Shown here: positions 1-64,000 of the stretch, piece after piece
Layout of the letters: each line of letters starts with the position of its first letter
Numbering within the stretch: position 1 is the first letter of the stretch
Assembly: GCA_963703225.1 (NCBI GenBank)
Contig: OY969801.1
Coordinates: 804,001-868,000, forward strand
DNA length: 64,000 nucleotides
Origin: Candidatus Eiseniibacteriota bacterium
Lineage (GTDB): Bacteria > Eisenbacteria > RBG-16-71-46 > SZUA-252
Reading direction: 5' to 3'
The notes under the pieces: generated by a model
Told to the model about the DNA's origin: nothing
The model's database searches: none
What the model saw: only the letters and a program-made list of their open reading frames with translations
Translations under genes and position numbers: made by a program

Positions 1-1
1 G

Positions 2-178
2 GGGCATCCATTTACGGCCCAAGGGCTTCTACGGGGTGCCACGGTCGCCGAGGGGCACGGCCTGAGGGCCCGGGCGGCTGACTATCTCGAGCAATTCCTC
101 CTGGCAAACCCCGACTCGCCGCTCCGGGACAAGGCCGGCGCGGACCTTGATCGGCTGCGGAAAACCCCGATTCCTTGA
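2..178 (+). CDS. hypothetical protein, C-terminal fragment (5' end lies outside window)
   Basis: Open frame from window edge to TGA at 176-178 (..LEQFLLANPDSPLRDKAGADLDRLRKTPIP*); no recognisable domain; GC-rich third positions. Confidence 0.3.
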   Translation, partial: GHPFTAQGLLRGATVAEGHGLRARAADYLEQFLLANPDSPLRDKAGADLDRLRKTPIP

Positions 179-265
179 CGCTCCGTCGCGCCCTATGGTA
201 CCATTGTTGTAAGCGTCTATTCCCATGGAATGAATTGAGTTACACCCCGCCACCTGGAGGCGCCG

Positions 266-2356
266 TTGAAGGACTTCCAGCCGAATCAGATCCGTAACCT
301 TGCACTCGCCTCGCACCACGGAACAGGAAAGACATCGCTCGCGGAAGCCATCCTCTTCCGCACCAAAGCTGCGGCCCGCCACGGAAAGATTGAAGACGGC
401 ACCACCGCGCTCGATTTCTCGCCGGAGGAGATTCACCGGAAGATTTCGATCAGCCTCTCCGTCGCGCCGGTCGAGTGGCGTGGACACAAGATCAACATGA
501 TCGACACGCCGGGCTACGCCGACTTCATCGGCGATTGCGTCGCCGGGCTCCGGGTGTCCGACGCCGCGGTCGTCTGTCTCAAGGCGTCGGCGGGCGTCGA
601 GGCCGGGACGGAGATGATCTGGGAAAAGGTGCTGGAGCGTGCCTGTCCGGTCCTTTGCGCGGTCACGCAGATGGAGAAGGAGCACGCCTCGTTCTCCAAG
701 GCGATCGAGAGCGCGACCGAAAGGCTGGGGATGCGCTTCGTGGCGGTCGCCTGGCCGTTCGGCGGAGCCGACAAGTTTCGCGGGCTCGTCGATCTCGCTT
801 CGATGAAGGCGTTCGTCTTCGAGAAGGACGGATCCGCCAAGGAGGGAGCGATCCCCCCGGAGATCGAGGCGGAGGTCAAGAAGGCCCGCGCGGCGCTGGT
901 GGATGCGGCGGCCGAGGCGGACGACGCTCTCTTGGAAAAGTTCCTCGACGGCAAGGAGCTGGACGTCGATGAGATCCACAGGGGGCTTCGCGAGGGAGTC
1001 CTCCATCGCTCGTTCGTGCCCACGCTCCCGGTCGCCGCGGTACCGATGCTGGGAATCGACTTTCTCCTCGACTCGATGATCGACGTGATGCCCTCGCCGG
1101 CGGACCTGGGGCCCGTCGTGGGGACCAAGCCGGGGACCCAGGAGAAGGTGGAGTTCCCACCCGAGCCGAACGCCCCGCTCGCCGCGCTCGTGTTCAAGAC
1201 GAGCAGCGAGTCGCACGCCGGGGACCTCTCCCTGGTGCGCGTCTATTCGGGCACGCTGTCGCCGGGCAAGGAAGTTTGGAATTCCACCGCGCAGCGGGCC
1301 GAGAAGATGGGCCAGCTCTTCGCCGTGCGGGGCAAGGATCGAAGCGACGCGGGGCACATCCCCGCGGGCGACATCGGTGCCGCGGTCAAGCTGCGCGAGA
1401 CCCACACCGGCCAGACGCTCTGCGACAAGAACCACCAGATTCTCCTTCCGTCGATTCCGTTCCCGGGCGTGGCGCACGAGATCGCGATCGCGCCGAAGTC
1501 GAAGGGGGAGGAGGAGAAGATGGGTACCGGGCTCCACAAGCTTCGGGAAGAGGATCCGACGCTCCATGTCCGGGTCGAGGGGGACCTCCATCAGACGATC
1601 CTCTCCTGCATGGGCGACCTTCAAGTCGACGTGGCGCTGGAGAAGCTGAACCGCCGCTTTGGCGTCCACGTGGAGACCGCCAAGCCGCGGATTCCCTACC
1701 GCGAAACCATCCGCCGCTCCGTGAGCAAGCAGGGGCGCCACAAGAAGCAGACGGGCGGCCGGGGCCAATTCGGAGACGTCCACGTGCGGCTGGAGCCCCT
1801 GAAGCACGGCCAGGGATTCGAATTCGTGGACGAGGTCGTCGGCGGCTCGGTTCCGCGGAATTACATTCCCGCGGTGGAGAAGGGAATCGTGGAAGCGATG
1901 CACGACGGCGTGCTCGCGGGCTACCCGGTGGTCGACGTGCGCGCGGCGCTCTACGACGGCTCCTATCACACGGTCGATTCCTCGGAAATGGCCTTCAAGA
2001 TCGCGGGCTCGATCGCGTTCAAGGAAGGCGCCAAGGAGGCGAGCCCCGTGCTCCTCGAGCCGATCGTCGAGATCGAAGTGCGCGTGCCCAAAGAATTCGT
2101 CGGAGCCGTGACGGGCGATCTCTCCTCCAAGCGAGGAAAAATCCTCGGCATGGACTCGGAAACCCGCTACGATGTGATCCGCGCGCAGGTCCCCCAGGCC
2201 GAGCTATACAAGTACTCGACCCACCTCCGCTCCCTGACCCAGGGACGCGCCTCACACCGAACGAAGCCATCCCATTACGAAGAGGTCCCCCGAGAGCTCG
2301 CCGAGAAGATTATCGCCCAGGCAAAGGCCGATCGGGAGGCGATGGCCTCAGCCTAG
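266..2356 (+). CDS. elongation factor G family translational GTPase (EF-G paralogue)
   Basis: 696 aa; TTG start at 266 preceded by GGAGG; P-loop-like HHGTGKTS, DTPG, and EF-G domain IV/V motifs (GRHKKQTGGRGQFG, ALYDGSYHTVDSSEMAFKIAG); G1 motif deviates from canonical AHIDAGKT. Confidence 0.85.
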   Translation: MKDFQPNQIRNLALASHHGTGKTSLAEAILFRTKAAARHGKIEDGTTALDFSPEEIHRKISISLSVAPVEWRGHKINMIDTPGYADFIGDCVAGLRVSDAAVVCLKASAGVEAGTEMIWEKVLERACPVLCAVTQMEKEHASFSKAIESATERLGMRFVAVAWPFGGADKFRGLVDLASMKAFVFEKDGSAKEGAIPPEIEAEVKKARAALVDAAAEADDALLEKFLDGKELDVDEIHRGLREGVLHRSFVPTLPVAAVPMLGIDFLLDSMIDVMPSPADLGPVVGTKPGTQEKVEFPPEPNAPLAALVFKTSSESHAGDLSLVRVYSGTLSPGKEVWNSTAQRAEKMGQLFAVRGKDRSDAGHIPAGDIGAAVKLRETHTGQTLCDKNHQILLPSIPFPGVAHEIAIAPKSKGEEEKMGTGLHKLREEDPTLHVRVEGDLHQTILSCMGDLQVDVALEKLNRRFGVHVETAKPRIPYRETIRRSVSKQGRHKKQTGGRGQFGDVHVRLEPLKHGQGFEFVDEVVGGSVPRNYIPAVEKGIVEAMHDGVLAGYPVVDVRAALYDGSYHTVDSSEMAFKIAGSIAFKEGAKEASPVLLEPIVEIEVRVPKEFVGAVTGDLSSKRGKILGMDSETRYDVIRAQVPQAELYKYSTHLRSLTQGRASHRTKPSHYEEVPRELAEKIIAQAKADREAMASA

Positions 2357-2377
2357 GCAAAGTTAGGGGACCGCACC

Positions 2378-4595
2378 ATGCGACGTCGTGCAGCTTGCTT
2401 GTCTCTCCATCTGATCCTCGGCGTGGCGCTTCTCGCATCGGGCAGAGCCGACGCGTCTCCTCGCGTCGAGCCCCACGCGCGATACGCCCCGCCCGCGCCA
2501 AGAGCGCCGCAGGTGCTCTCGGATCTCTCGCTGGCCCGGCTCCGGTCGGAGGGGCGCTCCGTCCTTTGGGTCTTCTTCACCGACAAGGAGGAGGGGGATG
2601 CCGCGTCGTTCGCGCGCTCCCTCCGCGAGGTGGGCGGCCGCGTGACCGAGCGCGCCCGCGCCCGAAGGGCGCGCGAGACCGGTGGCCGCTTTGTCCCCGA
2701 CTACTACGACCTCCCTGTGTCGGGCCGCTACGTCGACGCGGTGGCGCGGACCGGCGCTTTGACGCGCCACGTATCTCGCTGGCTGAACGGGATGACCGTC
2801 GAGGCCGACGAATCGCAGGCGCGGTTGATCGCGAGCCTTCCATTCGTCCGGATCGTGAGCCCGGCCCAGCGCTCGCGCCGCGTGGAAACGCTGCCCGCGG
2901 AACCCCTCGCGCCCTGGCCGGGGCAGGGCGGGCCTCCGGCATCACGTCCTGGCACGGAATCACCACGGGCTCCGTTCGAATGGGATGGATCCGCGCCCAC
3001 GCTCGTCAAGCCGGTCAACTACGGCGCCTCGTTCACCCCGCTCAACGCGCTCAACGTCATCGCGGCCTTTGATTCGGGTTGGAGCGCGGCGACGATCACC
3101 GTCGCGATGTTCGACGCGGGATTTGACAAGGCCCACAACGCCACGTCGCCGCTCTTGAGGATCGCGGAATACGATTTCGTGTTCCACGATGGCGAGACCG
3201 CCAACCAGCCGGGAGACGCCGCGGGAGCATGGGACCACGGCACCGGCACCTGGTCGGTCCTCGGGGGGTACTACCCCAACAACATGGTGGGCCCCGCCTT
3301 CAACGCTCGATTTCTTCTGGCCAAGACCGAGGACATCCGCTCGGAGACGCCGGTGGAAGAGGACAATTGGGTCGCGGCCGTCGAATGGGCCGATTCCATC
3401 GGCGCCGACGTCATCTCCTCGTCGCTGGCCTACTTCGACTTTGACGGGACCGCGAACGACTACACCTACACGGATCTCAACGGGTACACGACGGTGACCT
3501 CGCTCGGAGCCATCATGGCCGCGCGACGGGGAATCGTCGTCGCGAACGCCATGGGGAACTCGGGCGCCCTTCCCGGATCGCTCCAGGCGCCCGCCGACGC
3601 GGACAGCATCCTCTCTTGCGGCGCGGTCGACTCGGGGAACTCCATCGCGGGATTTTCTTCGCGGGGCCCGACCTTTGACGGACGGATCAAGCCGGAGGTG
3701 GTGGCGCAGGGGGTGGCCACGCCCTGGGCCATCGCGGGGAGCCCGTCGGTGGTGGGCACGGCGAGCGGCACGTCGCTCTCCACCCCGCTCATCGGAGGGG
3801 TGGCCGCGCTCGTGCGGGAGGCGCATCCCGAGTGGACGGTCGCCCAGGTTCGCCAGGCCCTCATGACCACGGCGGACAAATCGGCGACGCCCCAACAACG
3901 ACTACGGCTGGGGGCGGGTCGACGCCATCAAGGCGATCTACGGCTCGCCACTGGGCGGGATCGTCGCGCCCAAGCCCTTCAGCCTCCTCGTGCCGTCCAA
4001 CAACTCGGTCGTGAGCAAGCCGCCCAACGTGACGTTCAAGTGGAGAAAGGCGATCGATCCGCAGGGGAGCGCGCTGACCTACAGAATCGATTTTCGGTGC
4101 ACAGCACCTGACTCCTGCGTCTTTCAGGCAACGACGACGGACACCTTCATCGTCTACTCGAACTACCTGGGGCCGAACAAGGCGTATGAATGGACCATAA
4201 CGGCGATCGACCCCGAGGCGCACGAGCGCGAGAGTAAGGACCGTTTCCGCTTCACGACCAGCGCGACCACCGACGTCGGCGTACCCACGCCGCCGCCTTC
4301 GCCACCGCGCGTCACGCTCATGCAGAATCACCCCAACCCGACCCGATCGCTCACTCAGATCGAGTTTACGCTTACGGGGTCGTCGGGTTCGGTCCCTATG
4401 TCGCTCCGCATTTTCGACGCGTCGGGGAGATTGGTCCGGACCCTTATCGACTCCTACACGGCGGTGCCGGCGCGGTGGTCCCTTCGCTGGGACGGCCTCG
4501 ACGGAAATGGTCGCCGCGTTGGCTCCGGCATCTACTACTATAAGCTCCTGGTTCAAGGGAGCACCTTTTCCAAGCGGCTCGTTCTGCTCCGCTAG
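2378..4595 (+). CDS. secreted subtilisin-like S8 serine peptidase with C-terminal T9SS-type sorting (Por/FlgD-Ig-like) domain; frame disrupted near 3885-3895
   Basis: Signal peptide; Asp/His/Ser motifs (AMFDAGFD, HGTGTWS, GTSLSTP); downstream frame carries NNDYGWGRVDA and C-terminal ...IFDASGRLVRTL...GIYYYKL tail; single-base shift in a C run separates the two frames. Confidence 0.75.
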
Positions 4596-4640
4596 TTCGT
4601 ATCACGGCGCCGCCCTTGAGGCGGCCCGGGAGGAGTCTCG

Positions 4641-5393
4641 ATGTCCGGTCATTCCAAGTGGGCGACCATCAAGCGGAAGAAGGGCGCCCTCGATGCCAAG
4701 CGTGGGAAGGTCTTCACCAAGTGGATCAAGGAGATCACCGTCGCCGCGCGAAATGGCGGCGGCGATCCCGCCGGCAATCCGAGGCTCCGCACGGCGATTC
4801 TCGGGGCCAAGGGCGTCAACATGCCGGCCGACAACATTGAGCGCGCGATCAAGAAGGGAACCGGAGAGCTGGAGGGGACGACCTATGAGGAGGTCACCTA
4901 CGAAGGCTACGGCCCGGGCGGGATCGCGATCCTCATGGACTCGCTCACCGACAACCGAAACCGGACCACGGGAGAGATCCGGCACATCCTGACCAAGAAC
5001 GGCGGGCGGATGGCCGACGCCGGGGCCGTCCAGTACATGTTTCATTCCAAGGGCGTCATCGCCGTGGCCCACAGCGCCGCCGATGAGGAGACCCTCTTGA
5101 CCCTCGTGCTGGACGCGGGGGCCGAGGACGTCGACACCGAAGATCCCGAGGTCTACGAGATCACCACTTCGCCGCAGCGTTTCGAGTCCGTCAAAGCCGC
5201 GCTCGCGGGGAAGGGGATTCCAGTACTATCCGCGGAGCTGGCCAAGGTGCCTCAGAACGTCATCGCGCTCAGCGTGAAGGATGCCGAACAGGCCTTGAAG
5301 CTCATGGAGGTGCTCGAGGATCATGACGACGTCCAGCGGGTCTCGTCGAATCTCGACATCACGGCCGAAGTTCTCGCCAAGATCCAGCCGTAG
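4641..5393 (+). CDS. yebC: YebC/PmpR family DNA-binding transcriptional regulator
   Basis: 250 aa; N-terminal MSGHSKWATIKRKKG...KRGK signature; GGGAGGAG RBS upstream; precedes ruvCAB as in many bacteria. Confidence 0.9.
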   Translation: MSGHSKWATIKRKKGALDAKRGKVFTKWIKEITVAARNGGGDPAGNPRLRTAILGAKGVNMPADNIERAIKKGTGELEGTTYEEVTYEGYGPGGIAILMDSLTDNRNRTTGEIRHILTKNGGRMADAGAVQYMFHSKGVIAVAHSAADEETLLTLVLDAGAEDVDTEDPEVYEITTSPQRFESVKAALAGKGIPVLSAELAKVPQNVIALSVKDAEQALKLMEVLEDHDDVQRVSSNLDITAEVLAKIQP

Positions 5394-5955
5394 TCCGGGG
5401 GCCGGTACGCTCATCCTCGGCATCGACCCCGGCAGCCGGGCCACCGGATACGGGCTTCTCCGGCTCGTGGGGAGCCAGGTCCGTTACGAGCGCTCGGGGG
5501 TCATCTCGCCAAAGGCCACGCTTCCCTTTCCCGATCGCCTGGCCGCCGTCTACGACGGCCTTCTGGCGCTCCTCGACGAGGTCCATCCCGACGAGGTCGC
5601 GGTGGAGAGCGCGTTCGTCCGAAAGAGCGCCCTCGCCGCCCTCCAGATCGGCCACGTGCGGGGCGTCATCCTCCTCGCCGCCCGGCAGCGGGGCGCGGCG
5701 ATCCACGAGTACACCGCGCCGGAGGTGAAGATGGCCGTCGCCCGGCAGGGCGCCGCGGCCAAGCAGCAGGTCGAGTTCATGGTGCGCCGGCTCTTGCCGA
5801 TGGTCGGTGCCATGCGCGAGGACGAGGCCGACGCGCTCGCCGTCGCGCTCTGCCACGCCCACCGCGCGCCCTTTCGCGACCAGCGCATCGCCGTCGCGCC
5901 TCCCGTGCGCCGCCGCGCCGCGATCGCGGCCTGGAAGAGGATCGCGCTCCGATGA
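5323..5955 (+). CDS. ruvC: crossover junction endodeoxyribonuclease RuvC (start codon uncertain)
   Basis: ILGIDPGSRATGYG catalytic N-terminus and RuvC core; no canonical start codon between yebC stop (5393) and the ILGIDPG motif, so true start is either 5323 (overlapping yebC) or non-canonical near 5410. Confidence 0.8.
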   Translation: MTTSSGSRRISTSRPKFSPRSSRSPGAGTLILGIDPGSRATGYGLLRLVGSQVRYERSGVISPKATLPFPDRLAAVYDGLLALLDEVHPDEVAVESAFVRKSALAALQIGHVRGVILLAARQRGAAIHEYTAPEVKMAVARQGAAAKQQVEFMVRRLLPMVGAMREDEADALAVALCHAHRAPFRDQRIAVAPPVRRRAAIAAWKRIALR

Positions 5956-6560
5956 TCGACTCGATCACGGGGGCGCTCGCTTTCAAGTCGCCGACGGCGG
6001 CCGTGATCCGGACCGGGGGGTTCAATCTCCGGCTCCTGATCTCGGTCTCCTGCTTCGAGACGCTCCCGGCCCTGTCTCGGGAGATCACGCTCCTCACCTA
6101 CCTCCACGTCCGCGAAGACGCGCTCCAGCTCTACGGTTTTGCCGACGAGGTCGAGCGGAACCTGTTCGAGCGGTTGATCTCGGTCTCCGGGATCGGGCCG
6201 CGGCTCGCGGTGGGAATCCTGAGCGGCGCCACCGCGTCGCGGGTACGGGAGGCGATCGAGGCGGGGGACGCGGACTTCCTCGTCACCCTCCCCGGCGTGG
6301 GAAAGAAGCTCGCGCAGCGCCTCTTGGTGGAGCTGCGGGAGAAGTTCGCGCCGGGCCTTTCGGCCGCGGCCGCCCCCGGAGCGGGGACGCCGGGCGCGCT
6401 CCAGGCCGGGATCAGCGGGGACGCGGCGGCCGCGCTCGTCTCGCTCGGGTTCACCCGGAGCGCCGCCATCGCCGCGGTCCAGGAAGCGCTGCAAGAATTG
6501 GGTCCCGCCGCCAACGTCGAGACGCTGGTTCGCAGGGCCTTGCGCCAGGGGGCGCGGTAG
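5952..6560 (+). CDS. ruvA: Holliday junction branch migration protein RuvA
   Basis: 202 aa; ATGA overlap with ruvC stop; HhH motifs (LISVSGIGPRLA, LPGVGKKLAQRL). Confidence 0.9.
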   Translation: MIDSITGALAFKSPTAAVIRTGGFNLRLLISVSCFETLPALSREITLLTYLHVREDALQLYGFADEVERNLFERLISVSGIGPRLAVGILSGATASRVREAIEAGDADFLVTLPGVGKKLAQRLLVELREKFAPGLSAAAAPGAGTPGALQAGISGDAAAALVSLGFTRSAAIAAVQEALQELGPAANVETLVRRALRQGAR

Positions 6561-6563
6561 TCG

Positions 6564-7736
6564 ATGCCGAAGACGCCCAACAATCCTGAGCCGCCGCGAC
6601 GTCCTGCAGCCGCGGGGCGCCCCGCGCGCGCTGCCGTCGCCGCCGTGCCCGAGATCGACCACGAGCGGATCACCGATCCCGGGCCGTTGGGCAGCGAGGT
6701 CGATCTCGACCGCACCCTCCGCCCGCAGCGGCTCGAGGAGTTCGTGGGGCAGGAATCGCTCCGCGAGCAGCTCCGGATCGCGGTGGAGGCGGCGAGACAG
6801 CGCGGCGAGGCGCTGGACCACCTTCTCTTCCACGGCCCTCCCGGCCTGGGCAAGACCACCCTCGCGTCGATCATCGCGGCCGAGATGGACGTGCCGATCG
6901 TCCAGACCTCGGGGCCAGTTTTGGAACGGGCCGCCGACCTCGCGGGCCTTTTGACCAACCTCGAGTTCCGCTCCGTGCTCTTCATCGACGAGATCCACCG
7001 GATGAATCCGGTCGTCGAGGAGTATCTCTATCCCGCGATCGAGGACTTCTGCCTCGACATCATGATCGACCGGGGTCCCAGCGCGCGGAGCGTCCGGATC
7101 GACATCAAGCGATTCACATTGATCGGCGCCACGACGCGCACCGGCCTCCTGAGCGCGCCGCTCCGCGGCCGCTTTGGGATGAGCGCCCGGCTCGACTACT
7201 ACGCGCCCGAGGAATTGACGCGAATCATCCGCCGCTCGGCGAAAATCCTCGGCGTGCCGATCGACGCGGCCGGCGCCAAGGAGCTGGCCTCCCGCTCGCG
7301 CGGAACGCCGCGGGTGGGAAACCGCCTCCTGCGCCGCGTCCGGGACTACGCCGAGACGCGCGCCGACGGGAAGATCACCGAGGAGGTGGCTCGCGCCGCG
7401 CTCAAGCTTTTGGAAGTGGACGCGCGCGGCCTCGACGACATGGACCGCCGGATGCTCGAGGCAATCGTGGTCAAGTACGGCGGCGGCCCGGTCGGGCTCT
7501 CGACGATCGCCGTCGTGGTGGGAGAGGAGCCGGGAACGCTCGAGGACGTCTACGAGCCCTACCTGATCCAGGAGGGTTTCCTGAAGCGGACGGCGCGGGG
7601 CCGCGAGGCCACCGATCTCGCCTTCACCCACCTCGGCCTCACGCCACCCGACCGCGGCGCCTCCGCCGACCCGGCATTGGCGCGCCCCGAAGTGCCCGAA
7701 GAGGGCCCGGATACGCCTCAAAGCACGCTGTTCTGA
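6564..7736 (+). CDS. ruvB: Holliday junction branch migration helicase RuvB
   Basis: AAA+ Walker [10 protein letters not shown], Walker B LFIDEIH, sensor motifs; ~40-aa Ala/Pro-rich N-terminal extension. Confidence 0.9.
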
Positions 7737-7751
7737 CCCGCAAATATTTCC

Positions 7752-7783
7752 TTGAACCCGTACCATGGTACCGGGTCGATGAT
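7752..7783 (+). promoter_or_regulatory. MerR-type promoter/operator: TTGAAC followed directly by dyad CCGTAC-CATG-GTACCGG in a long (19-20 bp) spacer
   Basis: Perfect 12-bp palindrome GTACCATGGTAC at 7760-7771; half-site CCGTAC and the position immediately after the -35-like hexamer match, as recalled from the literature, the classical mer operator arrangement (TTGACT-CCGTAC..GTACGG); -10 element not clearly identifiable. Confidence 0.45.
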
Positions 7784-7798
7784 TCCAACCAGGTCGAT

Positions 7799-8227
7799 AT
7801 GAGCCAGAGATACCTGAGCAGCGGCGAGCTTGCCCGCGAGTCGGGCGTGAATTTGGAGACCCTCCGCTACTACGAGCGGCGGGATCTTCTGCCCCGGGTT
7901 GCGCGGACGGCAAGCGGACACCGGCGCTACGACCCTGAAGCGGTCTCACTCCTGAGGCTGATCAAGCGAGCCAAGGACCTCGGATTCACTCTCGCCGAGA
8001 TTCGGGGGCTGCTTCGAGGGCTCGAGCGTCCCAAAGCGGTCTGCGATGACGTCTGCCGGGTGATCGAAGCGAAAATCGGCCATTTGGATCAGGAGCTCAC
8101 GCGATTGAGGTCCCAGCGCGTACGGCTTTCGCGGTTACGGGATGACTGTCCGCGGACGCGGCCGTTGCGGGAGTGCCCGGTCGTCGTCGAGCTCAAGGGC
8201 GCCACACCAAGAAGGAGGAAACGATGA
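7799..8227 (+). CDS. MerR family metal-responsive transcriptional regulator (Cys82, Cys117, Cys126 present)
   Basis: 142 aa; N-terminal HTH (LSSGELARESGVNLETLRYYERRDLL), dimerisation helix, cysteines at 82, 86, 117, 126 by direct counting; matches positions of Hg-binding cysteines in Tn501 MerR (established knowledge). Confidence 0.8.
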   Translation: MSQRYLSSGELARESGVNLETLRYYERRDLLPRVARTASGHRRYDPEAVSLLRLIKRAKDLGFTLAEIRGLLRGLERPKAVCDDVCRVIEAKIGHLDQELTRLRSQRVRLSRLRDDCPRTRPLRECPVVVELKGATPRRRKR

Positions 8228-8340
8228 AACGAATCGTGCTGATGCTGCTCACAATCGGGCTCATCGTGGCGAACGACGCAGTGTCGTGGGGGTCGACCGT
8301 GGCGAATGCTTGCCCAGGGAAGTGCCCGTTCTGCCCCTGA
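8224..8340 (+). CDS. small Cys-rich peptide (38 aa), hydrophobic N-terminus plus C-terminal CPGKCPFCP motif; not in supplied ORF track
   Basis: ATG at 8224 overlaps merR stop (ATGA coupling); MKRIVLMLLTIGLIVANDAVSWGSTVANACPGKCPFCP*; G/C-rich third positions; followed by strong hairpin terminator. Confidence 0.45.
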   Translation: MKRIVLMLLTIGLIVANDAVSWGSTVANACPGKCPFCP

Positions 8341-8361
8341 ACGGAAAGAAGGGCGAAATCC

Positions 8362-8397
8362 GGCCGGCGGCCAGATTTGGTCGCCGGCCCTTTCATT
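8362..8397 (+). terminator. intrinsic terminator-like hairpin after the small peptide gene
   Basis: 8-bp GC stem GGCCGGCG / CGCCGGCC with 12-nt loop, followed by CTTTCATT. Confidence 0.5.
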
Positions 8398-8531
8398 CCC
8401 AGATAGAATTTGCGCGCCTGTCCCTCTAGTCGCGCTGCACTGAACTGAGGGCGTGGAAGCCCCTTGTCACAACCGGACGCGTTCACCGGTTCCTAGGTGA
8501 GAAAGACGTCCGTGAAAAGGAGGGTCGGAGG

Positions 8532-9419
8532 ATGCAGGGCCGTATCCCGGTTGCAGTCGCCATCGCCGCGATGCTGTGCATTCCCTTAAGCAGGATTGTG
8601 CCCTCGGCGCTGGCGGAACCGCTCCCGCCGAACCAGCGCGACCGCGAGGACGGAATTCCGACCTCGATGCTGGGGTCCTATGTTCAACGCCACGAGCTCT
8701 TGATCTATCCCTCCTACGAATACGTGACCGATCACAACATGGAGTACAACCCTGCAAACCTGGGCTACGGGCTGCAGGAGGATTTCCGCGGAAAGTTTCG
8801 CTCGTCCTCGGGAGGGATCTTCTTTGCTTACGGGGTTACTCGCAAGATCGCGCTGGAGTTCGAGACGGCGTACGAGAAGGCGTCACTCGAGAAGTCTCCC
8901 AGCGACCCATCGACGACTCCCGGCGAGATCAAGGAATCGGGGCTAGCCGACATCGAAGGACAAGTTCGGATCCGGCTGGCCGAGGAGCGCCGCAAGCGGC
9001 CGGAGATATACACGTTCGTCGAAATCACCGCGCCCACCCAGAGAGACGCGCTCCTTATCGGGAGCCCGGACTGGGATGCGCGCCCGGGCATCGGGTTGAT
9101 TCACGGATACCCCTGGGGCACGATGACGATCTGGTCCACGCTCGAGTACAACCGGGAACAGTCGGCCATCCAGGAACCGGCGCACTTCGATATCGGAGAG
9201 ACGGCCATCGAGTACCTGAGGCGCTTTTCGCGGTCCTGGCTGTTCAGCATGGCGTGGGAAGGCGGCGAAGGGGGTGCGCCAGACGAGTGGGAGCTGCGCA
9301 CCGGGATCCAGGGGCCCCTCGCCCATTGGGCGCACTTGAAGATCATCAACTCGGTGGGAGTCTTCTCGAAGTCTCCCGACTGGACGCTGCAAGCCGGGTT
9401 GATGTTCACCATGAAGTGA
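8532..9419 (+). CDS. secreted hypothetical protein
   Basis: 295 aa; AGGAGG-like RBS; N-terminal signal peptide (AVAIAAMLCIPLSRIVPSALA); no recognised catalytic motif. Confidence 0.55.
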   Translation: MQGRIPVAVAIAAMLCIPLSRIVPSALAEPLPPNQRDREDGIPTSMLGSYVQRHELLIYPSYEYVTDHNMEYNPANLGYGLQEDFRGKFRSSSGGIFFAYGVTRKIALEFETAYEKASLEKSPSDPSTTPGEIKESGLADIEGQVRIRLAEERRKRPEIYTFVEITAPTQRDALLIGSPDWDARPGIGLIHGYPWGTMTIWSTLEYNREQSAIQEPAHFDIGETAIEYLRRFSRSWLFSMAWEGGEGGAPDEWELRTGIQGPLAHWAHLKIINSVGVFSKSPDWTLQAGLMFTMK

Positions 9420-9479
9420 GATCACGGCTGGCCACTCCCGAAGAGGCGGGGACCGCCCAAATGGTCTAAGGTCGGAGTA

Positions 9480-10580
9480 TTGAAAACCTCCGACTTCGAT
9501 TACGACCTTCCCAAAGAACGGATCGCGCAGCACCCGGCGGCGACCCGCGACGCGTCCCGCCTCTTGATCCTCGATCGCGCGAGCGGCGCGATCGCCCACA
9601 GGACCTTCCGCGACCTCCCCGAGTTCCTGCGCCCGGGCGATCTTCTGGTCGTCAACGACACGCGGGTGATTCCGGCGCGGCTCTTTGGGCGGCTCCACCC
9701 CGAGCCCGGGGGCGAGGGCCGCGGGGGCGTGCCGAGCACCGCGAGCCAACCGACCCCGGACCGCGAAATCGAGCTGCTCCTCCTCCGCGAAGAGCCGGCG
9801 GTGGCGCCGGAGCGGATCTGGTCCGCGCTCGCCAAACCCGCCCGCGCGCTCCACCCCGGCGCCATCGTGCGCTTTGTCGATCCCTCCTACGAAGCCGCCA
9901 TCATCTCGATTGGAGAGCGGGGCGTCCGCCGCGTCTCCTTCCGCCCCGCCCAGGACGCCACCTTTCCGTTCGAGGTCTGGCTCGCCCGCGTTGGGCACGT
10001 GCCGCTGCCTCCCTACATCGATCGCTCCGACGAGCCGGGCGACCGCGAGCGCTACCAGACGATCTTCGCCCGCGAAGGTGGATCGGTGGCGGCCCCCACC
10101 GCGGGGCTTCACTTCACCGACGAGACTCTCGCGGCGGTCCGCTCCAGAGGAGCAGCCGTCGAGACCGTGACCCTCCACGTCGGTGCGGGCACGTTTCGGC
10201 CCGTGGCCACCGAAGACCCCGCCGAGCACCTGCTCGACCCCGAGCCCTATCGCGTGCCGCCCGAGACCGCGGCGGCGCTCCAAGCCAACCTGGGCCGCGT
10301 GATCGCCGTGGGCACGACTTCGGTCCGGACCCTCGAGTCGTGGGCCCTCGACGGCCGGCTCGACGACGGCGCGTGGCGTGAGACCGGCCTCTTCATCCTT
10401 CCCCCGTTCCGCTTTCAAGTCGTCCAGGGGCTCGTCACCAACTTCCACCTGCCCCGCTCGAGCCTCCTCATGCTGGTCTGCGCGTTCGCCGGCCGCGAAC
10501 CGGTCCTCGCCGCCTACAACACCGCGGTCCGCGAGGGCTACCGCTTCTATTCCTACGGAGACGCGATGCTGATCCTGTAG
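9480..10580 (+). CDS. queA: tRNA preQ1(34) S-adenosylmethionine ribosyltransferase-isomerase QueA
   Basis: 366 aa; N-terminal MKTSDFDYDLPKERIAQHP and C-terminal GYRFYSYGDAMLIL typical of QueA; TTG start. Confidence 0.9.
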   Translation: MKTSDFDYDLPKERIAQHPAATRDASRLLILDRASGAIAHRTFRDLPEFLRPGDLLVVNDTRVIPARLFGRLHPEPGGEGRGGVPSTASQPTPDREIELLLLREEPAVAPERIWSALAKPARALHPGAIVRFVDPSYEAAIISIGERGVRRVSFRPAQDATFPFEVWLARVGHVPLPPYIDRSDEPGDRERYQTIFAREGGSVAAPTAGLHFTDETLAAVRSRGAAVETVTLHVGAGTFRPVATEDPAEHLLDPEPYRVPPETAAALQANLGRVIAVGTTSVRTLESWALDGRLDDGAWRETGLFILPPFRFQVVQGLVTNFHLPRSSLLMLVCAFAGREPVLAAYNTAVREGYRFYSYGDAMLIL

Positions 10581-10844
10581 CCGCCAGGGTCCCCGGCTTC
10601 GTTCTGCACGGCGCATCGCAATTCGCTCAAGTTTTCGCCGCATTTGCCGATCCATTGTTCAAGCAATCCCCGCCGATTCCATCCGTTAACTCCCCGCAAA
10701 ACAACGACTTAATCCGATCCTGCCCGCATGGCTCGAAACGGGCACGAGCATTGCCCTCTCCTTGGCTCAGGAGTGGCCGGAAGGGGCGCGTCCAGGGGGA
10801 CACGCGATCCGGCCCAAACGGGGAGCACAGGGAGGGATACCGAG

Positions 10845-11000
10845 ATGACCCGCGTCAAGACCCGCAGCAGGAAGGGAAGCCGCTCCCGTCGCGCGAGCGA
10901 CGACCGCACGGTGGCCGTCGAGGAGATCCGGAACCGCCGCTACATCGCGTTCGTGCGCGCCATCGTCGGCGCCGCTCGGGTTCGCAATTCGTCTCGCTAG
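10845..11000 (+). CDS. small basic hypothetical protein (51 aa)
   Basis: ATG at 10845 preceded by AGGGAGGG RBS; MTRVKTRSRKGSRSRRASDD...; sits in a 435-bp gap between queA and fliN; function unknown. Confidence 0.25.
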   Translation: MTRVKTRSRKGSRSRRASDDRTVAVEEIRNRRYIAFVRAIVGAARVRNSSR

Positions 11001-11015
11001 GGGGAGAGGGCTGAC

Positions 11016-11327
11016 GTGTCGCGCTTACTCACACCAGAAGAGATCAAAGCCCTGCTCGCCGTTGACGAGCCCTGCGTCCCGGCGCCGCGGGAGCGGTTTC
11101 GCATCGTCGTCGACGCGGGTCACGCCGACTTGACGCCCGAGGATGTCGCGGGCCTCAAGCCGGGCTCGACGATCCCGCTCAACCGAAAGTCGGGCGAGCC
11201 TGTCGAGATCGTGGCCAACGCCGTCACCGTCGCACGAGGAGAGCTAGTGGAGATCGGCGGCAGGATCGCCGTGCGCGTCCTGTCCATGGAGAACCCGCCG
11301 GATCGGGCAGGGAGGTGCCAGTCATGA
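11016..11327 (+). CDS. fliN: flagellar motor switch protein FliN-like (SpoA domain)
   Basis: 103 aa; GTG start after GGGGGAGAGGG; SpoA core GSTIPLNRKSGEPVEIVANAVTVARGELVEIGGRIAVRV. Confidence 0.7.
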   Translation: MSRLLTPEEIKALLAVDEPCVPAPRERFRIVVDAGHADLTPEDVAGLKPGSTIPLNRKSGEPVEIVANAVTVARGELVEIGGRIAVRVLSMENPPDRAGRCQS

Positions 11328-11677
11328 ACCCGACCTTCGTCTACACCGTCGCGATCGCGGTCGCGGCCGTCACCATTTACGGCGTCCTGCGCGCGTGGTC
11401 GCGCCGGGAGGAAGCGGAGAGCGAATCCTCCGACGAGGCGCCTCCGGAGATCCGCGTCCTCACCCGCTCGCGCATGGGGCGTGGACGCACGCTCGTCGTC
11501 GTGGAGGTGGAGGGGCGTCGACTCCTGCTCGGGTCGACCCGCTCGGAGTGGTGCGCCCTCGCCGATCTCGGCACGGGGCCGGCCAAGCCGTCGGACGATC
11601 CCTTTGCCCCATTCGATGCCGAGCTGACGCGCGCCATGCACGCGACGCGGTACCGGAAGGGATGGAAGCACTCGTGA
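11324..11677 (+). CDS. fliO: flagellar biosynthesis protein FliO-like
   Basis: ATG at 11324 overlaps fliN stop (ATGA), GGAGG upstream; single N-terminal TM helix then LVVVEVEGRRLLLG motif. Confidence 0.55.
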   Translation: MNPTFVYTVAIAVAAVTIYGVLRAWSRREEAESESSDEAPPEIRVLTRSRMGRGRTLVVVEVEGRRLLLGSTRSEWCALADLGTGPAKPSDDPFAPFDAELTRAMHATRYRKGWKHS

Positions 11678-11832
11678 TCCTGGCCCGCGCTCACGCGCTC
11701 GGGGAACCGAGCAGAAGTTGGGCGCCGCGGGTGCCGGACACGCGGAATTGGCCGCGCCAGAACGCGCGGCGCTGCTCCAAGTAGCGTCGAAGGTGCTCTT
11801 TAGATCGCGGCATACGCCTTGCTCTATCCGCC

Positions 11833-12840
11833 ATGTCCACCACGACGATTACCGGACCTGAGCATCCAGCTCCGAGGAACGAAGGAATGAGCGACATCAC
11901 CGGGAAAATCGAAGGGAAGGCAAAGCCAAGCGCTTCCGCCGGGCGAAGCCGGAACAAGGCCGGGAAACCGGCCCGGCCCCGGAGAGCCGCAAGAGCGGCG
12001 TTCGCCCCACCTCCGTCGCGCCCCCGCCGCCGCGTCATCGCGGTGACCAGCGGAAAGGGCGGCGTGGGCAAGACGAACATCGTGACCAACCTGGCCATCG
12101 CGCTCGCACGCCAGGGAATCCGCGTCCTGATTCTGGACGGGGATCTCGGATTGGCCAACGTCGATCTGCTCCTGGGCGTCGCGCCGCAATTCGACCTTCA
12201 GGACGTGATCTTGGGAAACCGGAGCATCCGCGACATCGTTCTCGAGGGGCCCGACGGCATCCGCGTCATTCCCGCCTCGAGCGGCGTCGAGGAGCTGGCG
12301 AACCTGGACGAGTATCGCACCGAAGTGCTCCTTCGCTCCCTCGCGGAGCTGGAGCACGAGACCGACATCATCTTGATCGACTCGCCCTCCGGCATCGGCC
12401 AGCACGCCACGTCGCTCATCCAGGGAGCCGACCGGATCCTCGTCGTGACCACGCCCGAGCCCACTTCCTTCTCCGATGCCTACGCCATGATCAAGGTCCT
12501 CGTGAAGCGGCCGCTTCGCGCCACGCCGGCCCTGCTCGTGAACCAGGCTGACTCCGAAGACGCCGCGCTCGCCGTCGCGCGCCGCGTGAAGGGCGTCGCC
12601 AAGCGCTTCTTGAACCTCGATATCGATTACTGGGGCTACGTCCTCGCGGACGAGTCGGTGCCCAAGTCGGTTCTCCGCCAGGAGCCGTTCCTCTCCACCT
12701 ATCCCTACTCGCCCGCGTCGAGCTGCATCTACCAGCTCGCGCGCCGCGTCCTGGGCCAACCCGACCGCTCCGGCTCGGACGACACGACGCCGGGGCCGTT
12801 CGCCCTCGTTACCCGCGACGAAGTGCCGGAGGAGGTCTAG
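11833..12840 (+). CDS. flhG: MinD/ParA-family ATPase, flagellar number regulator FlhG-like
   Basis: Deviant Walker A TSGKGGVGKT, MinD-like core; basic ~65-aa N-terminal extension (start may be later); followed by fliA as in flhF-flhG-fliA arrangements. Confidence 0.7.
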   Translation: MSTTTITGPEHPAPRNEGMSDITGKIEGKAKPSASAGRSRNKAGKPARPRRAARAAFAPPPSRPRRRVIAVTSGKGGVGKTNIVTNLAIALARQGIRVLILDGDLGLANVDLLLGVAPQFDLQDVILGNRSIRDIVLEGPDGIRVIPASSGVEELANLDEYRTEVLLRSLAELEHETDIILIDSPSGIGQHATSLIQGADRILVVTTPEPTSFSDAYAMIKVLVKRPLRATPALLVNQADSEDAALAVARRVKGVAKRFLNLDIDYWGYVLADESVPKSVLRQEPFLSTYPYSPASSCIYQLARRVLGQPDRSGSDDTTPGPFALVTRDEVPEEV

Positions 12841-12842
12841 GG

Positions 12843-13088
12843 ATGCGGCGCCTCATCATCCGCCTCACCGCCATCACCTCGCTCGCGGCCGCGCTCCTCG
12901 CCGGCGGGATCGGCGTCGTGACAGGGATTTCCTGGCCCGTCGTCGTCCTTCGCTCCGCCCTCGCGCTCGTCATCGTCGTCCTGGTTGGCGGGGGAACGGG
13001 TTTGATTCTCATGAGAACCGCGTTGCGCCGCTACTACGAGCAGCGGCGCGTCACCTCCGGCGACCGGCAGGTCCGGGCCGACCGGTAG
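12843..13088 (+). CDS. small membrane protein (two predicted TM helices)
   Basis: 81 aa; GGAGGAGG RBS; ATG 2 nt after flhG stop; hydrophobic segments LTAITSLAAALLAGGIGVV and ALALVIVVLVGGGTGLIL. Confidence 0.4.
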   Translation: MRRLIIRLTAITSLAAALLAGGIGVVTGISWPVVVLRSALALVIVVLVGGGTGLILMRTALRRYYEQRRVTSGDRQVRADR

Positions 13089-13106
13089 CGCCCGAGGAAC
13101 CCCACC

Positions 13107-13877
13107 ATGGCCTCCATGTCCGTACTGCACACGCTCGCCAATCGACCCCCGCGCTCGAGGAGCAGGAAAGAGCGCCAAAAGGAGGTCGCGCTCAGCAAGT
13201 ACGCGCCGCTGGTCAAGTACGTCGTCGACCGGCTGGCGCTCCACCTACCGAAATCGGTCGAGCGGGACGACCTGATCTCCGCCGCGATCATCGGGCTCTT
13301 CGACGCGCTGGAGAAGTACGACGCGTCCAAGGGCACCAAGTTCGAGACCTACGCCATCTGGCGGATCCGGGGCGCCATCCTGGACGAGCTTCGCTCCCTC
13401 GACTGGGCGTCGCGGTCGATACGACGGAAGGCCCGGAACGTGGAGGAGGTCGCGAGGGATCTGGGCCAGAGACTGGGGCGCGCCGCGACCGAGGAAGAGG
13501 TGGCCGAGGCGCTCAACCTGAGCCCGGTCGAGCTATCGCGGCTCCTCGACGAGGTGCACGGGACCGCGCTCCTCTCCCTATCCAAGTCGGTTTCGAGCGA
13601 CGAGGAGCAGGACTTCATCCAGCTCGAGGACATCGTCGACGACCCCGCGCATCGGGACGCGCTCGATCAGATCGAGACCGAAGAGGCGCGCGAGGTGCTG
13701 CTCGAGACGATCGACGGGCTGCCGGAGCAGCAGCGGCTGGTGGTGGCGCTCTACTACTACGAAGAGATGACGCTGAAGGAGATCGGCGAGGCGCTCCACA
13801 TCTCCGAATCGCGCGTCTCGCAGATCCACACCCGCGCCGTGAAGACCTTGAAGGCCCGTCTGGGCCGCGTTCTCTAG
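13107..13877 (+). CDS. fliA: RNA polymerase sigma factor FliA/WhiG (sigma-28)
   Basis: 256 aa; sigma-70 region 2 (KFETYAIWRIRGAILDELR), region 4 HTH (MTLKEIGEALHISESRVSQIH). Confidence 0.85.
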   Translation: MASMSVLHTLANRPPRSRSRKERQKEVALSKYAPLVKYVVDRLALHLPKSVERDDLISAAIIGLFDALEKYDASKGTKFETYAIWRIRGAILDELRSLDWASRSIRRKARNVEEVARDLGQRLGRAATEEEVAEALNLSPVELSRLLDEVHGTALLSLSKSVSSDEEQDFIQLEDIVDDPAHRDALDQIETEEAREVLLETIDGLPEQQRLVVALYYYEEMTLKEIGEALHISESRVSQIHTRAVKTLKARLGRVL

Positions 13878-13883
13878 CGATCC

Positions 13884-14769
13884 ATGACCAAGACCATCGA
13901 CGCCACCTCCCTGAAGCGCGTCACCGAGGGGATGGTCGCGCTTCCGACCCTCCCGCTCGTCGCCTACCGCGTCATCGAGGCGGTGGCGCAGCCCGAGACC
14001 AGCTCCGAGGAAGTGGCCCGGATCCTCGCCCTCGACCCCTCGCTCACCGCGCGCACGCTTCGCCTGGCCAACTCCGATTTCTACGGGTTCCCGCGGAAGG
14101 TGGGGAGCGTCGATTTGGCGGTCGTCGTCCTGGGATCGAACACCCTCCGCGACCTCGTCTTGAGCGCGTCCGTATTCAAGACCCTCGGCGAGAGCGACGA
14201 GGAGATGGAAGGGCTCTGGAACCACTCGCTCGCGTGCGGCGTGGCCGCGCGGTCCCTCGCCGACCGGTGCGGCTACCGGTTGAGCAGCGAGGCCTACGCG
14301 GCGGGGCTGCTTCACGACATTGGAAAGGTTGTACTGCGCCAGACCGACCCCGAGCGCTTTCGGGCGGTGGTCGCGATGGTGCGGGAGCAGGGGGAGGCGA
14401 TGGAGGACGCGGAGCGAGGCCTGTTCGGCTCGAGCCACGCCGAGGTTGGCGCGTGGCTCGCCGAGCGGTGGGGACTTCCCGCCGACCTCGTGGAAGCAAT
14501 CGCCTGCCATCACCGGCCGGAGGCCGCGACACGGAACGAGGAGCTCGCGGCGCTGGTACACGTCGCCAATTCCCTCACGGAGCGGGCGGGGCTTTCGTGG
14601 CCCAACGGGGTCGATGACGCGCCCCATCTCGCCCTCGACGTGGGAGCTGGTGGAGGCCGACGAGCGGCGTCGAGAGACGCTTCTGGAAGAGCTCGTCGAG
14701 GACGTGGTCCGCGAGACCGAGCGGGAGCGAACGCTCTTCGCCGAATTCCGCGGCCCACAGGAGGATTGA
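13884..14769 (+). CDS. HDOD domain signalling protein; frame disrupted near 14585-14645
   Basis: HDOD motifs (ILALDPSLTARTLRLANSDFYG, GLLHDIGKVVL, ACHHRPE); C-terminal 40 aa (WELVEADERRRETLLEELV...) lie in the +1 frame ending at 14769 just before next start. Confidence 0.65.
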
Positions 14770-14773
14770 GTTC

Positions 14774-15139
14774 ATGGGCGTCGCCGCAACCAAGTCCGCG
14801 CACGATCGCGCGATCGAGATCCGGGTCCGTTTCGAGCCCGGCCTGGGAGCGTCTCTCTACGCGTCGCTCCAGGACGGCGAGGTGAGCCCGGTCACGGTCG
14901 CGAAGACGCTGGGGCGCGGCCGCGCGATCTTGCGCTACCACGGCTACACGCTGATGGCGCATGGCGCACCGGACTGGAAGGTCGGGGACACGTTCTCCGT
15001 GTTCGTGAAGGAAATGGGACCGCCGCTGGTGCTGGCGCCGGTGGGCCCAGGGAGCCAGGGAGGGAAGCCGGTCGCCACGGTCGAAACGGCGGTGGTGCCA
15101 GGAGTTGTCGATCGTCCCGGGAACGGCATCCGGCCCTGA
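14774..15139 (+). CDS. hypothetical protein
   Basis: 121 aa; ATG 5 nt after upstream stop; no recognised motif. Confidence 0.4.
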   Translation: MGVAATKSAHDRAIEIRVRFEPGLGASLYASLQDGEVSPVTVAKTLGRGRAILRYHGYTLMAHGAPDWKVGDTFSVFVKEMGPPLVLAPVGPGSQGGKPVATVETAVVPGVVDRPGNGIRP

Positions 15140-15164
15140 TCGAGAGAGGCCAAGGAGGAAGGCC

Positions 15165-16412
15165 ATGAAGCAGCGCAATGGAGCAGGCTCGAAGCGGCTG
15201 GTGGAGGCGACCGAACGATTCATCCGTTCGGAGCAGAAGCTACTCGAGGTGTTGGGCGATCGTCGCATCCTCAAGAAGGCCGAGTGCGAGCACTTCGCGA
15301 AGGATCTGTCCCTCTCCGCCGCGAAAAAGCGGTCGTCGGACGTCTTCGCGAGCGCGGTCTCGATCAACCGCAAGCTGATGGGCATTCTCTCCAAGTCCCG
15401 CAATGCGGGGGCGCGCCCCGTCTCCGACTCGGACGTGCTCGCCGAGCTGGGCCGGATCACGCAATCAACCGTCGATCCGGTCGAGGCGTTCCGCGAGGCG
15501 CTCCTCCAGATCAGAACCGCGATCCCATTCGAGAATTCCACCCTCTTCCTCCTGAACCGCGAGTCCCAGGTCCTGGAGGAGGTGGTCTCGATCGGCAGCC
15601 GGGTCGATCTCATCGGCCACGTCCGCTTCGACCGCGGCAGGGGCTTCTCCTCGTGGGTGGCCCAGCAGCGAAAGCCGGTCCTTCTGAACGACCTCCATCG
15701 CGAAGGGGGCCCCGATTCGGTCTGCCTGCGCTCCTTCCTCTCGGTGCCGATCCTGGTCCAGACCGAGGTGGTGGGGGTCGTCAACATGAGCCACTCGCGC
15801 CCAGGCGCCTTTGACGAGGAGAGCGCGAACCGGTTGGCGTTGATGGCCATGCCGATCTCGGCGGTCGCGATCCGGATGCTGCTCCGCCGCGAGCGGGAGC
15901 GGCTCACCACGACCGACGACGTCACGACCCTCTACAACAAGCGCCACTTTGACCGGAATCTCGAGGCGGAGGTCGGCAAGGCGAAGCGCTACGGCCACAA
16001 GGTGTCGGTGGTCGTGCTCGATGTCGACGGCACGCTGGAGCGGAAGGGTCGACACGGGCAGGGGATCGGGGACCAGGTTCTCTCGGACATGGGACGGCTC
16101 CTCAAGCGCTCGGCCCGCGGAACCGACTGCGTCGCGCGCTACCAGGGGGACGAATTCCGGATCCTCCTTCCGCACACCGACGCCGCGAGGGCCAAGGTGG
16201 CGGCGGAGCGTCTCCGCGGGGTCGTGGAGCGGCACGCCTTCCCGCGACGGAAGAAGCTGACCGTTCACGTCGGCGTCGCGACCTATCCGGTCGAGGCCGT
16301 CGATCCGAGCACCATCGTCCCGCAGGTCGAGCCGGAGGCCGCCGTGGTGGCGGGCAAGGCGGACGGGCCGGTTCCGCCTCCGGACGACCGGAACGGCGCG
16401 GCCGTCAACTAG
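15165..16412 (+). CDS. GAF domain-containing diguanylate cyclase (GGDEF)
   Basis: ATG at 15165 after AAGGAGGAAGG; GAF-like region then GGDEF-family motifs (TTLYNKRHF, RYQGDEFRILLPHTD active-site variant GDEF). Confidence 0.8.
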   Translation: MKQRNGAGSKRLVEATERFIRSEQKLLEVLGDRRILKKAECEHFAKDLSLSAAKKRSSDVFASAVSINRKLMGILSKSRNAGARPVSDSDVLAELGRITQSTVDPVEAFREALLQIRTAIPFENSTLFLLNRESQVLEEVVSIGSRVDLIGHVRFDRGRGFSSWVAQQRKPVLLNDLHREGGPDSVCLRSFLSVPILVQTEVVGVVNMSHSRPGAFDEESANRLALMAMPISAVAIRMLLRRERERLTTTDDVTTLYNKRHFDRNLEAEVGKAKRYGHKVSVVVLDVDGTLERKGRHGQGIGDQVLSDMGRLLKRSARGTDCVARYQGDEFRILLPHTDAARAKVAAERLRGVVERHAFPRRKKLTVHVGVATYPVEAVDPSTIVPQVEPEAAVVAGKADGPVPPPDDRNGAAVN

Positions 16413-16430
16413 AGGACGAGCACGGAGCCC

Positions 16431-18151
16431 ATGGAACAGAAGACTCAAACCACCGAGCCGACGCCGAGCACGGCCGCCCACCCACGGGCGCGGGTCCTGG
16501 TCGTGGACGATGAGGTCCAGGTCGTCCAGATCTTCCAGGATCTCCTGACCCAGCAGGGATACGTGGTCGAGTCGTGCGACAACGGCGACGACGCGATCCT
16601 CAAGGTGACCAAGGGGAAGTTCGACCTCGTCCTCACCGACATCAACCTGCCCGGCGTGGATGGCCTGGAGGTGATCCGGGCGGCCAAGGCCGCGGACAAG
16701 GACACCTGCGTCATCCTGATCACCGGCTACGCTTCCACCACCACCGCGATCGACGCGCTCCGCCAGGGCGCCTACGACTACATCACCAAGCCGTTCGATC
16801 TCTGGGAAACGCTCAAGGCGATCGAGCGGGGGCTGGAAAGCCGCCTGCTCACGCAGGAGAACCGGCGGCTGATCGGCGAGCTGGAGTCGGCCAACGTCGG
16901 GCTCCAGCAGCACGAGGATGATTCTCCGCCGCAAGGTGGCCCGCGCCACCGACCGGATGGCGGCGCTCCTGGAAGCGGGGAAGGCGATCTCGACCAGCCT
17001 GAGCCTCCAGAGCACGCTCGAGGTGGTGGTGGCGCAGGCCGCGCGGCTCGCCTCGGCGCGCGCCTGCCTCCTCTTCCTCCACGACGCCGCGTCGGACGAA
17101 TACGCCGCCGAGGCGGCCCTGGGCGTGCCCGAGGAGAGCCTCAAGCTGCTCCGGTTCCAGATGGGGATCGGCTATCACGGCCAGGTGGTCCAGAGCGCCC
17201 AGCCCGCGCTGGTGGAGAACCTGGGCGAGGCCGTTGGCACCGAGGAGATGCTCGCTTCGCTCAAGCCAACCGGCGCGCTGATCGTCCCCCTCCAAGGGAA
17301 CGAGAGCGTGATCGGGACGATCACCTGCCTCGACCACGACGGTGGCGCCTTCAGCACGGACGACCAGGACGTGCTCAAGATGCTCGCCAGCCAGGCCACG
17401 ATCGCGATCACCAACGCGATCCTCTTCGAGCGGACCAAGGAGCTGGACCGGCTCAAGTCGGAGTTCGTCGCGGTCGTGTCGCACGAGGTGCGGACGCCGC
17501 TCACCTCGATCAAAGGCTCGCTCGAGCTTCTGGGGGACGACCGCTTCCACAAGCTGCCCCCGCCGCAGAAGGAGCTGCTCAGCATCTGCCAGGCGAACAC
17601 CGAGCGGCTGATCAACCTGATCAACGACATTCTCGACTTCTCCAAGCTCGAGTCGTCCAAGCTCTCGCTCAACATCGAGGCGATCGACGCCGGCGCGGTC
17701 CTGATCGAGGCGGTCGAGAACATCCGAAACCTCGCGGCCCAGAAGGAAGTCGGGATCGACCTGAAGGTGGATCCCAGCACCGGCAACGATCGAGGCCGAC
17801 CCGATGCGCATCGGCCAGGTCGCCACCAACCTCCTCGGGAACGCGATCAAGTTCTCGCCCGAGCGGAGCCGCATCGAGATCTTCGCCTCCGGAGACGAGG
17901 GCCAGATCACGATCTCGGTGAAAGACTACGGCCGGGGCATTTCGCAGCGCGACTTGAGCCGCCTCTTCCAGCGCTTCGCCCAGCTCGATTCCTCCACCAC
18001 CCGGAAGGCCGGCGGAACGGGGCTGGGCCTGGTCATCTCCAAGGGGATCGTCGAGCAGCACGGCGGCAAGATCTGGGTCGAGTCGGCCGTCGGCGAGGGC
18101 TCCACGTTCTCCTTCTCGCTCCCCCGGCGGCGGGTGGAAGCGGCCGCGTAG
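16431..18151 (+). CDS. hybrid response regulator-GAF-histidine kinase; two frame disruptions (near 16905-16925 and 17780-17795)
   Basis: REC domain (VLVVDDE...DLVLTDINLPGVDG...ITKPF), GAF, HisKA (VSHEVRTPLTSI), HATPase_c (GNAIKFSP...GGTGLGLVISKGIV...GEGSTFSF) spread over three reading frames without intervening stops in each segment. Confidence 0.7.
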
Positions 18152-18217
18152 CCGCACCTCTCTCCAAGACCACTTCCCGCTTGGGCGCCGGGCCGGGCGC
18201 CGCTAGTATCCACCCGC

Positions 18218-19343
18218 GTGAGCCCACCCGATCGTCCTCGTAAGACCGTTCTCTCCGTTTTCGGCACCCGGCCGGAAGCCATCAAGATGGCGCCGGTCCT
18301 GAAGCTCCTCTCGCGCGAGGCGGGGATCCGTTCTCTCGTCTGCGTCACCGCGCAGCACCGCGAGATGCTCGACCAGGTGCTCTCGCTCTTCGAGATCCGC
18401 CCCGACCACGACCTCGACCTGATGCGGGAGGGGCAGACCCTCACCGAGATCACCACCCGCGCGCTGACGGAGCTGGCGCCCTATCTGGAGCGGGAGAGAC
18501 CCGACTTTCTCCTGGTCCAGGGGGACACCACGACCACGATGGCCGCCTCCCTGGCGGCGTTCTACGCGCGGGTGCCGGTGGGGCACATCGAGGCGGGGCT
18601 TCGGACGGGAGACAAGTCGTATCCCTACCCCGAAGAGGTGAACCGGCGGGTCACGACCGTGATCGCGGCGCACCACTTCGCGCCGACCGAGAAGGCGCGG
18701 CGAAATCTGCTCGCGGAGGGGATCTCGGACGCGGAGATCACCGTCACGGGCAACACCGTGATCGACGCGCTGCTCGAAGTGGTGAAGATCAAGCCCGAGC
18801 GCCTGCCGCAGCTCCCGCTGCGCGGGACAGCGGATCCTCCTCGTGACGGCCCACCGGCGCGAAAACTTTGGCGCGCCGCTTCAGGAAATCCTCGCCGCGC
18901 TCCGCGACCTGGTCACCCGCTACGCGGACGTCGACGTGGTCTACCCGGTGCACCGAAACCCGAATGTGGACGGCCCGGTGCGGGTCGCGCTCTCGAACGT
19001 TCCGGGCATTCACCTCATCGACCCGCTCGAGTACAAGGCCTTCGCCGATTTGATGGCCGCCTCCTATCTGATTCTCACCGACTCCGGCGGGATCCAGGAA
19101 GAAGCGCCCTCGCTGGGGAAGCCGGTCCTGGTGCTGCGCGACGAGACCGAGCGGCCGGAGGCGGTGGAGGCGGGCGTCGTCCAGCTGGTCGGCCCGCACC
19201 GCGAGAAGATCGTCGCGGCGGCCGTGGAGCTTCTGGACAACCCCAAGCGCTACGCCGCCATGGCGAACCGGATGAACCCCTACGGGGACGGGAAAGCGGC
19301 GGCGCGGATCCTCTCCAAGGTGCGAAAGCTGGTCGGGCCGTAA
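18218..19343 (+). CDS. wecB: UDP-N-acetylglucosamine 2-epimerase (non-hydrolysing); frame disrupted near 18815-18835
   Basis: N-terminal [14 protein letters not shown], central [14 protein letters not shown] and C-terminal [20 protein letters not shown] motifs in two frames. Confidence 0.75.
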
Positions 19344-19414
19344 GGGGGACGACCCCTCAGCGACCGGCGGGGATTGGCGACCGTCCCACCCCGTGAACCC
19401 GCCACGAACGGGCT

Positions 19415-19442
19415 TGGCAAGCCCTGCCGGCAGGTTCATTAT
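19415..19442 (+). promoter_or_regulatory. candidate sigma-70-like promoter (TTGGCA - 16 bp - CATTAT) with 12-bp palindrome CCTGCCGGCAGG in spacer
   Basis: Located ~45 bp upstream of the GGGAGGAGG RBS of the CxxCH gene; hexamers 5/6 and 4/6 to consensus. Confidence 0.3.
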
Positions 19443-19486
19443 GGCCCCGGGGCAAAGCGCCCCTTCCACCTAGGGAGGAGGTTGCT

Positions 19487-20155
19487 ATGAAGATTTCTAC
19501 CATGGTGATTGCCGCGTTCGCCTGCGCGATCACCGCATCGATTCCGATCAGCCTGCAGGGTCCAATGAAGGTGTCCGCTACTGTGCCGACTCCACCGCTG
19601 GGCAAGACGGGGGCTCTACCGAGCGAGGGTACTTGCGCCCAATGCCACAGCGGAGCCGCGACAACGGGCACGCCCTTTCTCACCGTCGTGCCGCCCATTA
19701 CCGAGTACGCCCCGGGCAACACGTACACGATCGGCGTGGGAGTCGAGGACTTTGGCATGGTTCGCTGGGGCTTCGAGGCGACGGTCCTAAAGGACTCCGA
19801 CAACACGACAGCCGGAAGCATCACGACCTTTGTCGATCCACACGTTGTGGCTTTGCCTTCCGGCGGCCGTATTTACGTTTGTCATACCACCAACGGGATA
19901 ACCTCCCCGAATGATCCCACGGACGGAACCTGGTGGGGGACGCAGGATGGCCCGGTCGCGTGGGGGTTTACCTGGACCGCTCCCGCGCAGGGAGCAGGGC
20001 CGGTGACGTTTTACGCCACCATGGTGGCAGCCAACGGGGACGATGACGCGAACAGCGCGGACAACACATACGTGACCACGATGACCCTCACCGAGGGCGC
20101 GCCGGTTGCGGTGACCCACACGACCTGGGGGAACATCAAGAACACCTACAAGTAA
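19487..20155 (+). CDS. secreted protein with single CxxCH heme-binding motif (putative c-type cytochrome-like domain)
   Basis: 222 aa; strong RBS; signal peptide; TCAQCHSG motif; Thr/Gly-rich beta-like remainder. Confidence 0.55.
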   Translation: MKISTMVIAAFACAITASIPISLQGPMKVSATVPTPPLGKTGALPSEGTCAQCHSGAATTGTPFLTVVPPITEYAPGNTYTIGVGVEDFGMVRWGFEATVLKDSDNTTAGSITTFVDPHVVALPSGGRIYVCHTTNGITSPNDPTDGTWWGTQDGPVAWGFTWTAPAQGAGPVTFYATMVAANGDDDANSADNTYVTTMTLTEGAPVAVTHTTWGNIKNTYK

Positions 20156-20163
20156 GCAGGAGC

Positions 20164-20952
20164 CTAGTGAGCCGTCGCCGTCTCGGGGCGGAACTTCCGC
20201 GCCACCCAGCGGAGTTGTTCCACCCCGAAGACGGCGTCTTCTTTCTCCTCGCCGTCCGACTTGGCGGCGGTCGCGTCGAACGCGGCGCAGGCTGACTCGT
20301 ACTGCGCGCGTCCTTCCGGCTCCCCGAGCGTCCAGCGCGCGATCCCCAGGTAGCCCGCGTAGAGAAGCACGCCGAAGTCGGAGCCGGCCCTGATTTCATC
20401 CCGCCCCGTTCCGACCACGGCGAGGCGCGCCAGCCCGGACGCCGTCTCGAACGCGCCGCGGGCCTCGTGAAGGTTCGCGAGCGACATCTGGTGCATTCCC
20501 ACGGCCCAGTAGGCCATCGCGCGGCGATCGGGGGTCTTCCCCAGCTCGCGCCGCCAACGGACGCAGTCCTCCGCCGCGCGGAGGCCCGCCTCGAAGTGCC
20601 GACGCTCGCGCGGCGCGTCGTCCGCCGGCCAGCACTCCGCGAGATCGGCCGAGAGGTTGTAGGAAAGGCGGTTCGCGAAATCGGTGAGCTTCCAGGCCGT
20701 CTCGCCGTCCTCGGTCTCCAGCGCCTGCCGCAGCGTCTCGCCAATCCCGGCCGTCACCACTTCCACCAGCGCGTCGAAGTCCCGCCCGGCCCACTCACGG
20801 TTGCCAAATTTCTTCTGCGCGATGGCGTAGACCGTCCGGCGCGTTTCGGGGTCGGCGATCGCGTCGATATAACGAACCACCTCCGGAGCGCCGCCGCGCT
20901 CCATGGCGGCTTTCAGCTCCTCCCATCGCCGTTCCTCGAGATCAGCGGTCAT
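20164..20952 (-). CDS. hypothetical protein (helical), co-directional with DegT-type aminotransferase
   Basis: 262 aa; starts 6 nt downstream of aminotransferase stop on minus strand; no recognised motif. Confidence 0.5.
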   Translation of the reverse strand: MTADLEERRWEELKAAMERGGAPEVVRYIDAIADPETRRTVYAIAQKKFGNREWAGRDFDALVEVVTAGIGETLRQALETEDGETAWKLTDFANRLSYNLSADLAECWPADDAPRERRHFEAGLRAAEDCVRWRRELGKTPDRRAMAYWAVGMHQMSLANLHEARGAFETASGLARLAVVGTGRDEIRAGSDFGVLLYAGYLGIARWTLGEPEGRAQYESACAAFDATAAKSDGEEKEDAVFGVEQLRWVARKFRPETATAH

Positions 20953-20957
20953 GGTTC

Positions 20958-22136
20958 TCAGCCCTTTCCGGTCAGGTGGAAGCGAACCCGTGCGGCGACG
21001 CGGTCGGCGTCGGCGTCGGTGAGGTCGGGGTAAATCGGAAGCGAGAGAGTCTCTTCAAAACAGCGCTCGGCACTCGGGAACGCGCCGGGCTTGAGACCCA
21101 AGCGCTCCTGATAGAAGGGGAAGAGATGGAGCGGCTTGAAGTGGACGCTGGTGCCGATTCCGTCTTCTCGGAGCGCGAGGGCGAGCGCCGTTCGATCGAG
21201 CCGCGCGGCCTTCGGGGTCACCGCGATCTGATAGAGGTGCCACGCGTGGCGCATGCCTTGGGCGACGGTCGGTGTCCGGAGCCCCGGAATCCCGGCGAGA
21301 GACTCTTCGTAGCGCCCGGCGATTGCCTCGCGGCGCGCGCGCATCGCCTCCGCGCGGCCCATCTGCGCCAGCGCCAAGGCGGCCTGGATGTCGGTCATGT
21401 TGTACTTGTATCCCAGCTCGGTAACATCGTAATCCCACCAGCCGCCCCTGTCGTACCGCGACCAGGCCGCGGCCGAGAGCCCGTGCAGCGAGAGCCGGCG
21501 GATCCGCTCCGCCCACTCCTCGCGCGCGGTGACCGCCATTCCGCCCTCTCCCGCCGTCACGCCTTTGGTGGCGTAGAACGAGAAACAGGTGATGTCGGCC
21601 TGGGTGCCCACGGGGACGTCCCAGATCCGAGCGGTGAGCGAATGGGCCGCGTCCTCGATCACCGGAATCTTGTGGCCATGCGCGATCGCGCCGATCTCCG
21701 CGGAGCGGCAGGGATGGCCCGCGAGGGAAACCGTCACGATGGCGCGCGTCTTGGGCGTGATCGCTTTCGGCAGGAGGGCCGGGTCCAGGTTCTTGGTCGC
21801 CGGCTCCACGTCCACGAAGACAGGCCGCGCGCCGAGATAGAGGATCGTCTCGCCGGTGGCCACGAAGGTGTAGGGCGAGGTGACCACCTCGTCGCCCTCC
21901 TTCACTCCGGCCGTGATGAGTGCCAGGTGGAGCGCCGCGGTGCAGGAGGAGAGCGAAACGGCGTGGAGGTCGGCGGCCCCGCTCTCCGGCGCGGCGACAT
22001 ACGACGCTACCGCGGCCTCCAGCTCCTTCGCCTTGGGCCCCGTCGTGAGCCAACCAGAGCGCAGCACCGCCGCCACCGCATCGAGCTCAGCCTGCGTGAT
22101 GGACGGGCGGTGAAAAGGGATGGGCGCCGCGGACAT
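20958..22136 (-). CDS. DegT/DnrJ/EryC1/StrS family PLP-dependent sugar aminotransferase
   Basis: 392 aa; IPFHRPSIT...SGWLTTGP N-terminus, PLP-lysine region FSFYATKGVTAGEGG. Confidence 0.85.
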   Translation of the reverse strand: MSAAPIPFHRPSITQAELDAVAAVLRSGWLTTGPKAKELEAAVASYVAAPESGAADLHAVSLSSCTAALHLALITAGVKEGDEVVTSPYTFVATGETILYLGARPVFVDVEPATKNLDPALLPKAITPKTRAIVTVSLAGHPCRSAEIGAIAHGHKIPVIEDAAHSLTARIWDVPVGTQADITCFSFYATKGVTAGEGGMAVTAREEWAERIRRLSLHGLSAAAWSRYDRGGWWDYDVTELGYKYNMTDIQAALALAQMGRAEAMRARREAIAGRYEESLAGIPGLRTPTVAQGMRHAWHLYQIAVTPKAARLDRTALALALREDGIGTSVHFKPLHLFPFYQERLGLKPGAFPSAERCFEETLSLPIYPDLTDADADRVAARVRFHLTGKG

Positions 22137-22253
22137 TCCGAAACGGTACCACAGGGCCGACTTCCATTGTCAGTGCTTGACTTACAGGCGAAATCGGTGT
22201 AACATAATTGTCTTGCCAGTCTCGCCTATGACCCCACATCTGAGGACCCATCC

Positions 22254-23081
22254 ATGACCAGGCATGCCGCGTTACGAGTGCGTCCGCTGTCGCCGATCCT
22301 CGTTGCAGCCTCCGTTCTAAGCCTCGGTATTTGGGCCGGTTGCGGCAGCGACGATAACAAGTCCTCGAATAACGGTGGCGGCGGTGGCGGGGGCACGACC
22401 ACCAGTTCCTTCACTGGCTGGCTCGCCAACTCGGTGGAAAACGGATCGGTCGCGATCACCGTCAACAAGGCAAATCTCGCGGGTCGCCCGAGGATTCCCA
22501 ACGCGCCGCGGGCCGCGGTTACCGCGAGCGGGACGCTCACTCTCTCGGGCGTCGCGCCCGTCGCACTTACCGGCACACTCGACGATACATCAGGCGATCT
22601 TGGACTGTCGGGGGGCGGATACACGCTGACCGGCCTTTACGATCCGGGTCCGCCGAGCAAACTCTTCGGATCGTATACCGGGCCGAACGGCAATGGAGGT
22701 TTCGACTGCGAGAGTGGCGGCTCGGCCTCGGCCACGGTGCTCTGCGGCGGCTGGACCAGCAGCGATCAGAGCGATTCCGGTACGTTTACCTTCTCGATCC
22801 GAGGCACAACGGTCGAAGGGATCGTCTATTCACCCGGGGCATCCCCGCCCTACGACGCGATCCCGTTCACCGGTACCGTCTCGGGCACGGGAACCACTCG
22901 TACGATTTCGGTCTCGTTCGAAATGCCGAACCTTTTCAGGCTCACCGCCTCCGGCACGCTCGATACGGCCACCAATACGGTGAGCAGCGGCACGTACTTA
23001 TTCGAAGACCTATCAGGCGCGGGGAACCCGGATCAGACCGGGTACTGGAGCGCCGCGCCTTGTCATAGCGGCACGCACTAA
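22254..23081 (+). CDS. secreted Gly/Thr/Ser-rich protein, lipoprotein-like
   Basis: 275 aa; signal peptide ending ...LGIWAGCGSDD (Cys after hydrophobic core); low-complexity G/T/S-rich body. Confidence 0.5.
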   Translation: MTRHAALRVRPLSPILVAASVLSLGIWAGCGSDDNKSSNNGGGGGGGTTTSSFTGWLANSVENGSVAITVNKANLAGRPRIPNAPRAAVTASGTLTLSGVAPVALTGTLDDTSGDLGLSGGGYTLTGLYDPGPPSKLFGSYTGPNGNGGFDCESGGSASATVLCGGWTSSDQSDSGTFTFSIRGTTVEGIVYSPGASPPYDAIPFTGTVSGTGTTRTISVSFEMPNLFRLTASGTLDTATNTVSSGTYLFEDLSGAGNPDQTGYWSAAPCHSGTH

Positions 23082-23091
23082 CCGCAAATTC

Positions 23092-23136
23092 ACGAAGACG
23101 ATTTCGAGAGGCGCTGGTTTCCCACCAGCGCCTCTT
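23092..23136. repeat. 45-bp hairpin-forming repeat, copy 1 (11-bp perfect stem AGAGGCGCTGG / CCAGCGCCTCT); likely bidirectional terminator
   Basis: 40/45 identity with 25954-25998; lies between convergent genes; reverse strand encodes ..EALVGNQRLSKSSS* homologous to the STK C-terminus. Confidence 0.5.
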
Positions 23137-23174
23137 TACAATTCAGGGGACAGGGCCGTCACGCCCTAGCCTGC

Positions 23175-23609
23175 TCACTTGCGTTTCGTGGACTTCTTAC
23201 CGCCAGAAGCATTGAGAGCGACGGCCGCGCGGATGAGCGCCTTGAACGCATTCGCGTCAATCTCCTCACCCTCGTGAATATCGATGGCGCGCCTTACGTT
23301 CCCGTCCAGGCTCGAGTTGAAGAGGTTGGCAGGATCCTTCAAGGAAGCGCCCTTATGGAAGGTCAGCTTCACGACCGACTTGTACGACTCTCCCGTGCAG
23401 ATGCCCCCATCATGGGACCATACCGGTGTTCCGGGGTTCGTCGGTTTCACCCACTTCACCTCTTCCACAACCTCAGGGTCGGCCTCCCTGATGAGGGCGC
23501 GCATCCTTGACAGTGCATCGCCTCTCCAGTCACCCAACTCGGCAATCCTTTCGCTGATTAGTTTGGTGGCCGCGTTGCCTGGTGCCTTTGGTGGACTCTT
23601 CATCGTCAT
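23175..23609 (-). CDS. DUF1801 (YdhG-like) domain protein
   Basis: 144 aa from ATG at 23609; WVKPTNPGTPVWSHDGGICTGESYKSVVKLTFHKGASL motif block typical of the family. Confidence 0.6.
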   Translation of the reverse strand: MTMKSPPKAPGNAATKLISERIAELGDWRGDALSRMRALIREADPEVVEEVKWVKPTNPGTPVWSHDGGICTGESYKSVVKLTFHKGASLKDPANLFNSSLDGNVRRAIDIHEGEEIDANAFKALIRAAVALNASGGKKSTKRK

Positions 23610-23671
23610 ACCTTTCGTTGGGGATAAGCCGCGTTGCCGATCCCGCCGTTGTTCGAGGACCCCTGCCAGCG

Positions 23672-24112
23672 CTACGGGACCCAACCGGGCAGGGCGGCCG
23701 CCTGTCGGATCCACGTCGCCATCTGCGCCTCGTCGAGCTGGTCGCCTTCGCGGATGTCGATGTAGCGCACTTCCTTCTGCTTGGACTCGCCGGGGGGGAC
23801 AGGGCGCAGTGACGTGCCGCGGAAGAAAGCCACCTTCACGTATTTCGTGAAGACATAAAAGCTGAGGAACCAGCCTTGGCCCTCGACTCCGTAGAACGGC
23901 GAGTTCCATTTGACCGCCTTACGCACGCCGGGGAGGGTGCGCACGATGAGCGCGTCGAGGCGGCGCCCGACGTCGCTTTTCCAGCCCGGCATGGCCGCGA
24001 TGTAGGCCTGCACGGGGGCGTCGCCGTCGCCCTTCGCGATCTGAGGGTTGCCGCCTGCGAGGAGGGTCGGCTTTGCGACCTTCGTCGACTTCTTGGACGT
24101 CCCTTTGGCCAT
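23672..24112 (-). CDS. DUF1801 (YdhG-like) domain protein, tandem paralogue
   Basis: 146 aa from internal ATG (MAKGTSKK...); VKWNSPFYGVEGQGWFLSFYVFTKYVKVAFFRG block parallel to neighbour. Confidence 0.6.
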   Translation of the reverse strand: MAKGTSKKSTKVAKPTLLAGGNPQIAKGDGDAPVQAYIAAMPGWKSDVGRRLDALIVRTLPGVRKAVKWNSPFYGVEGQGWFLSFYVFTKYVKVAFFRGTSLRPVPPGESKQKEVRYIDIREGDQLDEAQMATWIRQAAALPGWVP

Positions 24113-24152
24113 TGTATTCACTCCGACTAGGGTCAGACTCGCCTTCACGGTG

Positions 24153-24743
24153 CTAGGCTGCGGAGATCGCCTTGCGACGATTGGTCTCCGGCCAATCGAT
24201 CGAGCGCGAGCCATCGCGCCCCGGCGTCTGCCACGCGAGAGAGTAGTACGCCTGCCCCGTCACGCCGAGATACAAGCGATGGACCCGTTCGAAGAAGCCC
24301 GTGGTGTGATAGCTCCTCGGAAATCCGAGATGGACCGCATCCAGGTGATGCATGAACTCGTGGCACAGCGTGGCCAGGAGGGTCCGGCTGGAGGTCCATT
24401 TCCGAATCATCGGCGTTCGCGTCCAGAGCCGGATCCTCGTGAGGCTGAAGGTGTAGTCGCCGAGCAGCTCGGATGAGAGGAGCCCCTCGCGGGTACGATG
24501 TGGGCGAACGCCGAGCATCTCCACGCTCGGAGACGGAACCTCGTAGAACCCCGAGAATCCGTCGAGCAGCTCCTGACAGACTTGGGCCAAGGGAGCGCGC
24601 GCCTCCGCGTCGCGGGCGCTCTCGAGCAGCCCGAAGAGCGGCGTCAAGGTCACCGCGAGCGGCACGGGGACCTCCACGAGGCGGCTGCTGTCGTCGTATT
24701 CCTGGCGAAGCTTGGCGCGCGAAGGTCTGCGATCGGTCACCAT
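24153..24743 (-). CDS. hypothetical protein with HExxH motif (putative zinc-dependent hydrolase)
   Basis: 196 aa; LCHEFMHHLD motif; no other recognised feature. Confidence 0.45.
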   Translation of the reverse strand: MVTDRRPSRAKLRQEYDDSSRLVEVPVPLAVTLTPLFGLLESARDAEARAPLAQVCQELLDGFSGFYEVPSPSVEMLGVRPHRTREGLLSSELLGDYTFSLTRIRLWTRTPMIRKWTSSRTLLATLCHEFMHHLDAVHLGFPRSYHTTGFFERVHRLYLGVTGQAYYSLAWQTPGRDGSRSIDWPETNRRKAISAA

Positions 24744-24786
24744 CGTCCGGAAATCTTCTACGCTGGGCCTGTGAAGTCAATGCCCT

Positions 24787-25089
24787 CTAGCTGGCTTCAC
24801 CGGGGATCCGCCTGGCCGAGTCGCTGCCAGGCTCAGTGCGTCGCTCGCCGCGCCACTTGGTGGCGTACGGCAGCACGAACAAGTAGAGACCGGTCAACAG
24901 GAGCAAGGCGAGCGGGGCCAGCGGCACGTAGCTCACCCAGACGACAGGCTCCTTCTGTGCCAGGGCGACGAAGGTGACGATGACGGACACCGTAAAGGCG
25001 ATGGACAGCCAACGGTGGATCTGCCGAACCCATTGGTTCCAGTTCACTGAAACCTCCTTTGAAGACGAGCCCGAACTCGACCGGCTCAT
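24787..25089 (-). CDS. small membrane protein
   Basis: 100 aa from ATG at 25089 overlapping upstream stop (ATGA); two hydrophobic helices. Confidence 0.4.
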   Translation of the reverse strand: MSRSSSGSSSKEVSVNWNQWVRQIHRWLSIAFTVSVIVTFVALAQKEPVVWVSYVPLAPLALLLLTGLYLFVLPYATKWRGERRTEPGSDSARRIPGEAS

Positions 25090-25532
25090 GGGATCCTCGC
25101 GAGCAGGTCGACGAGCCTCCCGCCCATCATCTTCCAGCCGTAGCGCGCACCGCCGAAGTTCCGCTTCTGGTCCGGCTTGAAGCCCGACTGCACGAGGGAC
25201 AGGCGCGTGCCCGACGCCGTGGGCGTGAGCGTGAAGGTCACGACGGTGTCTATCTCCATATCGCCAACGACCCACGTGTAGCTGAGCTTCCTGTGCGCTT
25301 CGATCTCAAGGACCCGGCAGTTCACGGTGCCGTCCCACCCGGGGTGCGGCTGCGTCTTGAACGTGAACGCGGCCCCCAGCTCGAGCTTGAGCTCGACGAC
25401 GGGCAGGAGCCACCCGGTCAGCAGCATGGGGTCGGTGAGCGCGCGCCACACCTTCTCCGGCGAATGATGCAAATCGAACTCGAACGCAATGGATTCGGTT
25501 TGCGATGGGGCGGTCCTGTCGATGGGGTTCAT
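25086..25532 (-). CDS. SRPBCC / AHSA1 (activator of Hsp90 ATPase homologue)-like protein
   Basis: 148 aa from ATG at 25532; coupled by overlapping stop/start to ArsR gene; fold-family call from overall pattern, moderate certainty. Confidence 0.6.
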   Translation of the reverse strand: MNPIDRTAPSQTESIAFEFDLHHSPEKVWRALTDPMLLTGWLLPVVELKLELGAAFTFKTQPHPGWDGTVNCRVLEIEAHRKLSYTWVVGDMEIDTVVTFTLTPTASGTRLSLVQSGFKPDQKRNFGGARYGWKMMGGRLVDLLARIP

Positions 25533-25858
25533 TCGTCCATTTTCTCCAGCAGCTGTCGAAGGCGATCGACGTGCTCCGTCCAGAAGGCGCGGTAGTGCGC
25601 GATCCAGTCGATGAGCGGCTTCATCCCGCGCGGCCGCACCCGGTAATAGGCGCAGCGCCCCTCGCGCCGCGCGTTCACCAGGCCGGCCCGTTTCAAGGTG
25701 GCGAGGTGCTGCGAGACCGCCGGCTGCGAGATGTCGAAGCGCGCCGTGAGGTCCTTGACCGCCACTTCGCCACGCGTGAGAGACTCGAAGATCGCCCTGC
25801 GGCTGGGGTCCGCCAGCGCCTGGAAGATCTTGCCTTCGGCCACGGCCGCGCTCTGCAT
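25529..25858 (-). CDS. ArsR/SmtB family transcriptional regulator
   Basis: LADPSRRAIFESL...VKDLTARFDISQPAVSQHLATLKRAGLV winged-helix signature. Confidence 0.8.
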   Translation of the reverse strand: MQSAAVAEGKIFQALADPSRRAIFESLTRGEVAVKDLTARFDISQPAVSQHLATLKRAGLVNARREGRCAYYRVRPRGMKPLIDWIAHYRAFWTEHVDRLRQLLEKMDE

Positions 25859-25951
25859 GCATGAAAGATAAGCCAATACTTATTGATTGTCAAGCCCGCA
25901 GATTCGGCCGCCGGGGATCGGCGGAACAGGGGGCCAGGGCGGGTGGGGAGC

Positions 25952-28945
25952 TTACGAGGACGGTTTCGAGAGGCGCTGGATTCCCGCCAGTGCCTCTTCG
26001 TTTGCCTTCACGCCGGGCTCGGCCATTCTGTACTGGTAGGCGACCCGCTTGTAGAGGGCCAGCGCCTCGTCGCGGCGGCCGCGCTCTTCGTAGAGGCGGG
26101 CCAGCGTGTTCATCGCCTTGTAGGTATCGATAGGGTCCCCGCTGCCGGGGGCACTCTTGACGATGGCAACCAACTCGGTCTCCGCGCCAGCCATGTCGCC
26201 CGCGGCGATCAGGGCGCGGGCAAGCGCCCACCTGCGTTTCCATTGCCGGAATCCGGGCTGCGTTGCCGGGAGGTTCTCCCGGAACACCTTCACGGCTTCC
26301 GCCGCGTGCCCCTTCGCGAGGGCGAGCTGACCGCCAAGAAACCTCAGATTCTGGCGCTCGAGAGGCGTCGCGCCTTTCTCCAGCTGCCGCTCGTAGCCTC
26401 GGAGCATCGCCTGAGCGGACTCCAGCTTTCCCGTGCGGATCAATGCTTCCATGAGGTGGAGAGAGCTTGCTCCGCGGACCACCAAGATCCTGTTGTTCTG
26501 AGCGGCCTGGACTCGAAACTTCTGCACAGCCTCTTCCGCCCTTCCCATCTCGAGGAGCGCTTGGGCGTGGAAGCGCGTCACCAGTGTTTGATCTGGTCTC
26601 GTGTAGTGGCCGCCCAACTTCCGCTCAAAGCTCGCGGCCATGCGCGCCGCCTCGGAGAACCGGCCCTGGCTGAGTCTCAGGAAGACTTCGCCGGGAGCCG
26701 TGTCGAGCGGCTTTCCGTCATAGCCGGGGATCCCCGCGACCACGTCGATCGTGGCGCGGAGCGAATCGAAGTCGCCCATCGTTCCCTGGGCCCCGGCGAG
26801 GCCGAACAGGGCAGCGAGGTATCTCGGGTCCCTCGCGAGCGCTTCATGATAGGCGGCGAGCCCTCCCTCCAGGTCGCCACTTTGCAGAAGCACTTCCCCT
26901 TTCATCGAGTAGCCGACCGGGTTGTCCGGTTCGGCCCGAATGAGGCGCTCGATGCTTGTAAGCGCGCGATCGTACTCACCCCGATCTCCCAGGACGTCCG
27001 TTATGTGGGTGTACGCGACCACGAACGAGGGATCGATCTCGGTGGCCCGTCCGAGCGCGCTGAGACCCATGTCGTCCATGCCGCCGTGGTAGAGGGCCTC
27101 CCCCAGGCCGTAGAGGAACTCCTTATCGTCGGGGTATCGAACGAGCAGGGCCCGGTACTGGCGTGCCGCGCCCGCGTAGTCCTTCTGGATCACGGCCCCG
27201 AGCGCCATCAACCCATCGCGGTCGCGGCGCGACAGGCGGTCTCCGAGGCGGAGCCCGGTTTGCACTTCCTGCTGAGCGCCGTCGACGTCGGAATTCCACC
27301 ATGTGGCGACAGCCGCGTAATACCACGCGAGGGCGAAGGTGGAATCCGCCGCGATCGCCGCGCGGAATTCCCGTTCCGCATCGGCCCATTTGCTCTTGTA
27401 GAGTTCGTCGAGCCCGTGCACGTAGGCCCTGTAGGCCATTGGGCTCTGGGTCGTGAGGCTCGCCACGTCGACCGCCGACTGGCGGACTCCGAACCCCGCG
27501 CGGGCGAGGCCGTCCCGCAACGACGCGGTGAGCGAGTCGACGGCCGCGAAGAGGCCGCGTTCACCTCCCGCGGTCCGCACCTTGCTGGCCGTGAGCACGG
27601 TGCCGTCGGATGTGGAGGCCACTTCGGCCGCGAGGACGATGTCCGGCTGGGTCGCGTAGATGTACCCGGTCACCACGTAGGCGGCGCCGGCCCGTCCGGC
27701 CACCTCCAGCGCCTCCTTGCCCTTCACGGTCTCGTTCGGCTTTCCCATTTGGCGGAGCACGTCGTGGATCCGTTGGGCGCTCACGACCGGCATCACCTGG
27801 GACTCGCTCAACCCCACGTTTAGAAGGCTGGTCGCGATCGGAGCGGCACCGTGTGGATCGCCCGGCTCCGCCAGGTTCTCGAACGACAGAACCGCGATCG
27901 ACTTCTGGGCCGCCTCTGCCGCGGGTGGCTCGGGCTTGAGGCTGGGACGGTACGGGCCCAGGAGGTAGACCAACGCCGCGACCAGAACAATCGCGACCGG
28001 AACGACGATGCGCCGGGGGAGGCGACGTCTACCGGGAGATCCCGACGTCGGGGCGCTGCTCGTGATGGTCTCGGTGGCGTTCCGCGGACGGCGCCGGCCA
28101 CGCCCGTGAGCGTGGCGGTCCCCGGCGCCGCGGACGCGGCCAGGCGCCTTCAAGTCCGCCGCCAAGTCGTCCGCGTGCTGATACCGGAGCGCCGGATCCT
28201 TCTTCATGCACTTGAGGACGATCCGCTCCAGCTCGAGCGGGATTCCGCTTCGAAGCGCCGAGGGCGCCTCCGGCTCATGATGCTGGACCGCGTAGAGCGA
28301 AGCCTCCGGGCGGTCGCCGGCGAAGGCTCGCGTACCCCGGTCAGCGCCTCGTAGAGCACCGCACCCAGCGAGAAGAGGTCGCTCCTCCCATCCAGCGGCG
28401 TCCCGCGCGCCTGCTCCGGGCTCATGTACGCCACCGTGCCCGGCGTGAATCCCTCGGCGGTGAGGTGGGTCGCGCCTTCGAGGTGCGCGATTCCAAAGTC
28501 GGTCAGCTTGGCGTCGCCCTCGGGGGTGACCAGGATGTTGGCCGGCTTGACGTCCCGGTGGACGACTCCCTTCGCGTGCGCGTGGGCGAGGGCCCCCGCG
28601 ATCGAGATTCCGGTCGCGATGACTTCAGGGATGGGAAGAGGGCGATGGGCGATCCTCGCGGCGAGGGTCTCCCCCTCGACGTACTCCATGACGAGGCAGG
28701 AGCGCACGCCGTCGCTCTCGAGCGCGTGGACCGCGGCGATGTTCGGGTGGGAGAGCGACGCGAGCGATCGTGGCTTCCCGGCGCAGGCGCTCCTGTGCCT
28801 CGGGGTCGCCGGCGGCGGCCTGGGGCAGGAACTTGAGCGCGACGCGCCGGCCCAGGCGCTCGTCTTCCGCGAGGAAGACCTCGCCCATGCCGCCCTGGCC
28901 CAAGGGCCCCAGAATCCGGTAGTGGAGGAAGCGCTCCGCCCCCAT
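25952..28945 (-). CDS. Ser/Thr protein kinase with TM segment and C-terminal TPR repeats; at least two frame disruptions (near 28700-28720 and 28210-28340)
   Basis: Kinase subdomains [39 protein letters not shown] across three frames; long TPR-like C-terminal region. Confidence 0.7.
25954..25998. repeat. 45-bp hairpin-forming repeat, copy 2 (overlaps the last codons of the Ser/Thr kinase gene)
   Basis: 40/45 identity with 23092-23136; stem AGAGGCGCTGG / CCAGTGCCTCT (one G-U). Confidence 0.5.
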
Positions 28946-29057
28946 GGGGAGACCTTACCGGCGCGGCCCGGGGAAGTCGAGGGAGTAGGGCCAGAGTGGG
29001 CCGGCCCCTATCGCCGGCCAAAATTGAGCCGATTCGTTTTGACAGCGATGGGGCCGC

Positions 29058-31630
29058 GTGGTAACAATCGGCTGGCTTTCCGGAGCCGCCCCGAAAAGGC
29101 TCCGCGAGACGCCTGCCCCGATTGACGAACACCACGGACGGAGTCTACCACGAAGCAGCGCGTCACAATCGCCACGCATCCCGCCCGCTTCGGGCGCCTC
29201 ACCGGCACTTTCGCCGCTCTATTCTTCGTCTTTGTCCTGCTCTCTCTTCTCCGCGCCACCCGCCGCCGCCCAAACCGCCGATGATTTGAAGCGGCAGGCC
29301 GAGCAGATGGGCGTGAAGTCGGAGGCGGAGGCGATCCGCAAGGCCAAGGAAGCCGGGCTCACGCGCGACCAGATCCGCCAGGCGCTTCGAGAGGCCGGAT
29401 ACAGCGACGCGAAGGCGGAGGAAATCATCGGCGGGGGCGCCGCGAGCTCCGCGACCGGGAGCGCCGGGTCCTCGTTCACCGCGCCCTCGATTCTCGATTC
29501 AGCCGCGGTGGCTCCGGCAATGGTTCCGCCTCCGCGGGGCGACGCTCAAGCCCGAGGATTATCCCGAGTTCACCAAGGAGATCGCGCGGCGCGTTCCCGG
29601 CGCGCCCGCCATCCTTCCCTTCGGATACGAGATCTTCGGCTACGTCGCGTCGACGTTCGAGCCTCTGGCGGCGGGTCCGGTCGATCCCGACTATCCGATC
29701 GGCCCCGGCGACGAGGTCATCATCTCCGTCTGGGGCGACAACGAGTTCACGCACGCCGCCATCGTGACCCGCGAGGCCACGATCAGCGTGCCCGACATCG
29801 GCCAGGTCGTGCTGAACGGCCTCACGCTCTCCCAGGCCAAGCGCCTGATCACGGACCGGCTCGGCATGGTCTACTCGGGAATTCGGGCGCGCCGGCCCAC
29901 GACGTTCGTCGACGTGACGCTGGGCAAGCTCCGCACCATCCAGGTCTTCATCCTGGGCGACGTGGTCCGCCCCGGCGGCTACACGATCTCCTCGGTGAGC
30001 ACCGTGCTGAACGCGCTCTATAACGCCGGCGGTCCCACCTCCCGCGGCTCGATGCGCGACATCCGGATCATCCGGCACAACCAGATCTGGAAGGACGTCG
30101 ACCTCTACGGATACATCCTCACCGGCAACAAGGCCGAGGACGTGCGGCTCCAGAGCGGCGACGTGGTCTTCGTGCCGCCGGCGGGGAAGGTGGCCGCGGT
30201 CCTGGGCCAGATCCACCGGAGCGCCATCTACGAGCTGGCGCCGGGCGAAGGATTCCGGGATCTCTTGAGGCTTGCCGGCGGGATTCAGTCGACCGCCGTG
30301 GAGACTCGCGCGCTCGTGGACCGGGTGGTCCCGTTCGGGCAGCGCGACTCGCTGAGGGGCGAGGATCGCATCGCGCTGGATCTCCCTCTCCGCGAGATCC
30401 TGGCGGACAGCACGCAGAATCCCGACCTGTTCGACCGCGACATCATCCAGATCTTCCGGGTGGGGGAGGAGCGGAAGAACACGGTCTCGATCGCGGGGAG
30501 CGTGGTGATGCATCCCGGCACCTACGAGCTGCGGCCCGGGATGAGGGTTTCGGACTTGCTGAACGACGCCGGCGGGTTGAAGCCCGACGCGTACATGGAT
30601 CGCGCGACGCTGGTGCGGACCTCCGAGGACCGGCGGCGCAGCACGAAGCCCTTCAACGTGAGGCTCGCGCTGGAGCACGAGCCCACGAACGACCTGGAGC
30701 TGCAGAAGCTGGACGAGATCACGCTCCGCTCGATCTGGGAGATTCAGGAGCGGCACACGGTCTCGATCGGCGGGAGCGTCCGCGAGCCCGGGACCTACGA
30801 ATACCTCGACGGCATGACCGTGATGGATCTGATCTTCCGGGCCGGCGGGCTGAAGGAGTCGGCGTACAAGCAGGAGGCGGAAGTCTCCCGCGTGGACTCG
30901 ACCACGATCGTGACCAAGCAGGCCGCGGAGGTCTTCCGGGTTCCGATCTCGGCGAACTACGCCGTCCACTCCGCCGACACCACGTTCGCGCTCCAGCAGT
31001 GGGACCAGGTATACGTCCGGGAGATTCCCGACTGGCAGATGCAGCGCAACGTGAAGGTCACGGGCGAGGTGATCTATCCCGGCACCTATTCGATTGAAGG
31101 ACAAGGATGAACGGCTGTCGTCGGTGCTGGCCCGGTCGGGCGGGTTGAAGCCGACGGCCTATCCGAAAGCGGCGGTGTTCGTGCGAAACAAGGGTGGCGC
31201 GGGGCGGCTGGCGCTGGACGTGAAGGACGTGGCCAAGCACAAGGACAGCCGGTACGACATCGCTTTAGAGGATGGCGACAGCCTCAACATTCCCAAGGAG
31301 CCGAAGACGGTCAAGGTCGCCGGCGCGGTCGGATTCCCATCGAGCGTGCTCTACGAGCGGGGGAAGTCGCTGGGCTATTACATCGACCAAGCCGGTGGAT
31401 ACACCGACGAGTCGGACAAAGGCCGGGTGAAGATCGTCCAGCCGGACGGGAAGGTGAAGCCGGTCAAGAAAATGTGGTGGGACCCGGAGCCGCAGCCCGG
31501 CGCATTGGTCGTTGTGCCGCCGAAACCGCCCGTGGAGAAGAAGGAGACACTCAAGGACGTCGCAACCATCATGACCATCATTACGGGGGCCGTGACGACG
31601 ATCTTTATCGCCCATGAGGCGACGAAGTGA
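29058..31630 (+). CDS. polysaccharide export protein, Wza/GumB-like with multiple SLBB domains; start uncertain, frame disruptions near 29500-29560 and 31080-31110
   Basis: PGDEVIISVWGDNEFT..., repeated SLBB-like units, C-terminal segment ending at 31630. Confidence 0.7.
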
Positions 31631-32568
31631 CGGGACGCCGTCCCGGGCGCCCTTGGTGGGACATCGCCGCAAACCTGAGCCGACTCCCGCAGCTTGCCAT
31701 TGTTGGGATCGCGGGCGCGGTGCTCGCGTATGCCGCATCGAAGTTGGTACCTGCTGACTACGAATGCCAGTCGGCCCTCCTGCTGGACTCAGGCACGACG
31801 CTCTCTGGCCTCGGGAACGTCGCAAGTCTCGTAAACATGGTTCAACCGACTCTGCTCGGCGTGTCCGGTGAGGGCCAGCGCGCCTACAGCTATATCGCCG
31901 TTGCGCAAAGCCGGACCATTCTGGAGCGGATTCTCCAGAGCTCCACCCCTGAGGGCAATGGTGCCAGGCTCTTCTTCGAAGATTTCGCTCCCACCTCGGG
32001 CAGCCCGGCACGAAGAATGGAGACGGCAGTCTCCCGTCTCCGGGGCCACGTCCGCGGGAACTATTCCTCTAAGACATTCATTCTCACGATCACGGTCGGC
32101 GATAGGCACCCCGGGCACTCCAAGGCCATCACTGAAAATCTCATTCGCTACCTTCGGGAATTCAACTCAGCGACCCGAGTGTCTCGTGCGCGAGAGGCAC
32201 GGGAGTTCATCGCACAAAGGACCCTCGATGCAGGTGATTCATTGGCCGAGGCGGAGAGCCGCCTCGTCGAATTTAGGCGGGAAAATGTTCGAATTGGCGG
32301 GTCCCCTACGTTGCAATTGACCGAGACAAGGCTAACGAGGCGCGTTCGCATTTGCGAGGATGCATACTCACTCCTGTCCCAACAACTCGAAATCGCCAGA
32401 ATTGAAGAGAAACGAGAGGCGCCCACCTTCTCAGTCGTCGACAGTCCTCAGGAATCCAGTCGGCCCAGGCGAGTGCCGGGCCCGCTGGCTCTAGTGCTGG
32501 GCGGCGTCTGCTCCGTTGGCATACTATTGTTGGCCTCGGCAGTTAGGCAGGCGTTGCGTGGCGATTAG
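31627..32568 (+). CDS. polysaccharide chain-length determinant (Wzz/PCP-like) protein
   Basis: 313 aa; GTG overlaps upstream stop; N- and C-terminal TM helices flanking a periplasmic helical region. Confidence 0.6.
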   Translation: MTGRRPGRPWWDIAANLSRLPQLAIVGIAGAVLAYAASKLVPADYECQSALLLDSGTTLSGLGNVASLVNMVQPTLLGVSGEGQRAYSYIAVAQSRTILERILQSSTPEGNGARLFFEDFAPTSGSPARRMETAVSRLRGHVRGNYSSKTFILTITVGDRHPGHSKAITENLIRYLREFNSATRVSRAREAREFIAQRTLDAGDSLAEAESRLVEFRRENVRIGGSPTLQLTETRLTRRVRICEDAYSLLSQQLEIARIEEKREAPTFSVVDSPQESSRPRRVPGPLALVLGGVCSVGILLLASAVRQALRGD

Positions 32569-34012
32569 TTCCAAGCCCCTACGCGGAGCGTGGCTTGGGA
32601 ACGCCGGGAATGGGGCCTGGATCCTAGCTGCCGCTCTGGCGGGAGGGGCGGCAGGCTCCAGTGTCGTGGGATTGGTGTTTGTTGGGACGGCAGCATTGGC
32701 GATCGCTGCCGTGTTCTTTCCTCTGCAGGCTGCGATTTGCTCCATCTGCATCCGACCGCTGATTGATGTCTTCTGGTACGCGGAGGTTCTTGCCTCTGGC
32801 GGAATCGCGATCAATGCCCAATCAATCCTGGGCGCCATAATTCCCCCTGCGATCCTCTTGGGTTTGCTCCGTGACGGATGGAAACCGAAACCCTCGCCTG
32901 TGATCTTGCTAGCTGGCCTCTACGGCGTGGTGTGTTTGTGGGACGTTTGGGTTGCGCCGAGCCGGGGAGTGGCGCTGGGCGACTTCGGTAGGTTGGCCCT
33001 TCCTCTCGTTTTCGTCGCTCTTGGGGAGCATCTGGCCACGACGGGACTTCGGCCGATGCGCCTTGCAGCGATCCTAGCCCTCTACAGTGTCGTGGCCGTT
33101 GCTACCGGGGTAATGCAGATTGCTGGGTTCATCTCACCAAGGGAAGGCGCGGTCACATCATCCGGTGAGTTGACCAGACTTACAGGCCTCTACCACCACC
33201 CCCTGGACCTAGCCTGGCGCTCAGCGATCAGTCTGCCGTTCGCCCTGATGCTGGCGCGGTCGTTAGAGGGACGGCTGCAAAGAGTCACCATGTATGGTTG
33301 GGCGGCTGTGTGCACAATCATCGCATTCGCTTCGCTCGCCCGGGTGGCGTTCGTTGCAACCACAGTGCAGGTCGCCATGTGGCTGTGGAAGCAAGGACGA
33401 CGGAGATCGGTTGTAGTTGCTGTCCTTCTGACGGCCATGGCCGCGAGCCTGTTCTCCCCTGTAAGGATTGCTGTGGAGCAAGCGATCCGTCCTGTTGTCG
33501 AGGGCAAGTACTACGAATTGGGCACGGGCCGAGGTCTTTTGTTTGTTGCCCAGGCCCGGGCATTTCTGGCCGGTACTCCCATACAGAAGGTGCTAGGTCA
33601 TGGGCTTCACACCAGCCCTGGATTGACCGTTGAATACAACCCAATACCATTCGTTGACCTCGGAGGACCCGAGTCGATTGAAGGGCAGCTCAGCGCCCAC
33701 AATCAGTTCCTGAGGCCCCTCGTGGAGTCGGGAATCGTAGGGGCAGTGTCGCTCCTCCTGATCTTTGTTGGAGGTTTTGCTGCTTCCCAACGTCTCACGA
33801 CGGTGACGCTGGATCCTCACTTGAGAGAACTGGGTGTGGCAGTTGGAGTCCTCTTTACTGGTTTTGCTGTCTACTCGCTGAGCTCGCAGCCTCTTGATCG
33901 CCCTCCGATCACATGGCCGCTTTGGGCCGTCCTCGGCTACGTAACGCAGGTCGTCAGCAAGGCGGCTGCCATGGGCCCCTCGACGCCCAATCCGGACGGA
34001 GGGAACCCGTGA
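32558..34012 (+). CDS. O-antigen ligase/polymerase family membrane protein (Wzy_C-like)
   Basis: Multi-TM protein with periplasmic loop SAHNQFLRPLVESGIVG typical of the O-antigen ligase/Wzy family; start codon uncertain. Confidence 0.65.
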   Translation: MAISSKPLRGAWLGNAGNGAWILAAALAGGAAGSSVVGLVFVGTAALAIAAVFFPLQAAICSICIRPLIDVFWYAEVLASGGIAINAQSILGAIIPPAILLGLLRDGWKPKPSPVILLAGLYGVVCLWDVWVAPSRGVALGDFGRLALPLVFVALGEHLATTGLRPMRLAAILALYSVVAVATGVMQIAGFISPREGAVTSSGELTRLTGLYHHPLDLAWRSAISLPFALMLARSLEGRLQRVTMYGWAAVCTIIAFASLARVAFVATTVQVAMWLWKQGRRRSVVVAVLLTAMAASLFSPVRIAVEQAIRPVVEGKYYELGTGRGLLFVAQARAFLAGTPIQKVLGHGLHTSPGLTVEYNPIPFVDLGGPESIEGQLSAHNQFLRPLVESGIVGAVSLLLIFVGGFAASQRLTTVTLDPHLRELGVAVGVLFTGFAVYSLSSQPLDRPPITWPLWAVLGYVTQVVSKAAAMGPSTPNPDGGNP

Positions 34013-34014
34013 CC

Positions 34015-35508
34015 ATGCCGGTGGCAGAGGCTAGGCGCGGTGAACTCCGGTTGGAGCAACCGCTGAGGACGGGCCGCTTTAGGATTCCGGCTGTCCTGCA
34101 AACCTACCTCGTGCTCCTTGCCGGGCACATCGTTTCGAAGGGCCTAGTATTTGTAAGTACGGCCATGGCGACTCGAGCCATTGGACCCGCACAGGCGGGA
34201 ATTCTCGGTGCTTGCACAACGATTGTCGCGTACCTGTGGGTGTTGGCCAACTGCGGCATGGATGTCATCGGAACGAGGCAAATCGCGGGTCGACGGGAAC
34301 GTGTACGCGATACAGCCCTCGAGATCGTCCCGTTCCGCCTCTCGGTAGCGACCGGGGCAACGATCCTGTCCATCATTGCCGGGTTTACCGGCCTGGTTCC
34401 AATTGGGCTGATCTTGCCGCTTGGTGTTGCAGTCATAGCGTACTCCTTTCGAGTCGACTGGATATTGCTGTCGATGGGTATGGACCGCGCGATTTCCTTC
34501 GCTGCAGTTGCGCGCGAAGCGACCTACCTGCTGCTAGTCGCGATCTTCGTGGTGACGTCGCGAGCATTGACTTCGGCGCTCTGGGCATTCGCCCTCGCAG
34601 AAGTGGTCTGGTCAATCCTAACGCTCCTGACCGCGGGGACCTGGCTCCGCCGCTCCGGGTCACAGCGTGACCCGAGGACATGGTCAGGGAGGAGCGGACT
34701 GATGTGGGCCGGCGTGCCTGTCGCCCTCATGAGCCTGATGGCGCTCAGCTACAACAAGATCGACTCCTTGATGCTCGTATGGATGCGCAGTAGCCACGAG
34801 GCGGGGATCTACCTGGCCGCCTATTCGGTGGTCTTCGGCGCCAGTGGACTCGCTGGCGTGTTTTCGAGGTCGGCGTTCGCGCACATGGTGCGTGCGGGGG
34901 GGGAATCCCCCACCGCTGCGTTACCAGGGGGCGTCCGCGTGAGCATCTACACCGCCTGCTGTGGGGCTGCCGTTGCGACTCTCATCTATGCATGGGCCGG
35001 CCACATCATGAGTGGTGTCTACGGCCCGGAATTTGCCGCCGGTGCCGGCCCTCTACGCACTCTGATTTGGTGCGTCTGGGCTGCTTACGCGTACGGTGTT
35101 TTGCAGCAGGGGGCGATCGTCGCTGGCAGGCAAGGGGCGGTCGCCATTGCGACCGTTGCGGCAGTTGCCCTGAATATCGGACTCAATACTTGGCTGATTC
35201 CTAGAGAGGGAATGCAGGGGGCGGCGGTTGCAAGCGTCGTGGCAGAGTGTGCCGTTCTTGTAGGTGTCCTTCTTACGTACAGGCGCCAACGTGGTTTCGC
35301 GGTTCTTGCTGCGGCCTTGTTGTCAACGGCCCTGGCAGCTTGGCTCGCGATGGCGATCATGGGCACGGAGATTCACAAGGTGTCCGCCGGCTCTATCGTC
35401 CTTGCTGCGGCCACATTCATTACCGTCGCGTTAGGTGTAACTCTTCCGCTCACCCAGCTTGTCGGTGGAGGAAATGCTCGTGCAAGGCACGTCGGCCATA
35501 CAACCTAG
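34015..35508 (+). CDS. polysaccharide flippase (Wzx/MOP superfamily)
   Basis: ATG 2 nt after upstream stop; ~12 predicted TM helices; MOP-flippase-like pattern. Confidence 0.65.
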   Translation: MPVAEARRGELRLEQPLRTGRFRIPAVLQTYLVLLAGHIVSKGLVFVSTAMATRAIGPAQAGILGACTTIVAYLWVLANCGMDVIGTRQIAGRRERVRDTALEIVPFRLSVATGATILSIIAGFTGLVPIGLILPLGVAVIAYSFRVDWILLSMGMDRAISFAAVAREATYLLLVAIFVVTSRALTSALWAFALAEVVWSILTLLTAGTWLRRSGSQRDPRTWSGRSGLMWAGVPVALMSLMALSYNKIDSLMLVWMRSSHEAGIYLAAYSVVFGASGLAGVFSRSAFAHMVRAGGESPTAALPGGVRVSIYTACCGAAVATLIYAWAGHIMSGVYGPEFAAGAGPLRTLIWCVWAAYAYGVLQQGAIVAGRQGAVAIATVAAVALNIGLNTWLIPREGMQGAAVASVVAECAVLVGVLLTYRRQRGFAVLAAALLSTALAAWLAMAIMGTEIHKVSAGSIVLAAATFITVALGVTLPLTQLVGGGNARARHVGHTT

Positions 35509-36692
35509 AAACGAGCAGGTGCGGACTGCGGCACCAGCAGTCGGTCCGGCCCGTTTCGCACGCCTACCGCGATTGCTTGTGATTGCACAGTTACCGCCGC
35601 CAACGCATGGCGTAAGCGCCATGAACGAACTTCTGATTGGTTCCCGCGCGCTCCGCAGCAGGTTTCAACTGGATGTTCTACCGTTGAAGTTTACCCGCTC
35701 CATCAAGGACGTGGGATATGCGAGCGCACGTAAGCTTGCCCAACTGCCGGCCGTATGGGCCCGACTAATCGCCAAGTGCATCGTGCGCACCCCGAACGCG
35801 ATCTACTTCACACTGGCGCCGACTGGAATCGCATTCTTTCGCGATCTCACCATCGTCGCTATCGGCTAAGACACTCCGGATACCCATGGTCTTGCACCTG
35901 CATGGCCGAGGCATCGATGAATACCGGGACGACGCTGTTAGAAGGTGGTTCTACAAATGGACCTTCGCTGGTACCTGGGTCATTCTCCTGTCTACTCGGC
36001 TCTACGGGGAAATCGCGCCTTACGTCAAGCGTGAGCGGTGTTGGGTCGTCCCGAACGGAGTGCCACCAAGCGATGAATTGGACGGGGAATCGGCACCCGT
36101 ATCCCGGACGGGAATAGTACGCATTGTGTTTCTGTCCAACATGATTCCGGAAAAGGGACCACTTGAAGTTGTTGGAGCAGTCGAGCGGCTGCATCGGGAG
36201 GGAATCCGTGTGACCGCCAGCTTGGTGGGGGAGGAACAATCGACCGCGTTTCAGAGAGTGCTCTTGAGCCGCATTAGTGCTGCGGGCCTTGGCGACATCG
36301 TGGAGTATAGCGGCCCAATGCATGGCCGGGCTAAGTGGCAATGCCTTCTTCGGAGTGACATTTTCGTGTTTCCATCGTCGTACAAGTATGAGGCGTTCCC
36401 GCTGGTCATCCTAGAAGCCATGGCGGCGAGCCTGCCAGTAGTGGCTACTGATATCGGCGCCGTTGGCGACATGGTTGTCGACGGCGAAACTGGGTTTCTC
36501 GTGCCGCAGGGTGATTCGGAGGCTCTTGCAGACAAGCTCCGGATGCTTTGCAACGATTCAGACCTAAGACACCGGATGGGTGCGGCGGGGAAGGAACGGT
36601 TCCAGGCGAAGTTCTCGTTTGAGCGATTCGAGACCTCGATGGCCAAGGTGCTCCAGGCGGCCATGGGCACACGGGGGCGCGTGGATGCATAG
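35459..36692 (+). CDS. glycosyltransferase family 4 (GT-B); frame disrupted with in-frame stop at 35867-35869
   Basis: N-terminal half ends at TAA; C-terminal half in next frame has EAFPLVILEAMAASLPVVATDIGAVGDMVVDGETGFLV (GT4 E-x7-E region). Confidence 0.65.
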
Positions 36693-37932
36693 TAATCGTC
36701 AGTCAGGGGCCGTTGTCACGGGGATGCCAGCCTCTGTCGTGGCAAGCCAAAGCGCCGTCCGGCCTGATCCGCCGAAAATCCGCGTCGCTGTATTTCAGCG
36801 GATGGTGCCTGAGTATCGAGTACCCGTTCTAGATAGGCTCGGCGCAGTAGACGACCTAGAACTGACAATCTATTCGACGCGGTTCGCGGGCCCATTCGCC
36901 CACGCGACTGCAGTTAGCGTCGGTGAGCTTCGCGTGGGGCGCGTCCGGCTCCACCCTCGCGTTCTCTCGCAGGAGGTTCGCCAGGGGTACGACGTCCTGG
37001 TCTGTGAGGGGGGTCTTTCACTGGTGACGTCCGTCGCCCTGGCGCTCGGCCGCGCGCGAGTTCCTGTGGTCTGGTGGACCTCACTTTGGAACCGAAGGGG
37101 AGGCGTCCAGGTCGGGAGCGGCCTCCGAGGAATGCTGACGGCAGCGGTACTCAGGCGCTGTGCCGCAGTTGCGACGTACTCAAACACCGCTAAGCGGGCT
37201 GCGATTGGGGCCATGGGCCGGTCTGACAGGGTCTTTGTCGCGGCCAATTCACTGGACACAGTCCTCCTTGGTTCCGCGGAGCGCGAATGGCGGGAGGACG
37301 GCCGGCACCTTCGCAGCTTCGCCGCCGCGAATCGCCTGACGGGCGCGCGGATCGCGCTTTTCTCTGGCCGGATGACGAGAGATAAGCGGATTCCTGACCT
37401 GATTGAAGCTTTCGACCAGCTTGCAAGGCACTATCGCGAGGAACCGCTTCGACTAGTCCTCCTTGGCGATGGACCCGAGCGGAAACGGATTGAGCGGGAG
37501 ATTCAATACCGCGGGCTCGGGTCTCGGATCCTGCTGTGCGGCGATGTAAGGGACTACAGGGTCTCTTGCCCCTATTTTCTGCTCGCCCGGGCGGTGGTCC
37601 TTCCCGGAACGGGAGGCTTAGCACTGAATCAAGCGATGACGCATGGCGCTCCCGTGATTGCTGCGAGAGGGGACGGAACCGAGCTCGACCTGATTCAAGA
37701 AGGAATCAATGGATTCCACGTTGCAACCGGTGACGTTGGAACCCTAAGGAATCGAATGGAGCAATTGCTCCTCGCGACCCCCGATGAATGGCGCCTAATG
37801 TCTGAGGCCGCACGGTCGGCCATTCGAAGCCGTGCGAACGTGGACGCAATGATATCTGGTCTTGTAGCGGCCATTCGACATGCGGCCGATTCTCGACCTG
37901 GGTTCAAGATCCAGCAGGCAGTGCGAGACTAG
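36685..37932 (+). CDS. glycosyltransferase family 4 (GT-B)
   Basis: ATG overlaps upstream stop; C-terminal LNQAMTHGAPVIAARGDGTELDLIQEGINGFHV motif. Confidence 0.75.
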   Translation: MHSNRQSGAVVTGMPASVVASQSAVRPDPPKIRVAVFQRMVPEYRVPVLDRLGAVDDLELTIYSTRFAGPFAHATAVSVGELRVGRVRLHPRVLSQEVRQGYDVLVCEGGLSLVTSVALALGRARVPVVWWTSLWNRRGGVQVGSGLRGMLTAAVLRRCAAVATYSNTAKRAAIGAMGRSDRVFVAANSLDTVLLGSAEREWREDGRHLRSFAAANRLTGARIALFSGRMTRDKRIPDLIEAFDQLARHYREEPLRLVLLGDGPERKRIEREIQYRGLGSRILLCGDVRDYRVSCPYFLLARAVVLPGTGGLALNQAMTHGAPVIAARGDGTELDLIQEGINGFHVATGDVGTLRNRMEQLLLATPDEWRLMSEAARSAIRSRANVDAMISGLVAAIRHAADSRPGFKIQQAVRD

Positions 37933-37933
37933 C

Positions 37934-39916
37934 ATGTGCGGAATTGCGGGATTCTGGGGGCCAGACTCGACTGAGAGAGTCCGTTGGATGACAAGTCTGA
38001 TGGTCCATCGCGGGCCCGACGATGGTGGCGTCTGGACGTCTGAGTCACGCCCGCTTGCCCTGGGAAGCAGACGGTTGAAGATAATAGACCTTACGCCCCA
38101 CGGGCATCAACCCATGGTGTCGCGCGACGGCACGCACGTGATTACATTCAACGGCGAGATCTACAACCATCCAGAACTCCGTCGGGAGCTCGAACAAGAC
38201 GGTCAGACGTTCAGGTCGCGGTCCGACACCGAAGTGCTCTTGAATGTACTGACAACCTGGGGTGTGGAAGGCATCACGCGACTGAACGGCATCTTCGCAT
38301 TCGCACTCTGGAACGAGACTTCTGGTCAGCTCACCCTGGGGAGGGACAGGCTTGGCGTGAAGCCTGTCTACTACGCGTGCGTGCAGGACTCGTTCTGCTT
38401 CGCTTCTGAGATCAAGGCTATTCTCGGATCTGGTCTGGTCGAACCACGGCTGGATCCTAAGGAACTCGAGAGCTACCTGCGCCTGTTGTGGGTTCCTGAG
38501 CCCGGGACCCTTTTTGCCGGCATTCGAAAACTTGAGCCCGGAACCATTCTTCAATGGAACGGGAGTAGCGTTAGGACGCAACGGTACTGGGATGTCCCAC
38601 TCCCAAACGACGGACCCCCGCTCTCGGAGGCGGCCGCGCTCGTCGGGGGAGTGTTGGAGCGCTCCATTCGCCGGCAACTACGCGCAGACGTCCCGGTCGG
38701 CGCCTTCCTGAGCGGTGGAATTGACTCAACAGCAATCACGGCGATTGCTGCCCGCGAGATGGGCCGGGCTGTCCGCACCTATACCATTCGTTTCGAATCC
38801 CAGGACAGGGCTCATGAAGGCGCGATCGACGACGCGCGGTATTCACGGCTCGTGGCCGACTGGGCCGAAGTGGAGCATCGAGAGATAGTGATCTCTCCGG
38901 ACGTACTCTCGCTTCTACCAAAGATGGTGTGGCACCTTGAGGATCCCGTGGCGGATCCAGCGGCCATCAATACATTCCTCATTTGTGAAGCAGCACGCGC
39001 AGAGAGCACGGTATTGTTGAGCGGGTCGGGTGGAGACGAGCTATTTGGGGGGTACCGAAAGTATCCGGCGACGATTCTCGCTGGGAGTTACCAGCGACTC
39101 CCCAAATTTCTTCGCGAGTGGGTCATTGCTCCGTTGGCCCGGCGACTGCCAGTTGTTGTTGGTAAGTCCGGTCTCCGAGACGTTCGATTGGCCAAGAAGT
39201 TTTTGCGGTACTCGGGGCATGAGTACCTCGAGAGGTTCCTGGGGTATTCAACCTATTACGATGGTGTGGAGCTATCGGAGCTCCTCGGCCGGGGCGGCTC
39301 ACGATCTGAGAATGACTACATGGGGCTGGATCGCCTCAGGGCGTCATGGGACGCGAGATCATCCGGGGATTTCGTTGATCGGATGCTATACCTAGATCTC
39401 AAGTACTACCTTCCCGGCCTTGGCCTAGCGTACATGGATAAGGCAAGCATGGCGGCTTCCGTGGAAGTACGCGTGCCACTCCTGGACGACGAGCTCGTCG
39501 AGACCGTTTCTCGCTTGCCTGGTGACAAGAAGGTGAAGGGGTCAAAGACCAAGATTGTCTTAAGGGAGGCCCTCCGAGGAAGGATTCCAAACGCGATTCT
39601 CCGGCGCCGAAAGGCGCCATTTTCAGCTCCGATCCGATCTTGGCTCAGAGGACCATTAGAGCCGGCCGTTTCGGAGCTCTTGGGCCCCTCGCAACTCCGG
39701 ACGCGGGGGCTTGTCGACCCGGAAATGGTGGAACGAATCCTTGCCGAGAATCGGCGGGGCATTGAAGACCATTCATTGAGAATATGGGCTCTGCTAACGC
39801 TTGAAATCTGGCACCAGGAGTTTTTTGATCACCGAAATCGCTACGCCATGAAGTCAGAGGCCCACTCGGTCCCGGAAGCGCTTCGCGTTGGGGGAAGAAC
39901 GGAGGTGTCCGCATGA
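37934..39916 (+). CDS. asnB: asparagine synthase (glutamine-hydrolysing)-like amidotransferase
   Basis: N-terminal MCGIAGFWG nucleophile Cys2, GATase-II then synthetase domain SGGIDST PP-loop. Confidence 0.85.
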   Translation: MCGIAGFWGPDSTERVRWMTSLMVHRGPDDGGVWTSESRPLALGSRRLKIIDLTPHGHQPMVSRDGTHVITFNGEIYNHPELRRELEQDGQTFRSRSDTEVLLNVLTTWGVEGITRLNGIFAFALWNETSGQLTLGRDRLGVKPVYYACVQDSFCFASEIKAILGSGLVEPRLDPKELESYLRLLWVPEPGTLFAGIRKLEPGTILQWNGSSVRTQRYWDVPLPNDGPPLSEAAALVGGVLERSIRRQLRADVPVGAFLSGGIDSTAITAIAAREMGRAVRTYTIRFESQDRAHEGAIDDARYSRLVADWAEVEHREIVISPDVLSLLPKMVWHLEDPVADPAAINTFLICEAARAESTVLLSGSGGDELFGGYRKYPATILAGSYQRLPKFLREWVIAPLARRLPVVVGKSGLRDVRLAKKFLRYSGHEYLERFLGYSTYYDGVELSELLGRGGSRSENDYMGLDRLRASWDARSSGDFVDRMLYLDLKYYLPGLGLAYMDKASMAASVEVRVPLLDDELVETVSRLPGDKKVKGSKTKIVLREALRGRIPNAILRRRKAPFSAPIRSWLRGPLEPAVSELLGPSQLRTRGLVDPEMVERILAENRRGIEDHSLRIWALLTLEIWHQEFFDHRNRYAMKSEAHSVPEALRVGGRTEVSA

Positions 39917-42114
39917 AGCAGCTCGCGCTGGACCCTCATTCGGGTGCCATCTCCATCATGGAGTTGGCCAATCCCTCTTTGCGACCAGACGAGGCGCTTG
40001 TGCGGGTTAGATGTTCGGTCGTCTCATCTGGGACCGAGTTGGCAAAGGTGAGCCTTGCTGGCCAGTCCTTGGTGAATAAGGCACGGAGTCGACCGGAACA
40101 GGTCACAAACGTCATCCATAGCGCGCGGATGGATGGAATAGCCGCAACGGTGCGGAAGGTCAAAGAGCGTCTCGGCACTCCGATGCCGCTGGGCTACTCC
40201 TTGGCAGGTGTCGTTGAAGAGTGTGGAGCGGCGTGTGGCGGATTGTGGCCAGGGGCAGCGGTTGCTTGCGCCGGGGCAACCGCCTCGCACGCTGAGATGG
40301 TTGCCGTTCCTTCTATGCTTGTGGTCCCCGTACCGCCAGATGTGGCCCTCGAGGATGCTGCGTACACGACGCTCGGTGCGATCGCCATGCACGGGTTGAG
40401 AACGGGTAACGTTCAGCTAGGTGATCGGGTGCTGATCATTGGCCTTGGCCTCCTGGGCCAGATTGCAACCCGCCTCTGTGTCGCCGCTGGCGCTCACGTG
40501 TTTGGGGTCGATCTGCGCGAAGACAGGGCACAGCTGGCTGTCGACTCTGGGGCGGACGCTGCGCACACCGCGCTCGACTCAGCCACGGCCAGGGCGGTTA
40601 CCGCTTGGAGTGGAGGAAGAGGGGCCGATGTGGTCCTGATCACCGCGGGAGGAACGGACAATTCGCCGTTGGTCCTGGCGGGCGATGCGGCGCGTGACCG
40701 CGCCCGGGTGGTGGTCGTGGGTGCGGTCGAGCTTGCCGTCCCGAGAGAGACGTTCTATCACAAAGAGCTCTCGCTCGTGGTTAGCAGGTCCTACGGCCCC
40801 GGCCGGTACGACCGTGACTATGAGGAACGCGGGATTGCCTATCCAGTGGGCTTCGTCCCCTGGACGGAGCGAAGAAACATGGAGGAGTTCCTGTCCCTCC
40901 TGAGCGCCGCGCGGATCACACTCCAGGGCCTCAAGGGCGAAACGGTGCCATTCGAAGATGCGCCGGCCGCATACCAGCGGCTTTCGGGGCAGAATCCGCC
41001 AATCTCCGTCGTCTTCCGCTACGGGGAGCCCGACTCCTCGCCGAGTACGATCGAGCCTCCTCCCGAACGCACAGAGCTGCTGCCTCATGTACTCACAAGC
41101 AATTGGCGTGACTCCGCGTCGCGTTTCGAGCCAAGACCCCTCCAAGTCAGCTTCGTTGGCGTTGGAAATTTCGCGACAGGCACCCTGCTCCCTGCTATTC
41201 GAGGGGCAAGCGACGCGCTCCTTGTCACTGCCGTAGCCTCGACCCCACTCAAGGCGGAGTCGGTGAAGCGCCGCTGGAAGTTCGCAGCCTCTGGGTCAGA
41301 CCCAAGTGAGGCGTGGTCGGGACACGACACGCAAATCGTGGTCCTCGCGACCCGGCACGATACGCACGCGGCCTTCGCGGAGGCTGCCCTGCGCGCCAAC
41401 AAGGCGGTCTTCGTGGAGAAACCTCTAGCACTTCTCCCAGCGGAATTTGACCGGGTAAAGACAACGCTCGACGCAACCGCGGGGAGGCTCATGGTGGGCT
41501 TCAATAGGCGGTTCGCACCGGCGGTGCGCTGGGCCGTCGATTGCCTTGGGTCCGATCGCGGGAACGCGCGCCTGCTGTTGCGGGTGAACGCCGGGCCACT
41601 CCCTTCGGATCACTGGCTTCTCGACCCTAAGATTGGAGGAGGGAGGCTCCTCGGCGAAGGCTGCCACTTCATCGATCTGGCGTGTTTTCTTGCCGGGTCG
41701 GAACCGGTCGAGGTATTGGCGCGGGGCCGCGACCGGGTTTCTGGCAATGTGCCGAACCAGGATTTTTGCGTTGAGCTGACCTTCGCCAACGGGACGACAG
41801 CCCTCATTGAATACGTCTCCAGCGGAGACCCCACTCTCGGCAAGGAACGTTACGAGATCCACCGGCAGGGAATATCGATCGTCATAGATGATTTCCGACG
41901 AGCGGAATGCCGCCGGTCGGGGAAGGTAAAGAGACACGCATGGGCGGCGCGGGACCGGGGCCACAGGGCCGAAGTACACGAATTTCTTGAGGCTGTGCGA
42001 ACCGGCGCCCCTACTCCCATCCCCGAAGCACAAAGCGTCCTATCGACCGCTCTTACCCTTGCAGCGGCGAGGTCCCTGCGCGAGGGTCGAGCTCTGGGGG
42101 CTGATGCTTGGTGA
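39913..42114 (+). CDS. bi-domain oxidoreductase: N-terminal Zn-dependent alcohol dehydrogenase (MDR) fused to C-terminal Gfo/Idh/MocA domain
   Basis: 733 aa; ATGA overlap with asnB; MDR Rossmann GLGLLGQ; C-terminal VGVGNFA...FVEKPLA and EGCHFIDL Gfo/Idh/MocA motifs. Confidence 0.75.
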   Translation: MKQLALDPHSGAISIMELANPSLRPDEALVRVRCSVVSSGTELAKVSLAGQSLVNKARSRPEQVTNVIHSARMDGIAATVRKVKERLGTPMPLGYSLAGVVEECGAACGGLWPGAAVACAGATASHAEMVAVPSMLVVPVPPDVALEDAAYTTLGAIAMHGLRTGNVQLGDRVLIIGLGLLGQIATRLCVAAGAHVFGVDLREDRAQLAVDSGADAAHTALDSATARAVTAWSGGRGADVVLITAGGTDNSPLVLAGDAARDRARVVVVGAVELAVPRETFYHKELSLVVSRSYGPGRYDRDYEERGIAYPVGFVPWTERRNMEEFLSLLSAARITLQGLKGETVPFEDAPAAYQRLSGQNPPISVVFRYGEPDSSPSTIEPPPERTELLPHVLTSNWRDSASRFEPRPLQVSFVGVGNFATGTLLPAIRGASDALLVTAVASTPLKAESVKRRWKFAASGSDPSEAWSGHDTQIVVLATRHDTHAAFAEAALRANKAVFVEKPLALLPAEFDRVKTTLDATAGRLMVGFNRRFAPAVRWAVDCLGSDRGNARLLLRVNAGPLPSDHWLLDPKIGGGRLLGEGCHFIDLACFLAGSEPVEVLARGRDRVSGNVPNQDFCVELTFANGTTALIEYVSSGDPTLGKERYEIHRQGISIVIDDFRRAECRRSGKVKRHAWAARDRGHRAEVHEFLEAVRTGAPTPIPEAQSVLSTALTLAAARSLREGRALGADAW

Positions 42115-43351
42115 CCTGACCGCTGAGCGGGCGCTCGTCCATACGCTGGAGCGCGCGGAGCGGGCCGGATGGAAGGGAGCCGATCCCTACGACGGGTTGC
42201 TCTCGACCATTGGGGCAGCGGCCATTCCCCTTGGATCGCTGGCTCGGATGGCCCTCCTGCAAACGGTGACGAGGTCTGGGCTAGTTCGCCGGGTCGTCAA
42301 CCCCACGAGATCCACAAATCCGAAGGGTCTGGGACTGTTCCTCGGGTCTGTTTTGAGGGGCCGGGACACCCTGGGCCCTCGTCGCGCGCGAGATCTTGGG
42401 GTGGCGCTCCTGTCCGAGATTGAGTTGGCAGCTAGGAAGGCGCCGCACGGGATCGGTTGGGGGTACCCGTTTCCTTGGCAGTCCAGATTCTTCTATGCGC
42501 CGGCCGGAACATCCAACGCGGTAGTTACCGCCACCGTAGGCTGGCACCTTCTTGATTGGGCTGATGAGATGGCATCGGATCGCGCGAGGTCGCTGGGATT
42601 CGGTGCTGCTCAATTCCTATCGCAATCGTTGGTGCATCAGGAGGCACCTTCCAGTGGAGCCTCAGTCTCCTACATCGAGTCGAGCCGAGACCGCATCGTC
42701 AATGTATCCATGCTGGCGGCCAGACTCCTGATGCGGGTCGGCGCCGACGCCCCACGCCGCCCAAGCCAGGCCGTCACGGCAGCCGAGGCGGCGTTGATGA
42801 GAGCCCAGGCCGACCGGCTCCTTCAATTCGGGCTCTCCCAGCAGCTCCCATCCGGATTTTGGAAGTACGCTGTTGAGGCTCGCGGCAATTGGGTGGACTC
42901 CTACCACATGGGGTTCATCCTGGAGTCGCTTCTCTCCCTCCGTACTCTGGGAGCCCCGGTCCCCAACGCACCTTTGCTCCGGGGACTGAGTGCCTACGCC
43001 TCGTTCTTCGATCCCGACGGCGGGGCACGATACTCAAGTGGGAGCCGGTCCTTTTACGATGCACACTCCGCGGCACAGGGAATCGTCACCTACACTTCCC
43101 TGGCCAGTGACGACGGTATGCCCTCCGCCGCTCGCGAGGATGCCGCGGAGCGGGCTGGCCGGATCGTGGACTGGTCGCTGAGAAATTTGTGGATCTCTCC
43201 AAAAGGCTATTTCGCCTATAGGGTGATTCGTGGTAGGAGGGACGAGCGGGACTACTCCCGATGGGTCCAGGCGTGGATGGCTCTGGCCCTTGGAACCGCA
43301 CTAGGAAAGCCAAGCCAGGCTGAGGTGGTGGAAGCGCAGGAAGCGCGGTAA
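42104..43351 (+). CDS. hypothetical protein within polysaccharide locus
   Basis: 415 aa from ATG overlapping upstream stop; no confidently recognised family. Confidence 0.5.
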   Translation: MLGDLTAERALVHTLERAERAGWKGADPYDGLLSTIGAAAIPLGSLARMALLQTVTRSGLVRRVVNPTRSTNPKGLGLFLGSVLRGRDTLGPRRARDLGVALLSEIELAARKAPHGIGWGYPFPWQSRFFYAPAGTSNAVVTATVGWHLLDWADEMASDRARSLGFGAAQFLSQSLVHQEAPSSGASVSYIESSRDRIVNVSMLAARLLMRVGADAPRRPSQAVTAAEAALMRAQADRLLQFGLSQQLPSGFWKYAVEARGNWVDSYHMGFILESLLSLRTLGAPVPNAPLLRGLSAYASFFDPDGGARYSSGSRSFYDAHSAAQGIVTYTSLASDDGMPSAAREDAAERAGRIVDWSLRNLWISPKGYFAYRVIRGRRDERDYSRWVQAWMALALGTALGKPSQAEVVEAQEAR

Positions 43352-43380
43352 TCCGTCAGGGATTGGCGGGGGGTGGTGGG

Positions 43381-44472
43381 ATGGGGCAGGGGCCCGTCTG
43401 GTTCGACTTTGAGAACACGCCGCACGTCTTGTTTCTGGAGCCGATCATCCGGCGGCTCCACGAGACAGGCCTAGAGACCGTTGCGACAGCGAAGCCTCAG
43501 TCCCAAACCATTGAGCTCGCGGCCGCGCGCGGAATCCCCGTCGATGTCGTAGGCGGCGGAAATCACAAGGGTCGGCTCAGGAAGTTCCTCTACGGTCTTG
43601 GGCGAGCCGCACAGCTCGCTGCTTGGGCCGTCTCCAAGAAACCCCCGCGTCTGCTTGTCTCCAGCTCCAGGACTGCTTCGCTGGCCGCCAGGGCGCTCGG
43701 CATCCCAGCGATCGGTCTCCTCGACTACGAGCATTCCGAATACCGGCCCATTGCCATGGCCTCCAGGCCGGTCCTGATGCCCGATCTCTTTCGCGGAGCG
43801 AATCTTCCGCTCGCGCTCCGTCGGGTGGTCGGGTTTTACGAAGGCCTCAAAGAAAACCTCTACATTGATGATCGCTCTCTAAACCGCGGCGCCTGTCGCG
43901 CGGGTCTTGGCATACACAATGGGGCGTACGTCGTCGTCGCTCGGCCTCCTGCGTGGAACGCTCACTACGCGGAAAGGGCGGATACGAGCGTCGCCCTCTG
44001 GATGCGGGCAGTCCGTCAGTTTCATTCTGTGGATCACACGCGAATCTACTTGGTTCCGAGAGATCGGGAACAGCTCGACTGGCTGAACCGGTCCTTCGGT
44101 TCCTCGGCTGGCGTGCATGTGTTTTCAACGGCTATGGATGGCCCTGCCCTGATCGCTGGCGCGGATTTGGTGATCAGCGGTGGTGGAACGATGAATCGAG
44201 AGGCAGCGGCTCTCGGCGTGCCGGCGTGGAGCGTGTTCACGGGGCGCACACCGCACGTGGACGAGTGTTTGGCGCGAGAGGGGCGGCTGCGCTGGGTGCG
44301 AACCGAAGAGGAGTACGCGGACGCCTGGCGCGCACCACGACCACAACTCCTCCCGAGGAGGGGGCCGTACCCGGCGGGCCTTGAGCGTATCGCCGATGAA
44401 GTCCTTTCGGCGACGGGTGTGGTGGCGGAGAGACAGTCAGAACTGGCAAGCGAGGAGGCACGTCAACTCTAG
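43381..44472 (+). CDS. DUF354-like protein (GT-B fold, glycosyltransferase/epimerase-like)
   Basis: VWFDFENTPHVLFLEPII N-terminus reminiscent of DUF354 family; assignment tentative. Confidence 0.45.
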   Translation: MGQGPVWFDFENTPHVLFLEPIIRRLHETGLETVATAKPQSQTIELAAARGIPVDVVGGGNHKGRLRKFLYGLGRAAQLAAWAVSKKPPRLLVSSSRTASLAARALGIPAIGLLDYEHSEYRPIAMASRPVLMPDLFRGANLPLALRRVVGFYEGLKENLYIDDRSLNRGACRAGLGIHNGAYVVVARPPAWNAHYAERADTSVALWMRAVRQFHSVDHTRIYLVPRDREQLDWLNRSFGSSAGVHVFSTAMDGPALIAGADLVISGGGTMNREAAALGVPAWSVFTGRTPHVDECLAREGRLRWVRTEEEYADAWRAPRPQLLPRRGPYPAGLERIADEVLSATGVVAERQSELASEEARQL

Positions 44473-44491
44473 CGCCGATTGAGAACCATCA

Positions 44492-46064
44492 GTGGAGGCA
44501 GCTGGGACGCTGCCGGGAGGATCGGAGCTGAAGCCGGAAGGAGCACCGGCTCGCGAGCGCGAGACCGGAAGCATCGAAATCCGACAGCAGCAGGTCGCTG
44601 GGCGTCGCGCTTACGACCCGGCGGCTCGCGAAGCACCCTTCCAGCCCAGGGCCAGGCGGCCCGCCGGGCACAGTGCTCTCGTTTTCGCGACGGTTCTTGG
44701 CGATCTCGCATCCGTGGCGATCGGGACGTTGGCAACCTCCACCCTCCGATACCCAATCGCTGAGACATTCTCATCGCTGCTCACGCCCGAAGGATCGACC
44801 CTTGTTCTTCTAGCTTCCCTAGCGTGGGTTGGCCTCCTCTCCGCCCGCGGGGCCTACTGGCCGAAGGTCACTCTTGGACGCGGTCGCCAGGCCGTTGTCA
44901 TCGTCGGGGCGGGGTTGCCCGCCTGGATCGTCGTCCAGCTCGCTGCATCCTGGCTCAAGGTCACCGTGCCGCTCGACAGCAGGCTGGTCATGGCCCTATC
45001 GCTACCCGCCACCCTGCTGGGCTTGGTGCTGTTCAGGCTGTCCATCGTGCGCCTTGGGGCGCACCAAGTGTATCGCCGGCGCGGTCAAGGGCTTCTCCTA
45101 GCTTTGAGCGCTTCCGACCCGTTTGCTCGGGGGGCGAGCAGCCCGTGGGCCCCGCATTTCCGTGGCAGGGTGGTCGTGCACCAGTACCTGGGTCCTCTCA
45201 GTCCCGGTCGTGCGCAGTCGCTTGTGGCCGAATATGAAGCAGAAGAAGTACTGCTGGAAACGGGTGTCCTTCCAGGAGCGGACACTCTGCAGATCGCCTT
45301 CGCGTGTCTGGATGCAGGGGCCGAGGTTCAGCTCGTACCTGCGGAGGGCCGCGCATCCGGGCGTGGACTCTCCGAGGATCGGGTCGGCGCGCTGCCGATG
45401 CTGCACCTCCGACGATTCGACCTAGCAGGTCCAGAGGTCATCTTCAAACGAATGGCGGACGTCGTTGGGTCGACGCTTGGCCTCTTGCTTCTCTCGCCCT
45501 TGTTTGCCGCGCTCGCGCTTGCGGTCAAGATCAACTCATCCGGCCCGGTCATTTACACGTCGGAGAGAATCGGCAAGCGCGGCCGGAGATTTCGGATGTT
45601 CAAGTTCCGAACGATGTTCCACGGGAACGACTCGAGGGAATATGAGAAGTACCTCGGTTCTTTATCCGGCAGGGAAGACCGGCGGTTGTCACGGCGGACG
45701 GGACGCACATCTACAAGCCGCCCACATGATCCGCGCGTCACCGCGGTCGGGGCTTGGCTCCGGAGGCTCTCCCTGGACGAGCTCCCACAGCTGCTTCAAC
45801 ACCCTTCTTGGCAGAATGAGCCTCGTCGGTCCTCGGCCGTGCCTGCCGTATGAGTGGGAGCTGTATGCGCCGTGGCAGCGGCGACGCCTCGATGTGACGC
45901 CCGGCTGCACAGGGCTGTGGCAGGTGAAAGGGAGGAGTCGGGTTCGATTCGAAGACATGGTGATACTCGACCTCTACTACGCGCATCACGGAACTCTTCT
46001 GAGCGACTTGCGGCTGATGGCTCAGACTATCCCCGTCATGGCGCAGGGACGCGGAGCGTACTGA
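44492..46064 (+). CDS. undecaprenyl-phosphate sugar phosphotransferase (initiating sugar transferase, WbaP/EpsL-like); frame disrupted near 45785-45800
   Basis: TM N-terminus; C-terminal bacterial sugar transferase motifs (PVIYTSERIGKRGRRFRMFKFRTM, SLDELPQL / LLGRMSLVGPRP, PGCTGLWQV) across two frames. Confidence 0.75.
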
Positions 46065-46084
46065 GAGGCGGGCACCCGCCTCAC

Positions 46085-46174
46085 CCACTCCACCCTCCCG
46101 CCGACGAGGAACGGCGTCTCGTTCGTTGAGGACCCGGGGATGTGATCCAGGTTCTCGATCGAAACCGTTCCGAT
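46085..46174 (-). pseudogene. remnant of Wzi-like outer-membrane protein 3' end
   Basis: Encodes IGTVSIENLDHIPGSSTNETPFLVGGRVEW, homologous to the C-terminus (VGTASIENLDHILAPAESETPFRVSGKVAW) of the intact gene at 48846-50423; about 50/70 ungapped nucleotide identity between 46100-46170 and 48860-48930. Confidence 0.45.
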
Positions 46175-46175
46175 C

Positions 46176-46310
46176 GATGTGAAGTCGATTCCCGATGGGA
46201 TGGTGGCCGCCGGAAACCCTGCCGAAGTCCTCAAGAAGATTGAGGATCTCAAGTGTTATCCCGGCTTCTTTGAACGCCCCTACGTCTGGGAGCCATACCA
46301 GAAGGGCTAG
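46176..46310 (+). pseudogene. possible remnant of hexapeptide-repeat acetyltransferase C-terminus
   Basis: ...IPDGMVAAGNPAEVLKKIEDL... resembles acetyltransferase C-terminal IP-x-x-VAAGNPA-V motif; no start codon or upstream body. Confidence 0.3.
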
Positions 46311-46450
46311 CGCCTCCCGCCACGCACTCCAGAGCGATGCGCGTCCGTCGAAGCTCGAACCGGCGCCATGCAGTATCACAACCGAATCATAGGATTAGCC
46401 TAGCTGATTCATCATAGCTACAATCTCTCCGTCACCACACCGGAGGGACT

Positions 46451-47410
46451 GTGCAGACGAACAGCGCGAAGTGGCTTCTCCTCATCCACCAAATCCCCGC
46501 GAAGCCTGACTACCTACGCGTGAAGGTCGGGCGCGAATTGCGCCAGCTTGGTGCCGTGGCGATCAAGAACTCGGTCTACGTGGTGCCGGCGGCTCCAGGG
46601 ATGCGAAAGGCGCTCGCGGACTTTTCCCGGGAGGTCCTCCAGCGCGGCGGGGAGGCGGCCGTCTGCGAGGCTCACTTTATTGAGGGCCTCGCCGATGGCG
46701 CGGTGGAGGACCTATTCCGCAAGGCGAGCGACGCGGAGTACTCCAAGCTCGCCGAGGAAGCGAGGGGTCTGGCCTCTGAGATGCGGGGCAGGCGGGCGGC
46801 CAACGACGCGGCCCGGCGAGCGGCGGCGCGGAAATTGGAACGGCTACGCCTGCGGTTCGACGAAATCGTCTCGAGGGATCCCTTTGACGCGCGAGGGCGA
46901 GCGGCCGCGGCGAGCGCAATTTCCCTGGCCGAGGATCGGGTCGAGGGAGTCGACGTGGGAGCGAAGGGGGGCGCCGGCGATCTGGAGCCGCCTCGGGGCG
47001 CCACCTGGGTGACGCGCACGGGCGTCATGGTGGATCGAATCGGGAGTGCCTGGCTCATTCGCCGGTTCATCGACCCGAAAGCCGAGTTCAAGTTCGTCTC
47101 CGCCCGCGGCTACAAACCCGTTCCGGGCGAGATCCGCTTCGACATGACCGGCGCGGAATTCACGCATCGGGACCACCTCTGCACTTTCGAGGTGCTGGTG
47201 GAGCGATTCCGGCTGCGGGATTCGGCTCTCAAGCCACTCGCCGAGATCGTCCACGACCTCGATTTGGAGGATGAGAAATATCGCCGACCGGAAGCCGCCG
47301 GGGTGGAGCGGATGATCGTGGGACTGGCCATCGCGGAGAAGAGCGATGAGGTGCGGCTCCGCCAAGGGGCCGCGGTGTTCGAAAACCTCTATGAGTCCTT
47401 TCGCAGGTGA
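46451..47410 (+). CDS. chrB: ChrB-like chromate resistance regulatory protein (N- and C-terminal ChrB domains)
   Basis: 319 aa; GTG after GGAGGGA; N-terminal WLLLIHQIPAKPDYLRVKVGRELRQLGAVAIKNSVYVVP and C-terminal WVTRTGVMVDRIGSAWLIRRFIDPKAEF motifs. Confidence 0.65.
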   Translation: MQTNSAKWLLLIHQIPAKPDYLRVKVGRELRQLGAVAIKNSVYVVPAAPGMRKALADFSREVLQRGGEAAVCEAHFIEGLADGAVEDLFRKASDAEYSKLAEEARGLASEMRGRRAANDAARRAAARKLERLRLRFDEIVSRDPFDARGRAAAASAISLAEDRVEGVDVGAKGGAGDLEPPRGATWVTRTGVMVDRIGSAWLIRRFIDPKAEFKFVSARGYKPVPGEIRFDMTGAEFTHRDHLCTFEVLVERFRLRDSALKPLAEIVHDLDLEDEKYRRPEAAGVERMIVGLAIAEKSDEVRLRQGAAVFENLYESFRR

Positions 47411-47453
47411 GGTTGTTGCGACTGGGTCGAGGCAAACGGAGGAGGGAAGCGCG

Positions 47454-47915
47454 ATGAAATGGGTAACGAGAGAGAACGTGCAGGTGGATCGAGTGGCATG
47501 CCCGTGGCTGATCAAGAAGTTCGTAGATCCGAAGGCTGAATTCCTGTTCGTGCCGGCGGACCAGGTCATGGCCGTGGCGGAGCGCGAGAAGGCGATCCCG
47601 TACGATGTGAAGGGCGTCGAGCTAGGCCATCATGGGAAGGAGTGCTCGTTCGATGCGATCGTCAAGAAGCACGGCCTGACGTCCGACCCGGCGCTGGTGC
47701 TGCTGGCCCGGATCGTGAACGGAGCCGACACGGACAACACGCTCTGGAACCAGCCAGAATCGGCCGGGCTGAGGGCGGTCGCCAAGGGCTTTCGCGGTCT
47801 TGGCTTCAAGAACGACCACGAGCTGAACGCCGCCGAATGGATCGTCTACGACGCGCTCTACGCCTACTGCGGGAAGATGGTGGAGGAGGGGAAGCTGGAG
47901 GGCGCGGCGAGGTGA
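47454..47915 (+). CDS. ChrB C-terminal domain protein (chromate-resistance-like)
   Basis: 153 aa; GGAGGAGGGAAG RBS; WVTRENVQVDRVACPWLIKKFVDPKAEF parallel to ChrB C-domain. Confidence 0.6.
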   Translation: MKWVTRENVQVDRVACPWLIKKFVDPKAEFLFVPADQVMAVAEREKAIPYDVKGVELGHHGKECSFDAIVKKHGLTSDPALVLLARIVNGADTDNTLWNQPESAGLRAVAKGFRGLGFKNDHELNAAEWIVYDALYAYCGKMVEEGKLEGAAR

Positions 47916-48868
47916 GTTCGGTCTTGGGGGCGGACGGTTCTCTGACGCGCGTCGGCTACATCGATCTACCGGAGCACATCGGGCAGGGCGGTTTCGATCA
48001 CGCGGCGGTCGATCGAGGCCGCGCCCTGCTCTACGTGGCGCACACGGCCAACGATGCGGTGGACGTTGTCGACACGCGGGCGGGCACCTACGTGCGGTCC
48101 ATGATCGGCCTCAAGGAGGTCGCGGGGGCGGCGGTGGACGAGCCGTCGGGCTTGGTCTTTACCTCGAACCGCGGTGAAGATACGGTTGGCATCTACTCAC
48201 CCGATTCGGCTGGCACAATCGAAAAGGTCGCGGTCGGCCACAGGCCCAATGGTCTCGCCTATGATCCCGGCCGCGGAATCCTCCTTTCCGCAAACGTGGG
48301 GAACGCGAAAACCGGCCGCCCGCCCAGCGTCACCCTGGTGGATGTCCCCGCGCGGTCGGCGGTGGTGACGATCCCCATGCCGGGTCGAACCCGCTGGGCG
48401 ATCTTCGACCCCAACCGCGGGGTCTTCTTCGTCAACATCGCGGACCCGCCGCAGATCGTCGAGATCGATCCGCGGGCGTCCGGCGAGGTGTCGCGCGCTC
48501 TCGGCGTGCCTGCCCGCGGGCCCCATGGCCTGGATCTCGACTCGACACGGCAGCGTCTCTATTGCGCGTGTGATGATGGGACCCTGGTGAGCCTCAGCTC
48601 GCGATCGGGGGAGGTGCTCGATACTCTCAGCCTGAGCGGTGCGCCCGACGTCGTATTCCTGAATCGCGCGCTGGCGCACCTCTACGTGGCGATCGGCGAC
48701 CCCGGCGTCATCGACGTGATCGACGTCGCCTCGTGGAAGCGAGTAGACGTGGTCCCCACGGAGGCCGGCGCGCATACGATCGCGCTCGATGAAGGCGGGA
48801 ATCAGGTCTACGCCTTCCTGCCGCGGACGCACCGGGCGTCCGTTTTCACCACGCCACCTTCCCGCTGA
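47912..48868 (+). CDS. YncE/YVTN-like beta-propeller repeat protein
   Basis: GTG overlapping upstream stop; repeated ~40-aa units with GxxPxGLxxD-like pattern. Confidence 0.55.
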   Translation: MSSVLGADGSLTRVGYIDLPEHIGQGGFDHAAVDRGRALLYVAHTANDAVDVVDTRAGTYVRSMIGLKEVAGAAVDEPSGLVFTSNRGEDTVGIYSPDSAGTIEKVAVGHRPNGLAYDPGRGILLSANVGNAKTGRPPSVTLVDVPARSAVVTIPMPGRTRWAIFDPNRGVFFVNIADPPQIVEIDPRASGEVSRALGVPARGPHGLDLDSTRQRLYCACDDGTLVSLSSRSGEVLDTLSLSGAPDVVFLNRALAHLYVAIGDPGVIDVIDVASWKRVDVVPTEAGAHTIALDEGGNQVYAFLPRTHRASVFTTPPSR

Positions 48869-50423
48869 CGCGAAACGGCGTCTCGCTCTCGGCGGGCGCC
48901 AAGATATGATCCAAATTCTCGATCGACGCCGTACCCACAACCGCCTCCACGCGCAGCCACCGCGCCGGCGAATAGATCGCCGCACCGCTCACGCGCGTCT
49001 CCTGCTCCGCCACGCCCTGAAAGGCTGAAGCATCCACTTCGCCGTCCGAGGGCTTCCAGGGATCGCTGACCTGGCCTTCACCCTTCTTTCGATATTCGCC
49101 GCGCACCTGAAACTCCCAATTCGCGCCCCACTCCAGCGCGACCTCGCCGGCGAGTAACTCGACGTCCGGGCCGAGAACAAACCCTGTGGGGAAGCCGTCG
49201 AACGAGAAATCGTGGTCGTGCCAGGCCGAGTAGACGTAATTGTGGACGCGGGAGTACTCGGCCGATACGCCGAGCGCGCCGCGTCCAGCCAATTCCCGCC
49301 GCCACTCGCCGCCTGCCTGGTACCCGATCATGTCGGGCTTGTAGTCGCTGCTGAACGAGTAGTCGTCCATGAGGAACTCGCCGTAGACGCGCCAGCCGGG
49401 GCGGACAACCCACGAGGCGTCGGCCGCCCAGAGCACGTTGTTCTTGGCGAAGAGGGCGCCGGTCGAGTCGCCGGGCAAGGAACCGGCGCTCTTCGGTCGC
49501 TTTTCCCAGAACGAATAGGGCACAAAGGGAATCAAATAGAGAGGTGCCTGGCTCGTGCCGTCGAACCGGGCCAGCTCCGTGGCTCCCACGGTGAGCCCGC
49601 CGCGCGCCTGCCACTCCAGCCGGTGTCCGGCCAAATAGGTCTCTTGGCCAGGGTCGAGCATCGCGACGAGCTGGTTGTAGCGGAACCGCCGAAACATGCC
49701 CAGCTCCACCCTCAGCATGTCGAGCGCGGGCGCGGCGTCGGAGAGCGCGAGCGTTCCGCTTTCGCCCGGTCCCCATCGCAGCCACGTGTGCCCGAAAAGG
49801 AACCGAAGGCGCGAGATGGGGAACTCGACGTAGGCCTCGTTCACGTACGAATTGAAGTCGACTCCTTGTACCAGCGAGTTGAAGTCGCCGAAGTCGGGAG
49901 TCCCACGTCCGCCCTGGGACGCCGTCCCCTCGTAGAGATCCACGACAAAGACGCCCGACGAGTCGAGCGCACCCGCCATGGAAGCGCCGACTCGATAGTC
50001 GCGGTTGATGTCGGGATTGTTCCGGGGATCGTCGGAGTAGAGGAGCGACACGTACGGCGAAATCTCGAGCCGCTCCCCATTGTCCTCGGCGTCACCGTCG
50101 CCTTTGGCCGAGATCAGCGGCCGCGTCGCGCCCTTCGCCTCTGGATCCAAATACCGCGCCGCGCGTTGAAACGCCGGATCGTCAGCGGCGCCCTCCCGCT
50201 CTTCGGCCAATCCGCGCAGGAACGCCAGCGCCTCCGCGCGCCGCAGCGGCCGGCTCGACAGGAATCGAGGCGCGACGCCGAACCGCGTGGCCAGTCTCTC
50301 GAGGTCGCGATAGACGGGGCTGTCGGTGGGGATCCGCTCTTGGGGCAAATAGGTCGCGCGGGCCGCGCCGGTGGCAACGAGAAGCGCGCTACCGACGATG
50401 ATCGCGACACAGAAGCGCTTCAT
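48846..50423 (-). CDS. Wzi-like capsule assembly outer-membrane protein
   Basis: 525 aa; signal peptide; N-terminal YRDLERLATRFGV helical motif then beta-barrel-like alternating pattern; family call tentative. Confidence 0.5.
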   Translation of the reverse strand: MKRFCVAIIVGSALLVATGAARATYLPQERIPTDSPVYRDLERLATRFGVAPRFLSSRPLRRAEALAFLRGLAEEREGAADDPAFQRAARYLDPEAKGATRPLISAKGDGDAEDNGERLEISPYVSLLYSDDPRNNPDINRDYRVGASMAGALDSSGVFVVDLYEGTASQGGRGTPDFGDFNSLVQGVDFNSYVNEAYVEFPISRLRFLFGHTWLRWGPGESGTLALSDAAPALDMLRVELGMFRRFRYNQLVAMLDPGQETYLAGHRLEWQARGGLTVGATELARFDGTSQAPLYLIPFVPYSFWEKRPKSAGSLPGDSTGALFAKNNVLWAADASWVVRPGWRVYGEFLMDDYSFSSDYKPDMIGYQAGGEWRRELAGRGALGVSAEYSRVHNYVYSAWHDHDFSFDGFPTGFVLGPDVELLAGEVALEWGANWEFQVRGEYRKKGEGQVSDPWKPSDGEVDASAFQGVAEQETRVSGAAIYSPARWLRVEAVVGTASIENLDHILAPAESETPFRVSGKVAW

Positions 50424-50493
50424 CGCGGCGCAGGATAGCGGCTTCCTGTCGCGGAGTCCATCGTTGACCCCGACTTCCGAGCGTCGCTACTGC

Positions 50494-50841
50494 TTAGCCC
50501 AGCAGGCCTGAACTCACGAGGAGCCGCTGCGACCAAACGCCGGCTTCTTCCGCGACGCCGGTTAGGTCATCGGGCGAGGATGGGGGATGGGAGAGTCGAA
50601 TCGTCCACGAGCGGACTCGCTCGCCAAGCCGGGAGAGCTCCAACGCGAGATCAGAGTCTCTCGGCACGGCCGTGTGCTGAATAAACATCTCTGTTTCCTC
50701 GATGAGTCCGCGGACAATTTCGCGATGATCGGGATTCGATGAGAAGGAGCGAATCCGCGCGAGGTTGGCCGCGATACCTCCAACTTGCATGTCGAGGCGA
50801 TCGCTCAAGTACCGGTTCAGCCTTTCGGTCGAATTCTTCAT
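50494..50841 (-). CDS. hypothetical protein
   Basis: 115 aa from ATG at 50841 overlapping upstream stop (ATGA). Confidence 0.4.
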   Translation of the reverse strand: MKNSTERLNRYLSDRLDMQVGGIAANLARIRSFSSNPDHREIVRGLIEETEMFIQHTAVPRDSDLALELSRLGERVRSWTIRLSHPPSSPDDLTGVAEEAGVWSQRLLVSSGLLG

Positions 50842-51176
50842 ATCCCGCCTAGTATGCGCCTGGTAACCTTGTCGACGCGCGCCCGGATCGCGGCGCTTTG
50901 AATCTCGACTGACGGGTTTGCTTGGCGCGGCCTGATGTTTATCAGGGAGTGGTACCTGACTTCCTGGGTCGAAGGCACCCAATCAGCACCCCAAATGTCT
51001 TCTTGGTTGCTGCCGGCCTTGAGCAAGGCCGCCTCGCAGTCGGCATGCATGATGCCCCCACCCGCGACAACCTCTCGCCGAATGTCGACCGCTACCTTGA
51101 CATAGTCCTCGAGCGCATGGAGCATCTCGTCGAGTTGTTGCCGTGTGGGTTGAGCGCGCAGCACATGCACCGTCAC
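50838..51176 (-). CDS. hypothetical small protein (112 aa), not listed separately in ORF track
   Basis: GTG 3 nt after CYTH-CHAD stop with GGGGGAG upstream; MTVHVLRAQPTRQQLDEMLHALEDYVKVAVDIRRE...MHADCEAALLKAG...; coherent non-repetitive sequence hidden in tail of long ORF 50838-52751. Confidence 0.45.
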   Translation of the reverse strand: MTVHVLRAQPTRQQLDEMLHALEDYVKVAVDIRREVVAGGGIMHADCEAALLKAGSNQEDIWGADWVPSTQEVRYHSLINIRPRQANPSVEIQSAAIRARVDKVTRRILGGI

Positions 51177-51178
51177 CC

Positions 51179-52706
51179 CTACTCCCCCGTCGCCCGCTCC
51201 CAAGCCAGCCGCAAGTCTCCGCGCTTGATCCGCGCCGCGCGCTCGAGATGCCCGAGCGCGCTGCCGGTTCCCATCACCAGCTCCCGGTCCTTCTTGGGCA
51301 CGCTGCCGGCGTACTTTCTCATTCGCCGCCAGAGCGCCACCGCGTCGCGGTGGTCTCCAAGGAAGTCTTGCAGGGTCGCGATCCGCCGGGCGCGTCGGAC
51401 CGCGCCGTGGCCCTCGATGTCCGTGAAATACTCGATCGCGTACCGCGCCTTCTTCGCCGCGATCCGAAGCGTGTGGAGGTCCTCGATCTCCATCGAGCGC
51501 TCGGCCTTCTCGTAGGCTTCGCGCATCGCGTCGTTCCATTGGGCGACGATCCGGGACGCGACCGCGTACCCTGGCATCCCCCCCTCGGCCACCGTCGAAG
51601 CTGGGGGCGGACCCGCGTCCACCCATCCGCGGGCGCGGGCGGCAAACGCTCCAAAGCGCTCCGAGTCGAGGCGCTCGACCAGTCGGCGGCGCCGCTCGGC
51701 GCGCCTCACCGAGAGCCCCTGCGCGAATATCTGGAGCGCGGGACGCTCGTGCGAGGTCCCATCGGCTATGAGCGCCGCGACGTGCGTCAGCGCGACATCC
51801 AGATCCCGCACCCGGCCGAGCGCGCGGCCGATCCAGCGAAGCTCGCCCTCCAGCTCCTCCCGGAGCGCTTGGGGGTAGCCGTCCGCGAGGACGACGAGCG
51901 CGGTCCGAAGCCGCCTGCAGGCCACCCGCATGTCGTGGACGTACGTCGGGGTCGACGCCGAGTCGCGTCCCTGGCTCGTTCCAGAAGAGCCGCCCCAAAT
52001 GGCGGCCAAAGGACTTGTGGGCTACGTCGAGGAGACGGTCGGCGTGGTTCAGCGCGAACGCGCGCTCGTCCCGCTCCGGGAGCCGCTCGCCCATCGCGGA
52101 GAGCGCGGCCGAGAGCTTGGTCTCGACCGTTTGCGCGAGGCCGAGCTGCTCCTCCACCGCGCGCCGCACCTGGCCCAGCGCCTCGTAGGCGCCGTTCTGA
52201 AGCTCGAGCTCCACCTCGCGGAACGTCGCGGGTGGCGCGCTCACGTGGTCGACCGTGAGCGAGCCGAGCAGCGTCTCCCCGCGGAGCCAGCGGAAGCACT
52301 CGCGGTCGTTTCGGACGCGGGCGCGAACCAGGAGTCTCTCGATCGCGTGGAGCCCCGCGAGCGGGTGGAGCAATCCCGCCACTGGACCGGGCTCGAGCGC
52401 GGTCCAGGGCGGATCGCCGTTGGGCGCGTCCTGGGCCCATTCCTCCCGCACCAGCGCCTTCTCGTCGGCCGACCGGAGCGATTTCGCCTCCAGCCGGAGC
52501 CGTGTCCCTTCGGAGCGTAGCCGAAGCGCGATCCCGGCGCGGAAGAGCGTCCAATTCTCGGTGTCGAGGTAGCGGTCCTCGTGGACGACGGTGCCGCTCG
52601 GCTCCAGATGAAATCCGGCCGATTCCACAGCCGCGCGCACGGTGGCGGGGTCGCGCCCCTCGGGCAATCGAAACTTGATCTCGCGCTCGATCATGGCGAT
52701 ATCCAT
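51179..52706 (-). CDS. CYTH-CHAD domain protein (triphosphate tunnel metalloenzyme-like plus CHAD); frame disrupted near 51940-51980
   Basis: N-terminal EREIKFRL CYTH motif; C-terminal CHAD (VHDMRVACRRLRTALVV) in second frame; start overlaps sixA stop. Confidence 0.7.
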
Positions 52707-53212
52707 CACGAATCGGCGATCCGCCGGAGCGCGCCCGGCTGGAGCAGCCATTCCAGGAATCCAAGCCCCGGCGCGGGCTCGGAGGGGAATCGCAGCAACG
52801 CGGCGGCGCCCTTCCGGAATACGAGCGAAGCTGAGTGGTGCGGGCCGCAGAGGAGGTACGAGGCGAATCCGCTCAGGTGTGGCTCGTGCCCCACGACCGC
52901 GACCGACTTCACGCCGAGCGCGGCCACCGCCCCCAGCGCGTCTCCATAATCGGCGTCCGGCTTGAGGCGAGGGGTGTGCTCGATCTCCAAATGCGGCTGC
53001 ACGGCGTCGCGAAGAATCTCAGCCGTCTGGCGGGCTCGCAGGAGCGGGCTCGAGAGGATCCGGTCGGGGCGCACGTCGAGTTTTTCCAAGCCCTTCGCGG
53101 CGAGGCGGAACTTGTGAATTCCCTCAGGGGTCAGCGGGCGATCGTCGTCCCACGGGTAGGCAGGATCGCCGCGCTCGACGGCGATGGCGTGACGCACGAT
53201 ATAGAGATCCAC
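52706..53212 (-). CDS. sixA: phosphohistidine phosphatase SixA (histidine phosphatase superfamily)
   Basis: 168 aa; LYIVRHAIAVERGD N-terminal RHG-type motif, VVGHEPHLS. Confidence 0.75.
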   Translation of the reverse strand: MDLYIVRHAIAVERGDPAYPWDDDRPLTPEGIHKFRLAAKGLEKLDVRPDRILSSPLLRARQTAEILRDAVQPHLEIEHTPRLKPDADYGDALGAVAALGVKSVAVVGHEPHLSGFASYLLCGPHHSASLVFRKGAAALLRFPSEPAPGLGFLEWLLQPGALRRIADS

Positions 53213-53409
53213 GCTTCCCCCGGGAACCGACTGGCGTAGCGAGACTTGCAGCGAGGCTGGCCCTGGCGCAGCCCTTATATTGTCTCACTCCTATGCCGGG
53301 CGGTCAACCGCAGCCCGGCTCCCTCCCTTGACGGCCCGGCCTCGGGCGAGCGAAGATGGCCCTAATGGCTTCACCGACAAAGACTTCCTTTCCCATCCGC
53401 TGCGCCGGC

Positions 53410-55011
53410 ATGGACGTCGGCTCGAACGCCCTACGGCTGGCCATCGCGGAATTCAGAAGCCCCACCGAATACGAGGTCCTCGACCGGGTGCGTGCCCCGG
53501 TCCGGCTCGGGGAGTCGGTTTTCAAGAGCCAGCGGATCGACCCGGCCACCATGGAGGCGGCGCTCGACGCGTTCCGCACGTTCCGCCGGAAGATGGAGCA
53601 GCACGGCGTGGTGGTCCATCGCGCCGTCGCGACCAGCGCGACGCGCGAGGCGAAGAACCGCGCCGCGTTTCTGGAGCGGGTCCGGAGCGAGACCGGTCTC
53701 GATCTCGAGCTGATCCAGGGGACAGAGGAGGCGCGGCTCGTCGCGCTGGGCGTGAAGAGCCGCCTCTCCTTGGAGCGCGGGCTCTCGATGATCCTTGACG
53801 TGGGGGGCGGGTCGAGCGAGATCGCGCTCGTCGGGCACGGAGAGATCCTGATCGTGGAGTCGCACGACGTGGGCGGGGTGCGGCTCCTCGAGCGGGCCGG
53901 CAAAGGACCGCCCGAGAAACTGTTCAAGCTGATCCAGGCCACCCTGCGCTCGTCGCGGTTTCCGATCCTCGACTACTTCAAGCGCCGGCGGCTGAATCGG
54001 CTGATCGGAACGGGCGGAAACATCGAAACGCTCGCGCTCCTGACCTCGGCCAATGGACACGCCCGCGCGAACGGGGACGAGCGTCCGGTGGCCAAGGTCA
54101 CGCTCCCCCGGCTTCGGAAATTCCTCCATCAGCTCACCAAGCTCTCGCCCGCCGAGCGGGCGTCCCGCTTCGACCTCCGTCCGGATCGCGCCGACGTGAT
54201 CGTGCCGGCGGGGGCGATCTTCGAGTACGTGGCCACGCGGGTGCGCGCCCGCGAGATCTGGGTGCCGTTCGTGGGGCTCGTGGACGGGGTGCTGATCGAC
54301 GTGGCGCAGGCCGCGGGCACGGAGGGAATGAAGCAACTCGAGGTTTCCCAGACGCGAAACGCGGCGGTCGCGATCATGCACAAGTACGACCCCGAGCCAA
54401 GGCACGCGCAGCGGGTGAGCGCGCTCGCGGTGTCGCTCTTCGACCAGCTGAAGCCGATGCACGGGATGGGGAAGCGCGACCGGCTCCTGTTGGAGCTGGC
54501 GGCGCTCCTCCACGAGGTGGGGAACTTCATCGGACCGAACGGCCACCATCGCCACTCGCTCTACATCATCGCGCAGACCCCGATCCTCGGGCTGGGCGAC
54601 GACGAGCTGATGGTGGTGGCGAACGTCGCCCGCTATCACCGGAAGGCGCCGCCCGACATGAGCCACGAGTACTACCGCGATCTCTCGGAGGGCGACCGCG
54701 AGCGGGTCCGCGCCCTCGCGGCCATCCTCCGTGTCGCCGACGCGCTCGACCATGACCACCGGCAGCAGGTGACCGCGGTGCGCGCCAAGCAGCGGGGCTC
54801 CGAGCTGAGGCTCAAGGTGAAGACCCGCGGGGACGTGACCCTGGACGAGTGGTCGGTGGGCGACAAGGGCGATCTCTTCCAGGACGAGTTCGGCCTCAAG
54901 CCCGTGGTCGCGCGCCGGTGGCTGACGCGCTTCCGGTCATCTCGGTCATCGACGTCGGCGCGAGCGGGATCCGCATGCTCCTCGCCGAGCTTCGCCCGGG
55001 CGGCGAGTTGA
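53410..55011 (+). CDS. ppx: Ppx/GppA family exopolyphosphatase (3' end uncertain)
   Basis: MDVGSNALRL...ATSATREAKN...DVGGGSSEIAL actin-fold motifs and C-terminal HD-like region; C-terminal ~30 aa low complexity, may be artefact. Confidence 0.75.
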   Translation: MDVGSNALRLAIAEFRSPTEYEVLDRVRAPVRLGESVFKSQRIDPATMEAALDAFRTFRRKMEQHGVVVHRAVATSATREAKNRAAFLERVRSETGLDLELIQGTEEARLVALGVKSRLSLERGLSMILDVGGGSSEIALVGHGEILIVESHDVGGVRLLERAGKGPPEKLFKLIQATLRSSRFPILDYFKRRRLNRLIGTGGNIETLALLTSANGHARANGDERPVAKVTLPRLRKFLHQLTKLSPAERASRFDLRPDRADVIVPAGAIFEYVATRVRAREIWVPFVGLVDGVLIDVAQAAGTEGMKQLEVSQTRNAAVAIMHKYDPEPRHAQRVSALAVSLFDQLKPMHGMGKRDRLLLELAALLHEVGNFIGPNGHHRHSLYIIAQTPILGLGDDELMVVANVARYHRKAPPDMSHEYYRDLSEGDRERVRALAAILRVADALDHDHRQQVTAVRAKQRGSELRLKVKTRGDVTLDEWSVGDKGDLFQDEFGLKPVVARRWLTRFRSSRSSTSARAGSACSSPSFARAAS

Positions 55012-56476
55012 AGACGCTGGAGCAGCTCGAGCGGCCGCTCGCGCTGGGACGCGAGACGTTTCGCACCGGGACGCTCTCGGCGGGGAGCATCCAGAAGGCG
55101 GTGAACGTGCTCCGCCAGTACCGCGCGCTGATGGACACCTACGGCGTGACCCACACGCGCGCGGTCGCGACGAGCGCGGTGCGCGCGGCGCTGAACCGCG
55201 ACACGTTCGTCGACCGCGTCTTCCTGGCCACCGGGATCGAGATCGAGGTGATCGAGGGATCGCAGGAGACGCTGCTCACCTTCGCCGCGGTCCAGCGGGC
55301 TCTGGGAGAGCATCCGGAGGTGGGGGCGGGCGAATCGCTGATGTTCGAGCTGGGCGGCGGCGCGACCGAGTGGGCGTTGATGCGAGACGGCGAGGTGGTC
55401 GCGTCGGTGACCCACGACCTGGGCACCGTCAGGATGCGGGAGCTGCTCCGCACCGGCGAAACGGAGCGCCGCGCCAAGACGCGGCTCATCCAGCACAACG
55501 TACGCGAGATGATGAACGCGATCCGGCGCGCGCTCCCGTTCAAGGAGGTCTCGAACCTGATCGCGGTGGGCTCGGAGGCGCGCTTCGCGGCCCGCGCGCT
55601 GGCCGACCCCGAGAAGAAGAACGGCTCGGAGAACGACACCTTGGGCGCGGTGAGCGCGAAAGACTTGAAGAAGCTGGCCGACCAGATCCTTCCGATGACG
55701 CCCGATCAGGTCGCCTCCCAGTTCGGAGTGGCCGCGGGAGAGGCCGAGTCGCTGGCGCCGGCGCTCCTCGCCTACGCGGAGCTGATCCGGCTCAATCAGG
55801 TGGAGCGCCTCCTCGTCCCGCGGGTCAGCATGCGGGACGGGCTCGTGCTCCAGATGGCCAAGTCGATCCAGAGCGGCTCGAGCGTCTTCTTCCCGGAGCA
55901 GACGATCGCCGCGGCGATCAATCTCGCGCGGAAATATCAGGCCGACGAGAAGCACGGGACCGCCACCGCCGCGCTCGGCCGGAGTCGATCTTTGAGGCGA
56001 CGCGGGCGCAGCACCGGATGGGTGAGCGCGAGCTTCTGCTCCTGGAAGTGGCGTCGATCGTCCACGACATCGGCGGTTTCGTCGCGGCGCGCGGCCATCA
56101 CCGCCACGCCTACTATCTCCTGACCAATTCGGAAATCTTCGGGCTCTCCGGCGTCGATCTGGAAATCGTCGCGAACCTCGCGCGCTACCACCGTCGGGGC
56201 GGCCCGCAGTCGGATCATCCCGCGTACGCGTCGCTCCCGCGCCCGGCGCGGCTCACCGTGAATCGCCTCTCCGCCATCCTCCGCGTCGCCGACGCGCTCG
56301 ACAAGGGGCACAACCAGCGCATCCGCGACCCCAAGATCAGCGTGGTGGGCGATGAGCTTCGGATCGAGGTCGAGGGGGCGGAGGACCTCGCGCTCGAGCG
56401 TTTGGCGCTCGACCAGAAGGGGGGTCTCTTCGAGGAGGTCTTCGGCCTCAAACCGGTCCTGGTCGAGGTCGCGTGA
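54918..56476 (+). CDS. ppx: Ppx/GppA family exopolyphosphatase, tandem paralogue; frame disrupted near 55970-55990
   Basis: VIDVGASGIRMLL...ATSAVRAALN...ELGGGATEWAL then second frame HDIGGFV...HHRHAYYL. Confidence 0.7.
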
Positions 56477-58577
56477 GCGAGCCGCGATTTCTCAATCGGT
56501 CCCTCACCTGGCTCGGATTCAACGGGAGGGTGCTGGAAGAGGCACAGGACGATTCGAACCCGGTGCTCGAGCGGGCGCGCTTTCTTGGCATCTTCGCCTC
56601 GAACCTCGACGAGTTCTTCATGATCCGGGTGGCCGGGATCCGCGAGCTGGTCCGCGCCGGCGTGGAGCACCAGGAGCCCGACGGGAGCACGCCCGCGGAG
56701 CTTCTCTGACCAAGATCGCCGTCAAGGCGCGCGAGCTGGGCGCGGCGGCGGCTGCGCTCTACGCGAAGCGAGATCGCCCCGGCGCTCCGTGAAGGGGGCG
56801 TTCGCTTTCGTCACCCCGGTCGGACCTCGAGCCGCGGGAGCGCGCCTTTCTCGACCGGCTCTTCGCGTCGGAGATCTTTCCCGGTCCTGACCCCGGCCGC
56901 GATCGATCCGGCCCTGCCGTTTCCGCACGTGACGAACCTCGCTCTCTATCTGGCCGTCCGTCTGGAGCGAAACGGCGATGATTCGAAGCTCGCCATCGTC
57001 CAGCTTCCCCGCACCGCCGCGCGGTGGATCCAGGTGGCGGGTAAGGACGAGGTCCGCTTCGTGCTTCTGGAGGAGGTGGTTCGGGAGCGGATCGGCGAGC
57101 TGTTCGAGGGGCACGCGGTGGCCGAGGCGGTCGCGTTTCGGGTGACGCGGGACGCCGACTTCGCGACCGACGATCAGGAGGCCGAGGATCTGGTCGACGC
57201 GGTCCGTCAGGTTCTGCGAGAGCCGGCTGCGGGGCGATCCGGTCCGGCTGGAGGTGGAGGAGGGCGCGAGCGCGGGGCTGGTGGATCGGCTCGCGGGAGC
57301 GCTGGGGCTGACCGAGGACGAGGTCTATCGGTTGCCCGCGCCCGCTCGATCTCAAATTTCTCACCGACTTCGCCCGGCATCCCGTCGCTTCCGGCGCCGC
57401 GCGCGACCCCGTGGCCGCCCCAGCCGCGGCCCGACATTCCGCCGGGGGACGCGATCTGGGAGCGCGATCGCCGAGCGGGACATCCTTCTCTTTCACCCGT
57501 ACGAGAGCTTCGAGCCGGTACTCCGGATCGCTCCGCCTCGCGGCGGAGGACCCCGCGGTGTTGGCGATCAAGCAGACGCTCTACCGGACTTCGTCCGGGT
57601 CGGAGGTCGTGCGCGCGCTGGAGCGGGCGGCGGAGAACGGGAAGCAGGTGACGGTGCTGGTCGAGCTTCAGGCGCGCTTCGACGAGGAGCGGAACGTGAC
57701 CTGGGCCCGGCGACTCGAAGACGCGGGGGCGCAGGTCCTCTACGGGCTCGCGGGGCTGAAGACCCACGCCAAAGCGCTCCTGATCGTGCGGCGCGGTGCC
57801 GGCGGGATCGAGCGGTACGCCCACGTCGGCACGGGGAATTACAACGAGCGGACGGTGCTCGATTACTCCGATTTGAGTCTCTTGACCGCCGACGAGGACC
57901 TCTGCGTCGATCTGACGGCCTTCTTCAACGTCGTGACCGGCTACTCCGAGCCGCTCCCCTGGAGGCGGATCGCGATGGCCCCGCTGGGTCTCAGGCAGCG
58001 CCTCCTCGGCCTGATCCGGCGCGAGGTGGAGAAGTCGACCGCCGAGGAGCCGGGGCAGATCCGTGCGAAGATGAACTCGCTCGTCGACGTCGCGCTCATC
58101 GAGGCGCTGTACGCGGCGTCCTCGGAAGGAGTAAAGATCGACCTGAACGTCCGCGGCTCCTGCCTGCTCCGTCCCGGCGTGAAGGGGATGAGCGAGAACA
58201 TCCGCGTGGTGACGATCGTCGATCGCTTTCTGGAGCACAGCCGGATCTTCGAGTTTCGAAACGGCGGGGACACCGAGGTATTCATCGGAAGCGCCGATTG
58301 GATGCCGCGAAATCTGGACCGCCGCGTGGAGCTGGTGGTGCCGATCGTGGACGTGGAGCACCGCGCCCGCCTCAGCCGGGTCCTCGACACGTTCTTTGCC
58401 GACAATGTGAAGGCGCGGGAGTTGCGACAGGACGGAACGCTGGTGAAGCGGGATGGCCGAAAGCGGGCGGTCCGAGCCCAGGAGGTTTTCTGGGAAGAAG
58501 CGCGCGAGAGGGCGGCGCGGCCGCCCGATCCGGAGCGCGCAGCGTTTCAACCGGTTCGGAGGCCGTCGCACGGGTAG
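56473..58577 (+). CDS. ppk: polyphosphate kinase 1; multiple frame disruptions between ~56700 and ~57550
   Basis: N-terminal FLNRSLTWLGFNGRVLEEA...FLGIFASNLDEFFMIRVAG; C-terminal PLD-like domains (HAKALLIVRR, YAHVGTGNYN, GSADWMPRNLDRRVE) in several frames. Confidence 0.75.
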
Positions 58578-58601
58578 CGGTCCGAGCCAAGGAGGGCGAA
58601 C

Positions 58602-59150
58602 ATGGCTACCTTTGTCCAGCGGATGATCGGGGCCGCCAGGCTGAACCCGGCGACCTACGAAGAGGTCGAGGCCGACAAGTCCGCCACGGGGCAGGCGACC
58701 GTGGTGGTCGTTCTCTCCGCGATCGCGGCCGGCATCGGCTCGATCGACGCGGGCGCCCGCGGCGTGGTGGTCACCATCGTGGCCGCGCTCCTCGGATGGG
58801 TCATCTGGGCGTTTCTGACCTGGCTCATCGGGACCAAGTTTCTCGCCGAACCCGAAACCAAGGCCGACATGGGGGAGCTCCTCCGCACCATCGGCTTCGG
58901 GTCGTCCCCGGGACTCATCCGGGTCTTCGGCGCCCTGCCCTTTGTCGGCGGCCTCTTTCTGATCGCGGCGTGGATCTGGATGCTCGTTTCGACGGTGGTG
59001 GCGGTGCGGCAGGCGCTCGACTACAAGAGCACGGGGAAGGCGATTCTGGTCTGCGCGATCGGTTGGTTCGTCTACGTCCTCTTCTTCATCTCGGTCGTCT
59101 CGCTGCTCGGGATCGCGATCATTGGGATCGGGGGCACGGTCGCCAGCTAG
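58602..59150 (+). CDS. Yip1 family membrane protein
   Basis: 182 aa; AAGGAGGG RBS; N-terminal NPATYEEVEADKSATGQA then 5 TM helices. Confidence 0.6.
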   Translation: MATFVQRMIGAARLNPATYEEVEADKSATGQATVVVVLSAIAAGIGSIDAGARGVVVTIVAALLGWVIWAFLTWLIGTKFLAEPETKADMGELLRTIGFGSSPGLIRVFGALPFVGGLFLIAAWIWMLVSTVVAVRQALDYKSTGKAILVCAIGWFVYVLFFISVVSLLGIAIIGIGGTVAS

Positions 59151-60718
59151 TAGCGAAGCTCCGCCGCCATGCGGAGGAGCCACGCCGTCTCGTCGACGCC
59201 GCTCTGGTTGTTCACGTTCTCGCGCCGGCGGTAGCCGACTCCGGCGCTCAGGTCGACGTTGTCTCGGGGGAGCCAGCGCAGGTCGCCCCAGACTTCGCGC
59301 GCTTCCTCCACGACGCCCGAGAGGGATGAGTTCGAGACCGGTCCCATGGCGGGATACCAGGCCTCGCCGATTCGTCCCTCGCCCTTATTGACGAAATCCC
59401 CGGACCATCGGAGCTGCCAGTCGCGCGAGAGGTCGTAGCCGACCTCGAGCCAGAGATCCTCGACGTCCGGCCCCAGCACGTACCCGAGCGGCCGCTCGCG
59501 GTAGATGAAGTTCTCGTCGTAGTAGACGCTGTAGGTGAAATTCCGCACCCTGGCGTACTCCGCGAGGAAGTGGATCATGCCGTTCCCGAGGGGGCGGTCG
59601 CTGCGAAGCCCCGCCTGCCAGCCGAATCGGTCGGGCATCGACGTGTCCTCGGTTGTGAAATCGTCCACCAAGAATTCGCCGTAGAGGGTCAGGCCGGGCG
59701 AGAGGCGGAACGCCGCGTCGGTCGAGACCATGACGTTCGAGCGCTCTGCCGCACGCACCGAGTCGTTCGAGGCTTCGCGGACGTGGATCCGCTCGATCAG
59801 GGTGTAGGGGATGATCCCGATTCCGTAGAGGAGGTCGATGCCGTTGTTGGAGTAGCGGACCGCCTCGGCCAGCCCCAGCGTGAGCCGCCGGGTCGCCGCG
59901 AATTCCAGCCGGTGGGCCGCGAACATCCGGTCCTCCGCGTCGCGAGAGAACGCCCGACACCGCGGTCGCCGTGAGACGGCCCACGGCGTTTCCCTGAAAC
60001 ATGATGAATCCCATCGGCCCGGCCGCGTCGGAGAGAAGCAAGCGTGCCCCGTCGGCCCGGCCCCCATCGAAACTCGTCGTACCCGACGGCCCCGGTGACG
60101 GCGCCGCCCCGCGCCGTCATCTCCGCGTGGAGCACGGCGGCCTCGACGTCGGTGTGCGCCGCGATCGGGTCGATGAACTCGCGATCGCTCGCGGATTCTG
60201 GTGAAGGCGATGTCTTCATAGGCGCCAAACGCGGGCCAGAGCTGGAGCCCGGCGCGCACCCCCACCGCGGTCTCGTCGCGGAATCGGAAGTGGGCGCCGT
60301 CCCGGGTTTCGTCGTAGTCCCCGCGGACGTGGGCGGCGCTCTGAATGCGGAACCGGCTTTCCTTGGGGCCCACATCGACCAGCGGGCCGGTCTCGTGGCG
60401 ATCGGGCGGCTGCCCCAGGTCGCTCAGCTCTCGTGCGAACTCCCGCTCCAGGCGCTGATAGCTGAGGTTTTTCGGCAGGTCCTCGTGGAGCCGTCGGGCG
60501 CGGAGCAGCGCGTGGGCGATGTCGACCCGGACCAGAGGTCGGGTGTAGATACGAAGGGAGTCGAGAAGGCCCCGGGCGACGAGCACTTCGATCTCGTCGT
60601 AGGAAGCGCTCCCCACGGGCAGAAACTCCGCGGGCTCGGCCGCCGCCCCCGGCGCGACCCCCGCGCAGAGCAGCGCGGCCAGGACGATCGCTCGGATCGA
60701 CACCCGGGTCGGCATCAC
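59147..60718 (-). CDS. Wzi-like outer-membrane protein, paralogue; compensating frame disruptions in central part (~59930-60250)
   Basis: Signal peptide, N-terminal YDEIEVLVARGLLDSL motif, C-terminal beta-barrel-like region; central ~100 aa read as Arg-rich nonsense in the long frame while alternative frames carry plausible sequence. Confidence 0.5.
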   Translation of the reverse strand: MMPTRVSIRAIVLAALLCAGVAPGAAAEPAEFLPVGSASYDEIEVLVARGLLDSLRIYTRPLVRVDIAHALLRARRLHEDLPKNLSYQRLEREFARELSDLGQPPDRHETGPLVDVGPKESRFRIQSAAHVRGDYDETRDGAHFRFRDETAVGVRAGLQLWPAFGAYEDIAFTRIRERSRVHRPDRGAHRRRGRRAPRGDDGAGRRRHRGRRVRRVSMGAGPTGHACFSPTRPGRWDSSCFRETPWAVSRRPRCRAFSRDAEDRMFAAHRLEFAATRRLTLGLAEAVRYSNNGIDLLYGIGIIPYTLIERIHVREASNDSVRAAERSNVMVSTDAAFRLSPGLTLYGEFLVDDFTTEDTSMPDRFGWQAGLRSDRPLGNGMIHFLAEYARVRNFTYSVYYDENFIYRERPLGYVLGPDVEDLWLEVGYDLSRDWQLRWSGDFVNKGEGRIGEAWYPAMGPVSNSSLSGVVEEAREVWGDLRWLPRDNVDLSAGVGYRRRENVNNQSGVDETAWLLRMAAELRY

Positions 60719-60886
60719 GAGAGAGTATCCGAAGGTGTGGCCGCGAGGCCACAGGGTGCCGCTGGGACCGCGGCGCCTTTGCGGCCGGCCGCCGCTAACT
60801 CATTTGTTTTCAGCGATCTTTCCGGTGGCACGACGGCTGCTTTGTGGGTGACTGCCCAGTGCCACACTCAGCACCCGGAGGGAGTC

Positions 60887-61630
60887 ATGAAGCGTCTGGC
60901 TTGCGGTTCGACCTGGATTTGCGCGCTGCTCCTGGCGCGCCCGCCCCCGCGGCGGCCGCGGAGGCGAGCACGGTGCTCCTGCGCGCGGGCTCGTTTGGCT
61001 CCGTCGGCGGCGCGGCCGATCCGACACCGCGCGCCCTACGATTACCATCGCCAGGCTCCCTACGGGTTTCTTCACCCTTGGAGGCGGCGTTTTCGAGCCG
61101 GTCCACCAGCCGGGAAACGGATTTTACGGCGTGATTACCGCCGGCACCGAGGTGGGAAAGGCGCTCGACCTGGGGCTCCAGTTCTCCTGGTACCACCGCG
61201 GCTCGGAAGGAGAGCAATTCGTTGGCTCCTACGTGGGGCCCGGCGGGAACGTCATCCAGCAGTCGATCCAGACGCAGTCGGTCAACACCGACCTCCTGCC
61301 CCTTATGGGCATCGTCCGTCTGAAATTTCCGATCACCACCGTGCTCCAGCCCTACGTCGGCGGAGGCGCCGGATTTGAGTGGCTCTTCATCGAGGGGGTC
61401 GACGGCGCCGGGTACCAGTTCAGCAACGACTACGGCGGCTTTGGCGCCCAGGCGATGGCGGGCGTGAATCTCGCGCGCAAGCCCCACGGTCGCTCTCTAC
61501 GGCGAGGCCGTCTACAACTGGACCACCGTCGAGGCCGACTTCTACGATCCCTTCTACGGCGTCGTGGTCCACGAATCGCTCAACTACGACGGGCTGGGCC
61601 TACCACGGGGGTCTCCGATTCCGGTTCTAG
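60887..61630 (+). CDS. outer-membrane beta-barrel protein (OmpW/OmpA-like fold); several frame disruptions
   Basis: GGAGGGAG RBS, signal peptide MKRLA...; C-terminus ...YHGGLRFRF with terminal Phe; segments in three frames. Confidence 0.5.
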
Positions 61631-61732
61631 TTGTCTCCCAAACGTTTGTGCGCTAGTTTCCCGGCGAGCAGGGCCGGCCCGCGTCGGGCCGTAGGGGGTC
61701 TCGACCCAACGCCACCAAGGAGGGACTTCGCG

Positions 61733-62308
61733 ATGATTCGATCTGCGGTTCGTTTCACGACGCTGCTCGCGGCGGTCGGCGCTCCTCAGCGCCGGATCGC
61801 CCGCCTGGGCGCAGGATCACTCCGCGCAAGCGCAGAGCGACGTCGGACTCGGGGTCAAGGGGATCGGCGCGCGGATCGGCTACGTCGATCCGGAAGACGT
61901 GAGCGGCGCCGCCGTGCTCGGCCTCCACATGGACGCGGGGACCATCGTCAAGGGCGTCCACATGATGCCGTACATGGAGTACTGGAGCACGGGCGTCAAC
62001 GTCTCGGGCGTGAGCGCCGACATGAGCGACCTGGCGTTTGCGGTGGACGTGGACATGGATTTCCCGCTCCAGGGGAGCCGGATGACGCCATACTTGGGCG
62101 GCGGCTTGGGTCTTCACTTTCTCAGCGAGGACAGCAACGTTGGGACGCAGCTTCCGACGATACCAAGCTCGGGCTGAACATCCAGGGTGGAATCCGCAAT
62201 CAGGTCATGCCGAACATCTCACTCTTCGGCGAGGCCCGGTATGCGTTCGTTTCCGACGCGAGCCAACTCAAGTTTGTCGGCGGCTTTACGTACCAGTTCA
62301 TCTACTAG
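61733..62308 (+). CDS. outer-membrane beta-barrel protein, tandem paralogue; frame disruptions
   Basis: AAGGAGGGA RBS, signal peptide MIRSAVRFTTLLAAVGA; C-terminus FVGGFTYQFIY; middle in alternative frame. Confidence 0.5.
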   Translation: MIRSAVRFTTLLAAVGAPQRRIARLGAGSLRASAERRRTRGQGDRRADRLRRSGRRERRRRARPPHGRGDHRQGRPHDAVHGVLEHGRQRLGRERRHERPGVCGGRGHGFPAPGEPDDAILGRRLGSSLSQRGQQRWDAASDDTKLGLNIQGGIRNQVMPNISLFGEARYAFVSDASQLKFVGGFTYQFIY

Positions 62309-62356
62309 TTGGCGCGCGTCGCCCGCGGCGGGGCGCGTCCCGACTCAGGAGGACTT

Positions 62357-63179
62357 ATGAGAGCGATCCGCATCGCTGGAGCGCTGCTGCTCGTCTTGGT
62401 TTGGCGGCGGCGCTCTCGGCCTGTCAGAAGAAGTCGGACATCCGAGATCTCGTCGACGATGCCGGAGGAGAATCCCGCGACCGCGCAGGAAACCCCGACG
62501 CCCGGAGCCACCACGCCGGAAGCCGCGGTGCCGGTCGCGCCGGAGTCGAAGCCCGTCGCGAAGCCGACCGCGGCCAAGTCGGCCACGACCAAGTCCGGCG
62601 CGTCCAAGTCGTCGCCCGCGGTTCCCGCCGCCGAAACGCGCACCGTCTCGCTGCCCCCGGGCGCGGTGTTCGACGTGGAGTTGACCACCGCGGTCAGCAC
62701 GGCGACATCCAATCTCAGCGACAAGATCGAAGGGACGCTGCTCCAGCCGCTGAGCGCGCCCGACGGGTACGTCATCGCGAATCAAGGCGCCATGATCCGC
62801 GGAGAGATCGCCGAGCTCAAGCGCGCGAGCAAGTCGCAGGGCCGAAGAAGACCGCGCGACGGTGAAGCTCGTCTTCACGTCGATCGAGACCGTGGATGGC
62901 GAGAAGTCGCTCAATGCAACGGTGACGAATGCCGAGGGGATGACGGCCGGCGGGACGGGCAAGCGGGACGCGCTCGTCATCGGCGGCAGCGCCGCCGTCG
63001 GCGCGATCCTCGGCAAGATCATCGGGAAGGATACGAAGGGCGCCGTGATCGGAGCCTTTAGCGGCGCCGTTCTCGGAACCGGCGCGATGATGGCGTCGAA
63101 AGGACACGAGCTGGAGGTCCCGGCCGGAAGCAAGATCACGCTCCGGGCGGAAGAGCCGATCACCGTCGTCGCCAAGTAG
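62357..63179 (+). CDS. lipoprotein with C-terminal glycine-zipper segment; frame disruptions
   Basis: AGGAGGA RBS; lipobox-like LSAC in alternative frame near N-terminus; C-terminal GGSAAVGAILGKIIG...GAVIGAFSGAVLGTGAMM. Confidence 0.45.
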
Positions 63180-63183
63180 CGCG

Positions 63184-63714
63184 GTGGGAGGTCAGGGGTT
63201 CGCGCTCTCGAACCCGTTCCTCGACATTGTTGTCCGCACCGCGGTCATCTACCTGATGCTTCTGGTGGGGCTCCGCCTCACGGGGAAGCGTCAGGTGGGG
63301 CAGTTCACCCCGTTCGATCTCCTGCTCCTCCTCCTCCTCGCCAACGCCGTCCAGAACGCGATGGTCGGCCCTGACACCACGGTCTACGGAGGCCTCATCG
63401 CCGCGGGGACCCTGTTCGCGTTGAACGGGGTCGTGGCCGCGATCTCGAGGAGGAGCCGCGGCGCCGCGAAGCTCGTGGAGGGAACGCCCACCCTGCTTAT
63501 CCGCCACGGCAACGTGCTGAAGGAGAATCTGGCCAAGGAAGGGGTCTCGGAGGAGGACCTGCTCCGGGCGCTCCGGGAGCACGGCGTCGAGGCGGTCTCG
63601 ATGGTGCGGAGCGCGATTCTGGAAGTGGACGGAACGATCAGCGTGCTGCGCGAGGACGAATTCCCCACCACGCCGCGCGCCCACCACCGCATCCGCTTCC
63701 GGCGGAATAACTGA
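63184..63714 (+). CDS. DUF421 (YetF-like) membrane protein
   Basis: 176 aa; GTG start; two N-terminal TM helices and C-terminal soluble domain with FDLLLLLLLANAVQNAM motif typical of family. Confidence 0.6.
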   Translation: MGGQGFALSNPFLDIVVRTAVIYLMLLVGLRLTGKRQVGQFTPFDLLLLLLLANAVQNAMVGPDTTVYGGLIAAGTLFALNGVVAAISRRSRGAAKLVEGTPTLLIRHGNVLKENLAKEGVSEEDLLRALREHGVEAVSMVRSAILEVDGTISVLREDEFPTTPRAHHRIRFRRNN

Positions 63715-63758
63715 TCCGCCCGAGGTGGCCTTCCTCGGCCGGGTCGCGACGAAATTCC

Positions 63759-64000
63759 CTAGAGGATCCGCTTCCCCAAGAGACTCTGCGCCAGCTCCAC
63801 CGCGAGGATCCCGGTCATGTTTCGCGTGTCGAGAACCGGGTTGACCTCCACTAGGTCGAGCGCGACGACGTTCGCCCGCTCGCTCAGGATCTCCATCGCG
63901 AGGTGGGCCTCGCGGTAGGAAATCCCGCCCCAGAGGGCCGTTCCCACGCCGGGCGCATCTTCCGGGTCCACGACGTCGAGGTCGAAGGAGACGTGGATTC
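63759..64000 (-). CDS. arginase/agmatinase/formiminoglutamase family protein, C-terminal part (5' end outside window)
   Basis: ...VVALDLVEVNPVLD... C-terminal ureohydrolase motif; ORF continues to window edge. Confidence 0.55.
   Translation of the reverse strand, partial: IHVSFDLDVVDPEDAPGVGTALWGGISYREAHLAMEILSERANVVALDLVEVNPVLDTRNMTGILAVELAQSLLGKRIL

What the first reader, a model, noticed from the sequence alone, without database searches (positions are those of the whole stretch)
11016..13877. Partial flagellar cluster: fliN-fliO joined directly to flhG-fliA with export-apparatus genes missing
fliN and fliO normally precede fliP-fliQ-fliR-flhB-flhA-flhF, and flhG-fliA normally follow flhF. 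Here only 155 bp separate fliO from flhG, with no trace of the intervening genes. This could mark a deletion or rearrangement, a split flagellar regulon, or repurposed FliN/FlhG-like proteins. An extra small membrane protein sits between flhG and fliA.
Basis: partly seen in the sequence, partly recalled or inferred. Interest (0 to 1): 0.5.

Follow-up and report, generated by a model that had tools for sequence, protein, structure and literature searches.

The report
Flagellar operon remnant kept without flagella
A soil bacterium of the candidate phylum Eisenbacteria keeps only a few regulatory and accessory genes of an ancestral flagellar operon, with their promoters nearly unchanged across the clade, although published gene tables show most genomes of the phylum lack every core flagellar gene, so these "flagellar" genes probably now do another job.

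Summary
The window carries fliN-like, fliO-like, flhG-like and fliA genes, plus a small membrane-protein gene, in one tight string with no export-gate genes.

- **Not a local accident.** The order queA – 51-aa ORF – FliN' – FliO' – FlhG' – 2TM protein – FliA' – HDOD recurs in about 10 long contigs. In 80 metagenome contigs, FlhG' follows FliO' in 52/52 testable cases, and none has a FliP/Q/R, FlhB/A or FlhF match.
- **Canonical comparison.** In 43 outgroup species, fliN lies 6.2-8.1 kb upstream of flhG, with fliO-fliPQR-flhBA-flhF between them. Here the distance is about 0.6 kb.
- **The "extra" membrane protein** is a FlgV homologue, which is normal at that position.
- **Flagella in the phylum.** A published KEGG table shows fliA in 15 of 16 Eisenbacteria genomes, but core flagellar genes in only 3.
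- **Signs of function.** The genes are under purifying selection. One sigma-28 and two sigma-54 promoter motifs are almost invariant. FlhG' has lost the FlhF-activating motif and the membrane-targeting helix, and its closest solved relative is FleN.

Best reading: a contracted flagellar operon retained as a regulatory module. I could not check that this particular genome lacks flagella, and the module's output is unknown.

The parts
10595..10626 (+). Conserved block (GGCTTCGTTCTGCACG-N5-TCGCAATTCGC) just upstream of the sigma-28 -35 element. It lies about 115-145 bp upstream of the first sigma-54 promoter and could be a regulator or enhancer-binding-protein site.
   Evidence: Almost invariant in 8 lineages within otherwise divergent intergenic DNA. 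Coordinates. The function is inferred.
10627..10653 (+). Sigma-28 (FliA)-type promoter: TCAAGTTT-N11-GCCGATCC. The classical consensus, TAAAGTTT-N11-GCCGATAA, is from my own knowledge.
   Evidence: It is the only zero-mismatch hit of CAAGTTT-N11-GCCGAT in the 64-kb window. It occupies the same position in 8/8 long loci. It is exact in 37/38 metagenome loci, whereas the best shuffled control has at least 4 mismatches.
10740..10754 (+). Sigma-54-type -24/-12 promoter, GGGCACGAGCATTGC. The consensus TGGCACG-N4-TTGCW is from my own knowledge.
   Evidence: GGCACG-N4-TTGC is exact in 37/38 metagenome loci; shuffled controls have at least 2 mismatches.
10845..11000 (+). Conserved small ORF (51 aa) with a basic N-terminus and an invariant C-terminal RRYLAFVRAIV motif. 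A GGAGGG ribosome-binding site lies at 10831. It is the first gene downstream of the sigma-28 and sigma-54 promoters. Function unknown.
   Evidence: Called as a 50-55 aa gene in every related contig. Alignment. No Pfam hit. Selection is weak and variable, dN/dS 0.11-1.15.
11016..11327 (+). FliN': an N-terminal EIDAL-like peptide (MSRLLTPEEIkAL), a linker, and a SpoA (FliN C-terminal) domain.
   Evidence: Pfam FliMN_C, E=3.8e-17. The profile's best solved match is FliM::FliN 4yxb (4e-12), then T. maritima FliN, then YscQ. Foldseek's top hits are FliN. The N-terminal peptide is the most conserved stretch across 36 orthologues. It is kept even where 29 aa of the SpoA domain are deleted.
11324..11677 (+). 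FliO': one N-terminal transmembrane helix plus the FliO cytoplasmic domain. The longest ORF starts at 11315, but the conserved ATG is at 11324 and overlaps the fliN' stop.
   Evidence: Pfam FliO, 32.9 bits against a cut-off of 22. Its HMM finds the ORFs immediately downstream of fliN in canonical clusters; one of these is Pfam FliO at 5e-14. dN/dS is 0.19-0.56.
11713..11754 (+). Two conserved motifs (AGAAGTTGGGCG and GGAATTGGCCG) about 55-95 bp upstream of the second sigma-54-like promoter. They are candidate activator sites.
   Evidence: Conserved columns in the 8-lineage alignment of the fliO'-flhG' spacer. Coordinates. The function is inferred.
11808..11822 (+). Second sigma-54-type promoter (CGGCATACGCCTTGC), in front of flhG'-flgV'-fliA'.
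   Evidence: Conserved in 8/8 long loci. GGCA-N6-TTGC is exact in 66/66 metagenome spacers.
11887..12840 (+). FlhG': an ATPase of the FleN/FlhG branch of the MinD family. It has a basic, proline-rich N-terminal extension and a conserved acidic C-terminus (RDEVPEEV). It has no DQAxxLR helix and no amphipathic membrane-targeting helix.
   Evidence: alignment. Against solved structures the profile scores 224 bits for FleN 5j1j, 175 for G. thermodenitrificans FlhG and 114 for MinD. Motif survey. dN/dS is 0.08-0.39.
12843..13088 (+). FlgV': an 81-aa protein with two transmembrane helices, an invariant Arg at the start of TM2 (VLRS) and a polar cytoplasmic tail (LMRTALRRYYE).
   Evidence: An HMM built from 9 outgroup 2TM ORFs lying between flhG and fliA ranks all 8 orthologues as the top 8 of 1300 ORFs (E 5e-5 to 0.02; the next hit is 0.18). 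The reciprocal search finds the same positional ORFs. Family description in PMC10802407.
13107..13877 (+). FliA': a sigma-28 (FliA/WhiG family) sigma factor. It is the most conserved gene of the module.
   Evidence: TIGR02479, 262.9 bits against a cut-off of 189.6. Sigma70 regions 2, 3 and 4 are present. It is 83-95% identical across lineages. dN/dS is 0.02-0.16.
13884..14885 (+). HDOD-domain protein. The window copy appears frameshifted near 14.62 kb; intact orthologues are about 294 aa and would end near 14768.
   Evidence: Pfam HDOD, E=8e-64. Orthologue lengths. Split tblastn segments. In one outgroup locus (L042), HDOD also directly follows fliA.
14774..15139 (+). Conserved 121-aa protein (u121), predicted to be a small beta-barrel. 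It is weakly homologous to the N-terminal domain of FliK-like proteins found downstream of fliA in outgroup clusters.
15165..16412 (+). GAF-GGDEF protein whose GGDEF signature is degenerate and varies between lineages. In this window it reads QGDEF.
   Evidence: Domains. The signatures seen are QGDEF, SGEEF, GCDEF, SGDEF, GAGEF, GDEEF and SSEEF.
16431..18151 (+). Hybrid REC-GAF-HisKA-HATPase sensor kinase. It is split over three reading frames in the window but intact (570-612 aa) in relatives.
   Evidence: ORFs. Intact orthologues with their domains.

Best explanation
This is a contracted flagellar superoperon, retained as a regulatory module in a clade of Candidatus Eisenbacteria that has largely lost the flagellum.

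**Origin (inferred by parsimony).** The ancestor had the canonical string fliN-fliO-fliP-fliQ-fliR-flhB-flhA-flhF-flhG-flgV-fliA. The 6-8 kb fliP-to-flhF segment was removed. The remaining genes were kept: a 51-aa ORF, EIDAL-SpoA FliN', FliO', FleN-like FlhG', FlgV', sigma-28 FliA', and then HDOD, a FliK-N-like protein, a degenerate GGDEF protein and a hybrid kinase.

**Shown.**
- The homologies of the genes.
- The clade-wide gene order.
- Purifying selection on every gene.
- Near-invariant sigma-28 and sigma-54 promoter motifs.
- The loss of FlhG's FlhF-activating motif and membrane-targeting helix.

**Inferred.**
- A sigma-54 activator encoded elsewhere switches on flhG'-flgV'-fliA' and the downstream signalling genes.
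- FliA' then fires the sigma-28 promoter in front of the 51-aa ORF, fliN' and fliO'. No terminator was found, so it may read through into its own gene and form a positive loop.
- FlhG' acts like FleN, as an ATP-dependent brake on the sigma-54 activator. It is tethered or titrated through the EIDAL-like peptide of FliN' and the membrane proteins FliO' and FlgV'.
- The real output is a FliA' regulon of non-flagellar genes elsewhere in the genome. That regulon is unknown.
For: **Gene identities:**

**Canonical order verified in outgroup locus L036.** Pfam identifies FliO, FliP, FliQ, FliR, FlhB, FlhA, an SRP-type GTPase (FlhF) and the FliA sigma domains. A FlgV-like ORF with no Pfam family lies between flhG and fliA.

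**Spacing.** fliN lies 6179-8080 bp upstream of flhG in 43 outgroup loci, against 551-643 bp in Eisenbacteria loci.

**Identical synteny** in the long contigs L001-L007, L087-L092. In 80 metagenome loci:
- FlhG' adjacent in 52/52.
- FliA' in 29/29.
- queA in 25/25.
- Export genes in 0/80.

**Selection (dN/dS):**
- FliA 0.02-0.16.
- FlhG 0.08-0.39.
- FliO 0.19-0.56.
- FliN 0.29-0.54.
- FlgV 0.19-0.61.

**Promoters.** The sigma-28 motif is exact in 37/38 loci, sigma-54 in 37/38 and the second sigma-54-like motif in 66/66. No sigma-70-like promoter and no plus-strand terminator was found between 10.4 and 18.6 kb.

**FlhG' features.**
- 0/8 orthologues carry DQAxxLR, against 40/76 outgroups by a strict pattern.
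- The C-terminus is acidic rather than amphipathic.
- Both features are described as hallmarks of FlhG in PMC12826062.
- The closest solved relative is the antiactivator FleN.

**EIDAL peptide.** It is reported as the FlhG- and CheY-P-binding site (bioRxiv 10.1101/2022.04.21.489128). The EIDAL-like peptide of FliN' is its most conserved part.

**Flagella in the phylum.** PMC13271369 Table S4 lists fliA in 15/16 Eisenbacteria genomes. fliE/F/G/H/I/P/Q and flhA/B occur only in GCA_013003415.1, GCA_013140805.1 and GCA_016235265.1.
Against: - **This genome not checked.** Only 64 kb of a roughly 3.1-Mb genome could be read, so the absence of flagellar genes here is extrapolated from other members of the phylum.
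- **No link to the published table.** None of my loci could be tied to an assembly in that table.
- **Incomplete genomes.** The table is based on metagenome-assembled genomes of varying completeness.
- **Flagellated members.** Three Eisenbacteria genomes are flagellated, and two of them have two fliA copies. The module could therefore be a paralogue or part of a split regulon in some lineages.
- **No regulon found.** No second sigma-28 site occurs in the window.
- **No activator found.** No sigma-54 activator gene was seen in the window.
- **FliO' unexplained.** Why a FliP-assembly factor would be kept without FliP is not explained.
- **Relaxed constraint.** FliN' has lost half its SpoA domain in one subclade (L002, L088), which points to relaxed constraint on the fold.
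- **Untested interactions.** The proposed protein-protein contacts rest on analogy only.
Confidence: 0.62

Rival explanations
1. Split flagellar regulon. The organism is flagellated, and fliPQR, flhBA, flhF and the structural genes were simply moved to other loci. This cluster would then be an ordinary lineage-specific arrangement of working flagellar genes.
For: - Flagellated Eisenbacteria exist: 3 of the 16 genomes in PMC13271369 Table S4.
- The module keeps sigma-54 and sigma-28 promoters typical of flagellar hierarchies.
- A secondary citation describes an Eisenbacteria genome as motile.
- The rest of this genome could not be read.
Against: - 12 of the 15 fliA-bearing genomes lack every core flagellar gene that was scored. 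One of them, GCA_005893305.1, still scores FliN and FliA.
- FlhG' has lost the FlhF-activating motif and the membrane-targeting helix in 8/8 lineages.
- FliO' is never next to fliP (0/80).
- One subclade has a half-deleted SpoA domain in FliN', which is hard to reconcile with a working C-ring.
Confidence: 0.2
2. Paralogous module. The contracted cluster arose as a duplicate that already had a separate, non-flagellar role alongside a complete flagellar operon, and it survived when the flagellum was lost. On this view it is not the scar of a deletion in the only flagellar locus.
For: - Two flagellated genomes (GCA_013003415.1, GCA_013140805.1) carry two fliA copies.
- FlhG' and FliA' are only 39-48% and 32-51% identical to any outgroup copy. 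The genome scan recovered nothing between 48% and 72% for FlhG'.
Against: - The gene order matches the two ends of the canonical string exactly, which a simple internal deletion explains most economically.
- The genome scan was cut at 600 rows, so the identity gap may be a sampling artefact.
- No locus was seen with both forms.
Confidence: 0.13
3. A decaying relic. The genes are functionless leftovers on their way to being lost.
For: - FliN', FliO' and FlgV' evolve much faster than FliA' (35-69% against 83-95% identity).
- FliN' is truncated in one subclade.
- The GGDEF signature is degenerate.
- dN/dS of the 51-aa ORF approaches 1 in distant pairs.
Against: - The reading frames are intact in every lineage examined, at synonymous divergences of 0.5-1.9.
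- dN/dS is below 0.6 for all named genes.
- Promoter motifs are invariant in dozens of contigs.
- Overlapping start and stop codons are retained.
Confidence: 0.04
4. Assembly or sequencing artefact. On this view a mis-join or collapsed region in this long-read assembly removed the intervening genes.
For: The window shows several apparent frameshifts: the HDOD C-terminus, the hybrid kinase and the epimerase.
Against: The same junction, with the same conserved spacer motifs, is present in independent assemblies from NCBI, ENA, JGI and Logan.
Confidence: 0.01

Closest known systems
Canonical flagellar superoperon segment fliN-fliO-fliPQR-flhB-flhA-flhF-flhG-flgV-fliA, as in the Nitrospirota, Desulfobacterota, Bacillota, Planctomycetota and Spirochaetota loci L008-L086
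   Same: The genes are homologous and in the same order and orientation at both ends. A FlgV-type 2TM protein sits between flhG and fliA. In some outgroups, HDOD and a FliK-like gene lie downstream of fliA.
   Different: The whole export-gate and FlhF block is absent, so fliN-to-flhG is about 0.6 kb instead of 6.2-8.1 kb. FlhG lacks DQAxxLR and the membrane-targeting helix. Per the published KEGG table, the surrounding genome mostly has no flagellar structural genes.
Pseudomonas FleQ-FleN-FliA circuit (FleN is a MinD-like antiactivator of a sigma-54 enhancer-binding protein)
   Same: FlhG' is closest to FleN among solved structures, at 224 bits. flhG' and the upstream operon carry sigma-54 promoters, and fliA follows flhG. 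That FleN restrains FleQ is from my own knowledge; the PDB entry name and the title of PMC13556257 agree with it.
   Different: No FleQ-like activator was found in the window. There is no flhF and no flagellar target genes. FlhG' has a basic N-terminal extension and an acidic C-terminal tail that FleN lacks. The interaction is untested.
FlgV family (B. burgdorferi BB0268, H. pylori HP1033, C. jejuni FlgV)
   Same: It has two transmembrane helices, a conserved Arg in TM2, a polar cytoplasmic tail, and a position between flhG and fliA.
   Different: PMC10802407 states that all members lie in flagellar superoperons "without exceptions". Here the superoperon is reduced to regulators, and the host clade is mostly aflagellate. 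The sequence match is weak (E 5e-5 to 0.02).
Orphan flagellar genes and sigma-28 in aflagellate bacteria: Chlamydia (FliI, FlhA, FliF plus sigma-28) and Streptomyces (WhiG with RsiG and c-di-GMP). From my own knowledge.
   Same: A FliA/WhiG-family sigma factor is retained and re-used after loss of the flagellum. It is linked with signalling domains related to c-di-GMP (HDOD, GGDEF).
   Different: The retained set differs: FliN, FliO, FlhG and FlgV, with no T3SS core at all. The GGDEF domain is degenerate. No RsiG-like or FlgM-like anti-sigma factor was identified (flgM 0/16).
Short EIDAL-SpoA FliN and FliY proteins
   Same: The layout is the same: an N-terminal LSQxEIDALL-type peptide followed by a SpoA domain, as in outgroup loci L010, L036 and L062 and in the FliY of Bacillota and Spirochaetota.
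   Different: The motif here is LLTPEEIxAL. There is no CheC-like domain. No fliM or fliG partner is detected in most genomes of the phylum. The SpoA domain is half-deleted in one subclade.

Membership tests
FliN (flagellar C-ring SpoA protein) | SpoA / FliMN_C domain | tested here: met
   Pfam PF01052, E=3.8e-17. The profile hits solved FliN best: 4yxb 4e-12, 1yab 2e-9. Foldseek's top hits are FliN.
FliN (flagellar C-ring SpoA protein) | Reaches the curated equivalog score (TIGR02480) | tested here: not met
   46.6 bits against a cut-off of 84.05. The SctQ model scores higher (66.2) but is also below its cut-off of 100.8.
FliN (flagellar C-ring SpoA protein) | Partners FliM and FliG, and a C-ring, encoded in the genome | not testable with these tools
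   There are none in the 64-kb window. In the published table, fliG and fliM are absent from 13 of 16 Eisenbacteria genomes. The rest of this genome cannot be read.
FliO | FliO domain after a single N-terminal transmembrane helix | tested here: met
   Pfam PF04347, 32.9 bits against 22. Reciprocal HMM hits to the ORFs that follow fliN in canonical clusters. It is below the TIGR03500 cut-off, at 32.2 against 55.25.
FliO | Encoded immediately upstream of fliP, the protein it helps assemble | tested here: not met
   flhG' follows in 52/52 contigs. FliP, FliQ and FliR matches occur in 0/80.
FlhG / FleN | MinD-type ATPase with a deviant Walker A motif, closer to FlhG and FleN than to MinD | tested here: met
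   KGGVGKT is invariant. Scores against solved structures are FleN 224 bits, FlhG 175 and MinD 114.
FlhG / FleN | N-terminal enhancer helix with DQAxxLR, which stimulates the FlhF GTPase | tested here: not met
   0/8 Eisenbacteria orthologues against 40/76 outgroups. The feature is defined in PMC12826062.
FlhG / FleN | C-terminal amphipathic membrane-targeting helix | tested here: not met
   The C-terminus is the conserved acidic GPxxLVTRDEVPEEV. Outgroups end in motifs of the G(I/L)xxFFxxL type.
FlhG / FleN | Encoded next to flhF | tested here: not met
   There is no FlhF match in any of the 80 loci or in the window.
FlgV | Two transmembrane helices, a conserved intramembrane Arg in TM2 and a polar cytoplasmic tail | tested here: met
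   The alignment shows an invariant R in the VLR(S/A) motif.
FlgV | Sequence similarity to family members | tested here: met
   The match is weak but specific. An HMM of 9 positional outgroup homologues ranks all 8 orthologues first (E 5e-5 to 0.02 among 1300 ORFs). The reciprocal hit to L029 has E=6e-6. It was not compared with BB0268 or HP1033 themselves.
FlgV | Located between flhG and fliA inside a flagellar superoperon | tested here: inconclusive
   The position between flhG' and fliA' is met. The superoperon, however, lacks all structural and export genes.
FliA / sigma-28 | Reaches the curated FliA/WhiG subfamily score, with sigma regions 2, 3 and 4 | tested here: met
   TIGR02479, 262.9 bits against 189.6. 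Pfam regions r2, r3 and r4 are present.
FliA / sigma-28 | Cognate promoter (TAAAGTTT-N11-GCCGATAA type) in front of target genes | tested here: met
   TCAAGTTT-N11-GCCGATCC lies at 10627-10653 and is conserved in 37/38 loci. Only this one target was found.
FliA / sigma-28 | Controls flagellar late genes and is held by the anti-sigma factor FlgM | not testable with these tools
   flgM is scored 0/16 and fliC is present in 4/16 genomes. The regulon of this genome cannot be scanned.
Pseudogene remnant | Disrupted frames and neutral evolution (dN/dS about 1) | tested here: not met
   Frames are intact in all lineages. dN/dS is 0.02-0.61 for the five named genes.

The most novel reading that the evidence does not exclude
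FliN', FliO', FlgV' and FlhG' form a membrane-associated signalling complex that works without any flagellum or type III export gate. It sets the activity of sigma-28 and a sigma-54 activator and so controls a non-motility programme, for example envelope or exopolysaccharide genes. If so, these proteins, usually classed as flagellar assembly or structural parts, have a separable regulatory function that outlives the organelle.
Probability: 0.3. Interest if true: 0.75.

Novelty: new variant of a known kind. Interest (0 to 1): 0.55.

Why it matters
- **Roles of poorly understood proteins.** FliO, FlgV, FliN and FlhG would have a role that does not need the flagellum. That would help explain what FliO and FlgV, which are poorly understood, actually do. 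It would also give a natural minimal system for studying the FlhG/FleN, sigma-54 and sigma-28 control logic.
- **A caution for metagenomics.** Pipelines label these genes "flagellar biosynthesis protein FlhG" and "flagellar motor switch protein FliM/FliN". That labelling can lead to motility being inferred for a phylum in which most genomes in the one published table (13 of 16) lack core flagellar genes.
- **A way into an uncultured phylum.** The invariant promoter TCAAGTTT-N11-GCCGAT can be used to find the sigma-28 regulon of an uncultured soil phylum by simple genome scanning.

Tried and rejected
- **Classical sigma-28 pattern.** TAAA-N14-16-GCCGAT found nothing and CCGATAW was not enriched. 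The real site has TCAAGTTT at -35 and only emerged from intergenic alignments.
- **Exact look-up of the FliA protein:** not on record.
- **RNA genes.** Rfam and tRNA scans of the window found nothing.
- **Genome-collection scan with the FlhG alignment.** I therefore could not sample GTDB Eisenbacteria species or find flagellated members. The outgroup loci it returned were still useful.
- **Linking my loci to the published KEGG table.** None of the assemblies matched.
- **Literature on Eisenbacteria motility.** It is sparse. I found only a second-hand statement of motility.
- **The GGDEF protein as an active cyclase feeding a WhiG/RsiG-like switch.** This is weakened because the signature is degenerate and variable.
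- **The 51-aa ORF as FlgM.** No similarity was detected.
- **Non-flagellar T3SS remnant.** I considered this because SctQ scores above FliN in NCBIfam. I rejected it because solved FliN ranks first with the family profile, and the neighbours are flagellum-specific (FliO, FlhG, FlgV, FliA).

Full report
**1. What is in the window**

The window is 65-69% G+C over most of its length. Its FlhG-like protein is 100% identical to P0001, which lies on a 3,123,862-bp contig. Named relatives are nearly all "Candidatus Eisenbacteria/Eiseniibacteriota bacterium".

- FliN' at 11016-11327: Pfam FliMN_C, 3.8e-17.
- FliO' at 11315/11324-11677: Pfam FliO, 32.9 bits against a cut-off of 22.
- FlhG' at 11833/11887-12840: MinD/ParA family.
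- An 81-aa two-helix membrane protein at 12843-13088.
- FliA' at 13107-13877: TIGR02479, 262.9 bits against a cut-off of 189.6.

The remaining ORFs scanned in the 64 kb encode housekeeping genes, an exopolysaccharide cluster, polyphosphate enzymes and ChrB. None is a flagellar gene. No rRNA or tRNA gene is present.

**2. The arrangement is clade-wide**

Exact-protein look-ups of ten FlhG' relatives (69-100% identical) returned contigs from NCBI, ENA and Logan assemblies. Wherever the contig is long enough, it carries the same string: EF-G, peptidase S8, YebC, RuvCAB, queA, a 50-55 aa ORF, FliN', FliO', FlhG', an 81-aa membrane protein, FliA', HDOD, a ~120-aa protein, GAF-GGDEF, a REC-GAF-histidine kinase and an epimerase.

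A scan of JGI metagenomes with a FliO' alignment gave 80 further loci. Counting only loci with enough flanking sequence to test each gene:

| Neighbour of FliO' | Loci with it |
|---|---|
| FlhG' within 600 nt downstream | 52/52 |
| FliA' after FlhG' | 29/29 |
| queA upstream | 25/25 |
| FliN' upstream | 60/67 |
| Any match to FliP, FliQ, FliR, FlhB, FlhA or FlhF | 0/80 |

All seven FliN' exceptions still carry the 51-aa ORF upstream. Three have a FliN' match that falls just outside my adjacency window. The other four have none and may be the truncated type described in section 5.

**3. Comparison with canonical clusters**

The genome-collection scan was cut at 600 rows. It returned 79 outgroup FlhG loci (39-48% identity) and one Eisenbacteria-type locus.

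- In 43 outgroup loci, fliN lies 6179-8080 bp upstream of flhG. In the Eisenbacteria loci the distance is 551-643 bp.
- In L036 the intervening genes were confirmed by Pfam as FliO, FliP, FliQ, FliR, FlhB, FlhA and an SRP-type GTPase (FlhF). They are followed by FlhG, a 62-aa 2TM ORF and FliA.
- The Eisenbacteria FliO' HMM finds the ORFs that follow fliN in these clusters.

The window therefore holds the two ends of the canonical string with the fliP-to-flhF block missing.

**4. The small membrane protein is FlgV**

PMC10802407 describes FlgV as follows:
- It has two transmembrane helices with a conserved intramembrane Arg in TM2 and a polar tail.
- It is encoded between flhF-flhG and sigma-28.
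- It lies "without exceptions" in flagellar superoperons.

The 81-aa protein has this architecture, with an invariant Arg in the VLR(S/A) motif. An HMM built from nine outgroup 2TM ORFs at that position ranks all eight Eisenbacteria orthologues first among 1300 ORFs (E 5e-5 to 0.02; the next hit is 0.18). The reverse search finds the same positional ORFs. The protein is expected at this position, not an extra.

**5. How the retained proteins differ from working flagellar ones**

*FlhG'.*
- By profile it is closest to the antiactivator FleN (224 bits), then G. thermodenitrificans FlhG (175) and MinD (114).
- None of eight orthologues has the DQAxxLR enhancer helix that activates FlhF. By a strict pattern, 40 of 76 outgroups have it.
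- The C-terminus is a conserved acidic RDEVPEEV, not an amphipathic membrane-targeting helix.
- Both lost features are described as hallmarks of FlhG in PMC12826062.

*FliN'.*
- It has an N-terminal MSRLLTPEEIxAL peptide that resembles the EIDAL motif. This is the most conserved part of the protein across 36 orthologues.
- The peptide survives in a subclade (L002, L088) where 29 residues of the SpoA domain are deleted.
- The EIDAL motif is reported to be necessary and sufficient for FlhG binding, and it is also the CheY-P site.
- Short EIDAL-SpoA FliN proteins also occur in some outgroups.

*The downstream 121-aa protein.*
- It has no Pfam family, and its AlphaFold2 model has no clear structural match.
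- Its HMM aligns to the N-terminal ~80 residues of five outgroup proteins; the four that I scanned carry a C-terminal FliK (Flg_hook) domain (best E 2e-5). This may be another flagellar leftover.

*The GGDEF signature* is degenerate and differs between lineages.

**6. Signs of function**

Pairwise dN/dS (NG86) is below 0.61 for the five named genes and for the 121-aa protein (u121), in seven pairs with dS of 0.45-1.9:

| Gene | dN/dS |
|---|---|
| FliA' | 0.02-0.16 |
| FlhG' | 0.08-0.39 |
| 121-aa protein (u121) | 0.13-0.42 |
| FliO' | 0.19-0.56 |
| FliN' | 0.29-0.54 |
| FlgV' | 0.19-0.61 |

Alignment of the two intergenic regions revealed three conserved promoter-like motifs:
- TCAAGTTT-N11-GCCGATCC at 10627-10653. 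The sigma-28 consensus TAAAGTTT-N11-GCCGATAA is from my own knowledge.
- GGGCACGAGCATTGC at 10740-10754. The sigma-54 consensus TGGCACG-N4-TTGCW is from my own knowledge.
- CGGCATACGCCTTGC at 11808-11822, in front of flhG'.

In the metagenome loci these motifs are exact in 37/38, 37/38 and 66/66 cases. The best shuffled controls have at least 4 (sigma-28) and at least 2 (first sigma-54) mismatches; the third motif had no shuffled control. No sigma-70-like promoter and no plus-strand terminator was found between 10.4 and 18.6 kb.

**7. Does the lineage have flagella?**

I could not read the rest of this genome. The best available evidence is Table S4 of PMC13271369, which gives KEGG presence or absence in 16 Eisenbacteria reference genomes:
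- fliA is present in 15 genomes, and in two copies in three of them.
- fliE, fliF, fliG, fliH, fliI, fliP, fliQ, flhA and flhB are present only in GCA_013003415.1, GCA_013140805.1 and GCA_016235265.1.
- flgM and fliO are scored 0/16.
- fliN is scored in four genomes. One of them, GCA_005893305.1, has fliN and fliA but none of the other flagellar genes visible in the table.

The authors did not comment on this pattern. Most of the phylum therefore looks aflagellate yet keeps FliA, and by my loci the whole module. None of my loci could be matched to an assembly in that table.

**8. Interpretation**

The most economical reading is an ancient internal deletion, or an equivalent contraction, of a flagellar superoperon, followed by loss of the other flagellar loci. 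The regulatory and accessory genes were retained because they control something else.

The promoter layout suggests three steps, all inferred:
- A sigma-54 activator drives flhG'-flgV'-fliA' and the downstream signalling genes.
- FliA' drives the 51-aa ORF, fliN' and fliO', possibly with read-through into its own gene.
- A FleN-like FlhG' provides negative feedback.

The EIDAL-like peptide of FliN' is a plausible docking site for FlhG' or for a phosphorylated receiver domain. All protein contacts and the output regulon are inferred, not shown.

Three things remain open:
- Whether this genome really lacks flagellar genes.
- Whether flagellated relatives carry both forms.
- Why a FliP chaperone homologue is kept without FliP.

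**9. Verdict**

This is a real, conserved and apparently undescribed variant of a known phenomenon, namely flagellar genes that outlive the flagellum. It is of moderate interest. It also bears on how motility is inferred from metagenome annotations.

Noticed in passing
window 13884-14885, 16431-18243, 18843-19343, 28204-28707, 57411-58577: Several genes look frameshifted or truncated compared with intact orthologues. These are the HDOD C-terminus, the REC-GAF-kinase (split over three frames), an Epimerase_2 fragment of 166 aa, a protein-kinase fragment, and a polyphosphate kinase with only its C-terminal domains. This pattern suggests indel errors from a long-read assembly rather than true pseudogenes. 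The five genes of the finding are full length.
   Followed up: partly
window 29764-45853: This is a large exopolysaccharide or capsule cluster. It encodes Wza-like SLBB/Poly_export proteins, Wzy, a Wzx-type flippase, two glycosyltransferases, an asparagine synthase, an oxidoreductase, DUF354 and a sugar transferase. From about 32 kb onward its G+C is clearly lower (0.59-0.64 against ~0.67), so it may be a horizontally acquired island. It lies about 12 kb downstream of the module and could be a regulatory target.
   Followed up: partly
window 48846-50423 (-), 59147-60718 (-): Two Wzi-like (Caps_assemb_Wzi) outer-membrane proteins flank a polyphosphate block made of CHAD, a histidine phosphatase, two Ppx/GppA genes and PPK.
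   Followed up: no
window 60826-60840 (+): A further close match to the sigma-54 promoter consensus, TGGCACGACGGCTGC, with one mismatch. It lies upstream of an ORF that starts near 61131.
   Followed up: no
window 46451-47410 and 47346-47915: Two overlapping ORFs both carry a ChrB C-terminal domain. This is either a tandem duplicate or another frameshift artefact.
   Followed up: no
L007 (JBLMXB010000057.1); proteins P0129, P0249, P0358: Contigs and proteins carrying this Eisenbacteria-type module are labelled Hyphomicrobiales, Acidobacteriota or Bacteroidota in their source records. These are probably mis-binned contigs.
   Followed up: no
L005 17796 (+): A second sigma-28-like site, TCAAGTATTGACTTACAATGGCCGATGA, with a 12-nt spacer and one mismatch. 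It lies upstream of a 162-aa gene in one groundwater lineage only and is not conserved elsewhere.
   Followed up: no
L002 9213-9416 and L088 9297-9491: In one subclade FliN' is only 64-67 aa. An in-frame loss of about 29 residues removes the first half of the SpoA domain, while the N-terminal LLTxEEIxAL peptide and the last beta-strands are kept.
   Followed up: partly
L042 12128-12880; L015 20453-20719: An HDOD-domain gene lies directly after fliA in a Nitrospirota flagellar cluster (L042), and further downstream in another (L015). The fliA-HDOD pairing in the window may therefore be inherited rather than new.
   Followed up: no
window 7799-8227 versus L001 4786-6369: A MerR-type regulator is a separate ORF in the window. 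In the near-identical contig L001 it is called as a fusion with RuvB (527 aa). This is probably a gene-calling or frameshift difference.
   Followed up: no

What the first reader, a model, noticed from the sequence alone, without database searches (positions are those of the whole stretch)
23092..23136. Two copies of a 45-bp hairpin element that also encodes a conserved protein C-terminus
The sequences at 23092-23136 and 25954-25998 are 40/45 identical and each folds into an 11-bp-stem hairpin. Copy 2 forms the last ~15 codons of the TPR Ser/Thr kinase (..[14 protein letters not shown]). Copy 1 lies between convergent genes, and its reverse strand encodes ..EALVGNQRLSKSSS* but is cut off by a stop 20 codons upstream. 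So copy 1 is either the relic 3' end of a lost paralogous gene or a small mobile terminator-like element that supplies a stop codon and hairpin.
Basis: seen in the sequence. Interest (0 to 1): 0.5.

Follow-up and report, generated by a model that had tools for sequence, protein, structure and literature searches.

The report
Duplicated gene-end terminator flanking an insertion
The two 45-base hairpin copies are one kinase-gene tail, which probably also stops transcription of the facing gene, duplicated when about 2.8 kb of extra genes was inserted there; this is ordinary genome rearrangement, not a mobile element.

Summary
23092-23136 and 25954-25998 are 40/45 identical direct repeats, the only two copies in the window, and each forms an 11-12 bp hairpin. 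Copy 2 encodes the last 15 codons of a TPR Ser/Thr kinase.

In relatives (Candidatus Eisenbacteria MAGs and metagenome contigs), this same kinase ends 10-60 nt from a convergent lipoprotein gene. No ArsR/SRPBCC/DUF1801 genes lie between them. In the window these genes form a lineage-specific insertion of about 2.8 kb, bounded exactly by the two copies. Copy 1 is therefore the duplicated tail of the kinase's own 3' end, left next to the lipoprotein gene.

The tail is conserved at synonymous sites in seven orthologues (single codon in 9/13 versus 7/53 invariant columns, p=1.4e-4). Read antisense, it is a hairpin plus T-tract just downstream of the convergent gene. I infer that it is that gene's intrinsic terminator, embedded in the kinase coding sequence. 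One relative (L017) has deleted the whole kinase but kept this 70-nt piece.

After the duplication, copy 2 kept the peptide and copy 1 kept a perfect stem. Pattern scans of two public collections found no dispersed copies. How the duplication arose is unresolved. Interest is low to moderate.

The parts
23090..23136 (+). Copy 1, the orphan copy. It is a relic of the kinase's last 15 codons plus stop, read on the - strand. On the + strand it is a perfect 12-bp hairpin (23107-23135) starting 26 nt after the lipoprotein stop, followed by TTACAATTC. I infer that it is the terminator of the lipoprotein gene and possibly also of the convergent DUF1801 operon.
   Evidence: Its flank is homologous to the kinase-downstream sequence of L005. 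Its changes from the orthologue consensus all lie outside the ancestral stem positions.
25952..25998 (-). Copy 2. It is the functional last 15 codons plus stop of the TPR Ser/Thr kinase ([14 protein letters not shown]). The same bases read on the + strand give a hairpin at 25968-25998.
   Evidence: The peptide is conserved in all orthologues.
25998..26011 (+). T-rich tract TCGTTTGCCTTCAC, directly 3' of the copy 2 hairpin on the + strand. On the - strand it is kinase codons V-K-A-N-E, which use the same codons in all orthologues, including GCA and GAA. Together with the hairpin it matches the intrinsic-terminator pattern.
23137..25951 (-). Inserted gene block between the repeats, all genes on the - strand. 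It holds an ArsR/SmtB regulator (about 25533-25862) with its own sigma-70-like promoter (25893->25865), an SRPBCC/AHSA1 protein, a 100-aa membrane protein, a 196-aa protein of unknown function, and two DUF1801 proteins (the last ends at 23175). The block is absent from this junction in all nine other lineages examined.
   Evidence: Absence in relatives.
25952..28945 (-). TPR Ser/Thr protein kinase gene. It is 995 aa and intact in the 99%-identical contig L001. In the window it is split by six single-base insertions.
22254..23081 (+). Convergent lipoprotein gene (signal peptide plus lipobox Cys, no Pfam family). It is the ancestral neighbour of the kinase 3' end.

Best explanation
Ancestral state. 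The TPR Ser/Thr kinase gene and a lipoprotein gene converge with almost no spacer, so the two genes share their last few dozen bases. Read on the kinase strand, these bases encode the conserved C-terminus ...[16 protein letters not shown]... Read on the opposite strand, they form a GC-rich 11-bp hairpin followed by UUCGUUUGCCUU. This is an intrinsic-terminator-like signal lying 30-110 nt downstream of whichever gene converges on the kinase.

The event. In the lineage of this window, about 2.8 kb (an ArsR-regulated operon with SRPBCC and DUF1801 genes) was inserted exactly at this junction, and the 47-nt tail (hairpin plus the last codons and stop) was duplicated. The two overlapping functions were thereby split between the copies. 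Copy 2 stayed attached to the kinase and keeps the peptide: its one difference from the orthologue consensus is synonymous and weakens the stem. Copy 1 stayed next to the lipoprotein gene. It lost the reading frame context and took three amino-acid-changing substitutions, but it kept a perfect stem, now lengthened to 12 bp. It presumably still terminates lipoprotein transcription, and possibly transcription of the incoming operon from the other side.

What is shown and what is inferred. Shown: the repeat, the insertion, the synteny, the synonymous-site constraint and the pattern of substitutions. Inferred: terminator activity, and selection as the reason copy 1 persists. Unresolved: how the 47 nt were duplicated. 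Candidates are Campbell-type single crossover of a circular DNA carrying a homologous kinase tail (by an integrase or by RecA), a small tandem duplication followed by an insertion between the copies, or fill-in of staggered breaks at the palindrome.
For: Insertion at the junction:
- L002 and L008 have the kinase stop 10-12 nt from the stop of the convergent lipoprotein orthologue (47% identity, E=1e-66).
- The closer relatives L014/L015 and L016 have the kinase facing a tandem lipoprotein paralogue 31-60 nt away.
- None of them has the ArsR block.
- L001, a 99%-identical contig of the same species, has both copies and the block.
- The copy 1 flank aligns to the kinase-downstream sequence of L005 over 55 nt.

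Nucleic-acid constraint:
- In seven orthologues (46-70% aa identity), 9/13 invariant-residue columns of the last 16 conserved codons use one codon, against 7/53 upstream (Fisher p=1.4e-4).
- Codon identity at identical residues is 87% against 53%.
- The same codons GCA, GAA and AAA are used in all orthologues.

Terminator pattern:
- It is called only on the strand antisense to the kinase: in the window at copy 2, in L002 31 nt after the lipoprotein stop, and in L017.
- The only two stem variants among 12 sequences are G.U in that orientation and A.C in the kinase sense.

Retention without the kinase:
- L017 has deleted 2,982 bp, the whole kinase, but keeps the last 70 nt (hairpin plus T-tract, 98% identical to window 25964-26018) after the lipoprotein paralogue.

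Not a dispersed element:
-.
Against: - There is no experimental 3'-end data.
- The stems are invariant, so there is no covariation support.
- The tail of copy 1 (TTACAATTC) has only 4 T in 8 and was not called terminator-like by the scan, so its termination efficiency is doubtful.
- The subfunctionalisation pattern rests on five or six substitutions. The chance that four changes all miss the 22 ancestral stem positions is about 0.07 (my own arithmetic).
- The L017 deletion could simply be recent rather than shaped by selection.
- The inserted block is a mosaic. Parts of it occur elsewhere at 87-93% nt identity in other contexts, so more than one event may be involved.
- The window's source genome was not in the scanned collections, so its genome-wide copy number was not measured.
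Confidence: 0.62

Rival explanations
1. The repeats are attL/attR of an integrated, now integrase-less islet. Under this reading, the hairpin at the kinase 3' end is an attachment site for a site-specific recombinase, and the incoming element carried a surrogate kinase tail, as tRNA- and gene-3'-end-targeting islands do. This is a rival for how the duplication arose. It is compatible with the terminator reading.
For: - Imperfect direct repeats with a 16-nt identical core (23102-23117 and 25964-25979) bound DNA that is absent from relatives, and the kinase reading frame is restored.
- The junction is hypervariable in relatives: a HigBA-like pair in L003, DUF1259 plus a DMT transporter in L006, and another kinase in L007.
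- A 5' half of a tRNA-Lys gene abuts the kinase stop in L006 and L007.
Against: - There is no integrase, transposase or excisionase among the L001 gene calls, which cover window 10954-31634.
- The other insertions at this junction (L006, L007, L003) show no second hairpin copy in the sequence available.
- The block genes are ordinary housekeeping-type genes that occur in other contexts without the hairpin.
- The L017 breakpoint lies 25 nt from the window's breakpoint, so there is no fixed crossover point.
Confidence: 0.2
2. Copy 1 is the decayed 3' end of a second, paralogous TPR-kinase gene that once lay at 23.1 kb.
For: The reverse frame of copy 1 reads a recognisable kinase C-terminus with its own stop. 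These genomes carry many TPR kinases.
Against: - Similarity stops abruptly at the hairpin edge (23136/23137), and only 38 nt separate it from an intact DUF1801 gene.
- In relatives, the single orthologous kinase itself occupies this position relative to the lipoprotein gene.
- Other TPR-kinase paralogues seen here do not carry this tail.
Confidence: 0.04
3. A small mobile, terminator-like palindromic element (REP- or MITE-like) that inserts at gene ends and supplies a stop codon and hairpin.
For: It is a hairpin, sits at gene ends and occurs in two copies.
Against: - There are only two copies in 64 kb.
- Degenerate pattern scans of GTDB species representatives and of JGI metagenome contigs returned only single-copy matches at orthologous kinase ends.
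- The sequence encodes a peptide conserved across orthologues at about 50% identity, so it is vertically inherited coding sequence.
Confidence: 0.03
4. The hairpin has no nucleic-acid function. It is a by-product of the conserved peptide EAL...QRL, whose codons GAG-GCG-CTG and CAG-CGC-CTC are reverse complements. Copy 1 and the L017 relic would then be young neutral leftovers.
For: The stem is exactly the EAL/QRL codon triplets. There is no covariation. The U-tract of copy 1 is poor. The window and L001 are too close to date the event.
Against: - Synonymous sites are far more conserved in the last 16 conserved codons than upstream (p=1.4e-4).
- This includes the codons GCA, GAA and AAA, which spell the antisense T-tract.
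- Copy 1 accumulated about 10% change outside the stem but none in it.
Confidence: 0.15

Closest known systems
Intrinsic (Rho-independent) terminators at convergent gene pairs, including terminators that overlap the 3' coding region of the facing gene
   Same: A GC-rich 11-12 bp hairpin followed by a T-rich tract, placed 26-110 nt after the stop of the convergent gene. The simple consensus scan calls it in that orientation.
   Different: The whole signal, stem and T-tract, lies inside a conserved protein C-terminus and constrains its codon choice. Activity is untested. The T-tract is interrupted (6 T in 12), and in copy 1 it is replaced by a weaker one.
attL/attR direct repeats of genomic islands that integrate into the 3' end of a gene (tRNA, tmRNA or protein-coding) and carry a replacement 3' end
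   Same: Imperfect direct repeats of about 47 nt that include a dyad-symmetric sequence bound lineage-specific DNA, and the target gene keeps an intact 3' end.
   Different: There is no integrase or any other mobility gene in or near the block. The block is a mosaic of ordinary genes. Other insertions at the same junction lack the repeat.
REP/BIME and MITE-like palindromic repeats
   Same: A short GC-rich palindrome at gene ends.
   Different: It is not dispersed, one copy is coding sequence, and it is inherited vertically with the kinase.
Subfunctionalisation after duplication (the duplication-degeneration-complementation idea), applied to a 47-nt dual-use segment
   Same: After the duplication, each copy keeps one of two ancestral roles and degenerates for the other.
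   Different: The unit is a gene end rather than a gene, and the inference rests on only a handful of substitutions.

Membership tests
Intrinsic (Rho-independent) terminator | Stable GC-rich stem-loop in the transcript | tested here: met
   Stems of 11-12 bp. Copy 1 folds at -26.8 kcal/mol in a 69-nt context, z = -3.7. 98.5% of cells are paired across 12 sequences in the lipoprotein-sense orientation.
Intrinsic (Rho-independent) terminator | U-rich tract immediately 3' of the stem | tested here: inconclusive
   Met for copy 2 and all orthologues on the strand antisense to the kinase (TCGTTTGCCTT). Copy 1 has TTACAATTC and falls just under the scan's threshold. It is not met on the kinase-sense strand.
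Intrinsic (Rho-independent) terminator | Lies shortly downstream of a stop codon on the same strand | tested here: met
   The distance is 26 nt (window copy 1), 31 nt (L002), 43 nt (L006), about 74 nt (L003) and about 110 nt (L007) after the convergent gene's stop.
Intrinsic (Rho-independent) terminator | Transcript 3' ends map to the U-tract | not testable with these tools
   No transcriptome data are available here.
Dispersed palindromic repeat (REP/BIME, MITE) | Many copies scattered through one genome | tested here: not met
   Two copies in the 64-kb window. Matches in public collections are single-copy and only at orthologous kinase ends. The complete source genome could not be scanned.
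Dispersed palindromic repeat (REP/BIME, MITE) | Extragenic or non-coding location | tested here: not met
   Copy 2 and all orthologous copies encode a conserved protein C-terminus.
Integrated island bounded by att direct repeats | Direct repeats bound DNA that is absent from the same site in relatives | tested here: met
Integrated island bounded by att direct repeats | Integrase or recombinase gene in the island, usually next to one att site | tested here: not met
   Pfam, NCBIfam and PHROGs searches of the six block genes, and the L001 gene calls covering window 10954-31634, show no recombinase.
Integrated island bounded by att direct repeats | Identical crossover core shared by the two repeats | tested here: inconclusive
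   The longest identical run is 16 nt (TTTCGAGAGGCGCTGG), out of 40/45 overall. This is compatible with a core but does not demonstrate one.
Integron attC site | R''/R' core sites (RYYYAAC ... GTTRRRY) flanking an imperfect palindrome | tested here: not met
   Reading the sequence shows no GTTRRRY/RYYYAAC pair around the hairpin. The stem is perfect and has no extrahelical bases.
Relic of a lost paralogous kinase gene | Residual homology to the kinase body upstream of the tail, or an intact second kinase at that site in relatives | tested here: not met
   Similarity ends at 23136/23137, and an intact DUF1801 gene follows after 38 nt. Relatives have the one orthologous kinase at that site.

The most novel reading that the evidence does not exclude
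The hairpin embedded in the kinase C-terminal codons could be a dedicated recombination hot spot: an attachment site used in trans by an unrecognised recombinase, or a palindrome prone to staggered breakage. It would repeatedly capture gene blocks at this junction and duplicate itself when it does so. The tRNA-Lys 5'-half fragments that abut the same stop codon in L006 and L007 would be traces of the same process.
Probability: 0.1. Interest if true: 0.6.

Novelty: new member of a known kind. Interest (0 to 1): 0.3.

Why it matters
The case shows how tightly packed convergent genes can share sequence. One stretch of about 60 nt appears to serve both as a conserved protein C-terminus and as the facing gene's terminator, and it leaves a measurable footprint on synonymous sites.

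An insertion at such a junction seems to be tolerated when the shared piece is duplicated, after which each copy specialises.

For annotation, an 'orphan' gene tail next to a gene end may be a working terminator, not a mobile element or the relic of a lost paralogue.

The finding does not open a new mechanism.

Tried and rejected
- A first, stricter DNA pattern (TCGAGAGGCNCTGG...) found nothing in genome contigs, because orthologues use ACC or TCC before AAA. A relaxed pattern found one GTDB genome and two JGI contigs.
- ARAGORN found no tRNA or tmRNA in the window or in any locus.
- Rfam found nothing at E<=1 over 22900-26150, and only chance-level hits around the hairpin in L006 and L007.
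- The idea that the hairpin is the 3' half of a tRNA (a T-arm or minihelix) continuing the tRNA-Lys 5' half seen in L006 and L007 was considered and dropped. There is no T-loop consensus, no acceptor 3' strand and no ARAGORN or Rfam call.
- Covariation analysis is uninformative because the stems are invariant.
- GC content does not mark the block as foreign: 0.59-0.66, against 0.60-0.72 in the flanks.
- I looked for the block's donor through homologues of the 196-aa protein. They lie in several unrelated contexts and none has the hairpin.
- A distant lipoprotein homologue (L018, 37% identity) lies in a different context with no hairpin.
- The kinase frameshifts in the window were considered as evidence of pseudogenisation. 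I judge them more likely to be assembly or strain-mixture artefacts. L001 is intact, and other window genes carry similar +1 insertions.

Full report
**1. The observation**

The two 45-mers are present as described. 23092-23136 (ACGAAGACGATTTCGAGAGGCGCTGGTTTCCCACCAGCGCCTCTT) and 25954-25998 (ACGAGGACGGTTTCGAGAGGCGCTGGATTCCCGCCAGTGCCTCTT) are direct repeats with 40/45 identity. A 35-nt degenerate core, allowing up to 3 mismatches, matches only these two places in the window; 100 dinucleotide-preserving shuffles gave none.

Copy 1 folds into a perfect 12-bp stem with a 5-nt loop. Copy 2 folds into an 11-bp stem with a 7-nt loop. One of its positions is G.U on the + strand RNA and A.C on the - strand RNA.

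Copy 2 is the last 15 codons of a TPR-containing Ser/Thr kinase on the - strand (...[16 protein letters not shown], stop at 25952-25954). On its - strand, copy 1 reads *RPCPLNCKEALVGNQRLSKSSS*. It sits between a lipoprotein gene (22254-23081, +) and a DUF1801 gene that ends at 23175 (-).

**2. Organism and a near-identical second assembly**

A 688-kb ENA metagenome contig (L001) is 99.0% identical to window 10954-31634. It carries both copies unchanged and the same genes between them. In L001 the kinase is an intact 995-aa gene. In the window it is broken by six single-base insertions, and other genes carry similar insertions. I therefore treat the breaks as probable assembly or strain-mixture artefacts. 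The nearest named relatives are Candidatus Eisenbacteria MAGs.

**3. What relatives show at this locus**

- In L002 (GCA_035280305.1) and L008 (a JGI contig), the kinase stop is 10-12 nt from the stop of a convergent gene. That gene is the orthologue of the window's lipoprotein (47% identity, E=1e-66), and the DegT aminotransferase lies beyond it, as in the window.
- Three contigs with closer lipoprotein orthologues (58-64% identity) have DegT, lipoprotein and a tandem lipoprotein paralogue. In L014/L015 and L016 the kinase then converges on the paralogue 31-60 nt away.
- None of nine other lineages has ArsR, SRPBCC or DUF1801 genes at this junction. Only the window and L001 do.
- By parsimony, the about 2.8 kb between the repeats (23137-25951) is an insertion in the window's lineage.
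- The insertion is bounded exactly by the two copies. Copy 2 is contiguous with the kinase body. Copy 1 is contiguous with the lipoprotein flank. Copy 1 plus 9 further bases aligns to the kinase end and downstream spacer of L005 (55 nt, 82%).
- Copy 1 is therefore a duplicate of the kinase's own tail, not the remnant of another gene.

**4. Why the tail is so conserved**

The kinase orthologues share only 46-70% amino-acid identity over the C-terminal 300 residues. Their last roughly 60 nt are nearly identical as DNA.

Among seven orthologues, 9 of 13 invariant-residue columns in [16 protein letters not shown] use a single codon. Upstream the figure is 7 of 53 (Fisher p=1.4e-4). Codon identity at identical residues is 87% against 53%.

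The stem consists of the codons for EAL (GAG GCG CTG) and QRL (CAG CGC CTC), which are reverse complements. The invariant codons just upstream (GTG AAG GCA AAC GAA) include GCA and GAA, which I would expect to be non-preferred in a 65-70% GC genome. Read on the other strand they spell TTCGTTTGCCTTCAC, a T-rich tract directly 3' of the hairpin.

The consensus scan calls the element terminator-like only on the strand antisense to the kinase:
- in the window at copy 2;
- in L002, 31 nt after the lipoprotein stop;
- in L017.

In every locus a convergent gene ends 26-110 nt before the hairpin. The only two stem substitutions in 12 sequences (window copy 2 and L005) give G.U pairs in the antisense RNA but A.C mismatches in the kinase-sense RNA.

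I infer that the tail doubles as the intrinsic terminator of the convergent gene. This is an inference. The stems do not vary enough for covariation, and no transcript data exist.

**5. An independent natural experiment**

In L017 the whole kinase gene has been deleted. The deletion is 2,982 bp relative to L014, from 55 nt upstream of the start to codon -23. The last about 70 nt remain directly after the lipoprotein paralogue: hairpin plus T-tract, 98% identical to window 25964-26018. They are joined to what was the kinase's upstream region. This is a second orphan copy, produced by a different route, and it again keeps the terminator-like part.

**6. Divergence of the two window copies**

Compared with the orthologue consensus, copy 2 differs once (GCG to GCA). 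The change is synonymous and weakens the stem.

Copy 1 differs at four or five positions, three of which change the amino acid (A to V, I to N, P to S). None falls in the ancestral stem positions, and the two loop changes lengthen the stem to 12 bp.

This complementary pattern fits a split of the two ancestral roles between the copies. The numbers are small, however: the probability that four changes all miss the stem by chance is about 0.07 by my own arithmetic. Copy 1 also lost the original T-tract. Its replacement, TTACAATTC, falls below the scan's threshold.

**7. What it is not**

- It is not a dispersed element. Degenerate pattern scans of 185,579 species-representative genomes and of JGI metagenome contigs returned one and two loci respectively. 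Each is a single copy at an orthologous kinase end.
- It belongs to no Rfam family and is not a tRNA or tmRNA.
- It has no attC-like core sites.
- There is no integrase, transposase or phage-like gene in the block or among the L001 gene calls covering window 10954-31634.
- The block has its own sigma-70-like promoter in front of the ArsR gene.
- The block is a mosaic. Its 196-aa gene and DUF1801 genes occur at 87-93% nt identity in other contexts without the hairpin, for example after a different kinase paralogue in L013.

**8. Mechanism of the duplication (unresolved)**

Three routes could give repeat-insert-repeat:
- a single crossover of a circular DNA carrying a homologous kinase tail, either site-specific or RecA-dependent;
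- a small tandem duplication of the 47 nt, followed by an insertion between the copies;
- fill-in of staggered breaks at the palindrome.

The junction is clearly unstable in this clade. Relatives carry a HigBA-like pair (L003), a DUF1259 gene plus a DMT transporter (L006), another kinase (L007), a kinase deletion (L017), and a tRNA-Lys 5' half abutting the kinase stop (L006 and L007). The other insertions show no second hairpin copy in the sequence available, and the breakpoints differ. A dedicated att site is therefore possible but not favoured.

**9. Verdict**

The feature is a duplicated dual-use gene end: a kinase C-terminus that is also an antisense terminator. It flanks a lineage-specific insertion of about 2.8 kb. 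It is a clear example of known processes rather than a new kind of element, and its interest is low to moderate.

Noticed in passing
L006 about 7540-7588 and L007 about 4499-4540 (strand antisense to the kinase): A 38-nt 5' half of a tRNA-Lys(CUU)-like gene (acceptor 5' strand, D arm, anticodon stem and loop) abuts the kinase stop codon, and its anticodon loop overlaps the stop. ARAGORN and Rfam do not call it. blastn matches annotated phage tRNA-Lys genes over nt 1-38. L003 keeps a shorter trace (GGCAGG). It may be the scar of an old tRNA gene or of an integration site at this junction.
   Followed up: partly
window 25952-28945 (-); insertions at 28776, 28339, 28334, 28144, 28093, 28078; also 18826, 17788, 16921, 14613: The kinase and several other genes carry single-base insertions relative to the 99%-identical contig L001, where all of them are intact. 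In the window the kinase is split into three ORFs. This is probably assembly error or strain mixture rather than real pseudogenes.
   Followed up: partly
window 27500-31600 compared with 19500-27500: Divergence between the window and L001 is below 0.2% across 19.5-27.5 kb but 2-5% across 27.5-31.6 kb (the kinase 5' part and its upstream region), with a lesser peak at 17-19.5 kb. This suggests recombination tracts or collapsed strain variation.
   Followed up: no
L017 2399-2533 compared with L014 9649-12773: A relative has cleanly deleted the entire 998-aa kinase gene (2,982 bp) but retains its last 70 nt and its upstream intergenic region. The kinase is therefore dispensable in at least one lineage.
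   Followed up: yes
window 24156-24815 (196-aa gene) and 23486-23633; L013, L009: The 196-aa protein of unknown function in the inserted block has many homologues at 70-93% aa identity, some labelled Binatia or Gemmatimonadales, in varied contexts. In L013 it follows a different TPR Ser/Thr kinase paralogue at 93% nt identity.
   Followed up: partly
window 25865-25893 (-): A sigma-70-like promoter (TTGACA-17-TATCTT, 10/12) lies directly upstream of the ArsR-family gene. The inserted block is therefore a self-contained transcription unit.
   Followed up: no
L014 8770-9588, L016 802-1629, L017 1471-2334: Relatives carry a tandem paralogue (38-39% identity) of the lipoprotein between it and the kinase. 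The window, L002 and L008 have only one lipoprotein gene.
   Followed up: partly
window 46069-46171 / 48833-48935 and 54714-54766 / 56266-56318: Other direct repeats in the window: 103 nt at 73% identity, and 53 nt at 81% identity. They probably lie in paralogous coding sequences and were not examined.
   Followed up: no

What the first reader, a model, noticed from the sequence alone, without database searches (positions are those of the whole stretch)
29058..46064. Seventeen-kilobase Wzx/Wzy-type surface polysaccharide locus on one strand
Eleven co-directional genes with overlapping or tightly spaced boundaries encode export (Wza-like), chain-length control (Wzz-like), polymerase/ligase-like (Wzy_C), flippase (Wzx), two GT4 glycosyltransferases, an AsnB-type amidotransferase, a bi-domain oxidoreductase, an unknown protein, a DUF354-like protein and the initiating sugar transferase placed last. 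The combination of amidotransferase and dual oxidoreductase suggests an amidated and oxidised or epimerised sugar in the repeat unit. The order (exporter first, initiating transferase last) is atypical.
Basis: partly seen in the sequence, partly recalled or inferred. Interest (0 to 1): 0.45.

Follow-up and report, generated by a model that had tools for sequence, protein, structure and literature searches.

The report
Wzx/Wzy polysaccharide locus with VpsJ-like module
This is an ordinary Wzx/Wzy-type surface-polysaccharide gene cluster from an uncultured Eisenbacteria-like bacterium, and its one interesting part is a poorly studied four-gene sugar-tailoring set that probably makes an epimerised, amidated amino-uronic acid.

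Summary
Window 29058-46064 carries eleven co-directional, tightly packed genes. Profile searches support ten of the eleven assignments: Wza-like exporter, Wzy, Wzx, two GT4, AsnB-type amidotransferase, MDR+Gfo/Idh/MocA bi-domain oxidoreductase, DUF354 and a Bac_transf initiating transferase. The "Wzz-like" gene has no Pfam hit and rests on a weak TIGR03007 match, its position and a two-helix topology.

Similar frameshifts occur across the window, and an independent read assembly carries an intact GT4a. They are most likely assembly errors, not decay.

The "unknown" protein is a cytoplasmic (alpha/alpha)6 barrel. It belongs to a large family with no Pfam model, whose members JGI labels VpsJ. 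VpsJ was proposed in 2026 as a C5-epimerase making L-GulNAcA in Vibrio polysaccharide.

In 80 genomes this family sits beside WecB/WecG/UGDH genes, the bi-domain oxidoreductase, DUF354 and AsnB. DUF354 and WecG almost never co-occur.

A related MAG shares both flanks (wza, and a Wzi-like gene) but has a different, lower-GC3 middle, so this is a swappable cassette.

The gene order is not atypical. Overall it is a new member of a known kind, of modest interest.

The parts
29039..29068 (+). Promoter-like site TTGACA-18-AACAAT just upstream of wza. Weak evidence only.
   Evidence: 10 of 12 matches and the best site in the region. The total count (4) is not above shuffles (3.0 +/- 1.7), and sigma-70 consensus may not apply to this phylum.
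29058..31630 (+). Wza-like outer-membrane polysaccharide exporter (OPX), about 790 aa when repaired. It has Poly_export, five SLBB stretches and a C-terminal hydrophobic helix. It is split over three frames by +1 insertions near 29535 and at 31092, with a possible further shift near 29262 in the signal peptide. The true start is uncertain.
   Evidence: Full-length homologues are 755-785 aa. L002 reads through without the extra G at 31092. GC3 is 0.83-0.89, like the host genes.
31627..32568 (+). PCP/Wzz-like co-polymerase candidate, 313 aa, with two transmembrane helices (residues 20-38 and 288-306) and no kinase domain.
   Evidence: Support is only a weak TIGR03007 match and the topology; there is no Pfam hit.
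32558..34012 (+). Wzy-type polymerase (Wzy_C), at least 10 transmembrane helices.
34015..35508 (+). Wzx flippase (Polysacc_synt), at least 11 transmembrane helices.
35480..36692 (+). GT4 glycosyltransferase a, 403 aa when one G at 35864/35865 is removed. Its orthologues sit upstream of AsnB-BiOx-AA6 in Bacteroidota loci.
   Evidence: The Logan contig from ERR15459715 calls an intact 403-aa gene here.
36685..37932 (+). GT4 glycosyltransferase b, 415 aa.
37934..39916 (+). AsnB-type glutamine amidotransferase, WbpS-like, 660 aa. It has the N-terminal Met-Cys and the SGGIDS motif.
   Evidence: Best family is TIGR03108 at 497 bits, below the 817-bit cut-off. PMC7468200.
39913..42114 (+). Bi-domain oxidoreductase, 733 aa: an N-terminal MDR/ADH-like domain in which GYS replaces the GHE zinc motif, and a C-terminal Gfo/Idh/MocA domain.
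   Evidence: A homologue of at least 600 aa is present in 36 of 80 AA6 loci.
42104..43351 (+). AA6: a cytoplasmic (alpha/alpha)6-barrel protein of the VpsJ-like family, and a candidate uronate C5-epimerase.
   Evidence: PMC13463779.
43381..44472 (+). DUF354 protein, 363 aa. It has a GT-B fold and is a remote relative of UDP-GlcNAc 2-epimerase. It is a candidate glycosyltransferase replacing WecG.
   Evidence: PMC4520260.
44492..46064 (+). Initiating polyprenyl-phosphate hexose-1-phosphate transferase (Bac_transf, WbaP/WcaJ type), 523 aa when the extra C at 45794 is removed.
48846..50423 (-). Wzi-like outer-membrane protein. It forms the conserved right flank of the cassette.
   Evidence: E 1.6e-7, 31.1 bits against a 30.1-bit cut-off. 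(84% aa identity and syntenic with L002).
18200..19343 (+). WecB-type UDP-GlcNAc 2-epimerase, itself frameshifted near 18790. It could supply UDP-ManNAc. It is not contiguous with the locus.

Best explanation
This is a Wzx/Wzy-dependent capsule or exopolysaccharide locus of an Eisenbacteria-like bacterium.

Proposed pathway. Only the domain assignments are shown; each step is inferred from them.
1. A WbaP/WcaJ-type transferase loads a hexose-1-phosphate onto the polyprenyl carrier.
2. DUF354 (inferred) and two GT4 enzymes extend this to a repeat unit of about four sugars.
3. Wzx flips the unit and Wzy polymerises it.
4. A kinase-less PCP and a long multi-SLBB Wza-type channel export the polymer. 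A Wzi-like protein on the far flank may anchor it.

Tailoring module (inferred). Four cytoplasmic enzymes modify one residue: the WbpS-like AsnB amidotransferase, the bi-domain oxidoreductase, the VpsJ-like (alpha/alpha)6 barrel and DUF354. The residue is most likely a ManNAcA-type hexosaminuronic acid. It would be C5-epimerised towards L-GulNAcA and its carboxyl converted to the amide.

Frameshifts. Each is a one-base insertion introduced by the assembly, so the locus is probably functional.

Cassette structure. The low-GC3 middle (31.6-46.1 kb) sits between conserved wza and wzi-like flanks and is exchangeable.

Sub-confidences: pathway type 0.9; frameshifts are artefacts 0.8; identity of the sugar 0.35.
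For: Pathway type:
- Pfam and NCBIfam assignments.
- Membrane topologies.
- Packed co-directional genes.

Frameshifts are artefacts:
- Deleting a single base restores full-length domains at each of the four sites.
- A Logan contig with identical AsnB, BiOx, AA6 and DUF354 proteins has an intact 403-aa GT4a.
- L002 lacks the extra G in wza.
- Comparable shifts break a histidine kinase, WecB and a Ser/Thr kinase (twice). PPK and a subtilase also appear split.
- Another ENA assembly fragments BiOx and AsnB instead.

Cassette:
- wza is 91% identical in DNA and the right flank 77% identical to L002, while shared genes in the middle are only 35-60% identical at protein level.
- GC3 is 0.64-0.71 in the middle against 0.80-0.91 in the flanks.
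- Two Logan contigs break 26 bp before the PCP gene.

Tailoring module:
- The AA6 model has pLDDT 94.7.
- JGI names three homologues VpsJ.
- Neighbours in 80 loci: WecG 31, WecB 29, UGDH 10, BiOx 36, DUF354 33, AsnB 21.
- Apparent fusion proteins join AA6 to DUF354, GT4 or AsnB.
- A Halococcus locus has AA6, WecB, UGDH, DUF354 and AsnB, and Halococcus morrhuae wall polymer contains gulosaminuronic acid (PMC4187196).
- WbpS-family enzymes make uronamides (PMC7468200).
Against: - No UDP-sugar 6-dehydrogenase or WecG gene was found in the window. WecB lies 10 kb away.
- The link to Vibrio cholerae VpsJ is indirect, because its sequence could not be compared.
- VpsJ's own activity is proposed from genetics and has not been shown in vitro.
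- The bi-domain oxidoreductase has no characterised relative, and V. cholerae VPS synthesis works without one.
- The AsnB scores below the TIGR03108 equivalog cut-off.
- The broken wza fragment is also a called protein of the 3.12-Mb NCBI/ENA contig that carries the other locus proteins, so the frameshifts are in the deposited sequence. Only GT4a has direct independent evidence of being intact.
- No BY-kinase is present.
Confidence: 0.7

Rival explanations
1. The locus is a decaying pseudogene cluster. The frameshifts in wza, GT4a and the initiating transferase are real, and no polymer is made.
For: There are four to five frameshifts in 17 kb. The broken wza fragment is also a called protein of the 3.12-Mb NCBI/ENA contig (P0127).
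Against: All the shifts are single-base insertions with no accompanying stops or deletions, and full domains are restored by removing one base. GT4a is intact in an independent assembly. Genes unrelated to the locus are equally affected. Four shifts in 17 kb is not clearly above the window-wide rate of roughly ten or more in 64 kb.
Confidence: 0.12
2. It is an LPS O-antigen locus rather than a capsule or EPS locus. The Wzy_C protein would be the polymerase or a WaaL-type ligase, and the kinase-less 313-aa protein would be a Wzz (PCP-1).
For: The Wzy_C family includes ligases. The PCP has no tyrosine-kinase domain, and no BY-kinase was seen nearby.
Against: A Wza-type OPX channel is the first gene and a Wzi-like gene forms the other flank. 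From general knowledge, O-antigen export through Lpt does not use an OPX.
Confidence: 0.15
3. AA6 is a glycoside hydrolase of the (alpha/alpha)6 type (GH76, GH88 or GH105-like) that trims or recycles the polymer. It is not an epimerase.
Against: AA6 has no signal peptide or transmembrane helix, so it is cytoplasmic. Its genes are adjacent to, and its proteins fused with, biosynthetic enzymes. The profile's best sequence hit in the PDB is cellobiose 2-epimerase. VpsJ genetics place the enzyme on a lipid-linked intermediate.
Confidence: 0.2
4. It is an exosortase (XrtA/PEP-CTERM) associated EPS locus.
For: The best NCBIfam names for six genes are XrtA-system families.
Against: Every one of those scores is far below its curated cut-off (for example 104 against 263, 39 against 279, 497 against 817). 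No exosortase turned up among the ORFs scanned.
Confidence: 0.05

Closest known systems
Vibrio cholerae VPS pathway (vps-I/vps-II; PMC13463779)
   Same: It is Wzx/Wzy-dependent. It has a WcaJ-type initiating transferase (VpsL), two GT-B transferases (VpsI, VpsD), a flippase, a polymerase, an OPX and a PCP. A VpsJ-type (alpha/alpha)6 enzyme acts on an amino-uronic acid, whose carboxyl then receives an amide-linked substituent.
   Different: Here DUF354 stands where the WecG-type VpsK would be. An AsnB-type amidotransferase, giving a primary amide, stands where the glycine ligase VpsH would be. An extra bi-domain oxidoreductase is present. There is no WecC, acetyltransferase or tyrosine kinase in the locus. 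Everything lies in one operon.
Group 1 capsule loci of E. coli and Klebsiella (wzi-wza-wzb-wzc plus a variable region)
   Same: Conserved export genes flank a variable middle of lower GC that holds wzx, wzy, the glycosyltransferases and the initiating transferase. A Wzi-like gene belongs to the conserved frame.
   Different: There is no Wzb phosphatase or Wzc kinase. The Wza is about twice as long, with five SLBB stretches. The wzi-like gene lies on the far side and on the opposite strand.
WbpS, WbqG and PGN_1234 uronamide-forming amidotransferases (eps_aminotran_1; PMC7468200)
   Same: It is an AsnB-type enzyme with the N-terminal Cys and the ATP-pyrophosphatase motif, encoded inside a glycan locus. 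TIGR03108 is its best family hit.
   Different: Its score (497 bits) is below the equivalog cut-off of 817. The substrate is unknown.
AGE-superfamily sugar 2-epimerases and isomerases (cellobiose 2-epimerase, N-acylglucosamine 2-epimerase)
   Different: Sequence identity is 8-14%. A different reaction is proposed: C5 of a lipid-linked uronate.

Membership tests
Wzx/Wzy-dependent polysaccharide pathway | Initiating polyprenyl-phosphate sugar-phosphate transferase | tested here: met
   Bac_transf covers profile positions 1-177 of 179, E 5.2e-57, after removing one base. TIGR03025 is the best NCBIfam family.
Wzx/Wzy-dependent polysaccharide pathway | Wzx flippase and Wzy polymerase, both polytopic membrane proteins | tested here: met
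   Polysacc_synt E 2.9e-15. Wzy_C E 1.2e-7, just above its cut-off. At least 11 and at least 10 hydrophobic helices respectively.
OPX (Wza) exporters | Poly_export domain, SLBB domains and a C-terminal membrane helix | tested here: met
   The gene is broken by at least two frameshifts in this assembly.
PCP (Wzz/Wzc) co-polymerases | Two transmembrane helices flanking a periplasmic domain, and a Wzz/GNVR profile match | tested here: inconclusive
   The topology is met. There is no Pfam Wzz or GNVR hit at E<=5. TIGR03007 gives E 2.8e-10, at 39 bits against a 279-bit cut-off.
PCP-2a/BY-kinase regulated export | Tyrosine autokinase domain or a separate kinase gene in the locus | tested here: not met
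   No kinase domain is present in the 313-aa protein or in neighbouring genes. The ParA-like ORF at 11785-12840 sits immediately upstream of a sigma-factor gene (13089-13877), far from the locus.
VpsJ family (proposed C5 epimerase) | Sequence homology to V. cholerae VpsJ | tested here: inconclusive
   Only indirect evidence: JGI labels P0118, P0250 and P0277 as VpsJ, and P0118 matches the window protein at E 3e-26.
VpsJ family (proposed C5 epimerase) | (alpha/alpha)6 fold resembling AGE-type epimerases, and a cytoplasmic location | tested here: met
   The VpsJ paper cites the same structural neighbour, 3WKF.
VpsJ family (proposed C5 epimerase) | Genomic association with ManNAcA supply and transfer genes (WecB, WecC, WecG) | tested here: inconclusive
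   Met in relatives: 49 of 80 loci have at least one of these genes. In the window only WecB is present, 10 kb away, and no WecC or WecG was found.
VpsJ family (proposed C5 epimerase) | C5-epimerase activity | not testable with these tools
   This needs biochemistry. Even for VpsJ the activity is proposed from knockout intermediates.
eps_aminotran_1 (WbpS/WbqG) amidotransferases | Score above the TIGR03108 cut-off | tested here: not met
   497 bits against 817. It does pass the generic asparagine synthase model TIGR01536 (457 against 267).
eps_aminotran_1 (WbpS/WbqG) amidotransferases | N-terminal nucleophile Cys and the SGGxDS ATP-pyrophosphatase motif | tested here: met
   MCGIAG at the start and FLSGGIDST in the sequence.
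XrtA/PEP-CTERM EPS system | Family scores above the curated cut-offs, and an exosortase gene | tested here: not met
   All XrtA-system hits are far below their cut-offs. No exosortase was found among the scanned ORFs, although the scan was not exhaustive.
DUF354 (PF04007) | Pfam match above the gathering score | tested here: met
   76.4 bits against 22. A family profile reaches UDP-GlcNAc 2-epimerase 4neq at E 6e-4.
Wzi capsule-anchoring protein | Caps_assemb_Wzi profile match | tested here: inconclusive
   31.1 bits against a 30.1-bit cut-off, covering profile positions 67-290 of 392. Lectin function is untestable here.

The most novel reading that the evidence does not exclude
The bi-domain oxidoreductase, the VpsJ-like barrel and DUF354, often with a WbpS-like AsnB and a GT4, form a widespread and undescribed tailoring module found in Bacteroidota, Acidobacteriota, Verrucomicrobiota, Eisenbacteria and archaea. 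It would install a C5-epimerised, amidated hexosaminuronic acid. In this reading DUF354 is the missing glycosyltransferase that replaces WecG, and the oxidoreductase assists epimerisation through a transient keto intermediate or oxidises C6 after transfer.
Probability: 0.3. Interest if true: 0.55.

Novelty: new member of a known kind. Interest (0 to 1): 0.3.

Why it matters
As a locus it is routine, since most didermic bacteria carry Wzx/Wzy clusters.

Its value is as a compact example of a gene set that recurs across many phyla and whose chemistry is barely known:
- The VpsJ-like family has at least 1341 cluster representatives at E<=1e-30 and no Pfam model. An activity was first proposed for it only in July 2026.
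- The 730-aa bi-domain oxidoreductase and DUF354 have no assigned function.
- The near-exclusive alternation of DUF354 with WecG, together with the AA6 fusion proteins, gives testable hypotheses for both.

It also shows serotype-like cassette exchange between conserved wza and wzi-like flanks in an uncultured phylum. Finally, it is a warning that this assembly's gene models are riddled with +1 insertions.

Tried and rejected
- Locus-specific pseudogenisation. Rejected because the same kind of frameshift hits unrelated genes, and GT4a is intact in an independent assembly.
- Exosortase-system membership. Rejected on curated cut-offs.
- BiOx as a replacement for the UDP-ManNAc 6-dehydrogenase. 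Tested by co-occurrence: BiOx and UGDH are not anticorrelated (6 of 36 against 4 of 44, p 0.33), so there is no support.
- DUF354 as a replacement for WecB. Rejected because the two co-occur in 15 loci, often adjacent.
- Direct comparison with V. cholerae VpsJ. This failed. A search seeded with the JGI-labelled homologue returned no named Vibrio protein, the afdb50 fold library was not available, and NCBIfam has no matching model.
- The literature search for 'DUF354' mostly hit other DUF numbers. The search for 'bi-domain-containing oxidoreductase' gave nothing relevant.
- Terminator and promoter scans are at shuffle level. There are no tRNA genes.
- DUF354 and BiOx have no informative solved relatives beyond generic folds.
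- I ran no further search on DUF354, because no permitted homologue set was available for an alignment.

Full report
**Observation**

The + strand between 29058 and 46064 carries a continuous run of coding sequence. Pfam gives these assignments:
- a Poly_export/SLBB exporter
- Wzy_C (E 1.2e-7, just above its cut-off)
- Polysacc_synt (Wzx)
- two Glycos_transf_1 proteins
- Asn_synthase with its glutamine-amidotransferase domain (E 1.4e-97)
- a 733-aa fusion of an ADH_zinc_N (MDR) domain and a GFO_IDH_MocA domain
- a protein with no hit
- DUF354 (E 2.8e-21)
- Bac_transf

The gene after wza (31627-32568) has no Pfam hit even at E<=5. It has a weak TIGR03007 chain-length-determinant match. It also has the two-helix topology of a PCP, with helices at residues 20-38 and 288-306. 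Wzy and Wzx are polytopic. The initiating transferase has the WbaP/WcaJ-like helices. The three tailoring proteins are soluble. Gene calls on independent Logan contigs fix the starts and show overlaps, or gaps of at most 30 bp. The description is therefore correct and far beyond chance.

**Frameshifts**

Three of the eleven genes are broken.
- wza changes frame near 29535 and at 31092, and probably also near 29262 inside the signal peptide.
- GT4a changes frame at 35865.
- The initiating transferase changes frame at 45794.

Removing one base at each site restores a 789-aa Wza (Poly_export plus 5 SLBB stretches), a 403-aa GT4 and a 523-aa transferase. In the repaired transferase Bac_transf is matched end to end and the canonical ELPQLFNxLxGxMSLVGPRP motif is present. 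Full-length Wza homologues are 755-785 aa.

Four lines of evidence favour assembly error:
- The Eisenbacteria MAG L002 lacks the extra G at 31092.
- A Logan assembly of run ERR15459715 encodes AsnB, BiOx, AA6 and DUF354 proteins identical to those of the window. It also has an intact GT4a of exactly 403 aa. Its coordinates imply one base fewer than in the window.
- Similar shifts break a histidine kinase, WecB and the divergent Ser/Thr kinase (twice). PPK and probably a subtilase are also affected.
- Another ENA assembly of near-identical sequence fragments BiOx and AsnB instead.

I conclude with about 0.8 confidence that these are insertion errors of the assembly and not decay of the locus.

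**Source and cassette structure**

The proteins of the locus are on a 3.12-Mb NCBI/ENA contig. The nearest species-representative genomes are Candidatus Eisenbacteria MAGs.

L002 shares wza at 91% DNA identity (96% protein identity). It also shares the region 48836-53198 at 77% DNA identity, which includes a Wzi-like gene on the minus strand at 84% protein identity. Between these flanks, shared genes are only 35-60% identical, and the gene content differs: L002 has DegT and single-domain oxidoreductases and no BiOx.

GC3 drops from 0.83-0.89 in wza to 0.64-0.71 from 31.6 to 46.1 kb, and rises again to 0.80 afterwards. Two Logan contigs from different runs both begin 26 bp upstream of the PCP gene, exactly at the junction. 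That is what strain heterogeneity would produce (inference).

The window also has 2.5 kb that L002 lacks, between the locus and the Wzi-like gene. It holds two ChrB-like genes and a weak propeller ORF. This is the familiar layout of a serotype-type cassette between conserved export genes.

**The unknown protein (AA6)**

AA6 (42104-43351) has more than 100 homologues at E<1e-25, almost all unnamed. JGI labels three of them VpsJ. A profile search finds 1341 cluster representatives at E<=1e-30. Neither Pfam nor NCBIfam has a matching model.

A July 2026 paper (PMC13463779) shows that deleting vpsJ stalls Vibrio polysaccharide assembly at BPP-Glc-ManNAcA. It proposes VpsJ as a new class of C5 epimerase making L-GulNAcA, and cites the same structural neighbours. 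I could not align AA6 with VC0926 itself, so family membership is indirect.

**Genomic association**

In 80 loci from one-per-species genomes that encode an AA6 relative, I clustered the ORFs within 8 kb and annotated the clusters. Counts of loci with each neighbour:
- WecG-family transferase: 31 (23 adjacent to AA6)
- WecB 2-epimerase: 29
- UDP-sugar 6-dehydrogenase: 10
- bi-domain oxidoreductase of at least 600 aa: 36
- DUF354: 33 (22 adjacent)
- AsnB: 21
- initiating transferase: 46

WecB, WecC and WecG are the VpsA, VpsB and VpsK equivalents, and the AA6-WecG adjacency mirrors vpsJ-vpsK. DUF354 and WecG co-occur in only one locus (Fisher p 7e-9, not corrected for phylogeny).

The order GT4a-AsnB-BiOx-AA6 seen in the window recurs in Bacteroidota such as Hanamia caeni. 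Apparent fusion proteins join AA6 to DUF354, GT4 or an AsnB C-terminus; some could be gene-calling artefacts.

A Halococcus locus combines two AA6 genes with WecB, UGDH, DUF354 and AsnB. Halococcus morrhuae wall polymer contains gulosaminuronic acid and glycine (PMC4187196). This is circumstantial, because the strain is different.

**Other module members**

The AsnB has the catalytic N-terminal Cys and the SGGIDS motif. Its best family is TIGR03108 eps_aminotran_1, although below the equivalog cut-off. Members of that family (WbpS, WbqG, PGN_1234) convert uronic acids into uronamides, which is shown genetically for PGN_1234 (PMC7468200).

A DUF354 family profile reaches UDP-GlcNAc 2-epimerase at E 6e-4. 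An earlier computational study predicted a glycosyltransferase fold with few conserved catalytic residues (PMC4520260).

The oxidoreductase resembles inositol dehydrogenases, glucose-fructose oxidoreductases and WbpB in its C-terminal half, and zinc-less MDR enzymes in its N-terminal half. Its role is unknown. It is not anticorrelated with UGDH.

**Mechanism**

Shown: the domain content of a complete Wzx/Wzy pathway with OPX/PCP export.

Inferred:
1. The WbaP/WcaJ-type enzyme starts the unit on the lipid carrier.
2. DUF354 and the two GT4 enzymes add three sugars.
3. One residue, most likely a ManNAcA-type sugar, is C5-epimerised by AA6, perhaps with redox help from BiOx. Its UDP-ManNAc precursor could come from the WecB gene at 18.2-19.3 kb.
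4. The AsnB amidates it.
5. Wzx, Wzy, the PCP and Wza then flip, polymerise and export the polymer. The Wzi-like protein may retain it at the surface.

The parallel with VPS is close, nearly gene for gene. The differences are DUF354 in place of VpsK, AsnB in place of VpsH, the extra oxidoreductase, and the absence of a tyrosine kinase.

**Comparison and verdict**

The claim that exporter-first, initiator-last order is atypical is not supported. L002 has the same order, and in many related loci the initiating transferase is the downstream gene. From general knowledge, group 1 capsule loci begin with their export genes.

The NCBIfam resemblance to XrtA/PEP-CTERM families is below every cut-off, and no exosortase was seen.

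The finding is a correct description of an ordinary kind of locus in an uncultured lineage. Its modest interest lies in the conserved and largely uncharacterised tailoring module.

Noticed in passing
window 2357-4595, 16873-18243, 18200-19343, 28100-29000 (minus strand), 56200-58577: Frame breaks occur in genes unrelated to the locus. HisKA and HATPase_c of a histidine kinase lie in different frames. WecB is split near 18790. A Ser/Thr kinase is in three frame pieces. PPK lacks its N-terminal domains in frame. A subtilase is separated from its FlgD_ig tail. The whole assembly seems to carry roughly one indel per 5-7 kb.
   Followed up: partly
window 46304-48836: A 2.5-kb segment is absent from the related MAG L002, where the initiating-transferase end abuts the Wzi-like gene. 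It holds a full ChrB (46451-47410), a second ChrB_C-only gene (47346-47915) and a weak YncE-like propeller ORF (47642-48868). No ChrA transporter was seen.
   Followed up: partly
window 48846-50423 (-) and 59147-60799 (-): Two Wzi-like outer-membrane protein genes (E 1.6e-7 and 3.6e-14). The first is the conserved right flank of the cassette. The second sits immediately downstream of the PPK gene of the polyphosphate cluster.
   Followed up: partly
window 51179-58577: A polyphosphate gene set: a CHAD protein (51179-52021, minus strand), two tandem Ppx/GppA genes (53332-56123) and a polyphosphate kinase (57312-58577).
   Followed up: no
window 18200-22169: A small sugar-nucleotide group upstream of the locus: WecB (+), a secreted ORF with a CxxCH motif (19397-20155), an unknown minus-strand ORF, and a DegT/WbpE-type aminotransferase (20958-22169, minus strand). 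These could feed the locus.
   Followed up: partly
Logan contigs of ERR15459715 and ERR12036778 (equivalent to window ~31601): In two independent runs the contig carrying the PCP-like gene starts 26 bp before it, exactly at the junction of conserved wza and the variable region. This suggests co-existing strains with different cassettes.
   Followed up: no
loci L001-L080: DUF354 and WecG-family transferases are almost mutually exclusive next to AA6 genes (1 co-occurrence; 33 and 31 loci; Fisher p 7e-9). BiOx goes with WecG (23 of 36 loci) and is depleted with DUF354 (6 of 36). The window's BiOx plus DUF354 combination is the rarer type.
   Followed up: yes
proteins P0390, P0393, P0399, P0418, P0432: Apparent fusion proteins of the AA6 barrel: with DUF354 (739 aa), with GT4 domains (676-863 aa) and with an Asn_synthase C-terminus. 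They are either Rosetta-stone links or merged gene calls.
   Followed up: partly
L066 (Halococcus sp. AFM35) 4635-12982: An archaeal locus with two AA6 genes, WecB, UGDH, DUF354 and an AsnB-like gene. Halococcus morrhuae wall polymer is reported to contain gulosaminuronic acid and glycine (PMC4187196).
   Followed up: partly
L002 7761-16751: The related Eisenbacteria MAG is itself fragmented by frameshifts: AsnB, DUF354, DegT and an oxidoreductase are each in two or three ORF pieces. This fits an error-prone assembly method shared by these MAGs.
   Followed up: no
window 11785-16412: A ParA/MinD-like ATPase, a sigma factor (regions 2-4), an HDOD protein and a GAF-GGDEF protein lie in a row. 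This is a possible motility or c-di-GMP regulatory group. The ATPase is not a capsule BY-kinase.
   Followed up: no
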